From positions 806,001-870,000 of the forward strand of contig OZ251234.1 in assembly GCA_965240325.2 (NCBI GenBank): a stretch of 64,000 nucleotides of DNA. The letters run 5' to 3'. The notes beneath the pieces were generated by a model that ran no database searches, was not told the origin of the DNA, and worked only from the letters and a program-made list of their open reading frames with translations. The translations under genes were made by a program, and so were the position numbers. Below are positions 1 through 64,000 of this stretch, piece by piece (within the stretch, counting starts at the first letter, position 1; each line of letters starts with the position of its first letter). Origin of the DNA: Rebecca billardiae RCC1528. Taxonomy: Eukaryota > Protista > Haptophyta.

Positions 1-136
1 CCGATGGCGGCGGCGGCCATGCATGAACCTCGGCCGCCATCGGGAAAAACCCGTGCTCACCGCCCGGACCACGATGACGATGCAAACCCATGGAACAGTG
101 AGTGACAGAGCATTTGCCCACAGTCAGTTAAGACCA

Positions 137-1816
137 TCAGTTGCCATGAAGAAGAGACCTCGGGGGCGGCGCCGGTGCCAGCCAGCCGAAGAGCCGCCAG
201 CACGCGTCGTCCGCGATGCACGTCGGGTCGATGTAGTCGTGCACCGCAGCCGAGCGGATCGACCAGCCACCCATGTGGCAGATCTTGTCGAGCACAACAT
301 TGATCGCGCTCGACGCGCTCGCCGCGCCCTTGCGCGCTGAGTGAGAAGTCCACTTCTGCCCCAGCGGCGCGCGTGCCCCGAGGTGGTGCAGGACGAGCTG
401 CAGCCACTCGTCCAGCACGGGAGCGCGGAAGCGGCGCCCGCGCTCCCACGGCAGCGCAAAGTAGCTCGCGCCGGGAGGCGCCGGCCCGCGCAAGCGCTCC
501 CACTTGCGCAGCAGGCGCTGCACGTCCGGCAGCGCGCCCTCCGGAATGCGGATCACGCGCGAGTGCCGCCGGTGCGAGCGCCCCTTCTCGCGCACGTTGA
601 CGAGCGCGATCCCGCCGTGCTGCGTGTCGATGTCGGAGCAGCGCAGCGCGGCACCCGTGTCCGAGCGCGCGAACCAGACGAAGTTGAGCACCACCGCGAC
701 CGCAGCGCGGAAAAGCTGCGCCGGCCGCGGATCGCGCGCGGAGACGTGCACGCGCGCACCCAGCGCCCAGTCGAGCGCCTCGGAGACGACGCGCGCCGGG
801 AGGTACACCCGCTCTGCGGCGCGGCCGCCCTGCAGCTGCCGATTGGCGAGGCCCCGCCGAAAGCGGGTCACCGCCGGGCCGATCGCGGGCCGCTCGAGCA
901 GCAAGTCGCGATGCACCGCGTTGATCGCGGAGAGGTACGGCTGCAGGCTGTCCGCCGCGACAGTGCCGCGCGCGCCAATGTGCGCGAGGTAGCGCAGCAC
1001 CGTCGCCGTCGAGGCAGGCAGCGCCGCAGGCGAGTCCGCCTGCGACGCGCACCACGCCTCAAAGGCCGCCCAGTGACGGCCGTATGCGCGAGCCGAGCTG
1101 GACTGTAGGCTGGACGCGAGCGTGTCCAGAACGAACGCCGTTTGCGGCGTGTCGCCCAGCTGCGCCGCCCACGCGCGAGCGGCCGCCGCCGCCCAAGGCA
1201 CGCGCGGGGCAGGCCCCGCCACGTGCGGCGGGGTCACCCGCGCCGCCGCAAGCGGAAAACCGCAAGCGGCGCGAGGTGCGTTGCCCGCATGACCCGCGGC
1301 GACGCCGCCGGGTGCACGTCCACCGAGCTGCTGGCCGGCAGCAGCACGAGATCGGCCGAGAGCTCGAAGAGGCGCTGAAACCAGCTTTGCGCGGGCCAGT
1401 ACGGCGCGACCACCGTCGCGTCGGGGCGCTGCTCCTCGAGCAGCTGCGCGACCTGGTCGAGCAGCCGCGTCGGCGGGAAGACGTAATTGTTCTCGCCGCG
1501 CCAATCGCGCGAGAAGGCGTTCACCGCCTCGACCGCGCCGCCCGCCGGAGTCAGCGCGTTGCAGCGCGCGAGCAGCCGATTGTCCGGCGCCGCAAAGCGA
1601 TCGATCGTGTGCGGCCCCCAGCGGCGCTAACTCGCCAAGCGGGCTGTCGAATATGACGCGGTCGGCGCTTGCATGCCTCCGCAGCGGCGGCGGCAGCCAG
1701 TCGTCGAGCGCGGAGAGCGGGCGCGCCTGCAACTCGGCGCCGCTACGTTGCAAGTAGGTGGCCGCGAGCAGCTCGGCCTTGCACGCGTCGTTGACGCACA
1801 GGGTCACGCAGCGCAT
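137..1816 (-). CDS. Tyrosine recombinase (YR) ORF of a DIRS-type retrotransposon; true start uncertain (probably ~1250 or downstream)
   Basis: SAM-like N-domain (AYGRHWAAFEAWC...YLSAINAVH). Catalytic R in WFARSD, H-x-x-R in HSARKG, then HMGGW and catalytic Y in HDYID. Confidence 0.9.
   Translation of the reverse strand: MRCVTLCVNDACKAELLAATYLQRSGAELQARPLSALDDWLPPPLRRHASADRVIFDSPLGELAPLGAAHDRSLCGAGQSAARALQRADSGGRRGRGGERLLARLARREQLRLPADAAARPGRAAARGAAPRRDGGRAVLARAKLVSAPLRALGRSRAAAGQQLGGRAPGGVAAGHAGNAPRAACGFPLAAARVTPPHVAGPAPRVPWAAAAARAWAAQLGDTPQTAFVLDTLASSLQSSSARAYGRHWAAFEAWCASQADSPAALPASTATVLRYLAHIGARGTVAADSLQPYLSAINAVHRDLLLERPAIGPAVTRFRRGLANRQLQGGRAAERVYLPARVVSEALDWALGARVHVSARDPRPAQLFRAAVAVVLNFVWFARSDTGAALRCSDIDTQHGGIALVNVREKGRSHRRHSRVIRIPEGALPDVQRLLRKWERLRGPAPPGASYFALPWERGRRFRAPVLDEWLQLVLHHLGARAPLGQKWTSHSARKGAASASSAINVVLDKICHMGGWSIRSAAVHDYIDPTCIADDACWRLFGWLAPAPPPRSLLHGN
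1234..1625 (-). pseudogene. DIRS pol remnant: adenine-methyltransferase-like (MT) domain overlapping the YR ORF
   Basis: Reads WGPHTIDRFA..NRLLARCN, then AFSRDWRGENNYVFPP..LL....VVAPYWPAQSWF, the typical DIRS MT motifs. Upstream RT is missing and the RNase H region is degenerate. Confidence 0.8.
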
Positions 1817-2276
1817 CTCCGCTACAAGTGTAGCGACGTGCGCTCTGACGAGGCGTCAGATGAGCGTCGCGACGACTTCTGGCGCGGGCAGCGTTGCGTG
1901 CATACGCCTAAGGCGGACTGCCGAGCAGCCGTGAACTCAGGCCGACGGACGGACAGCCTGTGCGCCGGCCTTGGTGGTGCAATGGCGCGCAATGAAGATA
2001 TTGAAACCGCCCTTGTATTGAAGATGTCTGACCCGCCGCGCGCGTCCCAGAGCTCGGCCGCGTAGAGGCTTCAATCACAGCTTGGGCACGGTCCCTGGAA
2101 GTCGACGGGGTGTGCCACACGTCATCCTGACACTCGTAGCCTGTCAGCTCGGGTGACACATGGCGCGGATTTTTTTTCGCTACGCAGAAATTCGCCATAT
2201 TCGGCGAATTTCGGCGATTTCGGCGATTTCGGCGTAGCGGCGAAGGCTGAGGCCATACGGCGAATCTGCCCATCCC

Positions 2277-2793
2277 TGGAGAGGGGGAGAGAAGGGGGAG
2301 AGAGGGGGAGAAGGAGGAGGAGGAGGGGAGAAGGAGGAGAGAGGAGGGGAGAGGGAGGGAGAGGGAGGGGAGGGGAGGGGAGAGGGAGGGGAGAGGAGGG
2401 GAGAGGGAGGGGAGAGGGAGGGGAGAGGGAGGGGAGAGGAGGGGAGAGGGAGGGGAGAGGGAGGGGAGAGGGAGGGGAGAGGGAGGGGAGAGGGAGGGGA
2501 GAGGGAGGGGAGAGGGAGGGGAGAGGGAGGGGAGAGGGAGGGGAGAGGGAGGGAAGGGGAGAGGGGGAGGGAGGGGAGAGGGAGGGGAGAGGGAGGGGAG
2601 AGGGAGGGGAGAGGGAGGGGAGAGGGAGGGGAGAGGGAGGGGAGAGGGAGGGGAGAGGGAGGGGAGAGGGAGGGGAGAGGGAGGGGAGAGGGAGGGAAGG
2701 GGAGAGGGAGGGGAGAGGGAGGGGAGAGGGAGGGGAGAGGGAGGGAAGGGGAGAGGGGGAGGGAAGGGGAGAGGGAGAGGAGAGGGAAGGAGG
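2277..2793 (+). repeat. Polypurine minisatellite, ~11-bp unit GGAGAGGGAGG
   Basis: ~515 bp made only of G and A on the + strand; potential G-quadruplex/H-DNA. Confidence 0.95.
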
Positions 2794-3980
2794 GCACATG
2801 TCAGAGAGAAGACAGTGCGCATGCTGCCTCGCAAACGCAGCGGATGGTTGGTGCGCTGCGCTGCGCGAGCGTGCTCGCACCATGCTCAAGTCTGGAGTAC
2901 GTATGGGCAGGATCGTCGTTGCGCGCCGAGTAGGTTGCAGCGTCTGCAGGTAGAGAAGGCGTGCTGCACGACTGCCATTTGCGCCCCTGCGCCATGTAGA
3001 TGGAGAGCACCTGCCTGCGCCCACCTGCACGGCAGCACAGGACACGAACACGCGGTGCACACGGCGCGCACACACGGCACGGCAGGGTGGTGCTCTCGCG
3101 CGCACCTGCGTTCGAGAAGCGTGGTGGCACGGGGAGAGCGGATCGATGCACCTTAGTTCGCGCGCGCCGAGCTCTGCCCACGCCGCCGCCGCCCGCTCTC
3201 CGCCGAGCCAGTCGTCACCGTAGCCGTGCGGCGCGCGCGCTCTGCCGCACAGCACAGCACGGCGCGCGGCGCTGAGCCTGAGGCGCGCGGCGCGCCACCG
3301 GCCGCGCGCGCCGCGCCGAGTCCGAGGCCGGTGCCGAGCACGGCGCCACGCAGCGCGACGTGGTCGATGCACCTCCGCCGAGCCGGAGCCCGTGCGCATG
3401 CGCGGTGACATCCGTAGGGCCCCAAGCAGACTGTTCAAGCCACATACACAGGCCAAGTCCATATCGCTGACCTCGGCGTGGCCCGTAGCGTACGCGCAGG
3501 GCGTTCCCTGCCGCCATGGGGCCATGCACACCTCGCCCGAATGCTGCCCGTCGTGGCTTCTATGGCCCCACGGGCTGCCCACGGAGTGCCGCCGACATCC
3601 GCGAGTAGGTGCACACCTCCGAAACAGCCTCGGCGCACGGTTCAAACGACTGGACGCACGTGTGCACGTCCGCCCCCGTACGCCCTGACCATCTGGGCGG
3701 CCAGTGGCGCGCATACCATGCAGTGCATCCACCGCGTCTGCAGCTCGCCAGCCGACCCGCACGTGTGCACGCTGGTCCACGGCTGAAGCGTGAGGAGAGA
3801 CGCGACGAGCTCGTCAGGGGACGGGCCAGGAGGCCGAAGCACGTGCTTTGACCACCCGGCATGCGCTCCGGACCGTGCTGTACGCGGTCGGCGCGCACGA
3901 GCCCCGAATCGGCGTGCGCAAGCGGCAGCCATGGCTGTTACGGTACGTCGCAGTCCGGCGGTTTCCTGCCGTGCCACCTT

Positions 3981-4026
3981 ATCTCGCCTGCCTGAGCTGT
4001 GTGCGTCTCTTATTCTTAGTAAACTG
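3981..4026 (+). mobile_element. Short one-ended insertion (family ending ...TTCTTAGTAAACTG|TA), copy 1
   Basis: Identical to 46011-46056 and to the reverse complement of 31341-31386. Confidence 0.7.
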
Positions 4027-5012
4027 TACAGTTTATTTGTTTTGCGTAAGGCTCACGGTGGCAGGTTGCCGCGCCATCCTTCATCGCACGCAGTAAGCCT
4101 CCCGACATTGTTCGCCATATCAGCGCAGCAAAGCAGCGGCGCGCCACCATACCAGGGGCGTACTTGGCCCACTCCACTGCCGTGCACATGAGGTGCGCCC
4201 GGACCCGATTGCTCGAGTCCTCGCAAATAGGCGTGGCTGTGCATCCTGGGTTGACGTTTGGTACCCGGCGGCCGGCGAGCCCGACTGGCGGCGAGCAGAC
4301 CTGCCTGCGTGCCGCCGGCTGTCGGCAGCCTCCGTGCGCTGAGCCGCGCGCCGCGCGGTGCGTGTGCGACGTAGCTCCGCCCACGCCACGCATGCACCCT
4401 CGCGCCGCGCCGCCAGCTTGGCGCTGCCGTCAGCCAGAGCCGATCGAGTGCATGCCCTAGCCTGCTCCGAGAGCATCAATATGGGCTGCGCGTGGCTGCG
4501 CGTGCACTTTCGTCGCCTAATTTTGCCAGCGTCGAGTTGGCGCGTGGCACGCCCACCTTAGCAGCACGACTCCCGAATGCACAAAAGCCGGGGGTCAGCT
4601 GAATTAATGCAGCTCACACGACCGCGCTCCACGCCGAAAACCAGCCCGTAGCTCGGCCCGCCAGCTGGCTCGTGCATGCGCACCGACTGCCAGGCGCATC
4701 GACACCGTGGCGCACAGAGCGCGGGTGCCGCGGCCGGGTGGGTATGTGCTGACGCGGCTGGGCCTGGTGCATGCGCGGGCGGATGGGCTCTGCCCGGGTC
4801 GGCGCGTAGCGGGCGTGCGGGCTGAGACAAAGTCGTGCCGGAGCAAGTTCGGCAGTCCGGCAACCGTACTAATTTTGTGCCTTGTGGGTCTCTATAATAA
4901 TATTGTGCTGCTCGCGTCTGTGCCCGTGTGGTAAAAGTACGGCCCCGGGACACGACGAGGCTCAGGTTCCAACACTAATAATTCGAGCTAACTAAGCAGC
5001 AGCATCTAAAAC

Positions 5013-6182
5013 CTACACCGCTTCTTTCTGTCGCACCCAGGCCACCTGATCGCCACACAGCTTGGTTAGCAGCACCAGGGCTATTTCGCGATAGACAGTG
5101 CACACAAAATGTATGTCATCCGGCGTATAGAAAAGGTGTGGCCCATGGTGATGGACCTCGGGCGCCCCGACTGTCATGCCGGTGAAGTCGACGACGTCGA
5201 CACCGATCTGCTGGGCGAGGGAGAGTACGACCGTGTCGACTAGGGGCTCATGTTTAAAGGTCCTGTTGGCGTTCTTGGGATCCAGTTTAGCTTGATGCGT
5301 CGTCGTGCCCATGAAGACTCGCGGTGCGCCTGCCCGCGCTGCCCTGAGCAGTGTCTCAGCCAGGCGGCGCGACACCCCGCCCAGCGACCAGTGGTGGCCG
5401 TGCTGCAGGTAGAGATCAGTCGCATGCAGCCCAGGCACATACTCCCTGTATGTCTTCGCCAGGTCCAGCCGCCAGGTGTACGCGCCAGAGCAGCTCCCCG
5501 GCGTGCACGTGATGCTCGCGTTGATCTCGTCGAAGCTTCCAGCGCGCGCGTGCCCGTGCGGCTTCCAGCCCGCCGAGCCGACCTGCGTTAGAAAGGTGAC
5601 CTGCGCACCACCGACGCGGAGGTACCGGTTCTCCACGAGAGTGTCCTCCATGCAGCACTTTACGCGCCAGCAGTCGCACACCTCGTGCTGCCAGAGAGGG
5701 GCGTGCGTGCGCTCAAAGTATGCCTGCCAGCTCGTTTCAGTCGTTGGCTTCTCCCAACGGGCCGCATGCATGCCAAAACTCTTCTCGTAACAGTACGCAG
5801 GCTCGGCGGTCATGTTTGCCCGCTTTGACTTGTCCTGCCATTGCCAGAATGCCTCGTCACCGCTCCACACGCCCGTGACGAGGAACCGTGCGAGGACGAG
5901 GTACAAGTATCGAGTGATCGAGTCGCCCACCAGGACAAGGTGCCGGCCCTTTAAGCACGTAAGTGCCATCCGGCGCGTCGCGCGCACAAGCTCGCATGCG
6001 CCCGGATCGAACGTCCACCCGCGGACAGCCTCGTCACGTCCCCACGACCACGTCCCATCGCCCTCAAAGTTTGAGTCCGGGGAACACGCGGGGCGACGAG
6101 CGCCGGCGAGTGGGTGCGCGACCAGCACCACACACCAAAGCCACCGCAGCACTGTTCGCCAGGTGAGAGCACCTACGCGCAT
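5013..6182 (-). CDS. Secreted/membrane-anchored SGNH (GDS...DxxH) hydrolase, PC-esterase/TBL-like O-acetyl esterase or transferase
   Basis: 389-aa intronless ORF with hydrophobic N-terminus, LKGRHLVLVGDSITRYLY and C-terminal DDIHF. Confidence 0.8.
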   Translation of the reverse strand: MRVGALTWRTVLRWLWCVVLVAHPLAGARRPACSPDSNFEGDGTWSWGRDEAVRGWTFDPGACELVRATRRMALTCLKGRHLVLVGDSITRYLYLVLARFLVTGVWSGDEAFWQWQDKSKRANMTAEPAYCYEKSFGMHAARWEKPTTETSWQAYFERTHAPLWQHEVCDCWRVKCCMEDTLVENRYLRVGGAQVTFLTQVGSAGWKPHGHARAGSFDEINASITCTPGSCSGAYTWRLDLAKTYREYVPGLHATDLYLQHGHHWSLGGVSRRLAETLLRAARAGAPRVFMGTTTHQAKLDPKNANRTFKHEPLVDTVVLSLAQQIGVDVVDFTGMTVGAPEVHHHGPHLFYTPDDIHFVCTVYREIALVLLTKLCGDQVAWVRQKEAV

Positions 6183-7179
6183 GCTCTCAATTCCAGCAAA
6201 TGGCTGATTGGGCCGAGGGTGGTCAGGGTCGCCGACTCCAGGTTGAAGGTGGCCAAGGGAACCAGTTCTTCAAGGGTAAATTCCCCTTTATAACGGGCTC
6301 CGGGTGATCAGACTGGCGGCCGAAGCCTCCAGCCCTACCCTGGCCAGCCAGTAAGGTCTGGCGTTTGCCACTGGCGACTGCACACGGCAACAGGGGCGTT
6401 TGCGCCCTGTTGTCGTGTGCACACTGGGGCGCAAAAGGGGTCACCCTCAGGGGGTTTCGCACTGCTGTTGCCGTGTGCACCGGCCCGCTGTGGCCGTGCA
6501 CACGGCAACAGGGCGCAAACGGCCCTGTTGCCGTGTGCAGGCGTGCATGGCTTGCGATGGCAGCCAGCCGTCAGCAGGGCGCCACGCCCACTGTTCGTTG
6601 GTAGGCTGGCCCGATGGCGTCGCGGAGCTCACGCGTACGGGGGAGGAGGGCATCGACGAGGAGACGACCAAGGGCGAGAAGCAGCAGGGGGCACGCAGCA
6701 CGGGGCTCGGAGCATGCCGCGAGCACGCGTGCCTCCACACCGTCGCACATCAACCTTGCTCGTAGCTGTGCGCTGTGCTGCCACTCATCTCACCATCGCC
6801 CATGCTACGGGCGCGGCCGGGTGGTGGGCATCTACCTGTCGGCGCAGCACTGGCACCGGTGGTCGCCAGACACTCCTCGACTTGCTCTGCGCGTCACAGC
6901 AAGGAGACGGCAGCGGCACAGCTGTGTGAGCTCGCAGATGAAGTGCTCCTCTGCTTTGCGAGGCTGAGAGGCTGAGCACGCGTGGCGAGCGCTGGCATTC
7001 CCCCGCATTCATGAGACCAACAGGTACATAGCCGTGCCCAGGAGCGCAGGACCAACCGCCGGGTGCTGCTTCAAACACCTGCGCCCCACTCTGCCGGCAG
7101 GCTGAGGGGCGCTCTACTCTATGCTGCACGCGGCAGCAGCAGCTGGGCCGTTGGGACGGTCCTGCACGGATGACGGCGG

Positions 7180-8940
7180 TCGCCGCGGCTGACAGCTTGG
7201 TGTCACTGGTTCGAAGGGCCTGGACGACGGACGCGCCGAGCGTGGTGACGCTGCTCGATGCGCCCACGGCACTGCCAAGCGCGCTGGAGCCGCTGCCTCG
7301 AGCACTACTGTGCCCGCGCCCAGCTTGGGCAGCAGCAGCTGCGCTCAACTCCGCGCCGCGTGCCGTGGCAGCAGCAGGGATGGTGCCACGGCGGCCGGCG
7401 GCGGTCGACGGAGCTGTCGGCTCGGCGGTGCACGCCCGAGGGGCCTGGGCGGTGGGCGCACCGAACGCGGTGCCGCTGCTCGCCTCGCCCATGGCGCTGG
7501 AGCCGCTGCCATCCGACGCTGCTGCGCCCGCGCCAAGCTTGGGCAGCAGCGGCTGCGCTCGACTCCGCGCAGAGTGCGGCGGCAGCACCAGGGATGGTGC
7601 CACGGCGGGCGGCGGCGGTCGACGGAGCTGTCAGCTCGGCGGTGCACGCCCGAGGGGCCTGGGCGCTGGGCGCACCGAACGCGGTGCCGCTGCTCGCCTC
7701 GCCCATGGCGCTGGAGCCGCTGCCATCCGACGCTGCTGCGCCCGCGCCAAGCTTGCGCAGCAGCGGCTGCGCTCGACTCCCCGCCGCGTGGGGCGGCAGC
7801 ACCAGGGATGGTGCTACGGTGGCCGACGACGGTCGCTAGAGCTGAAAGCTCGGCGGTGCGCGCCCGAGGGGCCTGGGTGGTGGGCGCACCGAACGCGGTG
7901 CCGCTGCTCGCCTCGCCCATGGCGCTGGAGCCGCTGCCATCCGACGCTGCTGCGCCCGCGCCAAGCTTGGGCAGCAGCGGCTGCGCTCGACTCCGCGCAG
8001 AGTGCGGCGGCAGCACCAGGGATGGTGCCACGGCGGGCGGCGGCGGTCGACGGAGCTGTCAGCTCGGCGGTGCACGCCCGAGGGGCCTGGGCGCTGGGCG
8101 CACCGAACGCGGTGCCGCTGCTCGCCTCGCCCATGGCGCTGGAGCCGCTGCCATCCGACGCTGCTGCGCCCGCGCCAAGCTTGCGCAGCAGCGGCTGCGC
8201 TCGACTCCCCGCCGCGTGGGGCGGCAGCAGCAGGGATGGTGCTACGGTGGGCGACGACGGTCGCTAGAGCTGAAAGCTCGGCGGTGCGCGCCTGAGGGGC
8301 CTGGGCGGTGGGCGCACCGAACGCGGTGCCGCTGCTCGCCTCGCCCATGGCGCTGGAGCCGCTGCCATCCGACGCTGCTGCGCCTGCGCCAAGCTTGGGC
8401 AGCAGCGGCTGCGCTCGACTCCGCGCAGAGTGCGGCGGCAGCACCAGGGATGGTGCCACGGCGGGCGGCGTGGGTCGACGGAGCTGTCGGCTCGGCGGTG
8501 CACGCCCGAGGGGCCTGGGCGCTGGACGCACCGAACGCGGTGCCGCTGCTCGCCTCGCCCATGGCGCTGGAGCCGCTGCCATCCGACGCTGCTGCACCCG
8601 CGCCAAGCTTGCGCAGCAGCGGCTGCGCTCGACTCCGCGCCGCGTGGGGTGGCAGCACCAGGGATGGTGCTACGGTGGGCGACGACGCTAGAGCTGAAAG
8701 CTCGGCGGTGTGCGCCTGAGGGGCCTGGTCGGTGGGTGCATTGAGCGCGCTGACGCCTCTCGCCTCGCCCGGCGCGCTCGAGCCGCTGCCATCCGATGCT
8801 GCCGCGCCCGCGCCCTGTCGCGCCGAGTGCGGCTGCAGCATCAGGGATGGCGCCACGGCGGGCGGGCGGCGGTGCATGCAGCTAGCAGCTCGGTGCTGCA
8901 CGCGCGAGGGGCCTGGGCGGCAGACGCGCGCAATGCAGTG
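7180..8940 (+). repeat. 214-bp tandem repeat array (~8 units) with a 428-bp A/B higher-order period, left arm of the foldback
   Basis: GTCGACGGAGCTGTC recurs at ~7404, ~7618 and ~8046; the alternate unit carries GTCGCTAGAGCTGAAAG. Confidence 0.9.
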
Positions 8941-9779
8941 ACGCTGATGCACGCGTCAGGCGCGCTGGCCAGCCCCCGGAGCTGTTGCTACGACACTTCT
9001 TCTGTCCTTCTGCGAGCCGAGCCGCCAGCAGGTTCCGGGGCGGGCAATGCCGGTCAGCTCATATTCATAAGGCCGGCGGCGCAGACCAGTCGTAGCCCGG
9101 CAGGTAGGCGATGCAGAAGTTATCAGCAGCATCATGCATGCATCGTCATCACTACAATCTACATCAGCATCTGCCTAGACGAGTACGTAAGAACTCTTAT
9201 ATTTAAATTATCCACGCGTACTACGGCACCGAGCATATATATCTCGAATCATCGTCAATCTGCTCCGACTAGCCGTTCAGAGCGGTACTCCGACTACGAC
9301 GATGCATCAGCCAGCTCCGGGGCGGCGGCTGTCCGACACTCTGCCGTCATGTGCGTATATATAAGTGACTCTTACTCCACCTAGCGGTCTATCCGGATCG
9401 GTACCCTGGCGGCGGTGTTGTCGTCTGTCCGCCGTCACAGCCTGACTGCTCGCGTAGCTAGTCACTTATCAGTGATGTGATGGTCTCGTCGTCCGCGTCC
9501 GGACTGTCGCGACGACAAGTCGTGCTGGGCCTGGCGGCTCACAGTGTAAGTTAGTAGAAGCTAACTCATCAATGTAAGAGCATCAGTAGTGAGCAGCAGC
9601 AGTAGCAGCTCGACTGCTGGCGTCATCACCGTGCTACACTCCGGCGCGACACGGTCACGGTCAGCTGGTCAGCAGTCTATACTTACGCCGGGACCGTAGT
9701 ACTGTAGTAGAGTACGTATACGTAGTTTTAACGACGACCGGTCGGCGCGCGCGCCAAGCAGCACTCAGCACCGCCCGAC

Positions 9780-12350
9780 CACCGCCGCCGGCTTGGCCGT
9801 GGCACCTCCCTGCTGCTACCACCGCATGCGGCGCGAAGCCTCCGGAGCGCAGCTGCTGCCAGGCCTGCCAGCTGCAGCCGTGCAGCGGCGCCGGGGCGCG
9901 GGCGCAGCGGCATCGGATGGCAGAGGCTCGAGTGCGCTACGGAACGAGGCGAGCGGCTACACCGCGCTCGGTGCGTCCAGCGCCCACGCCTCTCGGGTGG
10001 GCACTGCCAAGCTTTCAGCTGCTGCGGCCGCCCGCCGTGGCACCATCCCTGCTGCTGCTGCCGCACGCGGCGCGGAGTGGAGCGCTGCTGCTGCTGCCCT
10101 GGCCGGGCGCGGGCGCAGCAGCACCGGATGGCAGCGGCTCCAGCGCTATGGGCGAGGCGAGCAGCGGCACCGCGCTCGGTGCGTCCAGCGCCCAGGCCCC
10201 TCGGGCGTGCACTGCCGAGCTGCCGGCTGCAGCAACCACCGCCGCCCGCCGTGCCACCATCCCTGCTGCTGCTGCCGCACGCGGTGCGGAGTCGAGCGCA
10301 GCCGCTGCTGCCCAAGCTGGGCGCGGGCGCAGCAGCGTCGGATGGCAGCGGCTCGAGCGCCATGGGCGAGGCGAGCAGCGGCACCGCGTTCGGTGCGCCC
10401 AGCGCCCAGGCCCCTCGGGCGTGCGCTGCCGAGCTTCCAGCTGCGTCGACCGCCGCCGCCCGCCGTGGCACCATCCCTGCTGCTGCCGCCGCACGCGGCG
10501 CGGAGTCAGGCGCGGCTGCTGCTGCCCAAGCTGGGCGCTGGTGCAGCAGCATCGGATGGCAGCGGCTCCAGCGCGCTGCGGGAGGCGAGCGGCGATGGCG
10601 CGCTCAGCGCGCCCGCAGCACAGGTCCCTCGGGCGTGCGCCGCCGAGCTTTCACCTGCGTCGACCGCCGCCACCCGCCGTGGCACCATCCCTGCTGCTGC
10701 CGCCGCACGCGGCGCGGAGTCAGGCGCGGCTACTGCTGCCCAAGCTGGGCGCTGGTGCAGCAGCATCGGATGGCAGCGGCTCGAGCGCGCTGCGGGAGGC
10801 CAGCGGGGACACCGCGCTCGGTGCGTCCAACGCCTAGGCCCCTCGGGCGCACACCGCCGAGCTTTCAGCTCCGTCGACCGCCGCCGCCCGCCGTGGCACC
10901 ATCCCTGCTGCTGCCGCCGCACGCGGCGCGGAGTCGAGCGCAGCTGCTGCTGCCCAAGCTGGGCGCAAGCGCAGCAGCGTCGGATGGCAGGGCTCCAGCG
11001 CGCTGCGGGAGGCGAGCGGCGATGGCGCGCTCAGCGCGTCTGCAGCCCAGGCCCCTCGGGCGTGCGCCGCCGAGCTGCCGGCTGCAGCAACCGCCGCCGC
11101 CCACAGTGGCACCATTCCTGCTGCTGCTGCCGCACGCGGCGCGGAGTCGAGCGCCGCTGCTGCTGCTGCCCCAGCTGGGCGTGGGCGCACCAGCACCGGA
11201 TGGCAGCGGCTCGAGCGCCATGGGCGAGGCGAGCAGCGGCACCGCGCTCGGTGCGTCCAGCGCCCACGCCCCTCGGGCGCACACCGCCGAGCTTTCAGCT
11301 CCAGCGACCCACGCCGCCCGCCGTGGCACCATCCCTGCTGCTGCCGCCGCACTCGGCGCGGAGTCGAGCGCAGCCGCTGCTGCCCAAGCTTGGCGCGGGC
11401 GCAGCAGCGTCGGATGGCAGCGGCTCGAGCGCCATGGGCGAGGCGAGCAGCGGCACCGCGTTCGGTGCGCCCACCGCCCAGGCCCCTCGGGCGCACACAG
11501 CCGAGCTTTCAGCTCCAGCGACCGCCGCAGCCCACCGTGGCACCATCCCTGCTGCTGCTGCCGCACGCGGCGCGGAGTCGAGCGCAGCCGCTGCTGCCCA
11601 AGCTTGGCGCGTGCGCAGCAGCGTCGGATGGCAGCGGCTCGAGCGCCATGGGCGAGGCGAGCAGCGGCACCGCGCTCGGTGCGCCCACCGCCCAGGCCCC
11701 TCGGGCGCACACAGCCGAGCTTTCAGCTCCAGCGACCGCCGCCGCCCACCGTGGCACCATCCCTGCTGCTGCTGCCGCACGCGGCGCGGAGTCTAGCGCA
11801 GCCGCTGCTGCCCAAGCTGGGCGCGGGCGCAGCAGCGTCGGATGGCAGCGGCTCCAGCGCGCTGCGGGAGGCGAGCAGTGACACCGCGCTCGGTGCATCC
11901 AATGCCCGGGCCCCTCGGGCGTGCACCGCCGAGCTGACAGCTGCGCCGACCCACGCCGCCCGCCGTGGCACCATCCCTGCTGCTGCAGCCAATGCGGCGC
12001 GGAGTCAAGTGCAGCTGCAGCTGGGCCCCAGCTGGGCGCGGGCACAGCAGCACCAGATGGCAGCGGCTCCAGCGCGCTGGGCAGTGCCGTGGTCGTGTGG
12101 AGCAACGTCACGGCGCTCGGCGCGTCCATCGACGAGGCCCCTCGAGCGAGCGACACCGAGCTGTCATCTGCGGCGAAAGCCGTCATCCGCCGCGGGACCA
12201 TTCCAGCTGCTGCTGCCGCATGCAGTGCAGACTCGAGCGTGGCTGCCGCTGGTGTTGGCGGCCCGGATGGGCGCGGGTGCAGCATCATCAGGTGCCAGCG
12301 ACCCCATCGCGGCGGGCGCGATGGGCCAGGTCGCTGCGTTTGGCGCGCCA
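9780..12350 (-). repeat. 214-bp tandem repeat array (~12 units), inverted relative to 7180-8940
   Basis: Same unit on the opposite strand, e.g. GCGAGCAGCGGCACCGCG at ~10158 and ~10372. Confidence 0.9.
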
Positions 12351-13234
12351 TTGCCCAGGCCGTTCAAGCGAGCACCACCGAGCTGTTAGTTGGAGCAACT
12401 GCTGCCGCCCGTCATTATACTGTACGTACTGCTGCTGCAGCATCAACAGCGCCGCTGTTACCAGCAGCGCTGCGCTCGTGTATCCGAAGCAGCGCCGCAT
12501 TGATGGTCCTGCGGTCTGAGTAGGGGAGTATGCCAGTAGCTCGCATGCACCTGGAGTGCAGTCCATGCCTGTACTGCCTCGCCGAGTACTACTAGAGTAG
12601 TAGGACCTCATGTGCTCACGCAGCTGTGCCGCTGCCGTCTCCTTGCTGTGACGCGCAGAGCAAGTCGAGGAGTGTCTGGCGACCACCGGTGCCAGTGCTG
12701 CGCCGACAGGTAGATGCCCACCACCGGGCCCCGCCCGTAGCATGGGCGATGGTGAGATGAGTGGCAGCACAGCGCACAGCTACGAGCAAGGTTGATGTGC
12801 GACGGTATGGAGGCACGCGTGCTCGCTGCATGCTCCGAGCCCCGTGCTGCGTGCCCCCTGCTGCTTCTCGCCCTTGGTCGTCTCCTCGTCGATGCCCTCC
12901 TCCCCCGTACGCGTGAGCTCCGCGACGCCATCGGGCCAGCCTACCAACGAACAGTGGGCGTGGCGCCCTGCTGACGGCTGGCTGCCATCGCAAGCCATGC
13001 ACGCCTGCACACGGCAACAGGGCCGTTTGCGCCCTGTTGCCGTGTGCACGGCCACAGCGGGCCGGTGCACACGGCAACAGCAGTGCGAAACCCCCTGAGG
13101 GTGACCCCTTTTGCGCCCCAGTGTGCACACGACAACAGGGCGCAAACGCCCCTGTTGCCGTGTGCAGTCGCCAGTGGCAAACGCCAAACCTGGCTGGGCC
13201 AGCCCCCAACCAACCACCACCCTCACCCAACCTC

Positions 13235-13414
13235 CAAGGGCGTTCCCGGGATCCTGCCACACGCTCCCGAAAGCAATGCCCCCCCCTGGGGGGGGGGCAT
13301 TGCTACCGGACTGGCGCGGGCCGTAATCAAATGTACCCGCTTGAAATAGAGGAAGCCCATTTCAATAGGAACACGGTTCGATTTGGCGTATGACCAGTGC
13401 GGGGAACGCCCCTG
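13235..13414. mobile_element. 180-bp MITE with TIRs CAAGGGCGTTCCC / GGGAACGCCCCTG
   Basis: Terminal inverted repeats and an internal hairpin AGCAATGC8-T-G-run-CATTGCT. Homologous body at 44693-46118 (interrupted) and ~48520-48642. No clear TSD. Confidence 0.7.
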
Positions 13415-14623
13415 ACCACTGACCGAGACACCGCCCGCGCCCTGGCCAGTGGCGCGCTTGCTCAGCGGATGTTGGCACACAGATTGTTGCCCGACGCAAG
13501 GGCTTGCCCGACGCCTGCGGCGGGCGGCGGCGAGGGCGTGCTCCGCTGGCGGGGCGAGCGCACGGGGCACGGCGCTGCGGGCGCGGATGTGCCCGCGAAG
13601 CCGGCGCGTGCGGACGGGCTGTTGCGGGAGAGTATCTGGCGCCCTCCTGCGCCGCGCGTCTTGCGCAACGCCTCTTTCGCCTCGGCTCAGGGCAGCGCGC
13701 ACGCACGCGCCGCCTCAAGGCCAGCCTTGCCTGCGCCGCAGCCGACCGCGCGCGCGCCGTGCGCGGCGTGGTCGGGAAGGAGCGGGCGCTGCTGCCGGGC
13801 GAGATGGCGACACCATGCGCGCACGCCATGCCGCCCTGCGATGCCGCGACAGGGCACGGCAATAGATCTGCACAGCTGTTGACGAGTGCTGATCGCTTGT
13901 CATGCCAAGCCAGACCTGAGCTCGAAGAAGATGATGAAAGAGCATCAGCGCGAGGAAAGCGTCGCTCCCAGCACTTCTGCATGACCACGCGGTGATGAAC
14001 ATTCATGTAAGAGTAGCCCGCGTGCCCGTCTGGCACTGTTCTGGGTCTCAATGATCGTCCCGACATTCCGACAAGGGTCACGACCACGAGGCCGTGCACA
14101 ACATTTGTGACAAGTCAAAGAGGCATGCAAACAGACCGACGACGCGCTCGTCAAGGCGTGGCGGGGCGGCATGTACGTTGAGCACTCGACGTGCGGCTAG
14201 CGCGATTGGTGCTCATTAGGAGTCTTGCGGTGGAGAGCAGTCCAGAGCCTAAGTTGCCAGCGCTTACATCTACACCACCCCTGATCGCGCGTGACAACTC
14301 TCAGCCTCAGGCTGTAAAATGTCATGCTGTGCACTCATGCCAGCTCATCTACTCAACGTCTCACGCCAAACGGCGTTTGGCCGCGACTGCGGCTCAGCGC
14401 TGGCGACTTTGCCCGGACGTGAGCAAACGTACATTCGCCCCCACAACCGCGCCAGCGCCATTCAAGATGCGCTGCTCGTGCCGACCCACTGTCTAAGTGC
14501 TCTAGTAGCTCACTGAGGACGTGCTCGCGCTTTTCATGCCGACACCAGTGTGCATTGAGCTAGGCGCTCTTGTCACTCGCGCGCGCAAGAGCGAAGTGAG
14601 TACGTACAAGGCCTGGCCAGAGA

Positions 14624-15236
14624 CAAGGGCGGTAAGGGCTGTCAACTCCGAGTGGCGCCGAGTGGCGGAGGTTGGGCGCCCCTCAACTCGTGCGGCCCCG
14701 CGGCGCAGCGGCTAAGTCTCCTGGGGCGCAGCCCTGGAGGGCGCGTGGGGTGCGCACGCCGCGTGCTCCTGCGGCCGCGGCAGCGGCCGCGGACACGGCG
14801 CGCGTGGTTGGTCGTATCATCTGGCGCAAGGCGGCATGACGCGCGCCCATCATACGTGAGCCTCGCCCCGGGCGCGCGCCCGACCCGCGCCGACCGCGCC
14901 GCGCACCGCGCGCGCGCCGGCGGCTGGCGCGTGGCCACGGCTGGCTCTTGGTGCGGCGCGCGTGCGCGGCTGGCCTGAGGCGCGGCGAGGGCGCCGGCAA
15001 GCGCGGCGCGCGGCGTGAGAGGGTACTACGTGCTGTCTAGCAGGCGACCAACCACGCGCGCCGTGTCCGCGGCCGCTGCCGCGGCCGCAGGAGCACGCGG
15101 CGTGCGCTTCCCCACGCGCCCTCCAGGGCGGCGCCCCAGGAGACTTAGCCGCTGGGCCGCGAGGCCGCACGAGTTGAGGGGCCCAGAACCTCCGCCACTC
15201 GGCGCCACTGGGAGTTGACAGCCCTTACCGCCCTTG
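14624..15236. mobile_element. 613-bp foldback MITE (P-like), TIR CAAGGGCGGTAAGGGCTGTCAACTCC...
   Basis: ~190-bp TIRs; 7-bp TSD CCAGAGA at 14617-14623 and 15237-15243. Confidence 0.9.
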
Positions 15237-16155
15237 CCAGAGATCAGGTGTGGGAGCGCTGCACGCTGCTGCAAAGCCGTGCCTGGTGCCACATCTGCAA
15301 GTTGGCTGCCGTCCTCGCCGTGCTCGAGCACTTCGCCCAGCGCTAGCGCCCAGCGCGCAAGCACGCCCTTGACCCGCTCACACGCGCATGGCTCGCGCCG
15401 TGCGCCTCGCCGCTGCCCATCGCGACAGGTGTCTCCGGGCGGTGCGTGGGCGGCGCTTGCAGCACGGGCGATGGCTGATGGCGTTCTGCGACGAGCCCCG
15501 TTGCGACATCGGTCCGCGTCCTATGAGCTCGCGTTCGATCTCGCGACCTGTAAGTCGTTTCGTACGCGAACCGTCGGCAAGAAAAAACGGGCTTTTACCC
15601 CGAATACCCTCGGCGGAAATTTTTTGTTATATATATATAACCGTTCGGTTATAGGGGTATAACTGGGCCAGCCCGCCGCCATGATCGGCTGCTCCTCAAC
15701 GCTGCTAACCGCTGCTGACCTGCTCAGGGCGGCAGTAACCTGACCTCACTTATCAGCTCGGTCCCACTCACCACTCTCCCCCGAGCTGCGGAGCCGCGGG
15801 CTTCCGCACAGTGACCGGACCGTGCTGGGCGGGCAGCAAGCTCCGGGCGCCGGGTGCGCGCCCAGCGAAGCGGTATGATTCCTGGGCGGTCTATAACGAG
15901 CAGCCGGACCCGCCTACCGAACCGGTAGGTTCTACCTCTGAGCGCCGCCGATGCGGTGCCGCGGCCGGCCTGTTCTGTCGGCAGCCGAGGCGGGGCTGGG
16001 CCAGTGGGCCGAAAGCCCCAGCTGCTCAGCAGCACTTCGGTCGAGAATGGCCCTTACTACCCTTGGCAGGATCCCGGGAACGCCCTTGGAAGGGGGGGCA
16101 GCAGGCTGAGCATCGCGGGGTGAACGTGTTGTGCGTCAGCGCGCGCCATCGGCCG

Positions 16156-17160
16156 ATGGCGACGGGAGTATTCGTCGTCGTCGTCGGGCTCGGCCTACTG
16201 CACGGTGGCGCCGTCTCCCTCTCGCCTGGCTTCCCCAAAGGGACAGCTATCTCGCCAATGGAGGCCGAGGGCTTTCCATGCCTCGATTCCAACGGTCGGC
16301 CCTGTGCGAAGCGGGAGCAACGCTGCACGACTTTCGCGGGTGACGCCGACATGCAGTGCGGCATTGAGTGGGATGAGTGGAATCTCGTGGAGGCCTTCGT
16401 CACGCCGGCCGATGCCGTTCTTGAGTTTGGCGCCCGCTTTGGTACCACGTCATGCATGCTTGCAGCTGCGACGAACAATTCTGGGAGCGTCGTGTCAGTC
16501 GAGCCAGATCCAAGAGTGCAGCAAGTCCTGCAGGCCAACCGCAAACGTCACAAGTGCAACTTCAACATCGTGAACGGCACGGTCAGTGCAAGCGCATTCA
16601 ACGGCACCTTCCACGTGGGTGCCTACAGCTCCAACACGAGGGGGCGTGCACCGGCCGTCAGCAACGGTCGCCCCAAGTCACCGACACTACTCTTCAACGT
16701 CAAGCCATCCGCCATCGAACGCGACGTTCTCGGCCGCAAGCCCACGCTACTTCTGATTGATTGCGAGGGATGCATCGGGGAAGTCTTCACCTCTGGTATC
16801 GACTTCGGCGCCGTGGACAAAGTGCTCATCGAAGAGGATGGTCCTCGCAAGGCTGACTACCAGCGCCTCTGGTATCCCTTCCTCCGCGCGCAAGGCTTGA
16901 CGCTCGTGTGGAGAAAGCGATCGACCTTCCTGACGCGTAAGACGTGGCGCAAGTCTCAGAACGTCGTGCACTCTGTTTGGCAGCGCGGTGGGCTCCGCCC
17001 TGGCCAACTCACGTGCGAGCAGTTCGCGGCGCGGCATGCCTGGGGTAAGGCTCTCCTTGACTGTCTGGAGTTGCCATCTGAGGACAGCAGCAGCGGCCAG
17101 CGCGTTGCGCCACCACTGCCCAGATCCCAGCTCGCTGCGCTTGGGTTGCTCTCGCAGTGA
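16156..17160 (+). CDS. FkbM-family SAM-dependent methyltransferase with N-terminal signal peptide
   Basis: ATG at 16156 begins MATGVFVVVVGLGLLHGGAVS. Motifs VLEFGARFGTTS, VEPD and LLLIDCEG. Intronless. Confidence 0.85.
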   Translation: MATGVFVVVVGLGLLHGGAVSLSPGFPKGTAISPMEAEGFPCLDSNGRPCAKREQRCTTFAGDADMQCGIEWDEWNLVEAFVTPADAVLEFGARFGTTSCMLAAATNNSGSVVSVEPDPRVQQVLQANRKRHKCNFNIVNGTVSASAFNGTFHVGAYSSNTRGRAPAVSNGRPKSPTLLFNVKPSAIERDVLGRKPTLLLIDCEGCIGEVFTSGIDFGAVDKVLIEEDGPRKADYQRLWYPFLRAQGLTLVWRKRSTFLTRKTWRKSQNVVHSVWQRGGLRPGQLTCEQFAARHAWGKALLDCLELPSEDSSSGQRVAPPLPRSQLAALGLLSQ

Positions 17161-18460
17161 TGTACGTACTGCTGTACAACATGTATACATGCGGAGTGAG
17201 CTCTGGGCATGTGCTGCCGCTGCGTGCGGCCACTACTTGCAGCAGAGAATGAGCAGACTGCGGAACGTGGCTCCGGCAGCTCCGTTACGTCTTGGCCCCG
17301 AGCCGAAGTCAACCAAGCGGACCATGCAGCAGAGTCCCTTCCGACCCGCCCGATTGATGACTTCAACGAGAAATAGTGCATCCGACCCGACCTCCCAATA
17401 GGTTCAGACTATATTTTTACTATGTCATTACCCGTCCCTTACTACTCACATTTCAGCACAGCCTGGGAGCGTTCCCGGGACACTCCTGTATACATACGTA
17501 CGCCGCGTACGCGAAACTGTCACCCGGGCAGCCGGACTGGTTATGGCCTGCTGTGCAGGGCGGAGCGCGCAGCGTGGATGGAGCCCGCTCCGTGGGCCCT
17601 AACCACGTTTCGTCAAAAAGCAGATCTTCATGATCAAGAAAAAAGGGACGGGGAACGATTTTCAGGGCTGGAGGAGACCGAGTTTCCGGAATTTTGAGAC
17701 CGCACAGAGGTATCCATTCGGCGCGACAAAAGGTCGCGCCCACGACAAGTTCATTCCGGTAAAGCGTGATGGAGTGACGCCCGTCCAAAAAACTTCACGC
17801 CCTTTAGGATCCCTAACACTGTAACGAACCGTTACAAGCGATTTTTTCCAGCCAATGAGATTGCCGCAATGTCAAGGAGCGACGACGTATCAGCGAGCCC
17901 GGCACAGCAGTCATGGCGCACGGCCCCCCCGAAAGGTCTGAGCGTGAGCGAAAGCCGGGGGGGGCGGCGCACGTGCTCCGCAAAATCAAAAAAGATAATG
18001 GCGCGCGTGATGCTGGTGGGGATTTTGTACTTGTAGCAGGGGGAGAGCTGCTAGTGCTAGTGAATGGCATTCAACCCCCTTGATGACGCTTGATTGCGTT
18101 CGTACTATCCGATTCCCCTGCTCGTATTAATTTCTTTCTGCAGCATGGATACTAATAGGACAATTCCCTCGCTGAATAGCACAAATGGCCTTGGCCTTCT
18201 TGGCCCAATGCGGGTGGCATTCGACATCTCTATCTGCGAGGATGAAGAGCTCCCTGATGAAAGAAGTGTGGTGAGTGTGTCCTAGACAGCCTGATTCGGA
18301 AAGGTCAATAATTGCGATTGTCATTCAAGATTCCTCACTCCTTATTGCAAACTGATTCCGAAGCCAATGCGGGTGTGATCGACGCGTTGTGATGCTCTAT
18401 CTGGACTCGCGATGATCGGCGAACAGTCACGATCCAACTGCCGCCGGCACGTCGGCGCGT

Positions 18461-19483
18461 GTGTGTAAGCCGGTGCGATCGCGTGGGGCGCGCGGCGGCG
18501 TGTGCAGCTGCCAGGCGGAGGCGTCGGGGGCGGCGGCTGAAGGGAGCGAGGGCGGTGGTGGCGGCACGGACGAGGGAGGCGCGCCGAACGGCATGTCCGT
18601 CCTCACCCTCGCCAGCGGCGGCCGCCCGCGCGTCACCGCCGCCGGCTCTCAGCCGACGCCGCCGCCCGCGAGTGCCGCCAACAGCGCGCGGCGGGCGCGT
18701 CACGGCAGGCGGCGGGGGCGGCGACTGCAGGGAGCGAGGGCGATGGTGGCGGCGCAGTCGAGGGAGGTGCGCCATCCGGACAGCGCGGCGGCGCGGCGCG
18801 CGGCCGAGCGCGGGAGCCTGGGCGGCGGCGGGCGCGCGGCGGGGCATGTGCTGCCCGAGAGGCTGGCGCACTCGCCCAGCGCCGCCGCGCACACCGCCGC
18901 CGACCTCGCGCGCACGACCTCCGTCAACTCCTCCGTCAGCGGCGGAGAGCGCGTCGCCTCGCCGCCCACGCTGCCGCCCAGCCGGTTCGTCATCCGAGCG
19001 CTCGCCGGGCGCCCGCGGCGTGCGTGCGCCGGGCCGCGGTCGCCGCCTACTAAGTGGTGGGACCGTTGCTGGGGGGCGGGGCGGGCGGAGGAGATGGCGG
19101 TGGCAAAGGAGGACGCGGTGGTGGACGTGGACGTCACGCAGTCCGGGCTGCACTGGCTCATCCACCTCCTCTCTGCACTCGACCCGCCGCCGTCACCGAC
19201 GGCGCAGCAGCTGGCGGCGGCGCGACGGATGGTGGCGGGCGCGGCCGCGGCCGAGGCGGGCGCGCGCCGCGCGCGCCGCTGCGGCGGCGTGGAGCGGCGG
19301 GAGCTGAGCGGCGCGCTGCTGCACACGCAGTCACGCTGCGCACGTGCTGCAGACGCTGTACGAGCGCGCCACCGCCGACGCCGTCGCGCCGCCGCTGCCC
19401 CCGCCGCACCGGCACCGTCCGACCGACCGTCCGACCGTGTCGTCACAAGCCGCGGCTGCTGCTCACATTCACAAGCTCACTAG
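18461..19483 (+). pseudogene. Probable captured host gene fragment of unknown function
   Basis: Protein-like, GC3-rich stretch (AKEDAVVDVDVTQSGLHWLIHLLSALDP) inside the putative Helitron-like element; no recognisable domain. Confidence 0.3.
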
Positions 19484-19632
19484 CTGCGTGATGGTGACTA
19501 GCCACTAGGGCCGTGCGCCCTCAACTTCGTTGTTCACTACCCGAAGATCGGCGTAGCCGATCATTATACAGTTTACTATGTTTTAACGTGCACACTTGGT
19601 TAAGGCGTGACAGTACTTGAATCGTGCTGGAC

Positions 19633-20763
19633 CCGAAGGGCGGTAAGGGCTGTCAACTCCCAGTGGCGCGGAGTGGCGGAGGTTGGTTGCCCCTCAACTC
19701 GTGCGGCCTCGCGGCGCAGCGGCTAAGTCTCCTGTGCCGCCGCCCTGGAGGGCGCGTGGGGTGCGCACGCCGCGTGCTCCTGCGGCCGCGGCAGCGGCCG
19801 CGGACACGGCGCGCGTGGTTGGTCGCATGCTAGACAGCACGTAGTACCCTCCCACGCGGCGCGCCGCGCTCGCCGGCGGCCTCGCCGCGCCTCAGGCCAG
19901 CCGCGCACGCGCGCCGCACCAAGAGCCAGCCGTGGCCACGCGCCAGCCGGCGGCGCACGCGCGGTGCGCGGTGCGGTCGGCGCGGGTCGGGCGCGCGCCC
20001 GGGGCGAAGGTCGCGTGTGATGGGCGCGCGCCATGCCGCCTCGCGCCGCCGCGCTGACGCCCGCATGGGTCGGCGCGCACGCGTTTTCATGCTGTCGAGT
20101 GTGCATTGCCATGTTTGAAAATGCTCATGTTGAGACGATCATGGGAAGGCAGCGACGCGTGATAGACAAGCGCAGACCACTGATATGCGCACGGCTAGCC
20201 TCCTACTATGGCACGCAAGTCCCCAAGTGCCCGCGTTCGTCGCAGTGATGTGCTCACAGCCGCTTGTCCAAGCTCATTTCTGATGGCCGAGGAATGCTCG
20301 ACGAGCACCCTTCAGCAGCCGCGTGGAACGTGATCAAGCTCGTGTGCGGCGGCGCGAGGCGGCATGGCGCGCGCCCTCCACACGCGACCTTCGCCCCGGG
20401 CGCGCGCCCGACCCGCGCCGACCGCACCGCGCACCGCGCGCGCGCCGCCGGCTGGCGCGTGGCCACGGCTGGCTCTTGGTGCGGCGCGCGTGCGCGGCTG
20501 GCCTGAGGCGCGGCGAGGGCGCCGGCGAGCGCGGCGCGCGGCGTGGGAGGGTACTACGTGCTGTCTAGCATGCGACCAACCACGCGCGCCGTGTCCGCGG
20601 CCGCTGCCGCGGCCGCAGGAGCACGCGGCGTGCGCACCCCACGCGCCCTCCAGGGCGGCGGCACAGGAGACTTAGCCGCTGCGCCGCGAGGCCGCACGAG
20701 TTGAGGGGCAACCAACCTCCGCCACTCCGCGCCACTGGGAGTTGACAGCCCTTACCGCCCTTG
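19633..20763. mobile_element. 1.13-kb foldback element, same family as 14624-15236
   Basis: ~420-bp TIRs around a ~280-bp spacer; 7-bp TSD GCTGGAC at 19626-19632 and 20764-20770. Confidence 0.9.
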
Positions 20764-23103
20764 GCTGGACTGAGGTCGCTTGCCCGGCCGGTGGCCCGCA
20801 CGAACCGTCACAATCCAGCGCACCTGCAAAAATGCGCTGAAAAATGAGACGTCGACGCCGCCCCTGAAGCGTCACCAACTCGCGAAAGCCGGCGAGCTCA
20901 AAGCGGGGGGCTGCGCACCCACACGGGCGAGCCCTCGTCCTCGACCCGACCATCGGTGTGGACGACCGCGCGGAGCGCGCGCCGCGCGCGCGGAGCGCGC
21001 GCGGCCGCGGGCGCCTCCCGCGCGGGCGGCGTACGCACGCCCGCGCGCCCGCCCGCGCGCGCGTCCGCGTTTGCGGGCGCGCGCGGATCAGCCATCAGGC
21101 TTCCGTGTCGGGGCGTTGCGTCCGACATGCGCCATGTCGTGCCATGTCGTGGCGTGCGCATGTGCGTACTCTCGGTGGGGTGGTGCGCGGGCGGCGGCGC
21201 TCTCCTGATTTCTACCCCGCGCCCGTGTCGCTGTGCGTGCGCGCTGCGTCGCGCAGGCACGCAAGTGCGCGGGAGCCATCCGCGTGCTCGCGACGACGGC
21301 CGGCCGACGGCCAGCTGTGGAGTAGACGGCCGTCGACTCGAGGGCGCCACCGCGCCGGGTGAGTGAGCACGCACGGGCTCCGCCTCGGTCGGAGGCTGGC
21401 TGGCCGCCGCCGTGGCTTCGAGGCCGACGCGGCGGACGAGGAGGCGGCGGGCGAGCACGGTGGCGCGGTGGAGCAGGCGCGCACGCGCGGCGGCAGGCGC
21501 GACCCGCCGCTCGCCTCGTTCCATCCCGAGCTCCGCTCGGTCTCGCCTCTCGGTGCGCGGCTGCGCAGGCGCCGTGAGCGCAGGCTGGGGGTGGGGCCAG
21601 CAGTGGTGCGCGCTCTCGCTCTGCCGGCACGAGGCGCGTCGGCTGAGCGACCAGCGGCCCGTCGTCGAGCGCATGGCGCAACGCGAGCACCTCAATCAAG
21701 GCAGGTGCGCCCGCACGCCCGCACGCGCCGGCCCGCGCCGCGCGGCGCCTCTCGGAGTTCTCGCTCGCCCTGCGCGCGCGCGCCGCCCCCGGCCGGGCCG
21801 CTTCTTCGCGCGGCCCGCGGCGACAGTCCTCATCGGCCCGCCATGTTGACCAGACTGAGACAGCAGCCGACGGAGCCGGAGGGTGCACCGCGGGCCCCTA
21901 CTAACTACGTTGGTTCTACGGAAGGACCGCGGAACGCGGTCATATTGCTATCTGGCGAGAAGATGGTAGGAGGTGTCGTCGACAGCATGGGCTGCGGCTG
22001 CGGTAGTAGTGGACTGGTGGCGGCCTCACGCGGGCGGGCATACGACGAACTGCAACGGAGCCGGTGACACTCGCTCGGAGCACGAGCACGGAAGCCGCCG
22101 AACGCGGCAAGCTCGGCGGTGGCGTTGGCTGCTAGTCCAGCCTCGACGGCGGAGGACTCTCATGTGAGGACGGTGGCATGCTCGGTGGCGAGCGATGCTG
22201 TGTGCCTCGGCACACAGCCCGCCACAAACACTGCCTCTCGCAGGCAGCCCGGTTGCGGCCCTGGTTGCCTGTGTCCGCGTCGGCTCGGCGCCTATTCAGA
22301 TACCCAACAAATGTACCCGCCACGACATATCGGAAGGAACTTGAATGTATATTGAACCACATCCACGGTCAATTTAATGTGGGTAACAGTGTCCCTATAT
22401 ATATACGGGTAAATTCTTATATAAAAAATGGGTAATCTGCTCGATCTGGCTGTAGTCAGTAGTTTGTTGGAGGACAGTATCGGCGCACAGCATAGAGCCC
22501 CACTCTTGCTTCATAAAATCGTTCGGTTGGTTGACGACGTTTGTCAATAGGTCTTTCCGATCGCATGTCGTCATCTAGCCACCATAACAATTATTAAGTG
22601 TCAAAAGCCCAAGGCAGCCATTGGCGCCATTCCCCAGCTCGAGGTTTCAATCTCAAGGCGCTGAGCAATTCTAAGCGCCACCATGCTGAGGCTTCATTCC
22701 AAATTCAAAACCTTATCATCGACCTCAACTGTCGGTTTTATTCACGTCCAGTGCACCAATTCATTCATCATCATTCATCGTGCATTTCATAATGGCCAAC
22801 AAGCGTCGCGGAACAATCCAGGAATCAAAGCTCCTGAGATGTTCTCAAGCCTTCGCAGGGCAATGCACTATCAGATCATTCCGAGAACGTGCCTTCGCAA
22901 TCAGAAGCCGAGAAGCATCTCCAAACTTTCTAATCACGAAAGTTCTGGGATGAGTCCTTCGTGAGAACCCTACAAAAGTTTTTCTCAGCGATCTGGAGCT
23001 ACACCAGCCACACAACAAAACCGAACTGATCAGCAAGCAGGGCCAGACCCCTGCGCCACCATCGCCAAAGAGCGAACCTCCGCCAGCGCACGAAGTGCCA
23101 ATC

Positions 23104-26100
23104 ATGAGCTCATGGGAGCTTCGCGGCGGACAACGTGGGAACACACCGCGCGGACGCGCGCGGTTTCACCCGAACTCGAAGGTCGACATCCGCGAGGATT
23201 TGACCGACGACACCACCAGACCGGCGGCGCAGCAGCCAAAGCGCGCGTCACGCGACCGACCGGAACGCAACCACTCTCGACCTTCGCAGCAGCCGCGAGG
23301 CGAGAGGACGCGTACTTCGAACGAGCAGCTGCGCTCGTTCAAGAACCTCGACTACCGCTTCGGACATCCCCCGCGGAGCGAGCAAGACCACAACCTCAGC
23401 GGCCGCGACGGCAAAGCCCAGCGACAACGCGTACTACAGGTCAAGCGCAGCAAGTGGCGCTTCAAGGTCAACAAGGACTCCAACCACGCACCCGACGACG
23501 GGGCGTGGAGAGCGGAGCGCACAGAGCCACCCAGCGCCGCGTCTGCGCTGCGGGACCCGCTCCAGCCGCGGGGTCACAACCACCAAACCTCGCAACGCGA
23601 GGCCAAACGCGGCGCGCGCACGCGCACCGCGCACGCGCAAAGTATCCCCACGCTGATTCCCAGCGCGCGTCAGACACAGGGACGACAGTCGGCGACCGAC
23701 TCGATCCCATATGTCCCCTCCTTCACGTTCCAGATTCTCCCTTCCGTCTATGCGAGCGGCTGGGACTCTACGCCCGCCTACAAGGGCGCGGCGACAACGC
23801 CTAACCAGTGGAGTGAGATTGATGACGATGATCCAGCGTCGTGCCAGCCGTGCGACAATCAGTCGTGCACATCGAGGCATTGCCTTCTTGAGTGCAACAT
23901 CTGTGGGATGGGCAGAGTCTGCAGCTACAGATGCGCAGACGCCATCCAGGTTCAGCATCAGCTCGAATGTGAGCAGATCATCCAGTTTGCAGCGATGAAC
24001 GATGGGATTGACATCGATGATGATGGCATTCACGTCCACCAACAGGACGGACCCGTCGCAGCGGCTGATCGCCGCAGCCTGAGCGTCGTGAATGACGCAG
24101 GCGCCAGCCTCGATGATATTTGCCCTTGGCGGCCATCTAAACGATGCACTATCTACTCGGGAGGCTTCATCGCAGCAGCCGCAGAGCGGCATCAAGGTCA
24201 CAACTACACAGTTGGAGACTATGTGCGGGAAAGGGACGAGCTTCACCAAAGCAAGTTTGATCTCATGTTCCATTGTAACGACGCACTCCTACAGCCAGGT
24301 GTCGCATGCTTACTGCACGACGAGTTCTATGGGCTGACTTCTGAAGCAGGCGAGGGACACTCGCCAGCTGACGACGGTCCACCTGGACATGGCACAAACT
24401 ACCCGCCTGCCGCGACTGGCGCCGACAACAGCGCACAGCAGAGCAGCGATGGGGACGAGTCCTCTACGTCGGACATTGACAGCTATGCCACAGCAGAGGA
24501 CCACATTGAGACAAGCTCGCCCCACGCGTCACCGCGAACGCGCAGAAATGGAAGCGAAGCTTGCACCTACTTGCCCGACGCACATGCAATGATGGCTGTG
24601 CAGACAAGCCAGCCCGGCGTCGGAAGCTACAAGCTGAATTTCTTCACAATCAAATCGAAAATGGCTATCCACGGAGCGATCAAGGACGCAGTCACCGAGG
24701 TCAAGGCTTCCTACAAGGGAAGAGCGACCGACACTACGTCGTCCATGGTCACCCTCGTCGAGGCCAGGCTCTCCGGATACGCGCTGGCCGAGGCAGCCGT
24801 GTGGACAGCCGAAAATGCTATTCGGGAACCTTACGCAACCGCATTCGCAAACATGGACGCGGACACCACCATCATGCAGATGACGATCGTCTACGAGCGA
24901 TCGGTGGAAGTACTTTTCAAGCGTATCAAGGACATGATGCTGCCAAGTCTCTTTTCGTACCTCGAGTCGAAAAGGCACATCGTGAACCCGAATGAGAATT
25001 TCCTGAATTTACATACTCTGCTCGAAATCTTCGAGCACGAGCTGAACGTATCGACCATGTCGGAGCTCCGGGCTGAGTTCAAGAAGCTCTACCCGGACCG
25101 ACCGACCCCGGTGAGCGGCCCTGAGATGATCAAGCAAACGGTGGAGATGGTACGCGCATCACGCTATCGAGAGCTAGACGACGCCACACTCCTCGTGTTC
25201 AAGCTGTACAATGGGATGCACGAGCACCCAGGGGTCTACTCGACCGTCATCTCTATTTACGGTTCAATGTCGCCCCAGCAATGCGTGGCGCAGACCGAAC
25301 AGCTCACCGCCCAGATCGAGGACGCATACAGGCGTTGGACTCAGTCGCCCAAGGGACGACAGGCAACGCAACGTGACCCCAAGCGGGGCGGTCCCGCGCA
25401 CGCTCTCAATACTGAGGAGGCGGACCGCCGACAACCAGCAGTCACGTGCTCGCATTGCGGACTACGCAATCACACCGCAGAACGGTGCTGGAAGCTACAT
25501 CCAGACTTGCGGCCACCCAGGCCGCCCGGTGCACCAAAACAGGGCAACTTCAAGCCGCCCGCCGAGCCCGGCAGGTATGACGGCAAGTTCATCAAGGTAC
25601 CTCCGCCCCCCAAGTGGGCGGGGAGGCCGCGAGCCCAGATGGTGCAAGACGAGGACATCGACCCGGAACCCGATGACGCAGATCTCGAGCCGACGCAATA
25701 CGCGTATCTGGACTCGGGCGCGTCCCAATCATTTGTCGATATCAACCTCGGCCTGCTACACAATGCTCATCCGATCAGCATGTCTGTCAAGGTCGCCAAG
25801 CGCGACATTGAGCTACACGCATCCAAGGCAGGCGACATGTACGTATACTTACTCGACGCCGACTCAGACACAACCGTGCCGGTGTGCCTGGAAAACGTCG
25901 TCGGAGTCGAAGATCTCGATACTACTCTCTTTTCAGTCAACGCGTTCGCCGCGGCCGGAATGGCTGTGGTGTTCGACGAACGACCATACATCCGCATCGG
26001 CCCCAAGAGGGTTCATTTGCGCCCCGACAACACTGTCGGATTCAAGGCAGTCGTACCCAAGGCAGAGACAGCCATGCCGGCCACCGCGGACGACATGCCA

Positions 26101-29100
26101 CCAGACGTCGACCCGATCAAGAACGGTCGAAAGATCACGCTCTGGCAATCCAGACTAGGATACGCCGATATCAAGCGTGTACGCGCAACCTACCGCGCGA
26201 ACGACAAGATGTCGGAGGCATCGCCCTGCACGTACCAGCCCTCCGACATTGCCAAGTTCAAAGCTAAGCCGTTCCCGGGCACACGTGAGAGGACAACTCG
26301 ACCGCTCGAGATGCTCCACAACGATGTCATCGGGCCCATCAACGGGCTGCCCGCCAAGACTCCAAGGTGGGGAACTCTATTCATCGATGATTTTTCCGGA
26401 TACATGCGCTTCTACGACATGCAAAACAAGGCTGAAGCGCCGGAGAAGCTCGACCTCATGGCCAGCGAGATGGGAGCCAACTCTCTATCCGCCACCATGC
26501 AGAACAAGGGTATCGCAGGATGCACCATTCACCTTGACGGAGGCCGAGAGTTACACTCAAAGAATTGGAACCGAGTCCTTCGCAGGTACGACATGCTATG
26601 CAACTACATGTCGCCCCCCCACACGCAGCAGCTGAACGGCGTCGCCGAACGTGGCCTCGGAGTCATCATGAATGACGCCAGGACAATGCTGTACCTCTCA
26701 GGCGTACACCACAAATGGTGGCATTGGGCAGCCAAGTGCGCTGCCGCGCAACGCAACCTGATGAGCAAGCATCCTACCAGCGATGGCAAGCTGGTTTCGC
26801 CGCACGAGTTGATGTTTGGCACCTCGCCCGGGCCCTTCCTGCAAAAGCTGAGAGTCTGGGGCTCGCCTTGCATCTACCTCGTACAGTCGATCAACAAGCA
26901 GAACAAGCTACTCCCGCGCGCGCGGGAGGGCATCTTATTGGGATACGGATTTGACGGTATCTTCGAGCGAGGCGCGATCAAGCGATCGCACGGATACATC
27001 GTTTTGAGTGCCGACGACGGGAAAATCGTCATCACTCGGCATTTCAAGTTCAACGAGCAAGTCATTTTGGATCGAATCTCTACGCATTTCAAGGAGATCC
27101 GCGAAATTCGGGACCCCCTGCTGGCGTGGAGCGCTCGGCGACCCCCTCAAGGTGCAGATGCTGGTAAGACCCATGACAGCAACACCAACGAGGAGGGCGG
27201 CGAAGAGTTTGCCAGCAGCAGCAGCGACGCCGACAGCGGCTCCGAGCGCGGAGGAGACGATCCACCATCGCCGGACGAGAAATCAGACGACGATGACGAC
27301 GAGGATGACGGGGACGGCCCCGACGACGACGAGAAGGGAGATGACGGCGACGACGACGGTGATGAAGACGGCCCCGGAGCTGGAGGCGGACCATCGCCCA
27401 GCAACGCGCCGCCGCAGCCGAAGCAGCCTCCTCCCTCCGCCGATCGCCGCCCACAGCGGACCCGCAACATGACTGGCAAGTCATACTTCCCGTCGACGCG
27501 GCGCGCGCGCGCGCGCGCGCAGCTCGCGCAGCTCGCATCAGATATCCCGGTACCTACATCGTTCAAGGAAGCGATGGAGAGCAAGCAAGCATCCGATTGG
27601 ACAAGGGCTATCATGGAAGAATACGAGGCCCACGACAGACTGGGCACATTCACGCCCGTCGTTGTTCCCAAAGGGAAAGCAATTATCCCATCGAAGCTGG
27701 TCTTCAAGGTCAAAGCCAATCCAGATGGTACCATCGAACGGTACAAGGCAAGATTGGTTGGTCAAGGCTTCCGCCAGATTCAAGGAGTCAATTACGACGA
27801 GGTGTTCTCGCCTACTATCCGGTACGAGAACGTACGCCTCCTATTGGCACTGACGACGGAGCTACGAACACCAGAAAGACCTTGGATCATCCACTCCGCG
27901 GACGTGAGTACGGCGTACCTCCAAGCCCCTTTGGAGGACGGCCTGAAGATCTACACTACGCTACCCCCGCTGTACCCGTGTACTCTCAAGCCACCCGAGG
28001 GGCATGTGGTCGCGGCCGACTGGGATATGGCCCTTCCAGGATTTAAGCAGAGCGGCCGACGATGGCACCTCCGCCTCAGCCAGAAACTGCGAGAGAAAGG
28101 ATTCAAAAAACTCGCACAGTCGGAGTGCATCTTCGTCCGCATCTCCGGAGACATCATCGACGTCATCGCAGTGTACGTGGACGATCTGCTTATTCTGAGC
28201 AGCTCCCCCGACAGCGCAAGGCCCAGCTCGATTATTGAGGAAATTCGAAAAGAATTTACCCTCCGGGATTTGGGACCAGCAACGACGTTCCTGGGCATGA
28301 ATATCACCCAGGGGCCCAAGTCGACGACTATCTCCATGTCACAGTACATCACCGATCTCCTCAAGAGGCACGACATGAGCGACATTACGCCCGTCGACAA
28401 CCCATGCAGATCGGCAGCAGAGCAACCGACATCAATCGAGACAGACGATTCATCATCGTGCTCGTCGGAGGAATCAAAGACCTACCGAGCAATCGTCGGA
28501 GCGCTACTATTCATCATGAACACCTGCCGACCCGACATCAGCTATGCAGTCAACATGTTGGCAAGGTACATGGCAAGCCCAAGTTCGAACGACCTTAAAG
28601 GTGCCAAGCGAGTGCTCAGGTACTTGGCCGGGACAAAGAATTCCGGCATCACTTTCAAATCAACACCTACTCAGCCACGGACGGAGATGTTTGTGGACTC
28701 GGATTGGGCCAACGATACAAAGGATCGCCGCTCGACAGGAAGCTATATCTACTTCCACGCAGGCGGCCCAGTATCGTGGCGCACCTTCAAGCAGTCAATC
28801 ACAACCCTCTCATCATGTGAGGCCGAATATGTCGCTCTCGCTGAAGGAGCCAAAGAGGCAGTTTACCTACGCGACATCATCAGCGATATTCTCAATATCC
28901 CCAAGACGCCCATTGTGATCCATGAGGACAACAACTAACAAGGGGGCGATTGATCTCTCGAAGAACAGCATCCATCATAAGCGCACCAAGCACATCGACG
29001 TACGACACCATTTTATTCGAGATTGTGTCGACCTCGGTGCAGTCAACATCATCAAGGTACACACATCGGAAAACATCGCCGATTGTCTTACCAAGGCGCT

Positions 29101-29158
29101 ACCCAAGGACAAGTTTGCAAAATTCCGAGACATCATGGTTGCACCAGTTTCGAATTGA
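23104..29158 (+). pseudogene. gag-pol: Copia gag-pol polyprotein (MYND-like finger, Gag, zinc knuckle, protease, integrase, RT, RNase H), broken by a 7-bp insertion near 28935
   Basis: CSHCGLRNHTAERC, YLDSGAS, integrase D..D..E (HNDVIGP / HLDGGRE / NGVAER), YKARLV, YVDDLL, DSDWA, EAEY. The RNase H tail KHIDVRHHF lies in another frame (28922-29158). Confidence 0.95.
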
Positions 29159-29256
29159 GGGGGCGTGTCAAAAGCCCAAGGCAGCCATTGGCGCCATTCC
29201 CCAGCTCGAGGTTTCAATCTCAAGGCGCTGAGCAATTCTAAGCGCCACCATGCTGA

Positions 29257-30530
29257 GGCTCCGGCTTCGGTTGACCCCTGCCAGTCCGGTCATAGAAACC
29301 GGGCGTACCGAAAATGAAAACGACCTTCGCGAGGTCGCACGGAGGCGGTCGAAGGCTTGCTGGACTCGGGTTGGCGAGCTGAGCGCGAATCCGCACCGTT
29401 TGCCGCGATCGCTTGTTTTTACACGGCGCCAGAGCCCGATTTTCACCATTTCTACTGGGAGTCCGGGTACTTTTATTGGCCTTTTGCCCACTATGGTGGT
29501 GCGGGCGCGGGTCGCGTTGGACGTGCCCATCGTGTTCGACACCGACGTCTCGGACGAACAGCTGGGAGGTAATCTTGGCGACCGCGATGCCGAGCACCTC
29601 TTTGCGGTCGCGCGTGACCTGGAGATCGTGCACACGGTGTCTGACACGACCTCGTCAGTGCACCACGGTCGGTGCAAGCCTCTCTGCACGTTGCGCCGTC
29701 TCCGGACCTCTGCAATCAGATCAAGGTGAACATGTCGAGGACGCACAACACGATGGAGCGGATGCTTTTCCATCTCGTCGTCGATATGCTCAGGCCTCTC
29801 TGTCTGGACGAGTACTTTGTGATCCTTACGCGCTCGACACTGCAAGTCGCGACGAGGGCGACTCACGAGCCCGAGACAAGCAGCAAGCGGCAGAAGGAGG
29901 CGGACGGGCAGTGGTGGACGATGGGGGGGCGAGTCTGATTTCAAGCGATACGCGCGCATGGATCTTGACCGGCGCTCGCGCGAGCTGGGCACCGGCGAGA
30001 TCGAGAGCGACACGATCGTCCGCGGCGTTGTCGTGCTCACGCCCGTGCAACCGATCACGCCTGACTTTCAGCGGCGCCCCAGCACGCGGCACGAGGCGGA
30101 GGCACGCGGCAGCGGCGGCGGAGCGGCCGCGTCTGGCGGTGTACCAGCTGAGAGAAGAGCGCGGCACAATGCTATGCGCGCGCAGCTGACCAACCAGAGC
30201 GCGCTCGCAAGTGCGGGGCGGTGAGCTGCCGTGAGGCGTGACATGGTCATGGCGTGCGTATCACGTCGATGCATGAATGGAATACAAGTTCCGTCAGAAA
30301 TACCCGCGTCAATATGCATTTACCCATGTTTCGGATTTCGGTCAGATTTCTGTATGTGTCACTTATAGAAATTGAGCCTGAAACATATTGGGAGGTGGGT
30401 GTATGCTCAATGTCGCTTTGAAGTCATCAATCCGGGGTCGGGAGGGACCCGGCTATATGGTCCGCTCGAGTGACTTCGACTCGGTTCTCAGAATGCCCGC
30501 CACTGGCAGGGGTCAACCGAATCCGGAGCC
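29257..30530. mobile_element. 1.27-kb non-autonomous TIR DNA transposon inserted in the 3' LTR of Copia A (possibly PIF/Harbinger-like)
   Basis: 29-bp TIR GGCTCCGG(C/A)TTCGGTTGACCCCTGCCAGT. Duplication of CTGA (or TGA) relative to the empty 5' LTR. Confidence 0.85.
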
Positions 30531-31340
30531 CTGAGGCTTCATTCCAAATTCAAAACCTTATCATCGACCTCAACTGTCGGTTTTATTCACGTCCAGTGCA
30601 CCAATTCATTCATCATCATTCATCGTGCATTTCATAATGGCCAACAAGCGTCGCGGAACAATCCAGGAATCAAAGCTCCTGAGATGTTCTCAAGCCTTCG
30701 CAGGGCAATGCACTATCAGATCATTCCGAGAACGTGCCTTCGCAATCAGAAGCCGAGAAGCATCTCCAAACTTTCTAATCACGAAAGTTCTGGGATGAGT
30801 CCTTCGTGAGAACCCTACAAAAGTTTTTCTCAGCGATCTGGAGCTACACCAGCCACACAACAAAACCGAACTGATCAGCAAGCAGGGCCAGACCCCTGCG
30901 CCACCATCGCCAAAGAGCGAACCTCCGCCAGCGCACGAAGTGCCAATCATTAAGTAACGTTTCGCTGAATCTCTATGTGGCACTACTGTGGCGCAGCGCG
31001 CGCACGCTCGGCCCGCGGCGCGACGGCACGCGGAGTAGGTTTTGAGGTCGAAATAACTTTTGCTCCGCCCCGATGGGGCACATTTATGGCGTCGATTCTG
31101 GGCGAGAGACAAAATATAGGACGTCATTCCGAGTGCGCAGGAATATCGCCCCAGTTGGGAGGGACCCATCACCTATAAATTGGTACACGGGCCCTCCGGG
31201 CCCGCATAACTCAAACTGTCCGGGCGCGCCGGCGCCGGCCGCCGAGCGGGCCGCCATCCAATTCAATGAAGAATTGAAGATTGCGTAGTTAGTGGTCGGG
31301 TGTTTGGTCAATAATTGGTGTCAAAGGAATCGCCAATCTA

Positions 31341-31430
31341 CAGTTTACTAAGAATAAGAGACGCACACAGCTCAGGCAGGCGAGATTGACGCCCGCCAAC
31401 TGTCACCGCCCATGAAGCCGTCGCCGATGG
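31341..31430 (-). mobile_element. 90-bp one-ended insertion in the 5' LTR of element B (family copy 2)
   Basis: Absent from the 3' LTR; shares its fixed end with 3981-4026 and 46011-46056. Confidence 0.8.
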
Positions 31431-31755
31431 CAGTGATTTCCACTTTCCAATCCAACATTTTACTCGCAGTCACACAGTGGCGGCGCGACCGCTGCGGCGG
31501 CGCTCGCACAAAATTCATCCAAAATCAACACTGACCTGATCATAAATCGACAGCAAAACAGCATGGACGGCAACGTACATCCTACGACCTCATCTCGAAG
31601 CTTCTGAGACAGAATCAGACGAACGAGTCACCGTCCGGGAATGTCACCGTCCGGGAATCTTTGACCCGCGAAGACGACGTGTCGATCCGAAATTACTTCG
31701 CTAAAATTAGCCGACAGCTCGATCCACGCTGAAGCTCCATTCGTTCGTCCGCGCA

Positions 31756-34359
31756 ATGTCTGTGGCCGCGCGGTTCTCTCAACATGCTAGCAGGTGCAGG
31801 GACTACTTGGGCAAGGACGGAGATGGCAAGAACAGCGGCAAGGACGTGAACGGCCATCAGCCCGCCCCAGTTGCTCCCCTCATTGGGTTGAAGCCAGGCG
31901 TGGCAGCGCAAAAGCGCTCGGCGATTGCGCAAAGTCGCACGCCCAACTACCTCGCCGCTGCCCTGAGGGGCATGCAGGCTGAGATGAAGCGGCAAGGCGA
32001 GAAGCTCACGCTTCTCTGCAAGCCCATCTCCAGCGCCTACGGGCCTGGCAACACCGCTGACCTGAACTCAGGCAGCCACGTGACGAGTGCGATCGCACCG
32101 CGCGTCACCGACCGGCTTCATGCCGAGTCAATCAAGGATCACCTTGAGGAGGAGGTTTGCGCACAGTGCGGTGAGGAGGAGCGTTGCCGCTCGCATCCCT
32201 CGCCATCGCGCCACTCCATCCGCACGCACGTCGTTGCGCAGGGGATCTCAACAACTACCGCTCGGCACTTTGCGCCCGCAAGCGAGGAGCGCGCGGCCGA
32301 GAGCCCGCAGCTCAAGGAGTGCCTTGCAGCCTCCGAGTCATCGAACGAGGTCACCGAGCGTTCCGGGGCAGATGCAGCGCTCGACGCTGCTGCCGCTGAT
32401 GCCGCCTCGACCGTCGAGGCCCTCGAGCCTGCTGACGCTGCTCGGCGTGCTGGCCATCTGGCAGCCGCCCGTGACAGCGCGGTGGTCGTGACCGCCGCAG
32501 TCAGTCTGCAGCCTCGCGCGCATGACACTGTGTCTGAGTCTGACCGATCGAACGATGACATTAGCACCGATGAGTGCGACTCAAACGACCTGTATGGTCT
32601 GGCAGAGCAAACTATGCTCCAAGATGCTACGACGCGTGACTCAGTCACCGCGAGCACCAGCCCCAATATTCATTGGGACCGAACCAAACCCATCGTATTC
32701 TTGGAGATGACCAACAAATACGTTTACCCCAAAATTCACGAGGCCCTCGCAGGCCCAACGATGGCTTCCGAAGCCGAGCTGCTCGCCACGAGCGACACAA
32801 GCAGCCGCGAGATGACCGCCGCAGAGACGGCAGAGTCCTCGTCTGGCACGTATCGACTCGCGTCGAACATAGGAAGCGCATACGATGCAGGGGGGGCATC
32901 ATACACCTGCTTGACGGCAAAGCCGCAGCAAAACCAAGTTGGCGAGCGCGACGCGCATGCGCATGCATCAGCTGCGTCAGCCATCACAACGCCACACTCT
33001 TGCAAGGAAGAGTATTCCGCCGAAGCTGCCGCGGATGCACATGCATCACCGCAGGACAGAACGAGCGTGAAGAAGCCCAAAGAAGGCACCACCGCCTCGA
33101 CGAGGGTCACTCCTCGCTCGAAGGTAGAGCGCGAATCGCCACAGAGCGCGCGCGACATATCGACCAATGCACTTGAGTCGAAGAAACGTGACTGGATAGT
33201 CATTGAAGGAGGAGTCACAGACTCTAGTCCAAACAAGAAGGAACGTGTGTTCATGGCACGCGAATCCTCGGCAGGAGTGGACACACCCGCCACACACAAG
33301 CTGACACAGTCGGCTCTGAAATCCAAGCGCGCGGTACACAGCGCGATACGGGATGCACTCGCAGAAGTGAGCACCTACTACAAGGGCAAATCCTCAGATG
33401 TCACACCTGACATATTGGAGCCCAAGGATAGCAAGCTATCCGGCTTTCAACTCATTGCCAAAGATAAATGGGTGAAAGACGCAGCCAAAATCGATCCATA
33501 CAAGGCTGATAACGCTGACGCCAATAAGATCGGATCGGTCTACGATCGATCTGCGGCGGCGATATTCAAGCAGCTGAAGGACTCTATTGAGCCTCAGTTA
33601 TTCGCCTATCTGGAATCGAAGCTGCACATCAGCGATCCGACCAAGAACTACTTGGATCTGGCGCTGCTGCTACAGATATTCGAGCGAGAGCTCAAGATCA
33701 CAACTATGTCCGAACTCAGGGATGAATTCCTGAAGTTATACCCGACAAAGGTGTCGCCCGTGGGCGCATCGGACATTATCAAGAAATCCGTCGAGCAAGT
33801 CCGCTCATCTCGATATGGGAATCTGGACGATGCTACGATGTTGGTCTTCAAGCTGTATAACAGCACGCACGACCATCCCCAAGTCTACGAGTCAGTTATC
33901 TCGCACTTCGGAGCGCTCACGCCCGAGCAATGTGTGGATAACACTGACCAGATAATGGCCCAGATGGAAGATGCCTACAAACGGCACGGCTCAATGAAGC
34001 TACTCCATCAGAACAATACCAAGGGGAGAGAGACCGAATACTATTCCAAGATACGCCAAAATGCTGATTATCAGCAAGGCACGCGGCGACGCGGTGACTT
34101 TGAGGGCGCCGAAGTCTTCGCCGCTCAGGCCCAAAAGGCTCAAGCCAATGGCGAGAGCGGGCCGAATAATTCGGACACCGGCAAACGGTGCACTCACTGT
34201 GGTCTCAAGAACCATACTGCCCAGCAGTGTTGGAAGCTCCACCCAGAGCTACGCCCCAAGGCCAACAATTACAACAAAGGCAAAAACAAAGGAGCCAACA
34301 AGTTTCCCAAGGAGCGTATCCATTTCCTGGATATTCCTGCTCCAGATGCCTATGATTAA
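31756..34359 (+). CDS. gag: Gag protein with long N-terminal extension and zinc knuckle
   Basis: C-terminal half aligns by eye to the Gag of element A (LFAYLESK, IFERELKITTMSELR, LDDATMLVFKLYN) and contains CTHCGLKNHTAQQCWKLHP. Confidence 0.88.
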   Translation: MSVAARFSQHASRCRDYLGKDGDGKNSGKDVNGHQPAPVAPLIGLKPGVAAQKRSAIAQSRTPNYLAAALRGMQAEMKRQGEKLTLLCKPISSAYGPGNTADLNSGSHVTSAIAPRVTDRLHAESIKDHLEEEVCAQCGEEERCRSHPSPSRHSIRTHVVAQGISTTTARHFAPASEERAAESPQLKECLAASESSNEVTERSGADAALDAAAADAASTVEALEPADAARRAGHLAAARDSAVVVTAAVSLQPRAHDTVSESDRSNDDISTDECDSNDLYGLAEQTMLQDATTRDSVTASTSPNIHWDRTKPIVFLEMTNKYVYPKIHEALAGPTMASEAELLATSDTSSREMTAAETAESSSGTYRLASNIGSAYDAGGASYTCLTAKPQQNQVGERDAHAHASAASAITTPHSCKEEYSAEAAADAHASPQDRTSVKKPKEGTTASTRVTPRSKVERESPQSARDISTNALESKKRDWIVIEGGVTDSSPNKKERVFMARESSAGVDTPATHKLTQSALKSKRAVHSAIRDALAEVSTYYKGKSSDVTPDILEPKDSKLSGFQLIAKDKWVKDAAKIDPYKADNADANKIGSVYDRSAAAIFKQLKDSIEPQLFAYLESKLHISDPTKNYLDLALLLQIFERELKITTMSELRDEFLKLYPTKVSPVGASDIIKKSVEQVRSSRYGNLDDATMLVFKLYNSTHDHPQVYESVISHFGALTPEQCVDNTDQIMAQMEDAYKRHGSMKLLHQNNTKGRETEYYSKIRQNADYQQGTRRRGDFEGAEVFAAQAQKAQANGESGPNNSDTGKRCTHCGLKNHTAQQCWKLHPELRPKANNYNKGKNKGANKFPKERIHFLDIPAPDAYD

Positions 34360-36145
34360 CTATCAAGGCAGGGCATAGCCCAATAACAAGGTCCAAAATC
34401 CAGGCCAAAGAGTGACAATGCGGTGCATATAATGCCCAGGACTGACTCGGGTTACCTAAAACCGTCACACGGAAGTCCCAGCACTTGACCCGTATCCTGG
34501 CATTTGCAACCGTTGCTGACTGCTTCAATTCACTCATGCACACAGATGCACAAACAATACCAAGCCCAAAACCACTCATAATCCAAGCTTAGTCTTCACA
34601 GACGAGCGCATATTGGATTGAGGGGGGGTGTCAAAGGAATCGCCAATCTACAGTGATTTCCACTTTCCAATCCAACATTTTACTCGCAGTCACACAGTGG
34701 CGGCGCGACCGCTGCGGCGGCGCTCGCACAAAATTCATCCAAAATCAACACTGACCTGATCATAAATCGACAGCAAAACAGCATGGACGGCAACGTACAT
34801 CCTACGACCTCATCTCGAAGCTTCTGAGACAGAATCAGACGAACGAGTCACCGTCCGGGAATGTCACCGTCCGGGAATCTTTGACCCGCGAAGACGACGT
34901 GTCGATCCGAAATTACTTCGCTAAAATTAGCCGACAGCTCGATCCACGCTGAAGCTCCATTCGTTCGTCCGCGCAATGTCTGTGGCCGCGCGGTTCTCTC
35001 AACAAGTGGTCATCATTAAAACCGCGACCAATCGGATGGCCTGCATAGCGCGAAACGCGGCTGGAGCCTGCGCGCCATCAACTCCTTTGATCAGTCAAAC
35101 CGCAAACGTCGTCGCTCCTTAGTCCTTGAATCTCATTGGCCGAAAAAAAGTGCTTGTAACGGGTCGTTACGTTACGCATCCTAAAGGACGTAAGTTTTTT
35201 TGATTTTTTCGGACGGGCGTCACACGGCACTCTTTACTTATGAACTTGTCGTGGGCGCGACCTTTTGTCGCCGAATGGATAACTACCTCTATATGTGGTC
35301 TCAAAAATCGAAACTCGGTCTCCTCCAGCCCTGTAAATCGTCCCCCGACTCCCCCCGTCCCTTTTTTTCTTATTGATCAAATAAGATCTTATTGGGTAAA
35401 CGCGAGCTCCGAGCGTGTCGAGCCCTGCTAAAAGCTCACCGGCGCGTAGCCGGGCGCGTCGACGATGACGCCCACGAGGCAATCTGACCCTCGCTCCTCT
35501 GACGAGCGAAGCTAATCCTCCTGCCGCAACCAACTTTCGGTTGCGCAGGGTGACACGGCGTTTTGCGGCCCGGCTCGGGAATCTTGTAACCTTCCTGAGC
35601 CCCGCTTCCGTGCGTCCGCCAATCGCAGGCGTTACCGACGCACCGCCGTAAGCTCATCTTTCCCCCAGGTACTCGGTAATGTCATCGGACCTGGGTAAGC
35701 TGCGCACGGACCCATGATCCCGGATTCTCGATTCTCAAAACTGAGAATCCGGGCGTCCATGAATGAAGTGATCGAGTCCGTTGTTCCTTGGACTCTTCCA
35801 CGATGGCGCCCGTCTGTGCCGCCGGCGTGCCATCCGTGCCGCGCTGCGCCGGGCCGTACCGCCCGCGCACGCGCCGCGTCCGTGTCGCTCCGCGTCTGCG
35901 CTGCCGCGTCCGCGCTCCGCGTCCACGTCGCTCCGCGCCAGCGCTGCTGCGCTCGCGCTCCTGCCGCCGCGCGCGCCGCGCGCGCGCGCCGCCAGAGCCA
36001 GCCACTGCGTAGCTGATGCCGCCGGCCCGCCTGGTGCGGCGCCGGCCCTGACGTCCCAGCGGCGACGCCATCTGCTGAGATGCGCGCCCCAGGCTGCGTC
36101 AGCTCAACACCCCCCCTCGACAGCCATAGCCGCGAGCTGCGCCGC

Positions 36146-39100
36146 TTACCGCGCGCGCGTCGGGTGTCGGTCCACCATGATGGCGTCGACGTGCCGCTTG
36201 AACGTCGCACCGTCCGTCGCCTTCGTCATGATGTCAGAGTGGTTGAGTGAGGTGTGTACCTTGACCACCTTTACCTTGCCACCCTCCTGCGCGTCACGCA
36301 CATAGTGATGCTTGATCTCGATGTGCTTCGAGCGCTTGTGGTGCACAGGATTCTCCACGAGGTCGATAGCCCCCTTGTTGTCCTCTCGCACCTCCGTCGC
36401 GTCCCGCGGCGGCTGCCGCATGGACTCGAGTATGCTCCGCAAGTAGCTCACCTCGCGGCAGCAATCGCTCAGCGCGACGTACTCCGCCTCCGTCGAGCTC
36501 AGCGAGACTGTACCTTGCAGCCCGCTGTGCCACGACACAGGCGCCCCATTGTAGAACACAATGTATCCACCCGTCGACCTGCCCTTGGTCTCCACCGGAT
36601 TGCTTGCCCAATCGGAGTCAGCGAAAGCAAGTAGGTCGGGGTGCTCGGAATCTGTCGCAAACTTGAACAAGATTCCCAATCGCGGGCATCCACGTAAGTA
36701 GCGCAGCACGCGCTTCGCACTTACCAGATCCACCGCCCGCGGACATGACATGCGTCGCGTCAGCATGTTCACCGCGTGCGCGATGTCCGGCCGCGCCGTG
36801 ACCATCGCAAACATGAGACATCCCACCATCGCCTGGTAGTTCTCAATCTCTGCGCGCTGCAGCAACGCCTCGTCGTCGTCGCTCAGCTGCGCCCGCGCCG
36901 CCGGCTCCGGCGTGCGCGCCGGCGTGCTTGCGTTCAAACCGAACCGCTGAAGCACGCTCTCGACGTACGGCCCCAGATGCATCAGGATGCCGTCGTCATG
37001 AACTTCAAACACGGCGCCCAGGAACTTATCGAGCCGCTCACTCAGCTTGATCTCGTAGTGCTCCTTCAGGTCAGCCGCCAGCTTCTCCACCGCGCGCGCG
37101 TCGCGCGTCAGGTTGAGAAACAGCAAGTCGTCGACAAAGCCGCCCGCGATGATGAACTCGCCCGGCGCCGACTCCTTGACGTAGATGCACGGCGCACTCG
37201 GACACTCCGAGAAGCCGCGCGCGAGCAGCTGGGTGCGGTGCGTGCGATGCCACGCGCGCCCAGACTGGCGTAGGCCCGGATACGCCTTCAGGCTCCGGCC
37301 CACGACTTTGTACCCCGGCGGCGCCTGCGTGCTCGGCACGTAGCCCGGCGGGAATGAGAAGAGAGGCCGCTCATCCGGCTTCAACTCCGAGTTGAGGTAC
37401 GCGTCCTTGACGTCGCCCTTCGACAGTATGCCCAGCGCCACAACCGACGCTGCACCCAAGTCGACTCTCGCGCCCGCCTGCTGAGCGGCGATCGCCACGA
37501 GTAGTCGCACTTGTTCCGGCCGGATCGTCGGAGCAAAGACCTCCTGAAAGTCGATCCCCGGCCGCTGTAGGTTCCCCAGTAGCACCGACCGCGCCTTGAA
37601 GCGCGTCACCTCGCCCTCCGGGTTCGACTTCACGTCAAAGACCCACTGGCTCGGCAACACTCGCGTGCCCTCCTGAACCACCACCTCCTCCGAGGTGCCG
37701 AGCAACTTGTGACCTTCCAAGTGCTCGAGCATGGCGCCCTGCCACTGGGGCGCCTCCGCCGACCGCATCGCCTCGCGATAGTTCGTCGGCACCTTCACGT
37801 TGATCTTCTGGAACACCGACGCGGCGCTGACGACGGCAGTAAGCAGCTGCGGCCGTCGGCGCGACGTCCGATCCCTGCGAAGCGGATCGTGTCCCATATC
37901 CAGGCCGGGCGGCGGCGCGTCCTCGATCACGCCGTCGTCACCGTCTGCGCCGCGCGGCGGCCCGCCAGCATCTGCTGCGGCCCCGCGCCGTGATTCCGTC
38001 GGCGGTATCTGATCCTGCCGACCCGGCTGCGTCATCGACGCGCCTGCCCCGCCACGCCCGCCCTGCGGCGTCGGCGTCGACGGCTGTGCGCTCGCGCTGC
38101 TGCACCCGCGTTGTCCCGCGTCCACGCTGCTGCGCCCGCGCCCCGACGTTGACGCATCTACGTCGTCGTCGTACCCGACGTCGAACTCTGTCGCGTCGTC
38201 ATTCCCGGCGTCGGCTGGCGTCTCGCCGCCGTCGCCGTCCTCGTCCTCACCGTCGGCATCACCGCCGACTGGACGATGTCCGCCGCTTACTGCGGCGCCG
38301 TCACCATCACCCACGTACGCGCCACCGTCAGGTGCGCCCAGCGACGAGTGCCCCCCCTCGACCAGGTCGGTCTCGTCGATGCGTACGTCACGTGAGTGAA
38401 CGAGACGTCCGTCGTCTAAACGACATACGTACCCAAGCACGTAGCGCCATGTACCGCGCCACTGCACGCCGTGCCCACCCCAGAGATAGACACGTCCGGG
38501 TAGTGCGCGCTGCTTCAGCTGCCCCAATGCATTGCGCCGTGCGCCCAGCATCAGCACGCGGCAGCGCGCGCCAAACGCCACGTGATGCTTCCACGTCGGG
38601 CGTTTCCCAAAGAACAGCTCATCCGGCGTGAGCCACTCAATGTCTCCATCGTCACGAATGATACCACGTGACGCCAGTCGATTGCGCGACGCGCATGCGT
38701 GCCACGCCGCGTAGTGCCAATCGACCCTCGAGACTCCACGCGCAACGACCGTGGCGCGCAGCCTCGACTTCAGCGTGCGGATAGCGCGTTCCGCCACGCC
38801 ATTCGAGCTCGGCGAGTCGGGCGCCGACGTGACCGTCGACGAGAACCCAAGCTTAGCCAGCTCACCCTCGACGTACGTACTCAGCAACGTCGAGCCACCG
38901 TCGGTGTGAATATGGCGTCGCGCCATAGTACACCCCGACGCCAGGACCCAATGCGACATGTGCATGGCCCCTGTTCCAAGCAACTGCGCGTACCAGCGGA
39001 ATGCCCGACCAACCTCGGCGTCATCCAAGCTGCGTAGCGCGTACACTTGCCATCGACGTGAATGCCCATCGATGAATATGATCCCATGAGGATACCCTCC

Positions 39101-39460
39101 ACGTGCGCCATCGGCCCCAACTGGTAAGTCGATGCGTGCCATAGAGAAGATGTCGACGTGCGTCACCTGCCCAGGGTAGTGCGCCGTCGGCATCGCGTCC
39201 GCGAACGACCGCCGCGTCATGCCCGCCGCCGACTGCTCGTCGAGCGGCTCACGCCGCGCGTTCGCCCCCTCCATCCCCTCGGCCACGCGTCGCGTGCGCT
39301 CGAGTAGACGTTGGTCATTGGTGCCCGTTCGAACCGACCAAGTGCGTAACCACGCCGGATCAGCGCCTCGCGCCGCCTCCGTAGTAGTAGTGGTATCAGA
39401 TACCGTAGTGGTTGTGTTTGTGGCTCGCACCTGCGCGGGTTCCGGGCTTAGGCGTTTGGG
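36146..39460 (-). CDS. pol: Pol (integrase, RT, RNase H) of Copia C, in the -1 frame relative to gag-pro
   Basis: HVDIF / HTDGG / NGVAER integrase motifs; FKARSV and FVDDLL (RT); ADSDWA, TEAEY, EDNKGA, KHIEIKHHY (RNase H). Confidence 0.95.
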   Translation of the reverse strand, partial: PKRLSPEPAQVRATNTTTTVSDTTTTTEAARGADPAWLRTWSVRTGTNDQRLLERTRRVAEGMEGANARREPLDEQSAAGMTRRSFADAMPTAHYPGQVTHVDIFSMARIDLPVGADGARGGYPHGIIFIDGHSRRWQVYALRSLDDAEVGRAFRWYAQLLGTGAMHMSHWVLASGCTMARRHIHTDGGSTLLSTYVEGELAKLGFSSTVTSAPDSPSSNGVAERAIRTLKSRLRATVVARGVSRVDWHYAAWHACASRNRLASRGIIRDDGDIEWLTPDELFFGKRPTWKHHVAFGARCRVLMLGARRNALGQLKQRALPGRVYLWGGHGVQWRGTWRYVLGYVCRLDDGRLVHSRDVRIDETDLVEGGHSSLGAPDGGAYVGDGDGAAVSGGHRPVGGDADGEDEDGDGGETPADAGNDDATEFDVGYDDDVDASTSGRGRSSVDAGQRGCSSASAQPSTPTPQGGRGGAGASMTQPGRQDQIPPTESRRGAAADAGGPPRGADGDDGVIEDAPPPGLDMGHDPLRRDRTSRRRPQLLTAVVSAASVFQKINVKVPTNYREAMRSAEAPQWQGAMLEHLEGHKLLGTSEEVVVQEGTRVLPSQWVFDVKSNPEGEVTRFKARSVLLGNLQRPGIDFQEVFAPTIRPEQVRLLVAIAAQQAGARVDLGAASVVALGILSKGDVKDAYLNSELKPDERPLFSFPPGYVPSTQAPPGYKVVGRSLKAYPGLRQSGRAWHRTHRTQLLARGFSECPSAPCIYVKESAPGEFIIAGGFVDDLLFLNLTRDARAVEKLAADLKEHYEIKLSERLDKFLGAVFEVHDDGILMHLGPYVESVLQRFGLNASTPARTPEPAARAQLSDDDEALLQRAEIENYQAMVGCLMFAMVTARPDIAHAVNMLTRRMSCPRAVDLVSAKRVLRYLRGCPRLGILFKFATDSEHPDLLAFADSDWASNPVETKGRSTGGYIVFYNGAPVSWHSGLQGTVSLSSTEAEYVALSDCCREVSYLRSILESMRQPPRDATEVREDNKGAIDLVENPVHHKRSKHIEIKHHYVRDAQEGGKVKVVKVHTSLNHSDIMTKATDGATFKRHVDAIMVDRHPTRAR

Positions 39461-42066
39461 GGCGGCGCAGCGCCAACGCGCCCCCGCCCCGCGCCCACGC
39501 GCCGCACTGGCGCCCTGCGCCGTGCGCGTGCCTCCGCCGGCGCATCGCCGACGTCCGGCCCCACCTGGCGCCGTACGATCTCGGCGCGCAGCGTGGAATC
39601 GCGCGGCAGCTGCACGACGCCGCCTCCCAGCGCCGTAAAGTCCGCAGTGTTGCCGCGCTGCGAGTAGTGGAACTCGATGCCTGCGTCCGCGCAGTGCTCG
39701 ACCCACAGCAGCGGCGCCGTGACGCGCCGCGACGCCCACGCCTCGATCTCGAGCGTGAGGACCTTGTCGCTGTCGTCGTCCGCCGCAAGCTTGACCACCA
39801 GGGTCCCGCGGTGAGTGACCCGCTCCCGCGCACCGTTCCCCCACTCGATCTGACATGCGCCGTCCACCGGGGTAAGATTCGTCAAATCCTCGGCCATGGC
39901 GATGTTCTTCCGTGCGCCAGTGTCAAACACCAACGCCCGCGTGTTGTCCTCCGGCGGCGCCACGCGTGCCTCGGCCGCCCGCGCCGCGACGATCTCGATG
40001 TCCTCGTCGCGCTGCGCCCTGCCGCCGATAGCCGCGCCAATAGGCGCCAAGCCGAGTCCGGCGCCGGCGCCGCCGCCGTCTCCGGCGTCAGCGTCACCGT
40101 CGCCACCAACGGCGCCGTCGGGCTCGTCACCCTGCTCGGGTGCGAACGCGACCTGCGTGCGGACCGTGCCGCCGCCGTTGCCATTCCCGACCACGGCGCG
40201 GGTGCTGCCCCCCGCACCGCCGCCGCCACCGCCACCGCCGCTCCGATGTGAGCCACGGCTGCGATCCGACCGCGTCGACGCCGCGTCATCGCCAGCGTTC
40301 GAGTCGCGATCAGCCTGCGTCACCTGCGGGCAGTAACGCTTGATATGCCCCACGGCGCCGCACTTGTAGCAGTGCGGCCCGTGCGCGTCGTCGGAGTCGT
40401 CCTGGCCTCCGCGGCCGGCGCCGCGGCCAGTGCCGCCGCCGCCACCGCCACGACCTCCGCCGCCGCCACCACGGCCAGCCGGCGACGTCGTGTCGCCGCC
40501 GCCGCCACCCGCCGACGCCGCCGCCGCCTGCGCCAGGCGGAGCCCGTCGATTGGGTGCGCGCGGGTAGCGCCGCCGCCTCCTGGCGTGCGGCCACCCGCC
40601 CCTGGGCGCCCAGGGCCGCCGCGGTCAACCCGCTTGCCCTTGGAGAAGTCCCAGTCCTCGAACTTGCCGTTGAGCTCGTGCACGAGCTCCTGCACGTCGA
40701 AGTTCGTCACGGTCCTGTAGTCCTTCGACTCGTACCGAGTCCGCATCTCGATGCCCGCGCCCACCGACGGAATGAACTCGATGAGCCGCGCAAGCATCTC
40801 CGCCGCTGGCGCTGCGTCACTCAGCTCCTGCAGCAGCACGTGGTTGTGCTGTAGCACCTGGAAGAGCTCGAGTGCGCCGACGCCGTCCTTGCCGCAGTCC
40901 GTCAGGACCGTCCGATGCCAGCGTGCCCGCACCGACATGTACTTCCGCATGTCGTCGGGCTTGCGCATGCGCAGGATCGTCTTCCACAGGTACAGAAACT
41001 CGCGCCCCGGCGTAAGTGCGCCCCGGCGCGCGCGCTCCTCCTGCACCTCCGGCTGCGTCTCCATGAGGCGGTTGATGTGCTGCCACGCAGCCTCCGTCAC
41101 CCACGACCGCAGCTCGGTGCGTAAGAAAGCCGTCCCTTTCTCGTACTGCGCCCCGGCGTACTTGGCTGGGTCCGCCTCGTCGCCGTCCGGCGCTGCCTCC
41201 AACACGCTCTGTCGGAGCTTAATGTCCAGCATGGCGTGCTCGCTCGCCTGCCGCTCATGCATCTGATCCTCGGTCTCGCGCTCGCGGCGGTAGAGCTCGC
41301 GCGCGCGCGGATCGAGCGTCACGGCAGCGCCGCCCGCGGGCGCCGCGCCACCGATCCCGCCGGCGCCGCCCGTAGGCGCCGCGCCGACGCCGGCGCCGCC
41401 CGCAGGCGTCGCCCCGTCAGTCCCAGCCGGCGCACCTGCTGCGCCGCCTGTGCCCACACCCGGACCGGGTGTGCCGGCCGCCGGACCCGGAGAAATTCCG
41501 GATCCACCGCCCGCCGCCGGACCTGAACCCGGTCCGGTCGCCGTCGGGCCGCCCGGAGTGGCTAAACCACTCCCTGCGCCCGCCGAGGCAGCCTGCGCGT
41601 AGCTTGGCGCCTGCCTCGCCCCCGCCGCCGCCGCCGCGCGTTCCGCCGCGGCCCGGCGCTCGGCGTGCTCGCGGCGCTCGTGCTCGTGGCGATGGTCAAG
41701 CAGCCGCTGCTGCAGCGCGTAGTTCTCACGCGCCAGGTCCATCCGCTCGGCACTGACCTTGATCATCTTCGCCGCGGATGGGTTAAAGGTCTCCCACGTC
41801 GAGTTGTACTCCTCGAGCGTGTTGATGCGGTGCTCCGCGTTCGGGCCGTGCGTCACGATGATGCCGTTCAGTGCGGACATCGTAGCACCTTGCCCCGCCG
41901 GAAGCGCCGCCAGCTTGCTCGCCGATTGCGCGAGCCAACGCTGCTGAATCCCCTTGTCGTTGAGGCTCCCAACGTCGACCGAGCCGTAGTACCGGCCGCT
42001 CGTGCTCATCGGCGCGATCGATGAGAAAGCGCCGCGCGTACGATCCCTCCCGATCGCTGCATGCAT
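39448..42066 (-). CDS. gag: Gag-protease ORF of Copia C
   Basis: Zinc knuckle CYKCGAVGHIKRYC and aspartic protease motif LVFDTGA. Confidence 0.92.
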   Translation of the reverse strand: MHAAIGRDRTRGAFSSIAPMSTSGRYYGSVDVGSLNDKGIQQRWLAQSASKLAALPAGQGATMSALNGIIVTHGPNAEHRINTLEEYNSTWETFNPSAAKMIKVSAERMDLARENYALQQRLLDHRHEHERREHAERRAAAERAAAAAGARQAPSYAQAASAGAGSGLATPGGPTATGPGSGPAAGGGSGISPGPAAGTPGPGVGTGGAAGAPAGTDGATPAGGAGVGAAPTGGAGGIGGAAPAGGAAVTLDPRARELYRRERETEDQMHERQASEHAMLDIKLRQSVLEAAPDGDEADPAKYAGAQYEKGTAFLRTELRSWVTEAAWQHINRLMETQPEVQEERARRGALTPGREFLYLWKTILRMRKPDDMRKYMSVRARWHRTVLTDCGKDGVGALELFQVLQHNHVLLQELSDAAPAAEMLARLIEFIPSVGAGIEMRTRYESKDYRTVTNFDVQELVHELNGKFEDWDFSKGKRVDRGGPGRPGAGGRTPGGGGATRAHPIDGLRLAQAAAASAGGGGGDTTSPAGRGGGGGGRGGGGGGTGRGAGRGGQDDSDDAHGPHCYKCGAVGHIKRYCPQVTQADRDSNAGDDAASTRSDRSRGSHRSGGGGGGGGAGGSTRAVVGNGNGGGTVRTQVAFAPEQGDEPDGAVGGDGDADAGDGGGAGAGLGLAPIGAAIGGRAQRDEDIEIVAARAAEARVAPPEDNTRALVFDTGARKNIAMAEDLTNLTPVDGACQIEWGNGARERVTHRGTLVVKLAADDDSDKVLTLEIEAWASRRVTAPLLWVEHCADAGIEFHYSQRGNTADFTALGGGVVQLPRDSTLRAEIVRRQVGPDVGDAPAEARARRRAPVRRVGAGRGRVGAAPPPNA

Positions 42067-42897
42067 ATTGGGTAAACGCGAGCTCCGAGCGTGTCGAGCC
42101 CTGCTAAAAGCTCACCGGCGCGTAGCCGGGCGCGTCGACGATGACGCCCACGAGGCAATCTGACCCTCGCTCCTCTGACGAGCGAAGCTAATCCTCCTGC
42201 CGCAACCAACTTTCGGTTGCGCAGGGTGACACGGCGTTTTGCGGCCCGGCTCGGGAATCTTGTAACCTTCCTGAGCCCCGCTTCCGTGCGTCCGCCAATC
42301 GCAGGCGTTACCGACGCACCGCCGTAAGCTCATCTTTCCCCCAGGTACTCGGTAATGTCATCGGACCTGGGTAAGCTGCGCACGGACCCATGATCCCGGA
42401 TTCTCGATTCTCAAAACTGAGAATCCGGGCGTCCATGAATGAAGTGATCGAGTCCGTTGTTCCTTGGACTCTTCCACGATGGCGCCCGTCTGTGCCGCCG
42501 GCGTGCCATCCGTGCCGCGCTGCGCCGGGCCGTACCGCCCGCGCACGCGCCGCGTCCGTGTCGCTCCGCGTCTGCGCTGCCGCGTCCGCGCTCCGCGTCC
42601 ACGTCGCTCCGCGCCAGCGCTGCTGCGCTCGCGCTCCTGCCGCCGCGCGCGCCGCGCGCGCGCGCCGCCAGAGCCAGCCACTGCGTAGCTGATGCCGCCG
42701 GCCCGCCTGGTGCGGCGCCGGCCCTGACGTCCCAGCGGCGACGCCATCTGCTGAGATGCGCGCCCCAGGCTGCGTCAGCTCAACAGATCTTTTTGAATAA
42801 ACGTGGTTAGGGCCCACGGAGCGGGCTCCACGCTGCGCGCTCCGCCCTGCACCACTGGCCAGGATAACGGAAGCTTTGGAAGGCAAACCCCCACACG

Positions 42898-44607
42898 CTA
42901 ATCGGTGCTGCCCGACTGGCATGCCCAGTTGGGAGCAGAGTGCCAGCCAGCCCAACCTTCGCCAGAGCCGCGGCTGAACTTGGCATGCTCCTGCCACGTG
43001 CTTAGCGTCGCGTGTTGTGGGAAGAGGCCCTCCAGCTGTGTGTCGCTGAGGCAGTCGGCTGCAAGGCCATCCGGTGCAAGTAGGTTGCGGACTGCAAGTG
43101 CACGCAGGCGCTGCACCACACCATCCGTGCGAAGATGAGTTCTGCTGTGTGATGCAAGCTTGAGAATGTCATCTGTAAGGTGTGGAGATTTCATCAGCGT
43201 CTTGCGCGACACAAAGCGATAGGCAGAAGAGTTGATTTCGTTTGCGAGCTCCTGCGCCTTGGGAGTGTTGCCCTCTAGGAAGAGGGCTGGCGTGGACGCC
43301 ATACGAGCAAAGATCGCCCCGTGGAACGAGCCAGTGATCACCAAATCCATCTGCCGAAACAGCCACACTGTCTCCAGCCAGGAGTCCGGCTCAGCTTCGT
43401 ATAGCACTGGCCTGGGTGTGAGACTGTCAGGCAGCTCACTAGTGCAGTTCACCACCTTGTACATAGACCAGAACGTCTTGGGGTCAAGGCAGTGCATGCC
43501 CTTGGGCTTGTACATCACCAGCAGCAGGCGTGGGTGGGCCTCCAGCAGCCCATGCATCATCTTCACCATGGCAGCGCGTCCGTTCGGGGTAAGGCCTTTG
43601 GTCGAGCACACCAGCAGAAGCTTGAAGGTTGGCTTAGGAGCTGTCTCCAAGGCAGAGAGCAGTACTCTGTGGTACGGCTGCCTTGCAATGTGCTCCTCGA
43701 GCTCGTGGGTCATGCCATGCGGAGTGAGTGCCACAGTGTCCACAGTGGGCCCATGAGCAGTGTGCACAGTCGAGGCACCATATGCCTCGAGCCAGCGCAT
43801 GCTCAGCCGGTCGCGCACGCTCAACCAGTCGACAGCGCCGAGCACGTGCGCGCCATAAGCGTCGAGCGACTTGTCTGAGTTGTTCTTGGAGCTATGCACA
43901 CTCATGCATGGTCGCACAGCAGCTGCTGAGGAGGTGGGTGTGACGCCGCACATGTGGTACATGGTGTTCTGTGCCCAGACAGTGTGCCCATACACAATCT
44001 TCGCCGCGCGGAGCAGGTCCAGCAGCGCCATGACGGTGGCCTTCACTTGCCACTGCTCCCAGTGCAGCGTGCCCTCCGGGTTGGACACTGTGAGCGTCGC
44101 TCGGCGCATCACGTCGTCCAGCGTCGGCATGCTCGACTTGAGCCAGCGTGCGTCAGAGCAAGTGCTCGCAGACTCGGGGCGCGGAGCACGCTTGCCAAGA
44201 CACGTGCGCACGACCTCGTGCAGTGCTGGCTTCGGCATCGTGTAATCCAGCGGGCGGGTGCCGTTGCAAAGCAGGCCGACTGGAAACCCGATGGCTCGGA
44301 CGTTCGAGCCAAGAAGCGCACGCAGCATTACCATCTGCACGTACGACGCGGCACGTTGTCCGGGGTGCCACGCGCGCGTGCGAAATGTGAGGTTGAGGAT
44401 GACCACGAGCAGCGCAGCGTCGCCCTCTGGGATTCTGTGCACGCTGCGCACGTGCTCGATGCGTGCGGCACACGTGCCAGGCAGCCTCTCGAGCTCGTCA
44501 GCGCGAAGGCGCAGCAGGCCGACTGAAGGCGCATGCGGCGCCGTCCGCGGCACGAGAGCGAGCGCCTGGCCCAAGGTTGCGCACGCCACGAGGAGTGGAA
44601 GCGCCAT
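42898..44607 (-). CDS. Polysaccharide pyruvyltransferase-family protein with signal peptide
   Basis: 569-aa intronless ORF starting MALPLLVACATLGQALA. Motifs NPEGTLH, LSVRDRLS and DLVITGSFHGAIFA...NTPK. Confidence 0.8.
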   Translation of the reverse strand: MALPLLVACATLGQALALVPRTAPHAPSVGLLRLRADELERLPGTCAARIEHVRSVHRIPEGDAALLVVILNLTFRTRAWHPGQRAASYVQMVMLRALLGSNVRAIGFPVGLLCNGTRPLDYTMPKPALHEVVRTCLGKRAPRPESASTCSDARWLKSSMPTLDDVMRRATLTVSNPEGTLHWEQWQVKATVMALLDLLRAAKIVYGHTVWAQNTMYHMCGVTPTSSAAAVRPCMSVHSSKNNSDKSLDAYGAHVLGAVDWLSVRDRLSMRWLEAYGASTVHTAHGPTVDTVALTPHGMTHELEEHIARQPYHRVLLSALETAPKPTFKLLLVCSTKGLTPNGRAAMVKMMHGLLEAHPRLLLVMYKPKGMHCLDPKTFWSMYKVVNCTSELPDSLTPRPVLYEAEPDSWLETVWLFRQMDLVITGSFHGAIFARMASTPALFLEGNTPKAQELANEINSSAYRFVSRKTLMKSPHLTDDILKLASHSRTHLRTDGVVQRLRALAVRNLLAPDGLAADCLSDTQLEGLFPQHATLSTWQEHAKFSRGSGEGWAGWHSAPNWACQSGSTD

Positions 44608-44752
44608 CGCCGACGCGCGACCCGTTGATATGGCGCCCGCCCAGATGCAGGGACGGGCGGCGCAGCCAAGCTAAGGTTGGCGCTCTAATTAACAAGGGCG
44701 TTCCCGGGATCCTGCCACACGCTCGTGAAAAGCAAAGCGGGGGCTTTGATGC

Positions 44753-45451
44753 CAGGTGCATCTAATCTCCCGTAACGGTCGAGCACCCCTCGCTAGGCGA
44801 GGGGTGCGGCGGAAAGGACAGTGGCAACCCGGGGACTTTCACTTTGTCCCCGCGCCCCTATCGCGGGCTCTGGCGCGCGAACGCGTACCCACTAGTGGCC
44901 GCCGAGCCGGAGGTTGGCGCTCCGTGCACCAACAAAGACATCCCCAGCCGCATGTTGCCACTCGACACCTCGTCTCGCCTCGCGCGGAGCCAACTTGTGG
45001 TGTGCGGGAGCTACCCGAAGCACAGGCTGTGCTGCACGCGGCGCGTCGCGAGTCGGGAGTGCATTGGAGCACACAGCGGCGCATGACGTGCCATGGGACA
45101 GACATGCGTATGTACTCAACGGATTGCGCGTGCGACGCCTTCGCGATGCACTGTTGACCCGCCACGCGCGTCGCTACACTGCCCAGTGTGCTACGGGTGG
45201 CTCCCGCACACCACAAGTTGGCTCCGCGCGAGGCGAGACGAGGTGTCGAGTGGCAACATGCGGCTGGGGATGTCTTTGTTGGTGCACGGAGCGCCGCTCT
45301 CCGGCTCGGAGGGCCACTAGTGGGTACGCGTTCGCGCGCCAGAGCCCGCGATAGGGGCGCGGGGGCAAAGTCCCCGGGTTGCCACTGTCCTTTCTGTTGG
45401 CGGTGTCGCAGAGCGACCCGCCGGCCGTTACAGGGCCATTAGAAGGCGGTG
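44753..45451. mobile_element. TIR element with ~9-bp TSD CTTTGATGC, containing a ~585-bp foldback (44810-45396)
   Basis: Direct repeat GCTTTGATGCC on both sides; degenerate outer TIRs; ~215-bp inner inverted arms. Confidence 0.7.
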
Positions 45452-45482
45452 CTTTGATGCCTTTTCCCGTGCGGGCGTCAAT

Positions 45483-46005
45483 CAAGGAGTCTTTAAACAC
45501 GGGGTCTTACAAATAACCCACTGGGGAGGAAGCCCCCAGTGCGAGCTCGGTCCCATGCTCTGTACCCCGCGGTTCTGAAGTCCGGTGATTTCGCAGGCTT
45601 CAGCGGTGATTTTCTAGCCGAAACGCCTATTCTGAACGATCTCCGGACAAAAAGCCACTGTGGCCAGGCTTCCAAAACACCGGACTCTGGAACCGCGGGG
45701 TACGGAGCATGGGTCCACTTGCCTTCCTCCCCAGTGGGTTTTTAAAGACTCCTTGCTTTAAAAACCCACTGGGGTGGAAGGCAAGTGGACCCATGTTCTG
45801 TACGCCGCGGTTCCAGAGTCCGGTGTTTTGGAAGCCTGGTCACAGTGGCTTTTTGTCCGGAGATCGTTCAGAATAGGCGTTTCGGCTCGAAAATCACCGC
45901 TGAAGCCTGCGAAATCACCGGACTTCAGAACCGCGGCGTACAGAACATGGGACCGAGCTCGCACTGGGGGCTTCCTCCCCAGTAGGTTATTTGTAAGACC
46001 CCTTG
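45483..46005. mobile_element. Two copies of a ~258-bp P-like MITE, one inserted head-to-head into the TIR of the other
   Basis: Outer copy CAAGG..CCTTG with TSD CGTCAAT (45476-45482 and 46006-46012). Inner copy 45498-45755 with TSD CTTTAAA (45491-45497 and 45756-45762). Confidence 0.9.
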
Positions 46006-48653
46006 CGTCAATCTCGCCTGCCTGAGCTGTGTGCGTCTCTTATTCTTAGTAAACTGTATTCAAATGTACCCGCTTCAAATGAAGGAAGCTCGTTGCAATA
46101 GGAAGGTGGTTCAATTTACCCCGTCTTTAGTCTACGAACTTCGGGTTTTTTGAGAATTCTCATTCTCGTTCCAGATCGGGGACACTTTACCCTGTTTTAC
46201 CCATTCCCCAGGAGCTCATACCGGTAATGGTGCGAGATCGTGTGCAAAACGGTATCTTTACGGTTCAGATAGTATGCAAAACACATCGAAAAACCTGTTT
46301 ACGCCGTTCCATGTCAATACGACGACATGGTATTTTGTCCATTCACAATACTGACATTGTCGCGAGGATGGACACAATCTTATGCAAGGCCAACCGGCAT
46401 CGCATCAACACGCACAATCAAGGCCCTTGGCACAATGTCAATACTGAGATTGTCGTGAGGATGTACAAAAGTGAACGAACGTCGACGTTGTCTGTGTCAT
46501 GAGACGTGATGAACTGATCCTCCTGGTACAGTACTGAATAATGGATACCTTCAATACTACCGAAAGGTCGTGAGGAACCACGATGAATCTGAGGAATCTG
46601 GCGATCGACGTGAAGGAATCATGATGCGCAGAATGAGGATACAGGTGGATACAGGTCGCTGCTTCGTTTTTCGGACTGCTTCGTTTTTCGGACCCGGGCG
46701 ATGGCGACAGTGGCTCGCTCATCGGCGGGTGCGTGGCGGGCGCGCCGCGGCAGGGCTGAGCAGCCTGTCGGCGCGTGGGGGGACGTTGCCCGTCAGTATA
46801 CGTCACCAGTCGGGTCGCGGTGCCTGCTGGCATCGTCCTCGGCCGCTCGCAGCTCAGGCGCTGCGCTGATCGGTACGTCCGCGCTTACGCTGTGCGCGCC
46901 GGCCGGGCCCAGCGCAAGCGCCTCGATGAAGGCGGCTAAGGGCGTAAAGCCGTACTCAGTTGAGGCGAAGGCGGAGACCTACGAGATAAATCGCGTGGTA
47001 GTTGAGAGGGCGGCTGCCATGCGGTCGTGTTGGGGCGCGCGGCTGCGTGCTCGGCCGACGACAACGAGCCCTCTGGCGCGCTCGCATCATCGAAGTTGAG
47101 TGTAAGTTCACAGCCACGCCGGCAGGGATGCGCTGGAAGATTGCTCCAGCCTTCCGCGCCAACGTTGAGCTTGCCAAGCAGTAGTCGGCACGCCAGACCG
47201 CCAAGCTCGCGCGCCTGCGTGAGCAGCACGAGGCCGAACTTGTTGACGTGCGCTAGGCTGGGGCGGTGCGGCTGAGCTCGCCGATCAGCTCGGTATCCTT
47301 CCTGTGCCCGCCGTAGAGGTCGCCGCGCCGAAGCCGGACAACATGCGGCTCAATGGCCAGAATGACTCGTGGTCGTTGCAGGAATTCAACCAGAAGAAGG
47401 CCGCGCGAACTGCGCAGAAGGAGGCGGAGGCAGCGCGTGCGCGTGCTGGCCTGCGGTCCGAAAGTTCACCCGGTCGACGTCGACGGCGAACGCCGGACGG
47501 TGCCCGCGACGCAGGGTCTGGAGCTGACATCGACAGTCGCCTAGTGAGCATGCTTACCTGCCCCTGAGGTTGGCTGCTACACGCACGTGATGTCTGGAAT
47601 GTATGATGCCCTCAGCCCGACTCGAATGGCCTACCAGGCCGCAGCTGCTAGCAGACTCCGCGTGCGTGCTGAGAGCATGCGGTCCGAAACTGGTCCGCCC
47701 GCGGCGGCGCAGCCGCAGCTGCCGCCTGGGGCTGGCGCGGAAGCTGAGTGAGCATGTTCGTCCGGTCCTGAGGTGGTCTACTGCATGTATGTAATGTCTA
47801 GAATGCATGATGCCGTTAGCCCGACTCACACGGCTCACCAGGCAGCGGCTCTGACTCGGCGCGCGCGCTGAGAGCCCGCGGGTCCAAAAGTTGAAGCATG
47901 CCGTCGGCGGCCCCGTCGTGGACCTCGTGGCGTCCGTGGGGCACATGGTAGTGGAACAAAGTCGTCTAAATGGTACATAACCGCTGGGATGTACCTCAGG
48001 CACACCCTGGGGGTGCCGCCAGACGCGATCTCAAGCGCCGCAGACCCCCGGGGGCGCCGCCGCCATCGTGCACAAAAAGTGAACAGCAATCGGGTCCGAA
48101 AGTTGAAGCAGCGACCTGTACGGGCTAACTGGACACAGGGGCTATCTGGACACTCAGCGGGCGGCGGCCCGCGTGGCGAGGGCTCGTGGGCGAACGAGCA
48201 CGAGCGCCCACTGGCGGGTCGCCACGACGGCGCACGATGTTCGCTCAACTCACCTGGTCGTGGGACGTCGTCTGCGCAGGCGCCAGGTCGCGCTTCTCGC
48301 CGCCTTCGCCTTGTTTCGTGAGTCCCGCGCACAAGGGCGAACGCCAGCGTTTCAAGCCGCAAGGCGCGTGCGCGGACTCAGGAAGGGCGGACTCCGAGGC
48401 AAGGCGCGGTTGCGCTGGCGTGGGTAGGTCCCAGAGCAACCGTCCGAGCCGCTGCACACGCTTTTCCTCCGCGCGCGCGTCTCTCAGCTCGATTCCCATG
48501 CCTCAGCCAGTGCTAAAGCCCCCGCTGCGGGGGCTTTGATGCCTTTTCCCGTATTCAAATGTACCCGCTTCAAATGAAGGAAGCTCGTTGCAATAGGAAG
48601 GTGGTTCAATTTGGCGTATAACCAATGCGGGGAACGCCCCTGAGTAAGGTTGT

Positions 48654-49566
48654 CGTCTGGAATTGACACTGGCCCACAGAGGGGGTCTCCAAATTGGTCC
48701 CCCGACCTCGAGCTCGATGGCTGCCGCACGTGCGTGCCCAGCGTGCCTCGCGCGTGTACGTGCACGGTAGGGCGTCCCGACAGCGGCGGGGTGGCGTAGA
48801 TGGTCGCATGGGAGGTGCATCCGTGTGTCCGAGACGCCTCGGCGCCTCGGTGGCGTGCCCACACCTCTCCTTGTCGCCGCTTGCCTGCTGTAGCGTGCTC
48901 GGCCAGCCGTTTGGAGTGCACGCCTGCACGTGCACGGCCAGTGTCGGGCGGATCGAGCCGTAGCGAGTGTGCTTGCGGGTACTCCCACCCGATGCGGCTC
49001 TCTGCCGCCGTCGTAGTAGCTCTCGTGCATCAATCCCAAGCCGTGCACTCCAACCCACGACGTGTTCAGTGTTGTCATGGTGGTACACCACATGCTGTCC
49101 AGTTTTATTTTCAAATAGCGGATTTCTGATGCGATTCCTGGGCAATGTTCGCGAGCATGTTGGGCGCATGCCCGACTAGATTCGGCAGGTTCCAGGACAC
49201 GCACGAGGGCTTGCGACGGCGGCAGAGAGCCGCATCAGGTGGGAGTACCCGCAAGCACACTCGCTACGGCTCGATCCGCCCGACACTGGCCGTGCACGTG
49301 CAGGCGTGCACTCCAAACGGCTGGCCGAGCACGCAGCAGGCAAGCGGCGACAAGGAGAGGTGTGGGCACGCCACCGAGGCGCCGAGGCGTCTCGGACACA
49401 CGGATGCACCTCCCATGCGACCATCTACGCCACCCCGCCGCTGTCGGGACGCCCTACCGTGCACGTACACGCGCGAGGCACGCTGGGCACGCACGTGCGG
49501 CAGCCATCGAGCTCGAGGTCGGGGGACCAATTTGGAGACCCTCTGTGCCAGTGTCAATCCGGACGC
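48654..49566. repeat. ~910-bp foldback/inverted repeat (~355-bp arms, ~200-bp spacer), likely a MITE
   Basis: TTGACACTGG...GCCGTCG (to ~49013) is mirrored by CGACGGC...CCAGTGTCAA (from ~49214). No TSD resolved. Confidence 0.85.
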
Positions 49567-49579
49567 GCCCACAGGAGGA

Positions 49580-50079
49580 ACTGGGCGTGATATGCCGCGA
49601 TCTCGCGCGCGAGGCGGTGCGCGTGAGGACCATGCGCACCCGAAGAGACCTCACAGACGCGCGCGACATGGACAACGACCTGCGCAAGGCATCTGAGTCG
49701 ATGGCCGGGGCCGAGAAGTGCCGGCACGCCGTCAACGACAACGACACACTATCAGCGAGGGTGGCACCCTTGTGCTGCAGTACGAGCACTTCAGCACATT
49801 CGTCCCCGCGAGGCAGATTGAGCAGCAGACTGCGGCTGGCAAGAGGCTGTGGCTGGACGCCCTGTACGAGCTGGGCCTCAACACAACTCGGCTAGCACTG
49901 ATGCGCGCCGCGAGCTGCAGGTGCAGCGTGTGCTCCCATACTTCGTCTACCAGCGAGACGACTGCGTGGGCGGACATCATGGTGGCATATGTGATGCGGT
50001 CTCTGCCTTTGACGCTGTGATCAAAGATTCCTTTGCTGTGATTGTGCGCGCGTGGCGGGCAAGCCAACGGCTCGGCTGA
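49580..50079 (+). pseudogene. Frameshifted 3' remnant of an unidentified gene
   Basis: Protein-like segments in three successive frames (GGTLVLQYEHFSTFVP..., LPYFVYQRDDCVGGHHGGICD...), ending at TGA 50079. Confidence 0.35.
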
Positions 50080-50097
50080 TGAGGCGCCGTGGGTTAA

Positions 50098-50230
50098 TGG
50101 CCAGCGCCTGCAGGGCCGGGAGCGTGCAGCGAGTGGAGCCCGCAGCGTGGGCACTGATTCCACGTTTCCGAAAAAGATCTTTGATCAAAGGAAAAAAGGG
50201 ACGAGGGGCGATTTTTATCAGGTGGTGGAA
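50098..50230 (+). mobile_element. Helitron2-like 5' end, diverged copy
   Basis: TGGCC..TGCAGGGC..GGAGCG..TGGAGCCCGC..AAAAAGATCTTTGATCAA..AAAAGGGACG, shared with 17544, 42861, 53562 and 55716. Confidence 0.65.
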
Positions 50231-51467
50231 AGAGCAAGTGTGGCTGAGTCAGTTAGAAACGCACTTTTTGTGTCACAGTGGTCGCGATCTGAGTTAGCTA
50301 GCCTGCCCGATGCGCGACACGCCTAACTTGCTGCCCGTGGGAGTCGGTCACTTATTCCCCTCACTGGACACTGGTCACTTTATACGCGGGCATAACTTAT
50401 ATTATTATAATATATGGGCATAACTTATAAACTATAATATAAAAATCGAGCGCAGCAGTGTTCTTATTGAACAACAGGTAAAAGTGCAGTGTCGTGCGTC
50501 ATCATTTGTCATCACTTCAAGACATCGTCAATGACATTATTACTGTAGCAATCAAAACCCGCCCCAATTAATTGCTGCTGATTTAATTATAAGAAGAAGA
50601 CGACCCCTGGACGTTTTAGTGAGAAGTCGGCACTTATGTGTGCGCATATACTTATACTAGTCGCCGAAGGCACCTTGAAAAACTCCACCAGCGTCCGTGG
50701 CCCTCTACATTTGTTCCGGAGATCTGACGTGACGAACTGCATAGGGCTCATTTTTTGATATCGCCTAAGGTGCACTTACTGCATCTGCGCCAATAATCAG
50801 CTGGGAAGCGTTCGAATCTCGGACGATAGGCGCCGAAGCCGCATCACGGATCCGCAAGCTCCAGCAAAGGGGTTTATTTGATCAAAATGATGGGTGGGCC
50901 ACCCTAAGTTCAGTAGCCGCGTGGGTCTTCGTCGGGGAGGACGGGAGGGAGGCGGCGCTTTTTGCCCTTCGCCCGTCCGCCGCCACCGTAAACCGTTGTA
51001 CTGGGCCGCACGAAACGCGTCCGCCGCCGCGTTGCCCTGCACGGTGGGCGCGCGCTGCATGGGCTGTGGCAGAACAGCATCACGCGCGATGCCGCCCTGC
51101 GAGCCCGCGTTCTCCCTTCCCACCGCCCGCAGGTCTCGAAGGGTTGCACGCGGCGGCGTGCAACCGCGAAGTACTAAGTACTGTAGCGGAAGCAGACGTC
51201 GGCCCGTCATTCGGCGCGGTAGCCGGGTCAATAGCGGGAGAAGTGCGCGTGCACAGTGAGAGATATAGGGGGGCGATCCGCTGTGGGACGTGAACGAGCA
51301 CGTACGGACCTCACTGACCTGACTACCGCGCGATCCTTCGCGCCAGCTTGGGCCCACACGTCTGTGCAGAGAGCTGACGACCATCATCCGCACTGTTAGC
51401 CCGAACCGTGGCGCCGCGGCAGGCTCGCAGACGCAGTGACCGGTCGTTATTCTGACTTAATGAATAT

Positions 51468-51468
<1 letters not shown>

Positions 51469-51512
<44 letters not shown>
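51469..51512. repeat. (TA)n microsatellite
   Basis: About 21 TA units adjacent to the 3' end of a Helitron-like copy. Confidence 0.95.
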
Positions 51513-51513
<1 letters not shown>

Positions 51514-51524
51514 TGACGATGATG

Positions 51525-53562
51525 ATATGACCGCGTTCCGCGGTCCTTCCGTAGAACCAACGCAGTTAGGGGCCCGCGGTGCACCCTCCGTCGGCTGCTC
51601 GGCTGCTCAATGTCGTATGAAGATTTATAATGGGCCAGGCCCAGTGGCAGTGGCAGTCTGCGAGACGCGTCGCAAGTTGGCAGTCCAGCTTGCCCGCGCC
51701 GCGTGCGCCGCGGCCGCGATCTCGTCGCCGTCCATGTCCTCGAACAGCTTGGCGGCGTTGGCGATGCGTCGGGACTTGGCGCGCTCGTCCGATTTGTTCA
51801 TCGCACCCGCCGCCGCGGCGCCGCCCTCGTCCCGCTGCTTGCGCTTGCCGAGGCGGTTGGAGTTGCCGCGCATCGACCGCGAGCGCGCCGCGTGCGCGCA
51901 TGCGCCGCCGCCCCGGTGCGCTCCGCTGCCAGCGCCTTGCGTACCTTACGGCGCCGAAAACGGATCCGGCGCTCAGCGTTGCGCAGCGCGCGTGTGTCCT
52001 GGTCGCACGCCTCGCACACGAGCAGCAGCGCCAGCGCCATCTGCGCGTCCTCGTCGACCTCGGCCGAGTGCAGCGTCACGGGCGCGCCGCCCGCGCGTGC
52101 CGCCATCTCCTCGCGCTGCAGCTGCTCTGCGATGGCGCGGTCGCTGCGCAGCTGCTCGGCCAGCGGGTCGGGCGCGGCGGAGCGCTGCTCGCGCAGGCGG
52201 AGCGCGGCGGCGGACGTACTCCTCCAGCGCGGCCTACTCGTCGTTCAGCGGCGCGCCGGGCCGGCAGCGCGCCCGTGATCGCCGACCGTCCGACCGAGAG
52301 CCGCGCGCGGCCATGTGTGCGCGCAGCTCCGCCGTCTCCTCCTACGAGAGCATGCCTGCGCGGCGGCGGCGGCGGCGCGGCCGGGGTAGCGCATGCGCGA
52401 GGTGCGTCAACAGTCAGCGCCGTACGGCTGGTCGGCGCGCCACGTGCCCGTCGCGCGCGCACGCGCGCGCGCGCGCCGCGCACAGAGCTGAGAGCAGCGA
52501 CGCCGGCAGCTGCAGGTTGTGAGGGGCCGCCACGCTCATCGTCGCGACGCGGAAGACGATCTTGAGCACGTGGGAGAACGGGCCCGACGCGTCCTTGCGC
52601 TGCACGAAGATCAGCTTCATCGGTGGCACCACCGCCGCCATCAGCTGGCCCCTCACGTGCACCAGCTTGGCCAGGCGCGGCGAGCGACCACCTCCAGCGG
52701 CCAGGCGGAGTTGACCGGCCTTGGCGACAGGGTCCACGCGCCACACCGTCTTGGTGCGCGAGTCCCACGCGCCCGGAATCGACGCCTGCGTGGTCTGCGC
52801 GTCGGGCAGGTCGAGAAGATGCGCCTCACCATGATCAGGCTCAGCGCCTCGATCACCACCTGCTTCGCCGTGTCGATCATCTTGGCACGCCTTGCTCGCA
52901 CACGGTCGCGTGTCTCATGCCCACCACCTTGGTTAGCACGTGGCAGCGGCGGTCCTGGATGCGCTGATGCACCTGGCCCGAGAGCAGCGGGTTGTTGCAG
53001 CTCGGGCAGAACGCCCGCACCGCCATCTGCGGCGCCAGCACCTGCTCCTTCGCGTCGCGCAGTGTCGAAGTCGTCACGCGGCCTGCGGTCCGCGCGTGCA
53101 CGCGGTAGAGTTTCGCCCGGTGTCGTTTCAGAACGGCCCGATGTCGTGCGTCCCCAAGCGCATCAACGCGTTCCGCATGCCGAGCCGGTTCGCGTGCGCG
53201 TCCGCGCGCGCCCGCGCCGCGTCGCCGGCGTTTGACTGCGGGTCGAGAGTCCGGATCACGATCACTGTTGTCTGGTGGCTGGGCGGAGTCCGGCCCCGGG
53301 CATTACCAATGGCGCAGATTCGTTTACTGACAATGTGACGGCCGTCCAACGACATACGCGGAATGACCCGGGCGCGGCCTTTTAAGCTTGGGATGGACAG
53401 CATTGTACCGTACCCCTCAAAAAATCGAAAACTCACCCTCCAACAACCCTAAAAATCGTCCCCCGTCCCCTTTTCAAATTTGATCAAAAGATCTTTTTGA
53501 CAACGTAGTGAGGGCCCCCGGTGGGGCTCCACGCTACGCGCTCCGCCCTGCACCGCGGGCCA
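51525..53562 (-). mobile_element. Complete ~2.04-kb Helitron2/Helentron-like non-autonomous element, tandem copy 1
   Basis: 5' TGGCCCGCGGTGCA; inverted 13-bp copy at 51571-51583; terminal hairpin 51529-51545; no TSD. Confidence 0.75.
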
Positions 53563-53610
53563 TTACTGTATCAGTCCGGTCTAGCTAAATAAGTCTATAG
53601 CTTCACTATA

Positions 53611-55716
53611 ATATGACCGCGTTCCGCGGTCCTTCCGTAGAACCAACGCAGTTAGGGGCCCGCGGTGCACCCTCCGTCGGCTGCTCGGCTGCTCAATGTC
53701 GTATGAAGATTTATAATGGGCCAGGCCCAGTGGCAGTGGCAGTCTGCGAGACGCGTCGCAAGTTCAAGTTGGCAGTCCAGCTTGCCCGCCGCGTGCGCCG
53801 CGGCCGCGATCTCGTCGCCGTCCATGTCCTCGAACAGCTTGGCGGCGTTGGCGATGCGTCGGGACTTGGCGCGCTCGTCCGATTTGTTCATCGCACCCGC
53901 CGCCGCGGCGCCGCCCTCGTCCCGCTGCTTGCGCTTGCCGAGGCGGTTGGAGTTGCCGCGCATCGACCGCGAGCGCGCCGCGTGCGCGCATGCGCCGCCG
54001 CCCCGGTGCGCTCCGCTGCCAGCGCCTTGCGTACCTTACGGCGCCGAAAACGGATCCGGCGCTCAGCGTTGCGCAGCGCGCGTGTGTCCTGGTCGCACGC
54101 CTCGCACACGAGCAGCAGCGCCAGCGCCATCTGCGCGTCCTCGTCGACCTCGGCCGAGTGCAGCGTCACGGGCGCGCCGCCCGCGCGTGCCGCCATCTCC
54201 TCGCGCTGCAGCTGCTCTGCGATGGCGCGGTCGCTGCGCAGCTGCTCGGCCAGCGGGTCGGGCGCGGCGGAGCGCTGCTCGCGCAGGCGGAGCGCGGCGG
54301 CGGACGTACTCCTCCAGCGCGGCCTACTCGTCGTTCAGCGGCGCGCCGGGCCGGCAGCGCGCCCGTGATCGCCGACCGTCCGACCGAGAGCCGCGCGCGG
54401 CCATGTGTGCGCGCAGCTCCGCCGTCTCCTCCTACGAGAGCATGCCTGCGCGGCGGCGGCGGCAGCGCGGCCGGGGTAGCGCATGCGCGAGGTGCGTCAA
54501 CAGTCAGCGCCGTACGGCTGGTCGGCGCGCCACGTGCCCGTCGCGCGCGCACGCGCGCGCGCGCGCCGCGCACAGAGCTGAGAGCAGCGACGCCGGCAGC
54601 TGCAGGTTGTGAGGGGCCGCCACGCTCATCGTCGCGACGCGGAAGACGATCTTGAGCACGTGGGAGAACGGGCCCGACGCGTCCTTGCGCTGCACGAAGA
54701 TCAGCTTCATCGGTGGCACCACCGCCGCCATCAGCTGGCCCCTCACGTGCACCAGCTTGGCCAGGCGCGGCGAGCGACCACCTCCAGCGGCCAGGCGGAG
54801 TTGACCGGCCTTGGCGACAGGGTCCACGCGCCACACCGTCTTGGTGCGCGAGTCCCACGCGCCCGGAATCGACGCCTGCGTGGTCTGCGCGTCGGGCAGG
54901 TCGAGAAGATGCGCCTCACCATGATCAGGCTCAGCGCCTCGATCACCACCTGCTTCGCCGTGTTGATCATCTTGGCACACCTTGCTCGCACACGGTCGCG
55001 TGTCTCATGCCCACCACCTTGGTTAGCACGTGGCAGCGGCGGTCCTGGATGCGCTGATGCACCTGGCCCGAGAGCAGCGGGTTGTTGCAGCTCGGGCAGA
55101 ACGCCCGCACCGCCATCTGCGGCGCCAGCACCTGCTCCTTCGCGTCGCGCAGTGTCGAAGTCGTCACGCGGCCTGCGGTCCGCGCGTGCACGCGGTAGAG
55201 TTTCGCCCGGTGTCGTTTCAGAACGGCCCGATGTCGTGCGTCCCCAAGCGCATCAACGCGTTCCGCATGCCGAGCCGGTTCGCGTGCGCGTCCGCGCGCG
55301 CCCGCGCCGCGTCGCCGGCGTTTGACTGCGGGTCGAGAGGTCCACTGGTCATCGTCATCGACTCATCGCGGGGAGCGATCGCCGGACCGCCCAGTCCGGA
55401 GTCCGGATCACTGTTGTCTGTCTGGTGCTGGGCGGAGTCCGGCCCCGGGCATCATTACCACAATGGCGCAGATTCGTTTACTGACAATGTGACGGCCGTC
55501 CAACGACATACGCGGAATGACCCGGGCGCGGCCTTTTAAGCTTGGGATGGACAGCATTGTACCGTACCCCTCAAAAAATCGAAAACTCACCTTCCAACAA
55601 CCCTGCTAAAAATCGTCCCCCGTCCCCTTTTCTTTGATCAAAAGATCTTTTTGACAACGTAGTGAGGGCCCCCGGTGGGGCTCCACGCTACGCGCTCCGC
55701 CCTGCACCGCGGGCCA
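53611..55716 (-). mobile_element. Complete ~2.1-kb Helitron2/Helentron-like non-autonomous element, tandem copy 2
   Basis: Near-identical direct repeat of 51525-53562 with the same termini; ~60 bp extra near 55340-55400. Confidence 0.75.
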
Positions 55717-55875
55717 TGAAATCTAATCATCAGTCTATAGTTAGTCTGTATAGCGTTACTATACTCGCGATCCGTGTCGACTGCTGTCCGCCGTTGTATC
55801 TGCCGTAAGCGTAGTGCACGCCGGTCCCGGCCCGCGCCGACTATCACTCGCTCAGCAGAGTTGTAGTAGTGCTCC

Positions 55876-58800
55876 TCATTCGAGCAGCCTATGCCCCCCG
55901 TCCCGCCCCGTCACGGTGCCCGGCGGCGGCGCCTGCCTCTCTGACGGGTGGCCAGCACCTCCCAGACCGAGATTGTGCTTGGCGCCGCCGGGCGCGCTCA
56001 CAGTAGAGGCGCGGTCGCGGGGCACACCGCGGCCACGCGCCGTCGTCACGTTGGCAAAAGCCAGCGGCGGACCTGCGGGGCTGCCGCCCACCGCGCCGCA
56101 CGCGTTCGCTCGCATCGAGCAGTTCTCGTCGCGACCGCCCTCTTCGGCCGACTCGGCATCCGAGCGCGCGGCGTCGGCGTCAGCCGCACGCGCCGGGCCG
56201 CGCGCGGGCGAGGCCGGGCACGACGTCGCGGCGCGCTCGACGCTCGCCTCCTGCGACCGCGCGCGCGCGGAGGGGGGGGGGGGGGGGTTCGCGCGAACGG
56301 GCGGCGTGATGAGCCGTGCCACGCGCCGCGTGCTGCCGTGCGCGCTCCGCGCCCCGAGCCACATCGCGTACCCAGCGCCCCACGCATATGCCGCGCACCG
56401 CCGCACCGCGCGCCGCGCGCACCAGCTCGGCGACGCGCCGCTGCAGCCGCGCGAGCGCTCGGCTCTCGAGCCTGCGCGCCGGGTTGTTGACCACCAGCCG
56501 CGCGCGCGCGCCCAGCCCGAGCGTGCACAGCGTCTCGTCGCGGTCGCGCGCGCTGGGCGAGGCGGAGACGACGAGCAGGGCGCGCGCGCTGCCGCCCAGG
56601 CAGTCTCGGAGCAGGCAGGTCAGCTTGGCATTCCGATACGGCACGTGCGACTCCTGCGGCCGACGGGAGGCGCGCGCCGGCCGGGCGGACGGAGGCCGCG
56701 CGGCGTGAGACGCGTGCGCAGGCCCCGCGGTGAGACGCACAGGCTGGACGGACGTGCGTCTCAGCGGACGTGGGCGAGCGGGGCCGGCCGCGGCGCGAGT
56801 GGGGGTGCTGCCTGGGCACGCACGAGCCTTGCGCGCACCTTCTGTGCCAGTGCGCGCACGACGTCCGACAGCGCCGACAGCGAGCGGTTGATGGCCTGCG
56901 CCTCCTTGAGCTGAGCGCCGCCCGCGCCCGACCTACCGACGCGCTCGGCGCCCGCGAGGTCTGCGAAGAGAAGACGGCCGCGCGGCAGCGCGGCGGCGCC
57001 GGCGGCGTCGGGCGCGGGTGCGGCGTGCGGCGGCGCGCCCTCCTCCGCCGCGAAGCTCAGCGTGCACAGCACGTGCGAGCGCGAGGACTCGGCGTTCATG
57101 GCGGTCGCGCCGACCGCGCGCCGCCGCAGCGCGCCGCCGACCAGCGCAATCAGCTCACGCGCACTCGACGTGGGCGTGCGCGCGGCGCCGCGCACGTGCG
57201 CGCCGCCCCACGGGTCCTCCTTGATGGCGAGCGGCGCGGCGGCGGCGCCGGGCGCGAGCAGCAGGTCGTGCAGCACGTCGTTGTGCAGCTCGATCAGTGA
57301 GACGAAGACGCGCGCCGCCGGCGGCGCGCGCGCGTCCGCGGCGGCGCCGCCCTCGGCCGTCGCGGCCGCGAGCGCGCGCGCCGCGGCCAGTCCGTCAAAG
57401 AGGCGCACGGCGGCGCGCGGCAGCAGCCCGGCGCCCTCGGCGAGGACGACGTCGTCGTGCGCCCCCGCCCGCTCCTCGAGCGCACCGCCCGCCTGCCCGA
57501 CCACCGTGTGCGTCTTGCCCGCGCCCGTCTGGCCGTAAGCCAGAACCCCGGCCGAATAGCCGTCCAGTGCGCCGTCGACGAGTGAGGCCACGCCTGCCGC
57601 CTCAAAGAAGCGTGCCTGGCTGACCTCCGGGCCGAGGGCGGCGGCGAACTCGAAGGACTGCGGCGGGACGAGCGTGGGCGTGTGCGGCGGCGGGAGCACC
57701 GTTGCCGAGTGCTCGTCGTCCACGCGCAGCGTGAGCGGCTCCGCCGCCTCCGCAGCGCCCACGGGCGGCCGCACTCGCAGCACGACACGGATGTTGCCGC
57801 GCGCGCGCTCGAGCGCAGCGGCGGCGTGCGCGCGCTTGCGCCGCTCGTCGCGCAGCGTGGAGCGGAGCGTGCCGAGCTGCGCGGACGCGGCGTCGGCGTG
57901 CTCGCGCGCGGACGCGGCCGCAGCCTCCTGCGCCGCGCGCGCCTCCGCCTCCGCCGATGCGGCGCGCGCCTGCGCCGCCTCGGCCGCCGCCTCCGCTCGC
58001 GCGGCGCGCGCCTCCGCCTCGGCCGCGGCCGAGCCCGCCTGCGCCGCGCGCGCCTCCGCCTCCGCCGAGGCGGCACGCGCCTGCTCCGCCGAGGATACCG
58101 CCTCTGCGCGTGCGGCGCGCGCCTCGGCCACCTCCGCCGCCGTCTCCTGAGCGGCGCGCGCCTCCGCCTCCGCCGACGCGGCGCGCGCCTGCGCCGCCTC
58201 GGCCGCCGCCTCCGCGCACGCGGCGCGCGCCTCGGCCTCGGCCGCGGCCGAGCCGGCCTGTGCCGCGCGCGCCTCCGCAGCCACGCACTCGTCCAAGGCC
58301 ACGCCGAGGGCGGCGCGCGCCTCGGCCGCGTCCTCCCGCGCCGCCTCGCGCGCACGCGCCGCCTCTGCCTGCGCCACCTCGGCGCTCCGCGCGTCGGCGT
58401 GGGTTCGCGCGCCGTCGCGCGCACACGGCAGTGCGCTCTCCGCGCGCGCGGCGCCCGAGTCCGCCTCCGCCGCGGCCTCCGCCGTCGGCGCGGCTTTGCT
58501 CGGGCCGGCGTACGCGCTCGGCGGCTCCGGCGAGGGCTGCGTGCCGCGCTCTACGCCGAGCGGCTGCGCTCCGGCTGCCCCACCGCGCGCGGCCGAGGCT
58601 GGCGGCGGCGGCTCGCGCGGCGGCGCGGCGCGCTCGGCAGCGGGTGAGGAGGAGACGGCGGCGGCCGCGCTCAGCGCGGCGCCGAGCGCGCGCGCGGGCG
58701 ACGGGCGCGGCCGCTCGTCGGGCGCCGACGGCGGGCTGCCCGCGTCGATGAGCGCCGGGCTCTCCTGCCTCGCGCGCACGCGCGCCGCCGCCGACGCCGC

Positions 58801-60960
58801 GCGCGCCTCCGCCAGCTCCGCCTCGAGCCTAGCGATCTCGCGCTGCGCAGCTGACGCCTCAGCCTCATGCGCCGAGAGCGCGGTCGCTAGCATGGCCGCG
58901 CGCGCCTCGGCCGCGGCGAGCTGCGCGCGCGCCGCGTCGGCGTCGGCGCGCGGGTCGAGCGGCGTGGCGTCGTCGCGCGCGGCGCCGGAGCCCGCGCGCT
59001 CCGCGCCCGCCGCGCCCTCCCGCGCGCTCGCCAGCTGCGCCCGCGCCTCCGCCACCTCCCTGCAGACGCTATCTCGCGCAATCTCGAGACGGCGGATCTC
59101 GGCGCGCAGCCCAGACTGCACGGCGTGCGCGCGCACCGCGGCGGGCGTGGCGGAGACGGCGGAGGGCGTGAGCGGCGGCGGCGTGGGGAAGAGGCCCTTC
59201 CGCCGCGCCGACGACGGCGGCGTCGCCAGCGAGGTCGGCGGCAGCAGCGCGCCGAACCCACCGCCGCCACCGCCGCCGCCGCCGCCGCCACCGCCCGCGC
59301 CGGCAGTTGCCGCCGACGGCGCCGAGCCGTGCGCTGCGCCCGCCGGCGGGGGCGAGCCGGGCGGCGGGAGGACGGAGAGGCCGGCGCCCAGCGGCGGAGC
59401 CGCCGCCGCGCCCGCCGCAAACGCAGCTGCTGCGCTCGGTGCCGGCACCACCTCCGCCTCCGCGCGCGCGGGCGGCTGGCCAACGTCGCGCGCGGCCGCA
59501 GCCACGCTCGTCGCGGCCGCGCGCGCGCGCGCGGCCGCAGCCTCGTCCGCGGCCGTGCGGCGCAGCAGGTGCTGCCCGAAGGCCTCGCGCTGCGTGAAGG
59601 CCTCGGAAGGGAGCGCGAGCGGCGCGGCGCCGCTCAGCGCGAGCGCGCCCGCCGAGGCGAGCGCCGACGCCGCCGGACCCAACGGCGCGGGCCTTAGGAC
59701 ATTTCCGTAACGGCCGCCGGCTGCACGAAGCCACGACTGAGGCAATCGCGCTGCTCGGCGCGCGCCGCCCTCGGCGGCTGTGCCGCCGGCGCCGTCCGGC
59801 GTGTCGGCGTGCGGCGCGTCGGCGTCGTGCGCCGCGCCGGTGGCGGGCGTGACCGCGCCACTCACCGCGCGCATCGCCTCCTCCGCCGCCGCCTCCGCGC
59901 CCTCGGCGCGCGCAGCCAGCGCCACGCACGCCTCGCGCGCCGCGTCCGCGTCCGCGCGCGCGCGCGCCGCCTCGGCCTCGGCCGCGCGCACCGCCGCCGT
60001 CGCGGCGGTGAGCTGCGCCTCGCGGTGCGCGGTGGACTCGAGCTGCACGGCGAGGGAGAGGTTGAGCGCCTGCGTCGACGCGAGCTCCGCGCGCACCGCC
60101 GCGAGCGCCGCGAGCACGCTCGACTCGCCGCCGCCGTCCGCGCCGCCGGCGGCGTCAGCCGTCGCCGACGCCGCCGCGGGCGAGGGGGGACGGGCCGCGC
60201 ACGCGCCGCGCGCGTCCGGCGTCGTGCGCGTGGGCGTGGGCGGCGCGAGGCTGGTCCGCGCCTCGCCCGCGCCCGCGCGCATCCCCGCGAGCTGCGCGCC
60301 CAGCCGCTGCGCCTCGAACCGCTCGCGCTGCAGCCCGAGCGCCCCCTCCAACTCCACATCCGTCAGCTCGAGCGCGAGCGCTCGCGCCTCGGCGCGCGCG
60401 CGCGCCTCGGCCGCGCCACCGAGCTCGGCGCGTGCGCGCTCGGCGTCGAGCGCGGCGCGGAGCTGCTCGGCGGCGTTGAGCGCGGCCTCGGCCTCCTCTC
60501 GCGCGTCGTCCAGCGCGCCGCTCTTCTCCGCCAGCTCCTCCTCCAGCGCGGCGCGCCTCGCCGCCTCCGCACGCGCGCGCACCACAACTTCCTCCGAGGA
60601 GCCGCCGGCGGCGCCGCCGTGCGACGCGCGCCCGCCGGCCGCGGTGGCGGGCCTGGGGCCGGCGGCGCCGCCCGTGGTGCGCAGCTGGCGCGTGAGCGCG
60701 TCGACCTGCGCGCGCAGCGCCGCGTTGATCGACGCGAGCGTCGCCGCCGACTCGTGCACGTTCGCAGACACGACGTTTTTGATCTTCTTGGCGCGTGCCG
60801 CGAACCGAAGCGTTGAGACGGTTTCGGCCATGTGTGCGCGCGCGGGCGAGCACGCGCACAGGAGCGTGGTCTTCGCGTTGCCGCCGAGGGACTCGGAGAG
60901 CAGCCGGGTGAGCTTCGAGTCGCGGTACGGCACGTGCGGCTGAACCACGCACGCGCGCAC

Positions 60961-60991
<31 letters not shown>

Positions 60992-61928
60992 ATGTCAGCG
61001 CTGCACGGGCGACTCGCGTTCGCGCGGCGCGGGCGACGCGCGCGCGCACCTTGCCGTCGGCGAGGGCGGAGATGACGTTCCCGAGCGCGGAGAGCGAGCG
61101 GTTGATGTTCTGCGCCTCCGCAAGCGTCTGCCCCTCCGCGCCCGTCTGCCGCACCTTCTCGCACCCCGCGAGGTCGACGGCGTTCAGCAGGCCTTCCTTA
61201 GCGGAGCCATCCGGCAGCGTCGCGCGCACCACGAGCGAAAAGATCGAGTGTGAGCGCGAGGAGTGCTCGTTCATGCGCGTGGCGGAGACGGCGCGCGCGG
61301 CGTTGCCCAGCCGCACGAGCGAGAGCACCTCCGACTCCGAGCCGACGTACACCGTCGTCACGTCCTTGGCGAAGACGCCGCGCTCCGCCGACTCGGCAAT
61401 CTTGAGATTCTCCTTGGAAGGATCGAGCAGGTCGCGGACCTTCTCGTTGTAGATCTCGACGTACGAGCACGAGATGAGGTACGACGCGCCGCGCGTGTCC
61501 GATCGGATCGCGCTGAACACCTGCGCCGTCACGCGCGGCAGCACGCCCGCCGCGCCCGCGGCGGACACGTCGGAGACGTCCTGACCGTACATGGTGAAGG
61601 TCTTCCCGCTGCCCGTCTGCCCGTACGCCATGAAGGTGGCGTTGAAGCCCGAGCACACGTCGGCGGCGAGCGGCTCGGCCGCCTCAGCGTACACGTCCAG
61701 CTGGCTCGCGTCCGGGCCGAACACGTGGTCGAGCGTGAACTGCTCGCGCGCGCTGTCCGCGTCGAGCACGACGCGCCGAGACGACGCGTCGAGCTCGAGC
61801 CCGAGCACGTCCTCGGGGCGGCCGGCGGCCTCGCGCTCGGACGGCGGGCGGAAGCGGGCGACGACTCGCACGCTGCACGCCGTGGACGTCGAGCCGCCCG
61901 CAGTCGGCGGTGTGGTGCCCTTGGCCAT
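55876..61928 (-). CDS. Kinesin with two motor domains (N-terminal kinesin-1-like and C-terminal kinesin-14-like) joined by an Ala-rich coiled-coil stalk
   Basis: Motor 1: [39 protein letters not shown]. Motor 2: [42 protein letters not shown]. Predicted GT-AG introns 60940-61049, 56654-56838 and ~56251-56422. Confidence 0.85.
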
Positions 61929-62346
61929 TGCGCCGTCCCCACACGCAACGTCGACGCGGATGTGACGGCCGCGAGCGCCGAACCTGTCGAGGCCAATTCA
62001 AACTTCGATGCGCGCGCAGAGGTGGCCGCCCGGACGCGAGAGCTCGCCCACGGACCTTGGCGGGGTGGCTTGGAAGAGGGTAGCTGAGCGCACGATCTCG
62101 AGATTTCGCCGCTTCCGGCAGCCGCTGCGTAGCGGTGCCGCTCGCACGCGAGCCCAGCCCTCGCCGAGCGGCCTCTAAGATTGCTGACTGAGAGTGGCAG
62201 CGCCGCACAGAGCGCGGTTGGCATCGAAGGGCGTCAGCAACTCGCCGCGAGCGACCGCCAGTGGCACCGGGCCAGCAAGTGGCGCGCTCAGTCGCAGGCG
62301 CGAGTCGAGCCCTCGCTGCGCACGCACGCGCGCACGCACGCGCGCG
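61929..62346. promoter_or_regulatory. Putative bidirectional promoter region
   Basis: 418 bp between the divergent ATGs of the kinesin and the ankyrin-HDAC genes. Confidence 0.5.
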
Positions 62347-64000
62347 ATGGGCGACCGCAGCGCCGTCCCGCTGGACCCGCTTCCCGATGCGCTCCCGCTC
62401 GCCGACACCTTCGTCCCGCCGCCGCCGATCAGCGTGCCCACGAGCGCTCACGCGGAGCGCGCCGAGAAGCGCGCCGTGCTCTTCACCGCCGCCGAGGATG
62501 GCTCGGGCGCGCCCGCGTTGAAGCGGCTTCGGCCGCTGCAGCTGGACACGGAGCTCGCGCTGATCGAGTCAGGCGCCACCGTCGACTCGCCCTTCGCGCC
62601 GACCACGCCGGCGACGACCAAGGCGCGGCGTCGCACGCCGCTGCACGAGGCCATCGTGGCGGCGTCCGAGTCGGCGGTCGCCGCGGCGCTCGAGGTGGCG
62701 GCGAGCGTGCCCTCCGTGCTTGACGCGAAGGACGAGCACGGGCACACGCCGCTGATCACCGCCGCCAGCCTCGAGGCCTCCGACGGCCTCCCGGCGCGGC
62801 TCGTGCGCATGCTGCTCGAGCGCGGCGCGAGCGCCGACACATCCGACGAGAGCGGGTACACGGCGATGCACTGGGCGGCGGCGCTGGGCCACGTGGGCGT
62901 GGTGCAGCTGCTCGCCGAGTCGAGCGCGCCGCTCGAGGCGCGCTCGAACGCGGGCGAGACGCCGCTCCACCGCGCCAGCCGGCTCGGCCACGCCGAGTGC
63001 GTGCGCGCCCTCGTGCGCGCGGGCGCGGACGTGCGCGCCCGCTCGCGGCGTTCCGAGGGCGCCGTGGAGGTGGCGGGGTGCTTCGAGGGGCGCGTGAACC
63101 CGAAGCTGCGGCAGAGCACGCTGCGCGCGCTCGTGCAGTGCGCGCCCGTGCTGCGCACCCTCGTCCTCTCGCACCCGGACTGCCAGCTGCACGCCACGCG
63201 GCCCGGCCACCAGGAGGCGCCGGGGAGAATCGGCGCGATCATGTCCAAGCTCACCTCCGCGCGCATCTTCGACAAGAGCGAGCTGAGCTGCCAGGCGGAG
63301 TTCGAGCCGGCGACGCGCGAGGCGCTGCTGCGCGTGCACTCCGCCGGCTACGTCGACTCGGTCTTCACCCTCGCCGCCTCGCTCGAGCGGCACCGGCTGA
63401 GCGCGCCGGTCGCCTTCACCCCGCACGTGCAGCACGCGCACGCGGCCGGCGCGTCGCCCAACGGCGAGCTGGCGGGCGGCGGCGGCGGCGGCGGCGGGCG
63501 GCGCGGGGGCGAGCAGGCCGCGCGCGGCTTCGACGTCCAGGCCTACGCCGCCGAGCTCGCCAAGCTCCACGCGCGGGAGGCCGAGGCACTCGCCGCCGCC
63601 GAGCCGCCGCCGCCGGCCCGCGCCGGTGACAAGCCGTCTGCAAGCGCTGGGCGGCGTACCGCCTTGCACCCGGCCCTGGCCGACGGGCCGACGGCGAACG
63701 CGGGCAGGCGCGCCGCGGCGAACGCAGCGCGCAACGCCGAGCGGCAGGGCGGGCAGACCGCGCAGACCGGCACGCCGCCCCCGCCCGGCGGCGAGGCGGG
63801 CAGCTCGGGCGCGGCCAAGGCTGCGGGCGACATGCTGGCCCCCAGCGCCCCGGCCGCGCGCGCGGCGAGCGGCGCGCCGGGCACGGAGGACAGGCGCTCG
63901 GAGTGCGGCGGCGCCGGCGCGGCTGCCGCGCGAACCGACGCCAAGGACGAGCCGCCCGCGATGCCGCAGCTCATGTCGCAGGTCTCCTCCGACACGTCCT
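62347..64000 (+). CDS. Ankyrin-repeat class II histone deacetylase-like protein (runs off the window end; absent from the ORF track)
   Basis: Open frame from ATG 62347. Ankyrin repeats TPLHEA, GHTPLITAA, GYTAMHWAA, GETPLHRA. HDAC N-terminal motifs H..GHQEAPGRI and LLRVHSAGYV, with SSDTS at the window edge. Confidence 0.85.
   Translation, partial: MGDRSAVPLDPLPDALPLADTFVPPPPISVPTSAHAERAEKRAVLFTAAEDGSGAPALKRLRPLQLDTELALIESGATVDSPFAPTTPATTKARRRTPLHEAIVAASESAVAAALEVAASVPSVLDAKDEHGHTPLITAASLEASDGLPARLVRMLLERGASADTSDESGYTAMHWAAALGHVGVVQLLAESSAPLEARSNAGETPLHRASRLGHAECVRALVRAGADVRARSRRSEGAVEVAGCFEGRVNPKLRQSTLRALVQCAPVLRTLVLSHPDCQLHATRPGHQEAPGRIGAIMSKLTSARIFDKSELSCQAEFEPATREALLRVHSAGYVDSVFTLAASLERHRLSAPVAFTPHVQHAHAAGASPNGELAGGGGGGGGRRGGEQAARGFDVQAYAAELAKLHAREAEALAAAEPPPPARAGDKPSASAGRRTALHPALADGPTANAGRRAAANAARNAERQGGQTAQTGTPPPPGGEAGSSGAAKAAGDMLAPSAPAARAASGAPGTEDRRSECGGAGAAAARTDAKDEPPAMPQLMSQVSSDTS

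Follow-up and report, generated by a model that had tools for sequence, protein, structure and literature searches.

An eight-nucleotide palindrome at the primer-binding position of a Copia retrotransposon clade in Rebecca billardiae

Introduction

How reverse transcription starts in Copia elements that lack a primer-binding site (PBS) has been a standing question since the fungal GalEa elements were reported in 2017. Priming by tRNAs or half-tRNAs is the rule in Copia (PMC6317226), and a palindromic PBS substitute has already been described, the Conserved Hairpin Site of GalEa (Donnart et al. 2017, PMC5445492). The same question is raised by three Copia elements, termed A, B and C, of the haptophyte Rebecca billardiae RCC1528 (GCA_965240325.2, contig OZ251234.1, positions 806,001-870,000 of the forward strand). 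All coordinates below are those of this 64,000-nt window, that is, the whole stretch of DNA that was analysed. A sequence-only reading of the window had proposed that an 8-bp TG-N4-CA palindrome directly follows the 5' LTR of each element, and we located all three octamers precisely where they had been placed. Here we describe the palindrome-bearing elements as a deep and recently active Copia clade, present in the alga and in public metagenomes and sequencing runs, whose sequences suggest that reverse transcription starts without tRNA, most likely through pairing between two RNAs of the element.

Organization of the three elements

The LTR ends were fixed by comparison of the 5' and 3' LTRs and by 5-bp target site duplications (TSDs). 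The elements belong to Ty1/Copia, as shown by RVT_2 and an integrase SH3-like domain in INT-RT order, LTRs, 5-bp TSDs and G-rich polypurine tracts (PPTs). Their features are as follows.

Element A
22594-22598 and 30950-30954: TSD TTAAG
22599..23104, plus strand: 5' LTR, 506 bp, TGTCAAAAG...GCCAATCA
23105..23112, plus strand: octamer TGAGCTCA, adjoining the LTR
23104..28938, plus strand: gag-pol ORF, 1944 aa, starting at the junction ATG; RVT_2 at aa 1515-1768
29157..29165, plus strand: polypurine tract GAGGGGGCG
29166..30949, plus strand: 3' LTR, split into 29166-29260 and 30531-30949
29261-30530: 1270-bp insertion inside the 3' LTR, with the 8-bp repeat CTGAGGCT on its flanks

Element B
31319..31784, plus strand: 5' LTR, 376 bp plus a 90-bp insertion at 31341-31430
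31785..31792, plus strand: octamer TGCTAGCA
31756..34359, plus strand: ORF, 867 aa, without RT or integrase
34629..35004, plus strand: 3' LTR, 376 bp

Element C
35385-35389 and 42786-42790: TSD AGATC
42066..42785, minus strand: 5' LTR, 720 bp, TGTTGAGC...CCCAATA
42058..42065, minus strand: octamer TGCATGCA
39448..42066, minus strand: gag ORF, 872 aa, with a zinc knuckle, starting at the junction ATG
36146..39856, minus strand: pol ORF, 1236 aa, with RVT_2
35390..36109, minus strand: 3' LTR, 720 bp; adjoining stretch 36110-36118

The LTR lengths first read (506, 376 and 720 bp) hold for A, C and the 3' LTR of B, but not for the 5' LTR of B with its extra 90 bp. The LTR pair together with the 5-bp TSD puts the octamer outside the LTR in A and C and in two further lineages of the genome, A2 and F37; the boundary in B is supported by flanks that match at four of five positions (ATTGG/AGTGG), and that in another lineage, F52, by the LTR pair only. 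The octamer thereby starts immediately after U5, at position +1, where the LTR end is defined. The octamer of A is present at 22 of the 23 A/A2 junctions of the genome and is embedded in the 12-bp palindrome CATGAGCTCATG, as first described; in the other lineages the symmetry ends at 8 bp. The last A of the LTR and the following TG do form the in-frame gag ATG in A and C, but this arrangement is equally found in F39 and F32, two families with TGG-type PBSs, so the junction ATG is generic here.

The two 720-bp LTRs of C, previously described as apparently identical, show no difference; they end in TG...TA, not TG...CA. The octamer of C is identical in 38/38 family junctions of the genome, which together with the identical LTRs indicates recent activity, and a C-variant contig of ~97% identity, among four public sequencing runs that consist of contig assemblies, keeps TGCATGCA. 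Element B is an internally deleted, non-autonomous lineage, and residues 424-864 of its ORF, presumably gag-protease, share 41-43% identity with the matching part of the F52 and A polyproteins. Its octamer is common to at least 40 B-like copies, in which the next 15 nt have diverged, and was found in no autonomous family; such a private octamer is easier to reconcile with self-pairing than with a cellular primer common to several families.

The palindromic lineages form a single clade

The TG-N4-CA palindrome follows the LTR in six lineages of the genome (A, A2, F37, F52, B and C) and in three external contigs, with five variants of the inner bases: AGCT, TCGA, CATG, CTAG and CGCG. These lineages fall into one RT-RNaseH clade of 16 members (support 100/99), which excludes F39 and F32, the families of the same genome with ordinary TGG tRNA sites, as well as 30 other Copia sequences. 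A, B and C are thus different elements in having distinct LTRs, as had been proposed, but they share one clade and do not represent three independent inventions. The external octamers are TGAGCTCA in contigs L053 and L056 and TGCGCGCA in L055, each in the layout PPT-TGT...LTR...A followed directly by the octamer; the called gag start is the junction ATG in L055 and L056, and the L053 contig stops 3 nt past its octamer. The clade member L057/L058 counts against this pattern, for it has no TG-N4-CA palindrome, with other palindromes at a candidate boundary. L057/L058 and L052 are not among the nine members with a resolved junction that are counted below. A search for gag homologues outside this genome found none, and a metagenome scan with the clade RT profile returned generic Copia only (29-34% identity), the matches of which were reused as controls.

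Symmetry and extent of the octamer

The palindrome is present in 9/9 clade members with a resolved junction, in neither of the two TGG families and in none of the ~20 control elements with a readable junction; an excess of palindromes at this position, which the sequence-only reading expected among related families, is seen in the clade and not in the controls. Given the TG, a palindrome has a chance of 1/256 per lineage, and a chance origin of the palindromes is excluded. Compensatory covariation, the check proposed at the outset, was run on eight lineages, in which 32/32 base-pair cells are Watson-Crick, 7 with changes on both sides; none of 500 shuffles scored as high, and slid controls were 21-47% paired. 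The outer TG and CA are invariant, and the inner four bases vary only so as to stay self-reverse-complementary. Self-complementarity, length and position are kept while the inner bases change, as first suggested, throughout the five variants, the monophyletic clade and its external relatives.

Conservation covers exactly 8 nt: A and A2, B and the B-like copies, and two F37 copies diverge from position +9 while the octamer is kept, and these comparisons revealed no conserved block from +9 onward. A PBS that begins after the octamer, with the 8 nt trimmed by integrase, was rejected for the lack of conservation from +9. Pairing of position -1 with +9 occurs in only 2 of ~10 cases, A and L056. The octamer is single-copy within each element, and its hexamer core is missing from every LTR. 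In the 400 nt that follow, A, A2, F52, B and C contain neither a second octamer nor its 6-nt core, and the sole exception is F37, with a single hexamer core at +111. RNA folding found no conserved local fold that presents the octamer, which has a mean unpaired probability of 0.34-0.66, and no separate PBS was found.

Comparison with tRNA-type sites

The absence of a tRNA-type PBS is borne out by the third base of the octamer, which is either A, T or C throughout the lineages, and by the end of conservation at 8 nt. As this base is never G, the CCA end of a tRNA cannot pair. By contrast with the clade, the control Copia elements (~20 with a readable junction) have only tRNA-iMet 3'-end or half-tRNA sites, and the half-tRNA motif GGTTATG(G/A)GCCC is present in six control loci and in no clade member. 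The sites of F39 and F32 are TGG-type and look like tRNA 3'-end complements; no cognate tRNA gene for them was found in a nuclear tRNA set that was sampled in part. The host tRNAs, obtained by Rfam search, are mostly organelle loci with a partial nuclear set, and among these 46 tRNAs (only seven nuclear genes) no anchored octamer match exceeds 6 nt. The only longer match is an internal 8-mer: TGTCGACA occurs once, inside a tRNA-Phe on a contig taken to be mitochondrial (C40), and the match does not extend; AGCTCA is found in the D-arm of several tRNAs.

A proposed priming mechanism

Since the complement of the site is the site itself, its simplest partner would be another copy of the same RNA. 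We therefore favor, at slightly less than an even chance, the reading that the octamer may be where minus-strand synthesis is primed in a distinct Copia clade that has dispensed with tRNA, two genomic RNAs being paired through it. The duplex of the two RNAs would span 8 bp, with an energy of about -11 to -14 kcal/mol, and one RNA would be cut directly 3' of ...CA, in the way that Tf1 RNase H cuts an RNA duplex. The new 3'-OH, CA-ended like that of a tRNA, would then be extended over U5-R of the partner, and the invariant TG/CA would be the kept terminal pair of an ancestral tRNA-CCA:TGG primer-template. In retroviruses, it is the primer that serves as template when the PBS is copied into the plus strand. 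If the same applies here, progeny elements would inherit any point change of a self-derived primer in mirrored form, and such mirrored changes would offer a route to the observed compensatory pairs. Pairing in trans with a cleaved 3' end would be the simplest account of selection for self-complementarity.

It is possible, though we hold this step more loosely, that the genomic RNA dimer itself is the primer-template complex, one RNA cut after the 8-nt palindrome priming on its partner. If true, LTR retroelements would have a third priming mode beside tRNA and the Tf1-type cis fold-back, and the mirrored mutations would account for the perfect compensatory evolution and perhaps also for the GalEa site, itself unexplained. 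Against priming in trans, known PBS pairings extend over 10-18 nt, compared with only 8 bp for this duplex; moreover, the cut RNA would be without its 5' end, so that only one RNA per pair could be a full template. Snap-back copies (U5-octamer-inverted U5) were not found in the genome for C or A, which is weak evidence either way.

This genome presents a cleaner case, with a minimal 8-nt signal without a second motif, five natural compensatory variants, and tRNA-primed Copia families of the same cell, which act as internal controls. Certain families are represented by dozens of identical copies of very recent origin, and an abundant non-autonomous family carries a private octamer. With these variants, controls and recent copies, the question of the primer is directly testable. 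In practice, annotation tools for LTR elements will discard or misassign the whole clade if they require a PBS that matches a tRNA.

Alternative explanations

Among the alternatives, the one that survives best, though unlikely, is that the octamer serves mainly as a dimer-initiation or packaging signal overlapping the priming site, with another host or element RNA as the primer. The covariation is compatible with any RNA-RNA homodimer, the strength of the 8-bp duplex resembles that of a DIS, and palindromes are reported to mediate genomic RNA dimerization in retroviruses and Ty1 (PMC6844567). However, the LTR end is set by the pairing of the primer 3' end and coincides with the first base of the octamer, so that a primer for this site would itself have to carry the octamer at its end; nor is there another conserved block after the octamer as a PBS candidate, and folding places the octamer in no conserved hairpin loop.

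Self-priming from a hairpin in cis, in which the octamer would pair with a complement further downstream, the latter being cut to form the primer, appears improbable. It has a model in fungal GalEa, where the palindrome at the LTR end has a complementary CHSeq2 12-41 bp downstream (PMC5445492), and in A the 3' half of the octamer can pair with GAGCT a few bases downstream. This small hairpin has no counterpart in A2, F52, F37, B or C, the uniqueness of the octamer and the scarcity of downstream cores (only F37, at +111, within 400 nt) leave no general partner, and a cis hairpin requires two complementary sites, not a palindrome.

Slightly less credible still is a role of the palindrome as DNA, namely as a site for a dimeric protein, or as a constraint on the first gag codons. 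8-bp DNA palindromes are typical of dimeric-protein sites, and the octamer includes codons 2-3 and, before them, the TG of the junction ATG (the A being the last LTR base). Nevertheless, the inner four bases are free given the symmetry, unlike those of sequence-specific protein sites; the first residues differ among lineages (MSS, MST, MHA, MLA and MRA), and the junction ATG also exists in the TGG families, which have no palindrome.

That each octamer pairs with a host tRNA, tRNA fragment or other small RNA is very hard to credit, despite the usual tRNA or half-tRNA priming of Copia (PMC6317226), the tRNA-type sites of the control loci and the D-arm and tRNA-Phe matches, because CCA ends are excluded, no octamer resembles the half-tRNA motif, matches in the sampled tRNAs reach only 6 nt save for the internal organellar 8-mer, the sequence after the octamer is not conserved, and five octamers would need five RNAs, each palindromic over the same 8 nt.

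Comparison with known systems

Ordinary tRNA-iMet and half-tRNA-iMet Copia elements resemble the clade in the position of the site and in architecture, and those of the 3'-end type also have TG as the first bases. Their sites, TGGTATC... or GGTTATG(G/A)GCCC, are however at least 10 nt long and non-palindromic, unlike the octamer.

The closest precedent is the Conserved Hairpin Site of GalEa. [quoted passage not shown] The GalEa authors discussed DIS-like and Tf1-like roles and left the mechanism unknown (PMC5445492). The palindrome of GalEa is 10 nt long and takes in the last A of the LTR, which is followed by CTGATCAGT or CTAATTAGT, whereas that of the clade is the 8-nt TG-N4-CA beginning after the LTR. 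In addition, GalEa forms a hairpin with its CHSeq2 partner, while the clade is without a downstream partner; a GalEa-type second motif was rejected, as no CHSeq2-like inverse complement lies downstream. The RT-RNaseH motifs also differ, with KARLV / FVDD / CRPDI in the clade and KSRLVI / QTDD / CQPEA in the fungal elements, GalEa being compared by its quoted motifs (PMC5445492).

Priming without tRNA would be shared with Tf1/sushi (Ty3) and the plant TAR elements (Copia) (PMC6317226). Self-priming had been attributed to Tf1-type Ty3 elements, which is correct for Tf1; it is not confined to them, being predicted also for TAR (PMC6317226). In Tf1, RNase H cleaves an RNA duplex and so releases the primer from the RNA of the element, the step borrowed for the trans-priming model proposed here. 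The PBS of Tf1, sushi and TAR pairs in cis with the first transcript bases inside the LTR, whereas the pairing in the clade would be in trans. No LTR contained an anchored octamer complement of at least 7 nt or the hexamer core, and a Tf1-type fold-back was rejected because no LTR holds the complement of the site.

Similar to the retroviral DIS and the PAL of Ty1 (PMC6844567), the octamer is a short self-complementary RNA sequence of the kind that pairs two genomic RNAs near the PBS. The DIS and PAL palindromes lie beside a normal tRNA PBS, the retroviral ones in a hairpin loop, whereas the palindrome of the clade occupies the PBS position itself.

Octamers of elements A, B and C

The three Copia elements of the window carry an 8-bp TG-N4-CA palindrome (the octamer) at the expected tRNA primer-binding site (PBS), and all three octamers reported by the sequence-only reading were found at their positions. 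The LTR ends were set from each element's 5'/3' LTR comparison, together with the target-site duplications (TSDs). In each element, the first octamer base is the first base after the 5' LTR, and no octamer follows the 3' LTR.

Features of the window
7168-8968 and 10027-12251: two satellite-like arrays of a 214-bp tandem repeat, copies 80-97% alike
14625-15249 and 19636-20776: direct repeat pair, ~95% identical, with its own inverted ends (CAAGGGCGGTAAGGG ... CCCTTACCGCCCTTG); a mobile element of another kind than the Copia families
22599-23104: 5' LTR of A, 506 bp, TSD TTAAG on both sides
23105-23112: octamer of A, TGAGCTCA
29261-30530: 1270-bp insertion in the 3' LTR of A, between copies of an 8-bp direct repeat, CTGAGGCT
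31341-31430: 90-bp insertion in the 5' LTR of B, CAGT repeat on its flanks
31785-31792: octamer of B, TGCTAGCA
35390-36109 and 42066-42785: LTRs of C, 720 bp each, TSD AGATC
42058-42065, minus strand: octamer of C, TGCATGCA
42898-44607, minus strand: host ORF adjoining C, with a polysaccharide pyruvyl transferase domain
51522-55604: tandem duplication, period ~2.09-2.15 kb, copies 99-100% identical

The LTR sizes first read as 506, 376 and 720 bp hold for A and C; in B, 376 bp is the size of the 3' LTR, and the 5' LTR has 90 additional bases, apart from which the two are identical. The LTRs of C, described as apparently identical, are indeed so. The LTR termini of family C are TG...TA rather than TG...CA, despite 38 identical junctions and identical LTRs, and a TA-tolerant integrase seems to have been active recently. 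The insertion that interrupts the 3' LTR of A, the ORFs of which have no Pfam match, may be a DNA transposon.

Families and junctions across the genome

The surveyed genome is the 72-Mb assembly that includes the window; psaF, encoded on its plastid contig, marks the host as an alga whose plastid is of the red type. A six-frame search with the RT of A yielded 121 Copia RT matches in several families, and LTR pairs and TSDs were defined for 20 fetched loci.

Post-LTR sequences of the Copia families
A and A2 (96% relative of A): TGAGCTCA
F52 (RT 52% identical to A): TGTCGACA
F37: TGAGCTCA
C: TGCATGCA
F39 (TGG-PBS family): TGGTATCGGCG... (iMet-like)
F32 (TGG-PBS family): TGGCGGAGCC...

Whole-genome pattern searches found TGCATGCA in 38/38 junctions of family C, TGAGCTCA in 22 of the 23 A/A2 junctions, and CA/TGCTAGCA (slash, LTR end) in at least 40 B-like copies, the next 15 bases of which are unlike B. 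The B ORF has neither RT nor integrase; therefore, B and the B-like copies form a non-autonomous lineage, the octamer of which is absent from all autonomous families found. Residues 424-864 of this ORF share 41-43% identity with the matching stretch in the polyproteins of F52 and A, and presumably represent gag-protease. Three B-like internal segments follow one another at a spacing of 1109 bp at G000:C26:966443-969559, an arrangement that resembles a tandem array of some short derivative of the B-like kind.

Palindrome-family insertions are very often found in AT-rich or (TA)n stretches of this GC-rich genome (flanks of L002-L016; 3' junctions of A/A2), with TSDs such as TATAT, ATATG, TAATA and TTAAG, which suggests a target preference. 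In a subfamily of F32, the post-LTR site is lengthened to ~30 nt resembling a copied tRNA 3' end, with a GTTCGA T-loop motif and a reverse complement ending in CCA (L019, at about 393.68 kb of G000:C18, and six further sites). This extension may reflect read-through of the primer tRNA in plus-strand synthesis, and its two exact matches on contig C24 (406191 and 420824) may be tRNA genes.

The last LTR A plus TG had been read as the gag start of A and C; it is in frame, but the feature is not confined to palindrome families. All intact Copia families of the genome, those with a TGG PBS included (L002-L020, A and C), have this junction ATG as the first in-frame ATG of their long gag(-pol) ORF, and it is in frame in 7/7 cases (chance about 1 in 2000). 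As read from these ORFs, the entire 5' UTR would be R-U5, and the priming site would be coding sequence.

Palindrome clade and external relatives

Among the families of this genome, an RT-RNaseH tree shows a 100/97 split between the palindrome families and the TGG families. An exhaustive phmmer search added 150 further Copia proteins. The palindrome families form one 16-member clade of a 268-sequence tree, and a careful tree that also included the two TGG families and 30 outsiders drawn at random supports this clade at 100/99. The clade is apparently algal or protist, and it is old, since RT identity within it is as low as 33-37%. Contigs were fetched for several external members, three of which reach the LTR end.

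Junctions of external clade members (slash, LTR end)
L053: ...GGTTGTCA/TGAGCTCA
L055: ...CACAACA/TGCGCGCA
L056: ...CCGAACA/TGAGCTCA

A G-rich PPT and a TGT-starting LTR precede each octamer, and the called gag start of L055 and L056 is again the junction ATG. These LTR ends come from landmarks rather than LTR pairs, because the LTR is collapsed by assembly in L055 and L056 and the L053 contig stops 3 nt past the octamer. The fourth external member (L057/L058) has no TG-N4-CA palindrome; CGAATTCG and other palindromes lie ~45 nt before its gag, where the position of the LTR boundary is uncertain.

Covariation and controls

The compensatory covariation for which the sequence-only reading had proposed to look is present at the post-LTR site. 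Under a 4-pair symmetric scheme, all 32 pair cells of eight lineages are Watson-Crick, with both-side changes in 7; the two inner pairs run through AU/CG/UA and GC/AU/CG/UA. None of 500 column shuffles matched the observed pairing or covariation score, and slid registers paired only 21-47% of cells. Position -1 is always A, positions -1/+9 pair in only two lineages, and close relatives diverge from +9 onward. Thus, lacking symmetry beyond the octamer, the functional unit is exactly 8 nt.

As controls, 80 generic Copia loci were taken from a metagenome scan; a script detected LTR-type repeat pairs in 28 of them, and in ~20 of these the post-LTR sequence was readable. Of these ~20, about a dozen carry sites of the tRNA-iMet 3'-end type (TGGTATCAGAGC and close variants), six the half-tRNA site GGTTATG(G/A)GCCC, and none a TG-N4-CA palindrome.

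Candidate primers and a proposed mechanism

A copia/Ty5 half-tRNA site is dismissed, as the motif is absent. Protein-coding constraint does not account for the octamer: the encoded residues vary among lineages, and TGG families also have the in-frame junction ATG. Self-priming of the Tf1/TAR type was rejected because the octamer, its 6-nt core and any anchored complement of at least 7 nt are absent from every LTR; a GalEa-type hairpin was likewise rejected, the octamer occurring once per element with no conserved partner downstream. Folding found no local RNA structure common to the elements. Pairing with a tRNA 3' end is contradicted by the third octamer base, which is never G. The search against host tRNAs proposed at the outset gave longest anchored matches of 6 nt among 46 readable tRNAs, only 7 of them nuclear; one internal 8-mer match, in tRNA-Phe of contig C40 (taken to be mitochondrial), is taken as chance.

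The end of an LTR is defined by the primer 3' end, which pairs at the first base past U5. Because the octamer is its own complement, the primer must end in the same octamer, and its obvious source would be a second copy of the element's own RNA. In the mechanism proposed as most likely, two genomic RNAs would pair via the octamer (calculated duplex energies -10.7 to -14.1 kcal/mol), one would be cut just 3' of ...CA, by analogy with the RNA duplex of Tf1, which RNase H cleaves, and its 3'-OH would be extended across the partner's U5-R. The invariant TG/CA could be a relic of tRNA-CCA:TGG priming, of which it would retain the terminal pair. That the non-autonomous B-like copies have a private octamer is consistent with each RNA providing its own primer. 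Retroviruses copy their plus-strand PBS from the primer; therefore, a mutated self-primer would write a mirror-image change into the progeny, a possible path to compensatory pairs. In contigs aligned to the region, a diverged copy keeps the octamer. Snap-back copies (U5-octamer-inverted U5) of C or A were not found in the genome.

Comparison with known systems

In plants, a Tf1-like form of self-priming has been predicted for the TAR lineage of Copia (PMC6317226). Closest to the octamer is the Conserved Hairpin Site of the fungal GalEa Copia elements; this palindrome is 10 nt long, takes in the last LTR A and has a complementary downstream motif, and its mechanism is not known (PMC5445492). 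Full-text literature searches for a PBS of palindromic or self-complementary sequence returned nothing else. Compared to the GalEa site, the octamer is 8 nt long, starts after the LTR and lacks a conserved downstream partner. The palindrome families appear to be a second Copia clade with a palindromic PBS substitute, simpler than that of GalEa, and the comparative evidence for such a substitute is much stronger here than in GalEa.

Follow-up and report, generated by a model that had tools for sequence, protein, structure and literature searches.

A probable two-motor kinesin joining an N-terminal motor and a kinesin-14-clade motor on one chain in Rebecca billardiae

A single gene of Rebecca billardiae RCC1528 appears, on balance, to join an N-terminal kinesin motor and a motor of the kinesin-14 clade in one polypeptide. 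Its product would probably be a kinesin of about 1,820-1,860 residues with one motor at each end, and it is likely that a single transcript spans both motors. Such an arrangement of domains is new, although the superfamily is a known one. The window analysed is a stretch of 64,000 nt (GCA_965240325.2, contig OZ251234.1, forward strand 806,001-870,000), and all positions below are positions within it. The genome also contains at least 51 LHC matches, which indicates a photosynthetic organism.

Results

The gene and all of its parts described here lie on the minus strand, with the ATG at 61928, three to four exons and a 3' limit at about 55876. Exon 1 (61050-61928) encodes the first 293 residues of motor 1, including the P-loop (GQTGSGKT, 61599-61622), switch I and switch II, and its start codon agrees in position with that of the ortholog P0001 in an alignment of the N-termini. 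The reading frame then switches while the kinesin homology goes on, and we therefore placed intron 1 at 61049-60940 (110 nt, GT-AG, phase 0; AAG/GTGCGCGC...TTCAG/CC). Exon 2 (56839-60939) is open for 4,101 nt, or 1,367 codons, which bears out an earlier, sequence-only reading of this DNA that had described one uninterrupted 4.1-kb frame running from the end of motor 1 through most of motor 2. It is made up of the last part of motor 1 and its kinesin-1-type neck linker (60763-60939), a stalk of 983 residues with 35% alanine and a GC content of 0.83 (57814-60762), and the N-terminal part of motor 2 as far as helix alpha-4 (56839-57798), which includes the GNIRV junction (57784-57798), P-loop (GQTGAGKT, 57511-57534), switch I and switch II (DLAGAE). 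Intron 2 (56654-56838; 185 nt, GT-AG, phase 0; AAG/GTGCGCGC...CCGCAG/GA) occupies the same position within motor 2 as intron 1 does within motor 1, and intron 2 has a counterpart at the matching position in the related locus L002. Motor 2 is completed in exon 3 (56423-56653), which also encodes a neck mimic like that of KCBP.

The candidate 3' end (55876-56422) can be read in two ways, either as read-through to a stop at 56180 or as a putative intron (56422-56251) followed by a fourth exon of 124 codons (56250-55876), whose stop is the lower bound of the sequence-only reading, 55876. The donor motif GTGCGCGC also codes for Val-Arg-Ala and recurs within conserved coding sequence in a donor-motif scan; it is therefore no intron marker, and the third intron stays putative. 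The region past the neck mimic hangs on this intron, and a calmodulin-binding helix is not clearly present there. The 3' tail beyond the mimic is not conserved in L002.

Both ends of the predicted protein carry a kinesin motor. The Pfam profile PF00225 matches the ORF at 60363-61928 over profile positions 1-272 (E 6e-78, 262 bits; motor 1), the remainder of the profile for motor 1 falling in exon 2. The ORF at 56761-61164 matches in two stretches, the best being residues 1159-1442 against profile positions 31-272, and the ORF at 56180-56740 adds positions 272-326, the end of motor 2, which scores 238 bits plus 52 bits from the last exon. In the spliced translation we found the motifs GQTGSGKT, NEHSSRSH and DLAGCE in motor 1 and GQTGAGKT, NAESSRSH and DLAGAE in motor 2, and the earlier claim of two motors with intact P-loop, switch I and switch II thus stands. 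Each motor combines the kinesin profile with these three motifs and the L12/alpha-5 microtubule-binding motif that together define the superfamily. The P-loop, NxxSSRSH, DxxGxE, RxRP and HVPYR are present in both window motors and in the orthologs P0001 and P0002, a retention of ATPase and microtubule-binding motifs that speaks for ATPase activity being under selection at both ends. Another residue replaces the switch II serine in both window motors, and the orthologs retain DLAGSE. Across all exons, the Pfam scan returned kinesin and Microtub_bd families only; MyTH4, FERM and the kinesin-1 tail domain were not found by it, nor was an IAK autoinhibitory motif found in the whole predicted protein.

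Motor 1 had been described as an N-terminal kinesin-1-like motor, and our searches of solved structures agree. Its best matches are kinesin-1 chains, with 238 bits for the exon 1 part and 76 bits for the exon 2 part (1goj, followed by other KHC/KIF5 chains), a lead of 46 bits over kinesin-2 and kinesin-12. The end of the motor aligns to 1goj and 3kin through the neck linker, and a predicted helix follows at residues 349-383. In a phylogenetic tree, which contains no labelled kinesin-1 references, motor 1 falls among the N-terminal motors.

The same tree separates N-terminal motors together with motor 1 from C-terminal or internal kinesin-14s together with motor 2 (ultrafast bootstrap 99, SH-aLRT 99). 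The kinesin-14 clade takes in P0003 (MyTH4-FERM, KCBP type), P0120 (CH domain) and P0040 (named KIN14F). Motor 2 sits on a long branch, was flagged for atypical composition and has expanded loops. Its best solved match is KCBP (3h4s, 1sdm), at only 115 bits against the best solved relative; KIF25 is among its best short matches, and a search with motor 2 alone yielded no additional ortholog, its matches being ordinary kinesin-14s (32-35% identity), KIF25 among them. Exon 3 aligns to KCBP 3h4s and 1sdm through the neck mimic, whose counterpart in KCBP is RTIVNDPSKHISSKEMVRLKKLVA. The kinesin-14 neck previously reported ahead of motor 2 was also recovered: its letters occupy residues 1336-1345 and abut motor 2 with a GN junction, and a helix predicted over residues 1130-1347 reaches the core of this C-terminal motor at G-N. 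We considered recent duplication as the shared origin of the two motors, given the common intron place, and rejected it on two grounds: the deepest split of the tree runs between the two motors, and a break near profile position 272 recurs in at least one further kinesin locus of the genome.

Helices are predicted along the protein at residues 349-383, 408-514, 567-661, 743-776, 885-945, 956-1019 and 1130-1347, with low-confidence hinges between them; the single-sequence fold of the stalk is largely of low confidence (mean pLDDT 56). Ortholog alignments delimit a conserved mid-stalk module (59548-60135, residues ~562-757) in which RAELA..N..L..LE..AH.E..LT, SWL..G..GNV.RPAP.GP and PLA.P..AF...E.FGQH.LR are invariant. 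The module is single-copy in the genome. A profile search of 1.84 billion representative proteins matched P0001 and P0002 alone, a word search with the module matched P0002 only, and in the ESM Atlas recognition was low and limited to hypothetical clusters. The hinges and the module probably serve regulation or cargo binding. Five copies of a 69-nt (23-codon) unit form a tandem repeat (57915-58266) that encodes an Ala/Glu-rich helix immediately ahead of the neck of motor 2. The neck and stalk helix of motor 2 (57799-58122, residues 1233-1340) were modelled as a homodimer, giving a parallel in-register coiled coil (residue i with i) that ends at the motor. The model scored 0.38, compared with 0.01 for the best of three controls, against a mark reached by 21 of 30 solved same-chain pairs and by none of 23 single-chain cases, with the tool's caution that a pass may reflect memory; contact agreement between runs was at least 90% and partner pLDDT at least 66.

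Relatives of the gene occur in independent assemblies of two other samples, L001/P0001 from SRR30664515 and L002/P0002 from DRR621826. L001 carries motor 1 and stalk on one contig, with 48.6% identity over 769 residues, and its upstream neighbour is the same divergent ankyrin/HDAC-like gene (53% identity over 398 residues). L002 runs from the stalk at about residue 412 (z = 13 versus shuffles) through the module to the end of motor 2, with 48.6% identity in the module and 46-69% in motor 2 and its end; exon 3 is 68.5% identical to it over 89 residues. Near residue 900, L001 reaches either its end or an intron, and the two stalks overlap on roughly 480 residues. The protein sequence of the ~1,000-residue stalk is conserved in two further organisms. 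P0001 stops at 994 residues, and its non-homologous tail lies in sequence of lower GC; in the 3' region of L001 a possible donor is followed by lower-GC sequence with stops in all frames, either an intron or the end of the gene. The search for the same architecture in relatives, also proposed by the sequence-only reading, was thus answered in part: L001 joins the stalk to motor 1 and L002 joins it to motor 2, but no single contig carries both motors.

Could the locus instead hold two adjacent same-strand genes, one kinesin-1-like and one kinesin-14-like, bridged by a chance open frame in 83% GC DNA? They would be transcribed separately, possibly through an internal promoter or polyadenylation site, or an unrecognised intron would shift the first gene into a stop. 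GC-rich DNA does give long spurious ORFs, and other frames here reach 300-400 codons; the early end of P0001, with its non-homologous, lower-GC tail, would also fit two genes. The openness of the stalk nevertheless exceeds what GC-richness explains: its 983 codons contain no stop in frame, whereas the remaining five frames have 7, 5, 4, 3 and 10, and shuffles, with a mean of 7 stops, were stop-free in about 0.1% of cases (7/5000 mononucleotide, 5/5000 codon-position-preserving). GC3 exceeds GC2 along nearly all of the stalk. The periodicity weakens from about 59900 to 59100, which could speak for a break between genes, but this zone houses the stalk motifs that are most strongly conserved. GC values over 100 nt never fall below 0.72 within the stalk, which shows no internal dip, compared with 0.50-0.64 in the 3' flank. 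In-frame Met codons occur in the stalk at residues 513, 649 and 976 only, with none from 976 to motor 2; a separate motor-2 gene must therefore start within sequence that shares the L001 ORF with motor 1. Since the stalk shares its reading frame with motor 1 in one relative (L001) and with motor 2 in the other (L002), we regard two genes as quite unlikely. An assembly or annotation artefact that fused two loci is extremely improbable, and we found nothing in its favour: the locus lies unbroken on a single contig of an assembly of 41 contigs, two independent assemblies show the junctions on each side of the stalk, and the upstream neighbour gene is syntenic.

One gene with two motor domains could still encode one working motor only, the other kinesin domain acting as a regulated microtubule anchor or brake in what would be a conventional cross-linker, much as ordinary kinesin-14s have a passive tail. 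A second gene of this genome with kinesin domains at both ends, the N-terminal of which has lost P-loop, switch I and switch II, lends some weight to this possibility, as do the divergence and expanded loops of motor 2 and the substituted switch II serines of both motors. We consider it fairly unlikely, with P-loop, NxxSSRSH, DxxGxE, RxRP and HVPYR all intact in both motors and in P0001 and P0002.

Discussion

We favour one polypeptide with a motor at each end, and what such a protein might do can be approached from family knowledge, from which its directionality, dimerisation and sliding are inferred here. Kinesin-14s are minus-end motors and N-terminal kinesin-1-like motors are plus-end directed; the heads of N-kinesins lie at the N-terminal end of the coil and those of kinesin-14s at the C-terminal end. 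In a parallel coiled-coil homodimer, as family knowledge and the neck model suggest, one dimer would therefore carry two plus-end heads at one end and two minus-end heads at the other. Bridging two microtubules of the same orientation, its ends would walk apart, sliding or straining the pair, a task that otherwise falls to dynein. On antiparallel microtubules both ends would walk the same way and no sliding would result, the reverse of kinesin-5. We would rate as unlikely the full proposal of a natural four-headed kinesin with ends of opposite polarity that slides parallel microtubules. If true, it could power the bending or coiling of non-axonemal parallel microtubule bundles, in flagellar roots or, if the organism is a haptophyte, in the haptonema; a bipolar slider for the haptonema is speculation. 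The KCBP-like C-terminal region might then give calcium control.

A chain with an N-type and a kinesin-14 motor, if real, would be a natural experiment on the tug-of-war between opposite motors, on the control of direction by neck position and on the sliding of parallel microtubules by a kinesin. It would also mean that a motor-motor gene fusion occurred and was retained in at least three related organisms. To our knowledge, every characterised kinesin has one motor per chain, and bipolar action is otherwise achieved by assembly of chains (kinesin-5) or by a passive second microtubule-binding site (kinesin-14). Full-text searches turned up no description of a kinesin with an N-type and a kinesin-14 motor, although unverified database gene models may exist, and two-motor chains are not mentioned in two kinesin phylogeny papers (PMC1434745, PMC2867816).

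The closest comparison comes from the same genome, where the gene at G000:C13:2367087-2373251 also encodes an N-terminal kinesin-like domain and a C-terminal kinesin-14 motor in one open frame. There the N-terminal domain has degenerated, reading GQAGAGTT and lacking both SSRSH and DLAGxE. The stalk, with TPR and VHS domains, has no mid-stalk module, and the gene is not a close paralog of the window gene. With kinesin-1 (KIF5; Neurospora KHC, 1goj) the window protein shares the N-terminal motor and a neck linker resembling AKSIKNKAKVNAELS, followed by a helix, but it has neither IAK motif nor recognisable kinesin-1 tail, and its unrelated stalk terminates in a second motor. With kinesin-14s (KCBP 3h4s/1sdm, KIF25, Ncd) it shares the C-terminal motor and the long helix running straight into the G-N-I-R-V junction, and with KCBP also the neck mimic after helix alpha-6. 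KCBP has MyTH4 and FERM domains, both absent here, and where kinesin-14s have an N-terminal passive microtubule- or cargo-binding tail, the window protein has a complete second motor. In the Kar3-Vik1 and Kar3-Cik1 heterodimers, as here, a kinesin-14 motor is paired with a second, microtubule-binding kinesin-fold domain, but that domain is a separate polypeptide at the same end of the coil and lacks a nucleotide site. Finally, kinesin-5 (Eg5, KLP61F) has four heads, in pairs at opposite ends of a rod, and cross-links two microtubules, as the proposed dimer would. Its bipolarity arises when four identical chains, each with a single motor, assemble in antiparallel fashion, so that both ends have the same polarity and antiparallel microtubules are slid, whereas the window protein would place two different motors on each chain of a parallel dimer and may prefer to slide parallel microtubules.

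Two motors in one open frame

The region is GC-rich (about 75-85%) and carries the two-motor kinesin gene on its minus strand. Pfam places two kinesin motor domains in it, both with the P-loop, NxxSSRSH, DLAGxE, RxRP and HVPYR(D/N)(S/A)KLT motifs, so that the two complete motors with intact P-loop, switch I and switch II claimed in the sequence-only reading stand. The switch II serine is replaced in each (DLAGCE, residues 252-257; DLAGAE, residues 1620-1625); the relatives' proteins P0001 and P0002 both keep DLAGSE.

Exon 1 runs from an ATG at 61928 to 61050 (293 codons), exon 2 from 60939 to 56839, and exon 3 starts at 56653, all on the minus strand. The sequence comparison with P0001 confirms this start codon. 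The 3' end is uncertain: translation may continue as far as the stop codon at 56180, or a third intron (56422-56251) may be spliced out and a further exon close at 55876, for a predicted protein of 1,817 or about 1,861 residues depending on the choice. Introns 1 (61049-60940, 110 nt) and 2 (56838-56654, 185 nt) are both GT-AG and phase 0, share the identical donor AAG|GTGCGCGC and interrupt their motors at matching points, immediately ahead of (P/S)HVPYR. The genome has at least one more kinesin locus (C3:3367431-3368671) that breaks there, at about profile position 272, and the motor-1 intron is absent from L001, the contig that encodes P0001. The site looks old and common to both motors, and so does not point to recent duplication.

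Exon 2 is the uninterrupted 4.1-kb frame (56839-60939) that had been noticed as linking the motors, and its 4,101 nt are open. Because GC-rich DNA yields long ORFs in every frame, a chance origin of the stalk frame was tested directly. The 983 stalk codons (57814-60762) contain no stop in frame, against 7, 5, 4, 3 and 10 in the other five frames; shuffled stalks held 7 stops on average and were stop-free in only 5-7 of 5000 cases. GC3 (0.85-0.98) exceeds GC2 (0.54-0.85) in all windows of exon 2, with 0.89 vs 0.85 in the narrowest stalk window; from about 59900 to 59100 the two differ less. GC per 100 nt never falls below 0.72 in the stalk and goes down to 0.50-0.64 in the 3' flank. The main tandem arrays have periods that are multiples of three. 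Immediately before the motor-2 neck, an Ala/Glu-rich helix (AEAEARAAQ..) is encoded by five tandem copies of a 69-nt unit (23 codons; 57915-58266, minus strand), which suggests that repeat expansion alters stalk length. A (GGC)n run at 59261-59295 gives 13 glycines. The observation of two motors in one open frame is confirmed.

Placement of the two motors among kinesins

For both its parts, motor 1 has its best solved matches in kinesin-1 (Neurospora KHC, 1goj; 238 bits and 76 bits), the second alignment extending through the neck linker. Motor 2 is more divergent, and its best solved matches are the kinesin-14s KCBP and KIFC3; in its last exon the alignment to KCBP extends over the neck mimic after helix alpha-6, and the ten-letter kinesin-14 neck motif named in the sequence-only reading was found at residues 1336-1345.

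A maximum-likelihood tree of 76 motor domains, which left out P0107 and P0096 (very long rows) and a partial motor from contig C13, split its sequences in two (ultrafast bootstrap 99, SH-aLRT 99): motor 1 groups with all 48 N-terminal motors, and motor 2 with every motor that is C-terminal or internal. Proteins on the motor-2 side include one with MyTH4 and FERM domains, another with a CH domain and a third that bears the name KIN14F, and a quick tree agrees. In this form of the phylogenetic check that had been proposed, the motors fall on opposite sides, motor 2 on that of kinesin-14. The exact place of motor 2 and its ortholog within kinesin-14 is tentative because of their long stem and unusual composition. 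The idea that the motors are recent duplicates of each other was rejected, since they lie on opposite sides of the 99/99 split.

Conservation of the stalk in relatives

In a word search, two proteins from Logan assemblies stood out as clearly closer. P0001 (994 aa) is 48.6% identical to residues 17-755, which take in motor 1 and the stalk as far as its 400th residue, with weaker collinear similarity onward to about residue 990. The gene divergently upstream in the window (62536-63570, plus strand), whose product has ankyrin repeats and the beginning of a histone-deacetylase domain, keeps this position in L001 (53% identity over 398 residues), which makes the two loci orthologous. P0002 (1,492 aa, contig L002) is 48.6% identical to residues 568-753 and 46% to motor 2. 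The next L002 exon is 68.5% identical to the end of motor 2, with the intron placed as in the window gene, and an upstream exon (L002:27-368) is collinear with residues 412-503 (score 187 vs 69 +/- 9 for shuffles).

The same stalk is therefore tied to motor 1 in one relative and to motor 2 in the other, with about 480 residues of overlap. This overlap includes a mid-stalk module (residues ~562-757), single-copy in the host genome, with the invariant motifs SWL..G..GNV.RPAP.GP and PLA.P..AF...E.FGQH.LR; these coincide with the stretch of weakest codon signal, which settles that part of the stalk as coding. A profile search with the module in 1.84 billion representative proteins gave no match beyond P0001 and P0002. 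The proposed search of relatives for the architecture found each junction of stalk and motor; neither L001, which stops or enters an intron near residue 900, nor L002, which begins at residue 412, carries both motors. The only in-frame methionines of the stalk are residues 513, 649 and 976, so a separate motor-2 gene would start in sequence that shares the open frame of motor 1 in L001. We consider a single two-motor polypeptide likely.

Predicted stalk fold and dimer

AlphaFold, run on the stalk as a single sequence, gave a model of low overall confidence (mean pLDDT 56) with seven helical stretches and disordered hinges between them; the last predicted helix (residues 1130-1347) continues unbroken into the GN junction. 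A homodimer model of residues 1230-1660 scored 0.38 vs 0.01 for the best of three controls. Of proteins with solved structures, 21 of 30 that form pairs of one chain reached the tool's mark, as did none of 23 single chains; by the tool's own warning, a pass of this kind may stem from its having memorised solved relatives. Three runs agreed in at least 90% of contacts, with partner pLDDT of at least 66. The modelled contacts pair each residue with itself over 1233-1340, as a parallel in-register coiled coil like known kinesin-14 necks. The model supports, but does not show, homodimer binding.

A second gene with two kinesin domains

In the host genome (G000; 72 Mb, 41 contigs), the kinesin profile matched about 108 times, at roughly 60 loci. 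The organism is a photosynthetic alga, as at least 51 matches to light-harvesting proteins show. Two pairs of kinesin loci, at G000:C5:3200054-3205349 (plus strand) and G000:C8:2391464-2403496 (minus strand), are separated by 4.3 kb and 11 kb; within each pair the profile scores are identical, and the loci are probably recent tandem duplicates.

A gene that encodes kinesin domains at both termini lies at G000:C13:2367087-2373251 (L003:3088-9252; minus strand), continuing to C13:2366315; its open frame has 2,054 codons and moderate GC. The kinesin-like domain at the N-terminus has degenerated (GQAGAGTT, VVDLAPPP, without SSRSH) and has lost the ATPase motifs. The stalk has TPR (527-595), VHS (829-935) and long coiled coils, and the protein closes with a kinesin-14 neck (ALHNQLQEMVGNLRVYCRVRPP) and motor (GQSGSGKT) of canonical form. 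The two-end architecture thus recurs in this organism, and one end can decay into a probable anchor.

Proposed mechanism and comparison with known kinesins

The sequence-only reading envisaged motors of potentially opposite polarity. By analogy with their families, two active motors of opposite polarity in the window gene are about an even prospect. That only one end is a working motor is unlikely; we keep this alternative mainly because the C13 gene, with its lost ATPase motifs, suggests such decay at one end.

In a parallel coiled coil, N-kinesins have their heads at the N-terminus and kinesin-14s theirs at the C-terminus, so one parallel homodimer can carry both head pairs, one per end. The pairs would sit on a hinged rod, with roughly 90 nm spanned by its helical parts alone. 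Family behaviour would predict plus-end-directed movement of the kinesin-1-like end and minus-end-directed movement of the kinesin-14 end. On a bridge between two microtubules that point the same way, the ends would pull oppositely and slide or strain the pair; between antiparallel microtubules both would go the same way, giving no sliding. On one microtubule they would oppose each other unless regulated, perhaps by hinge folding or the conserved module. We offer this sliding mechanism as a hypothesis.

Our search of the full-text literature, kinesin phylogeny papers included, found no natural kinesin chain with two motors. The single domains are familiar; the novelty is their combination. The closest functional analogue is kinesin-5, which owes its bipolarity to the assembly of tetramers and whose two ends share one polarity.
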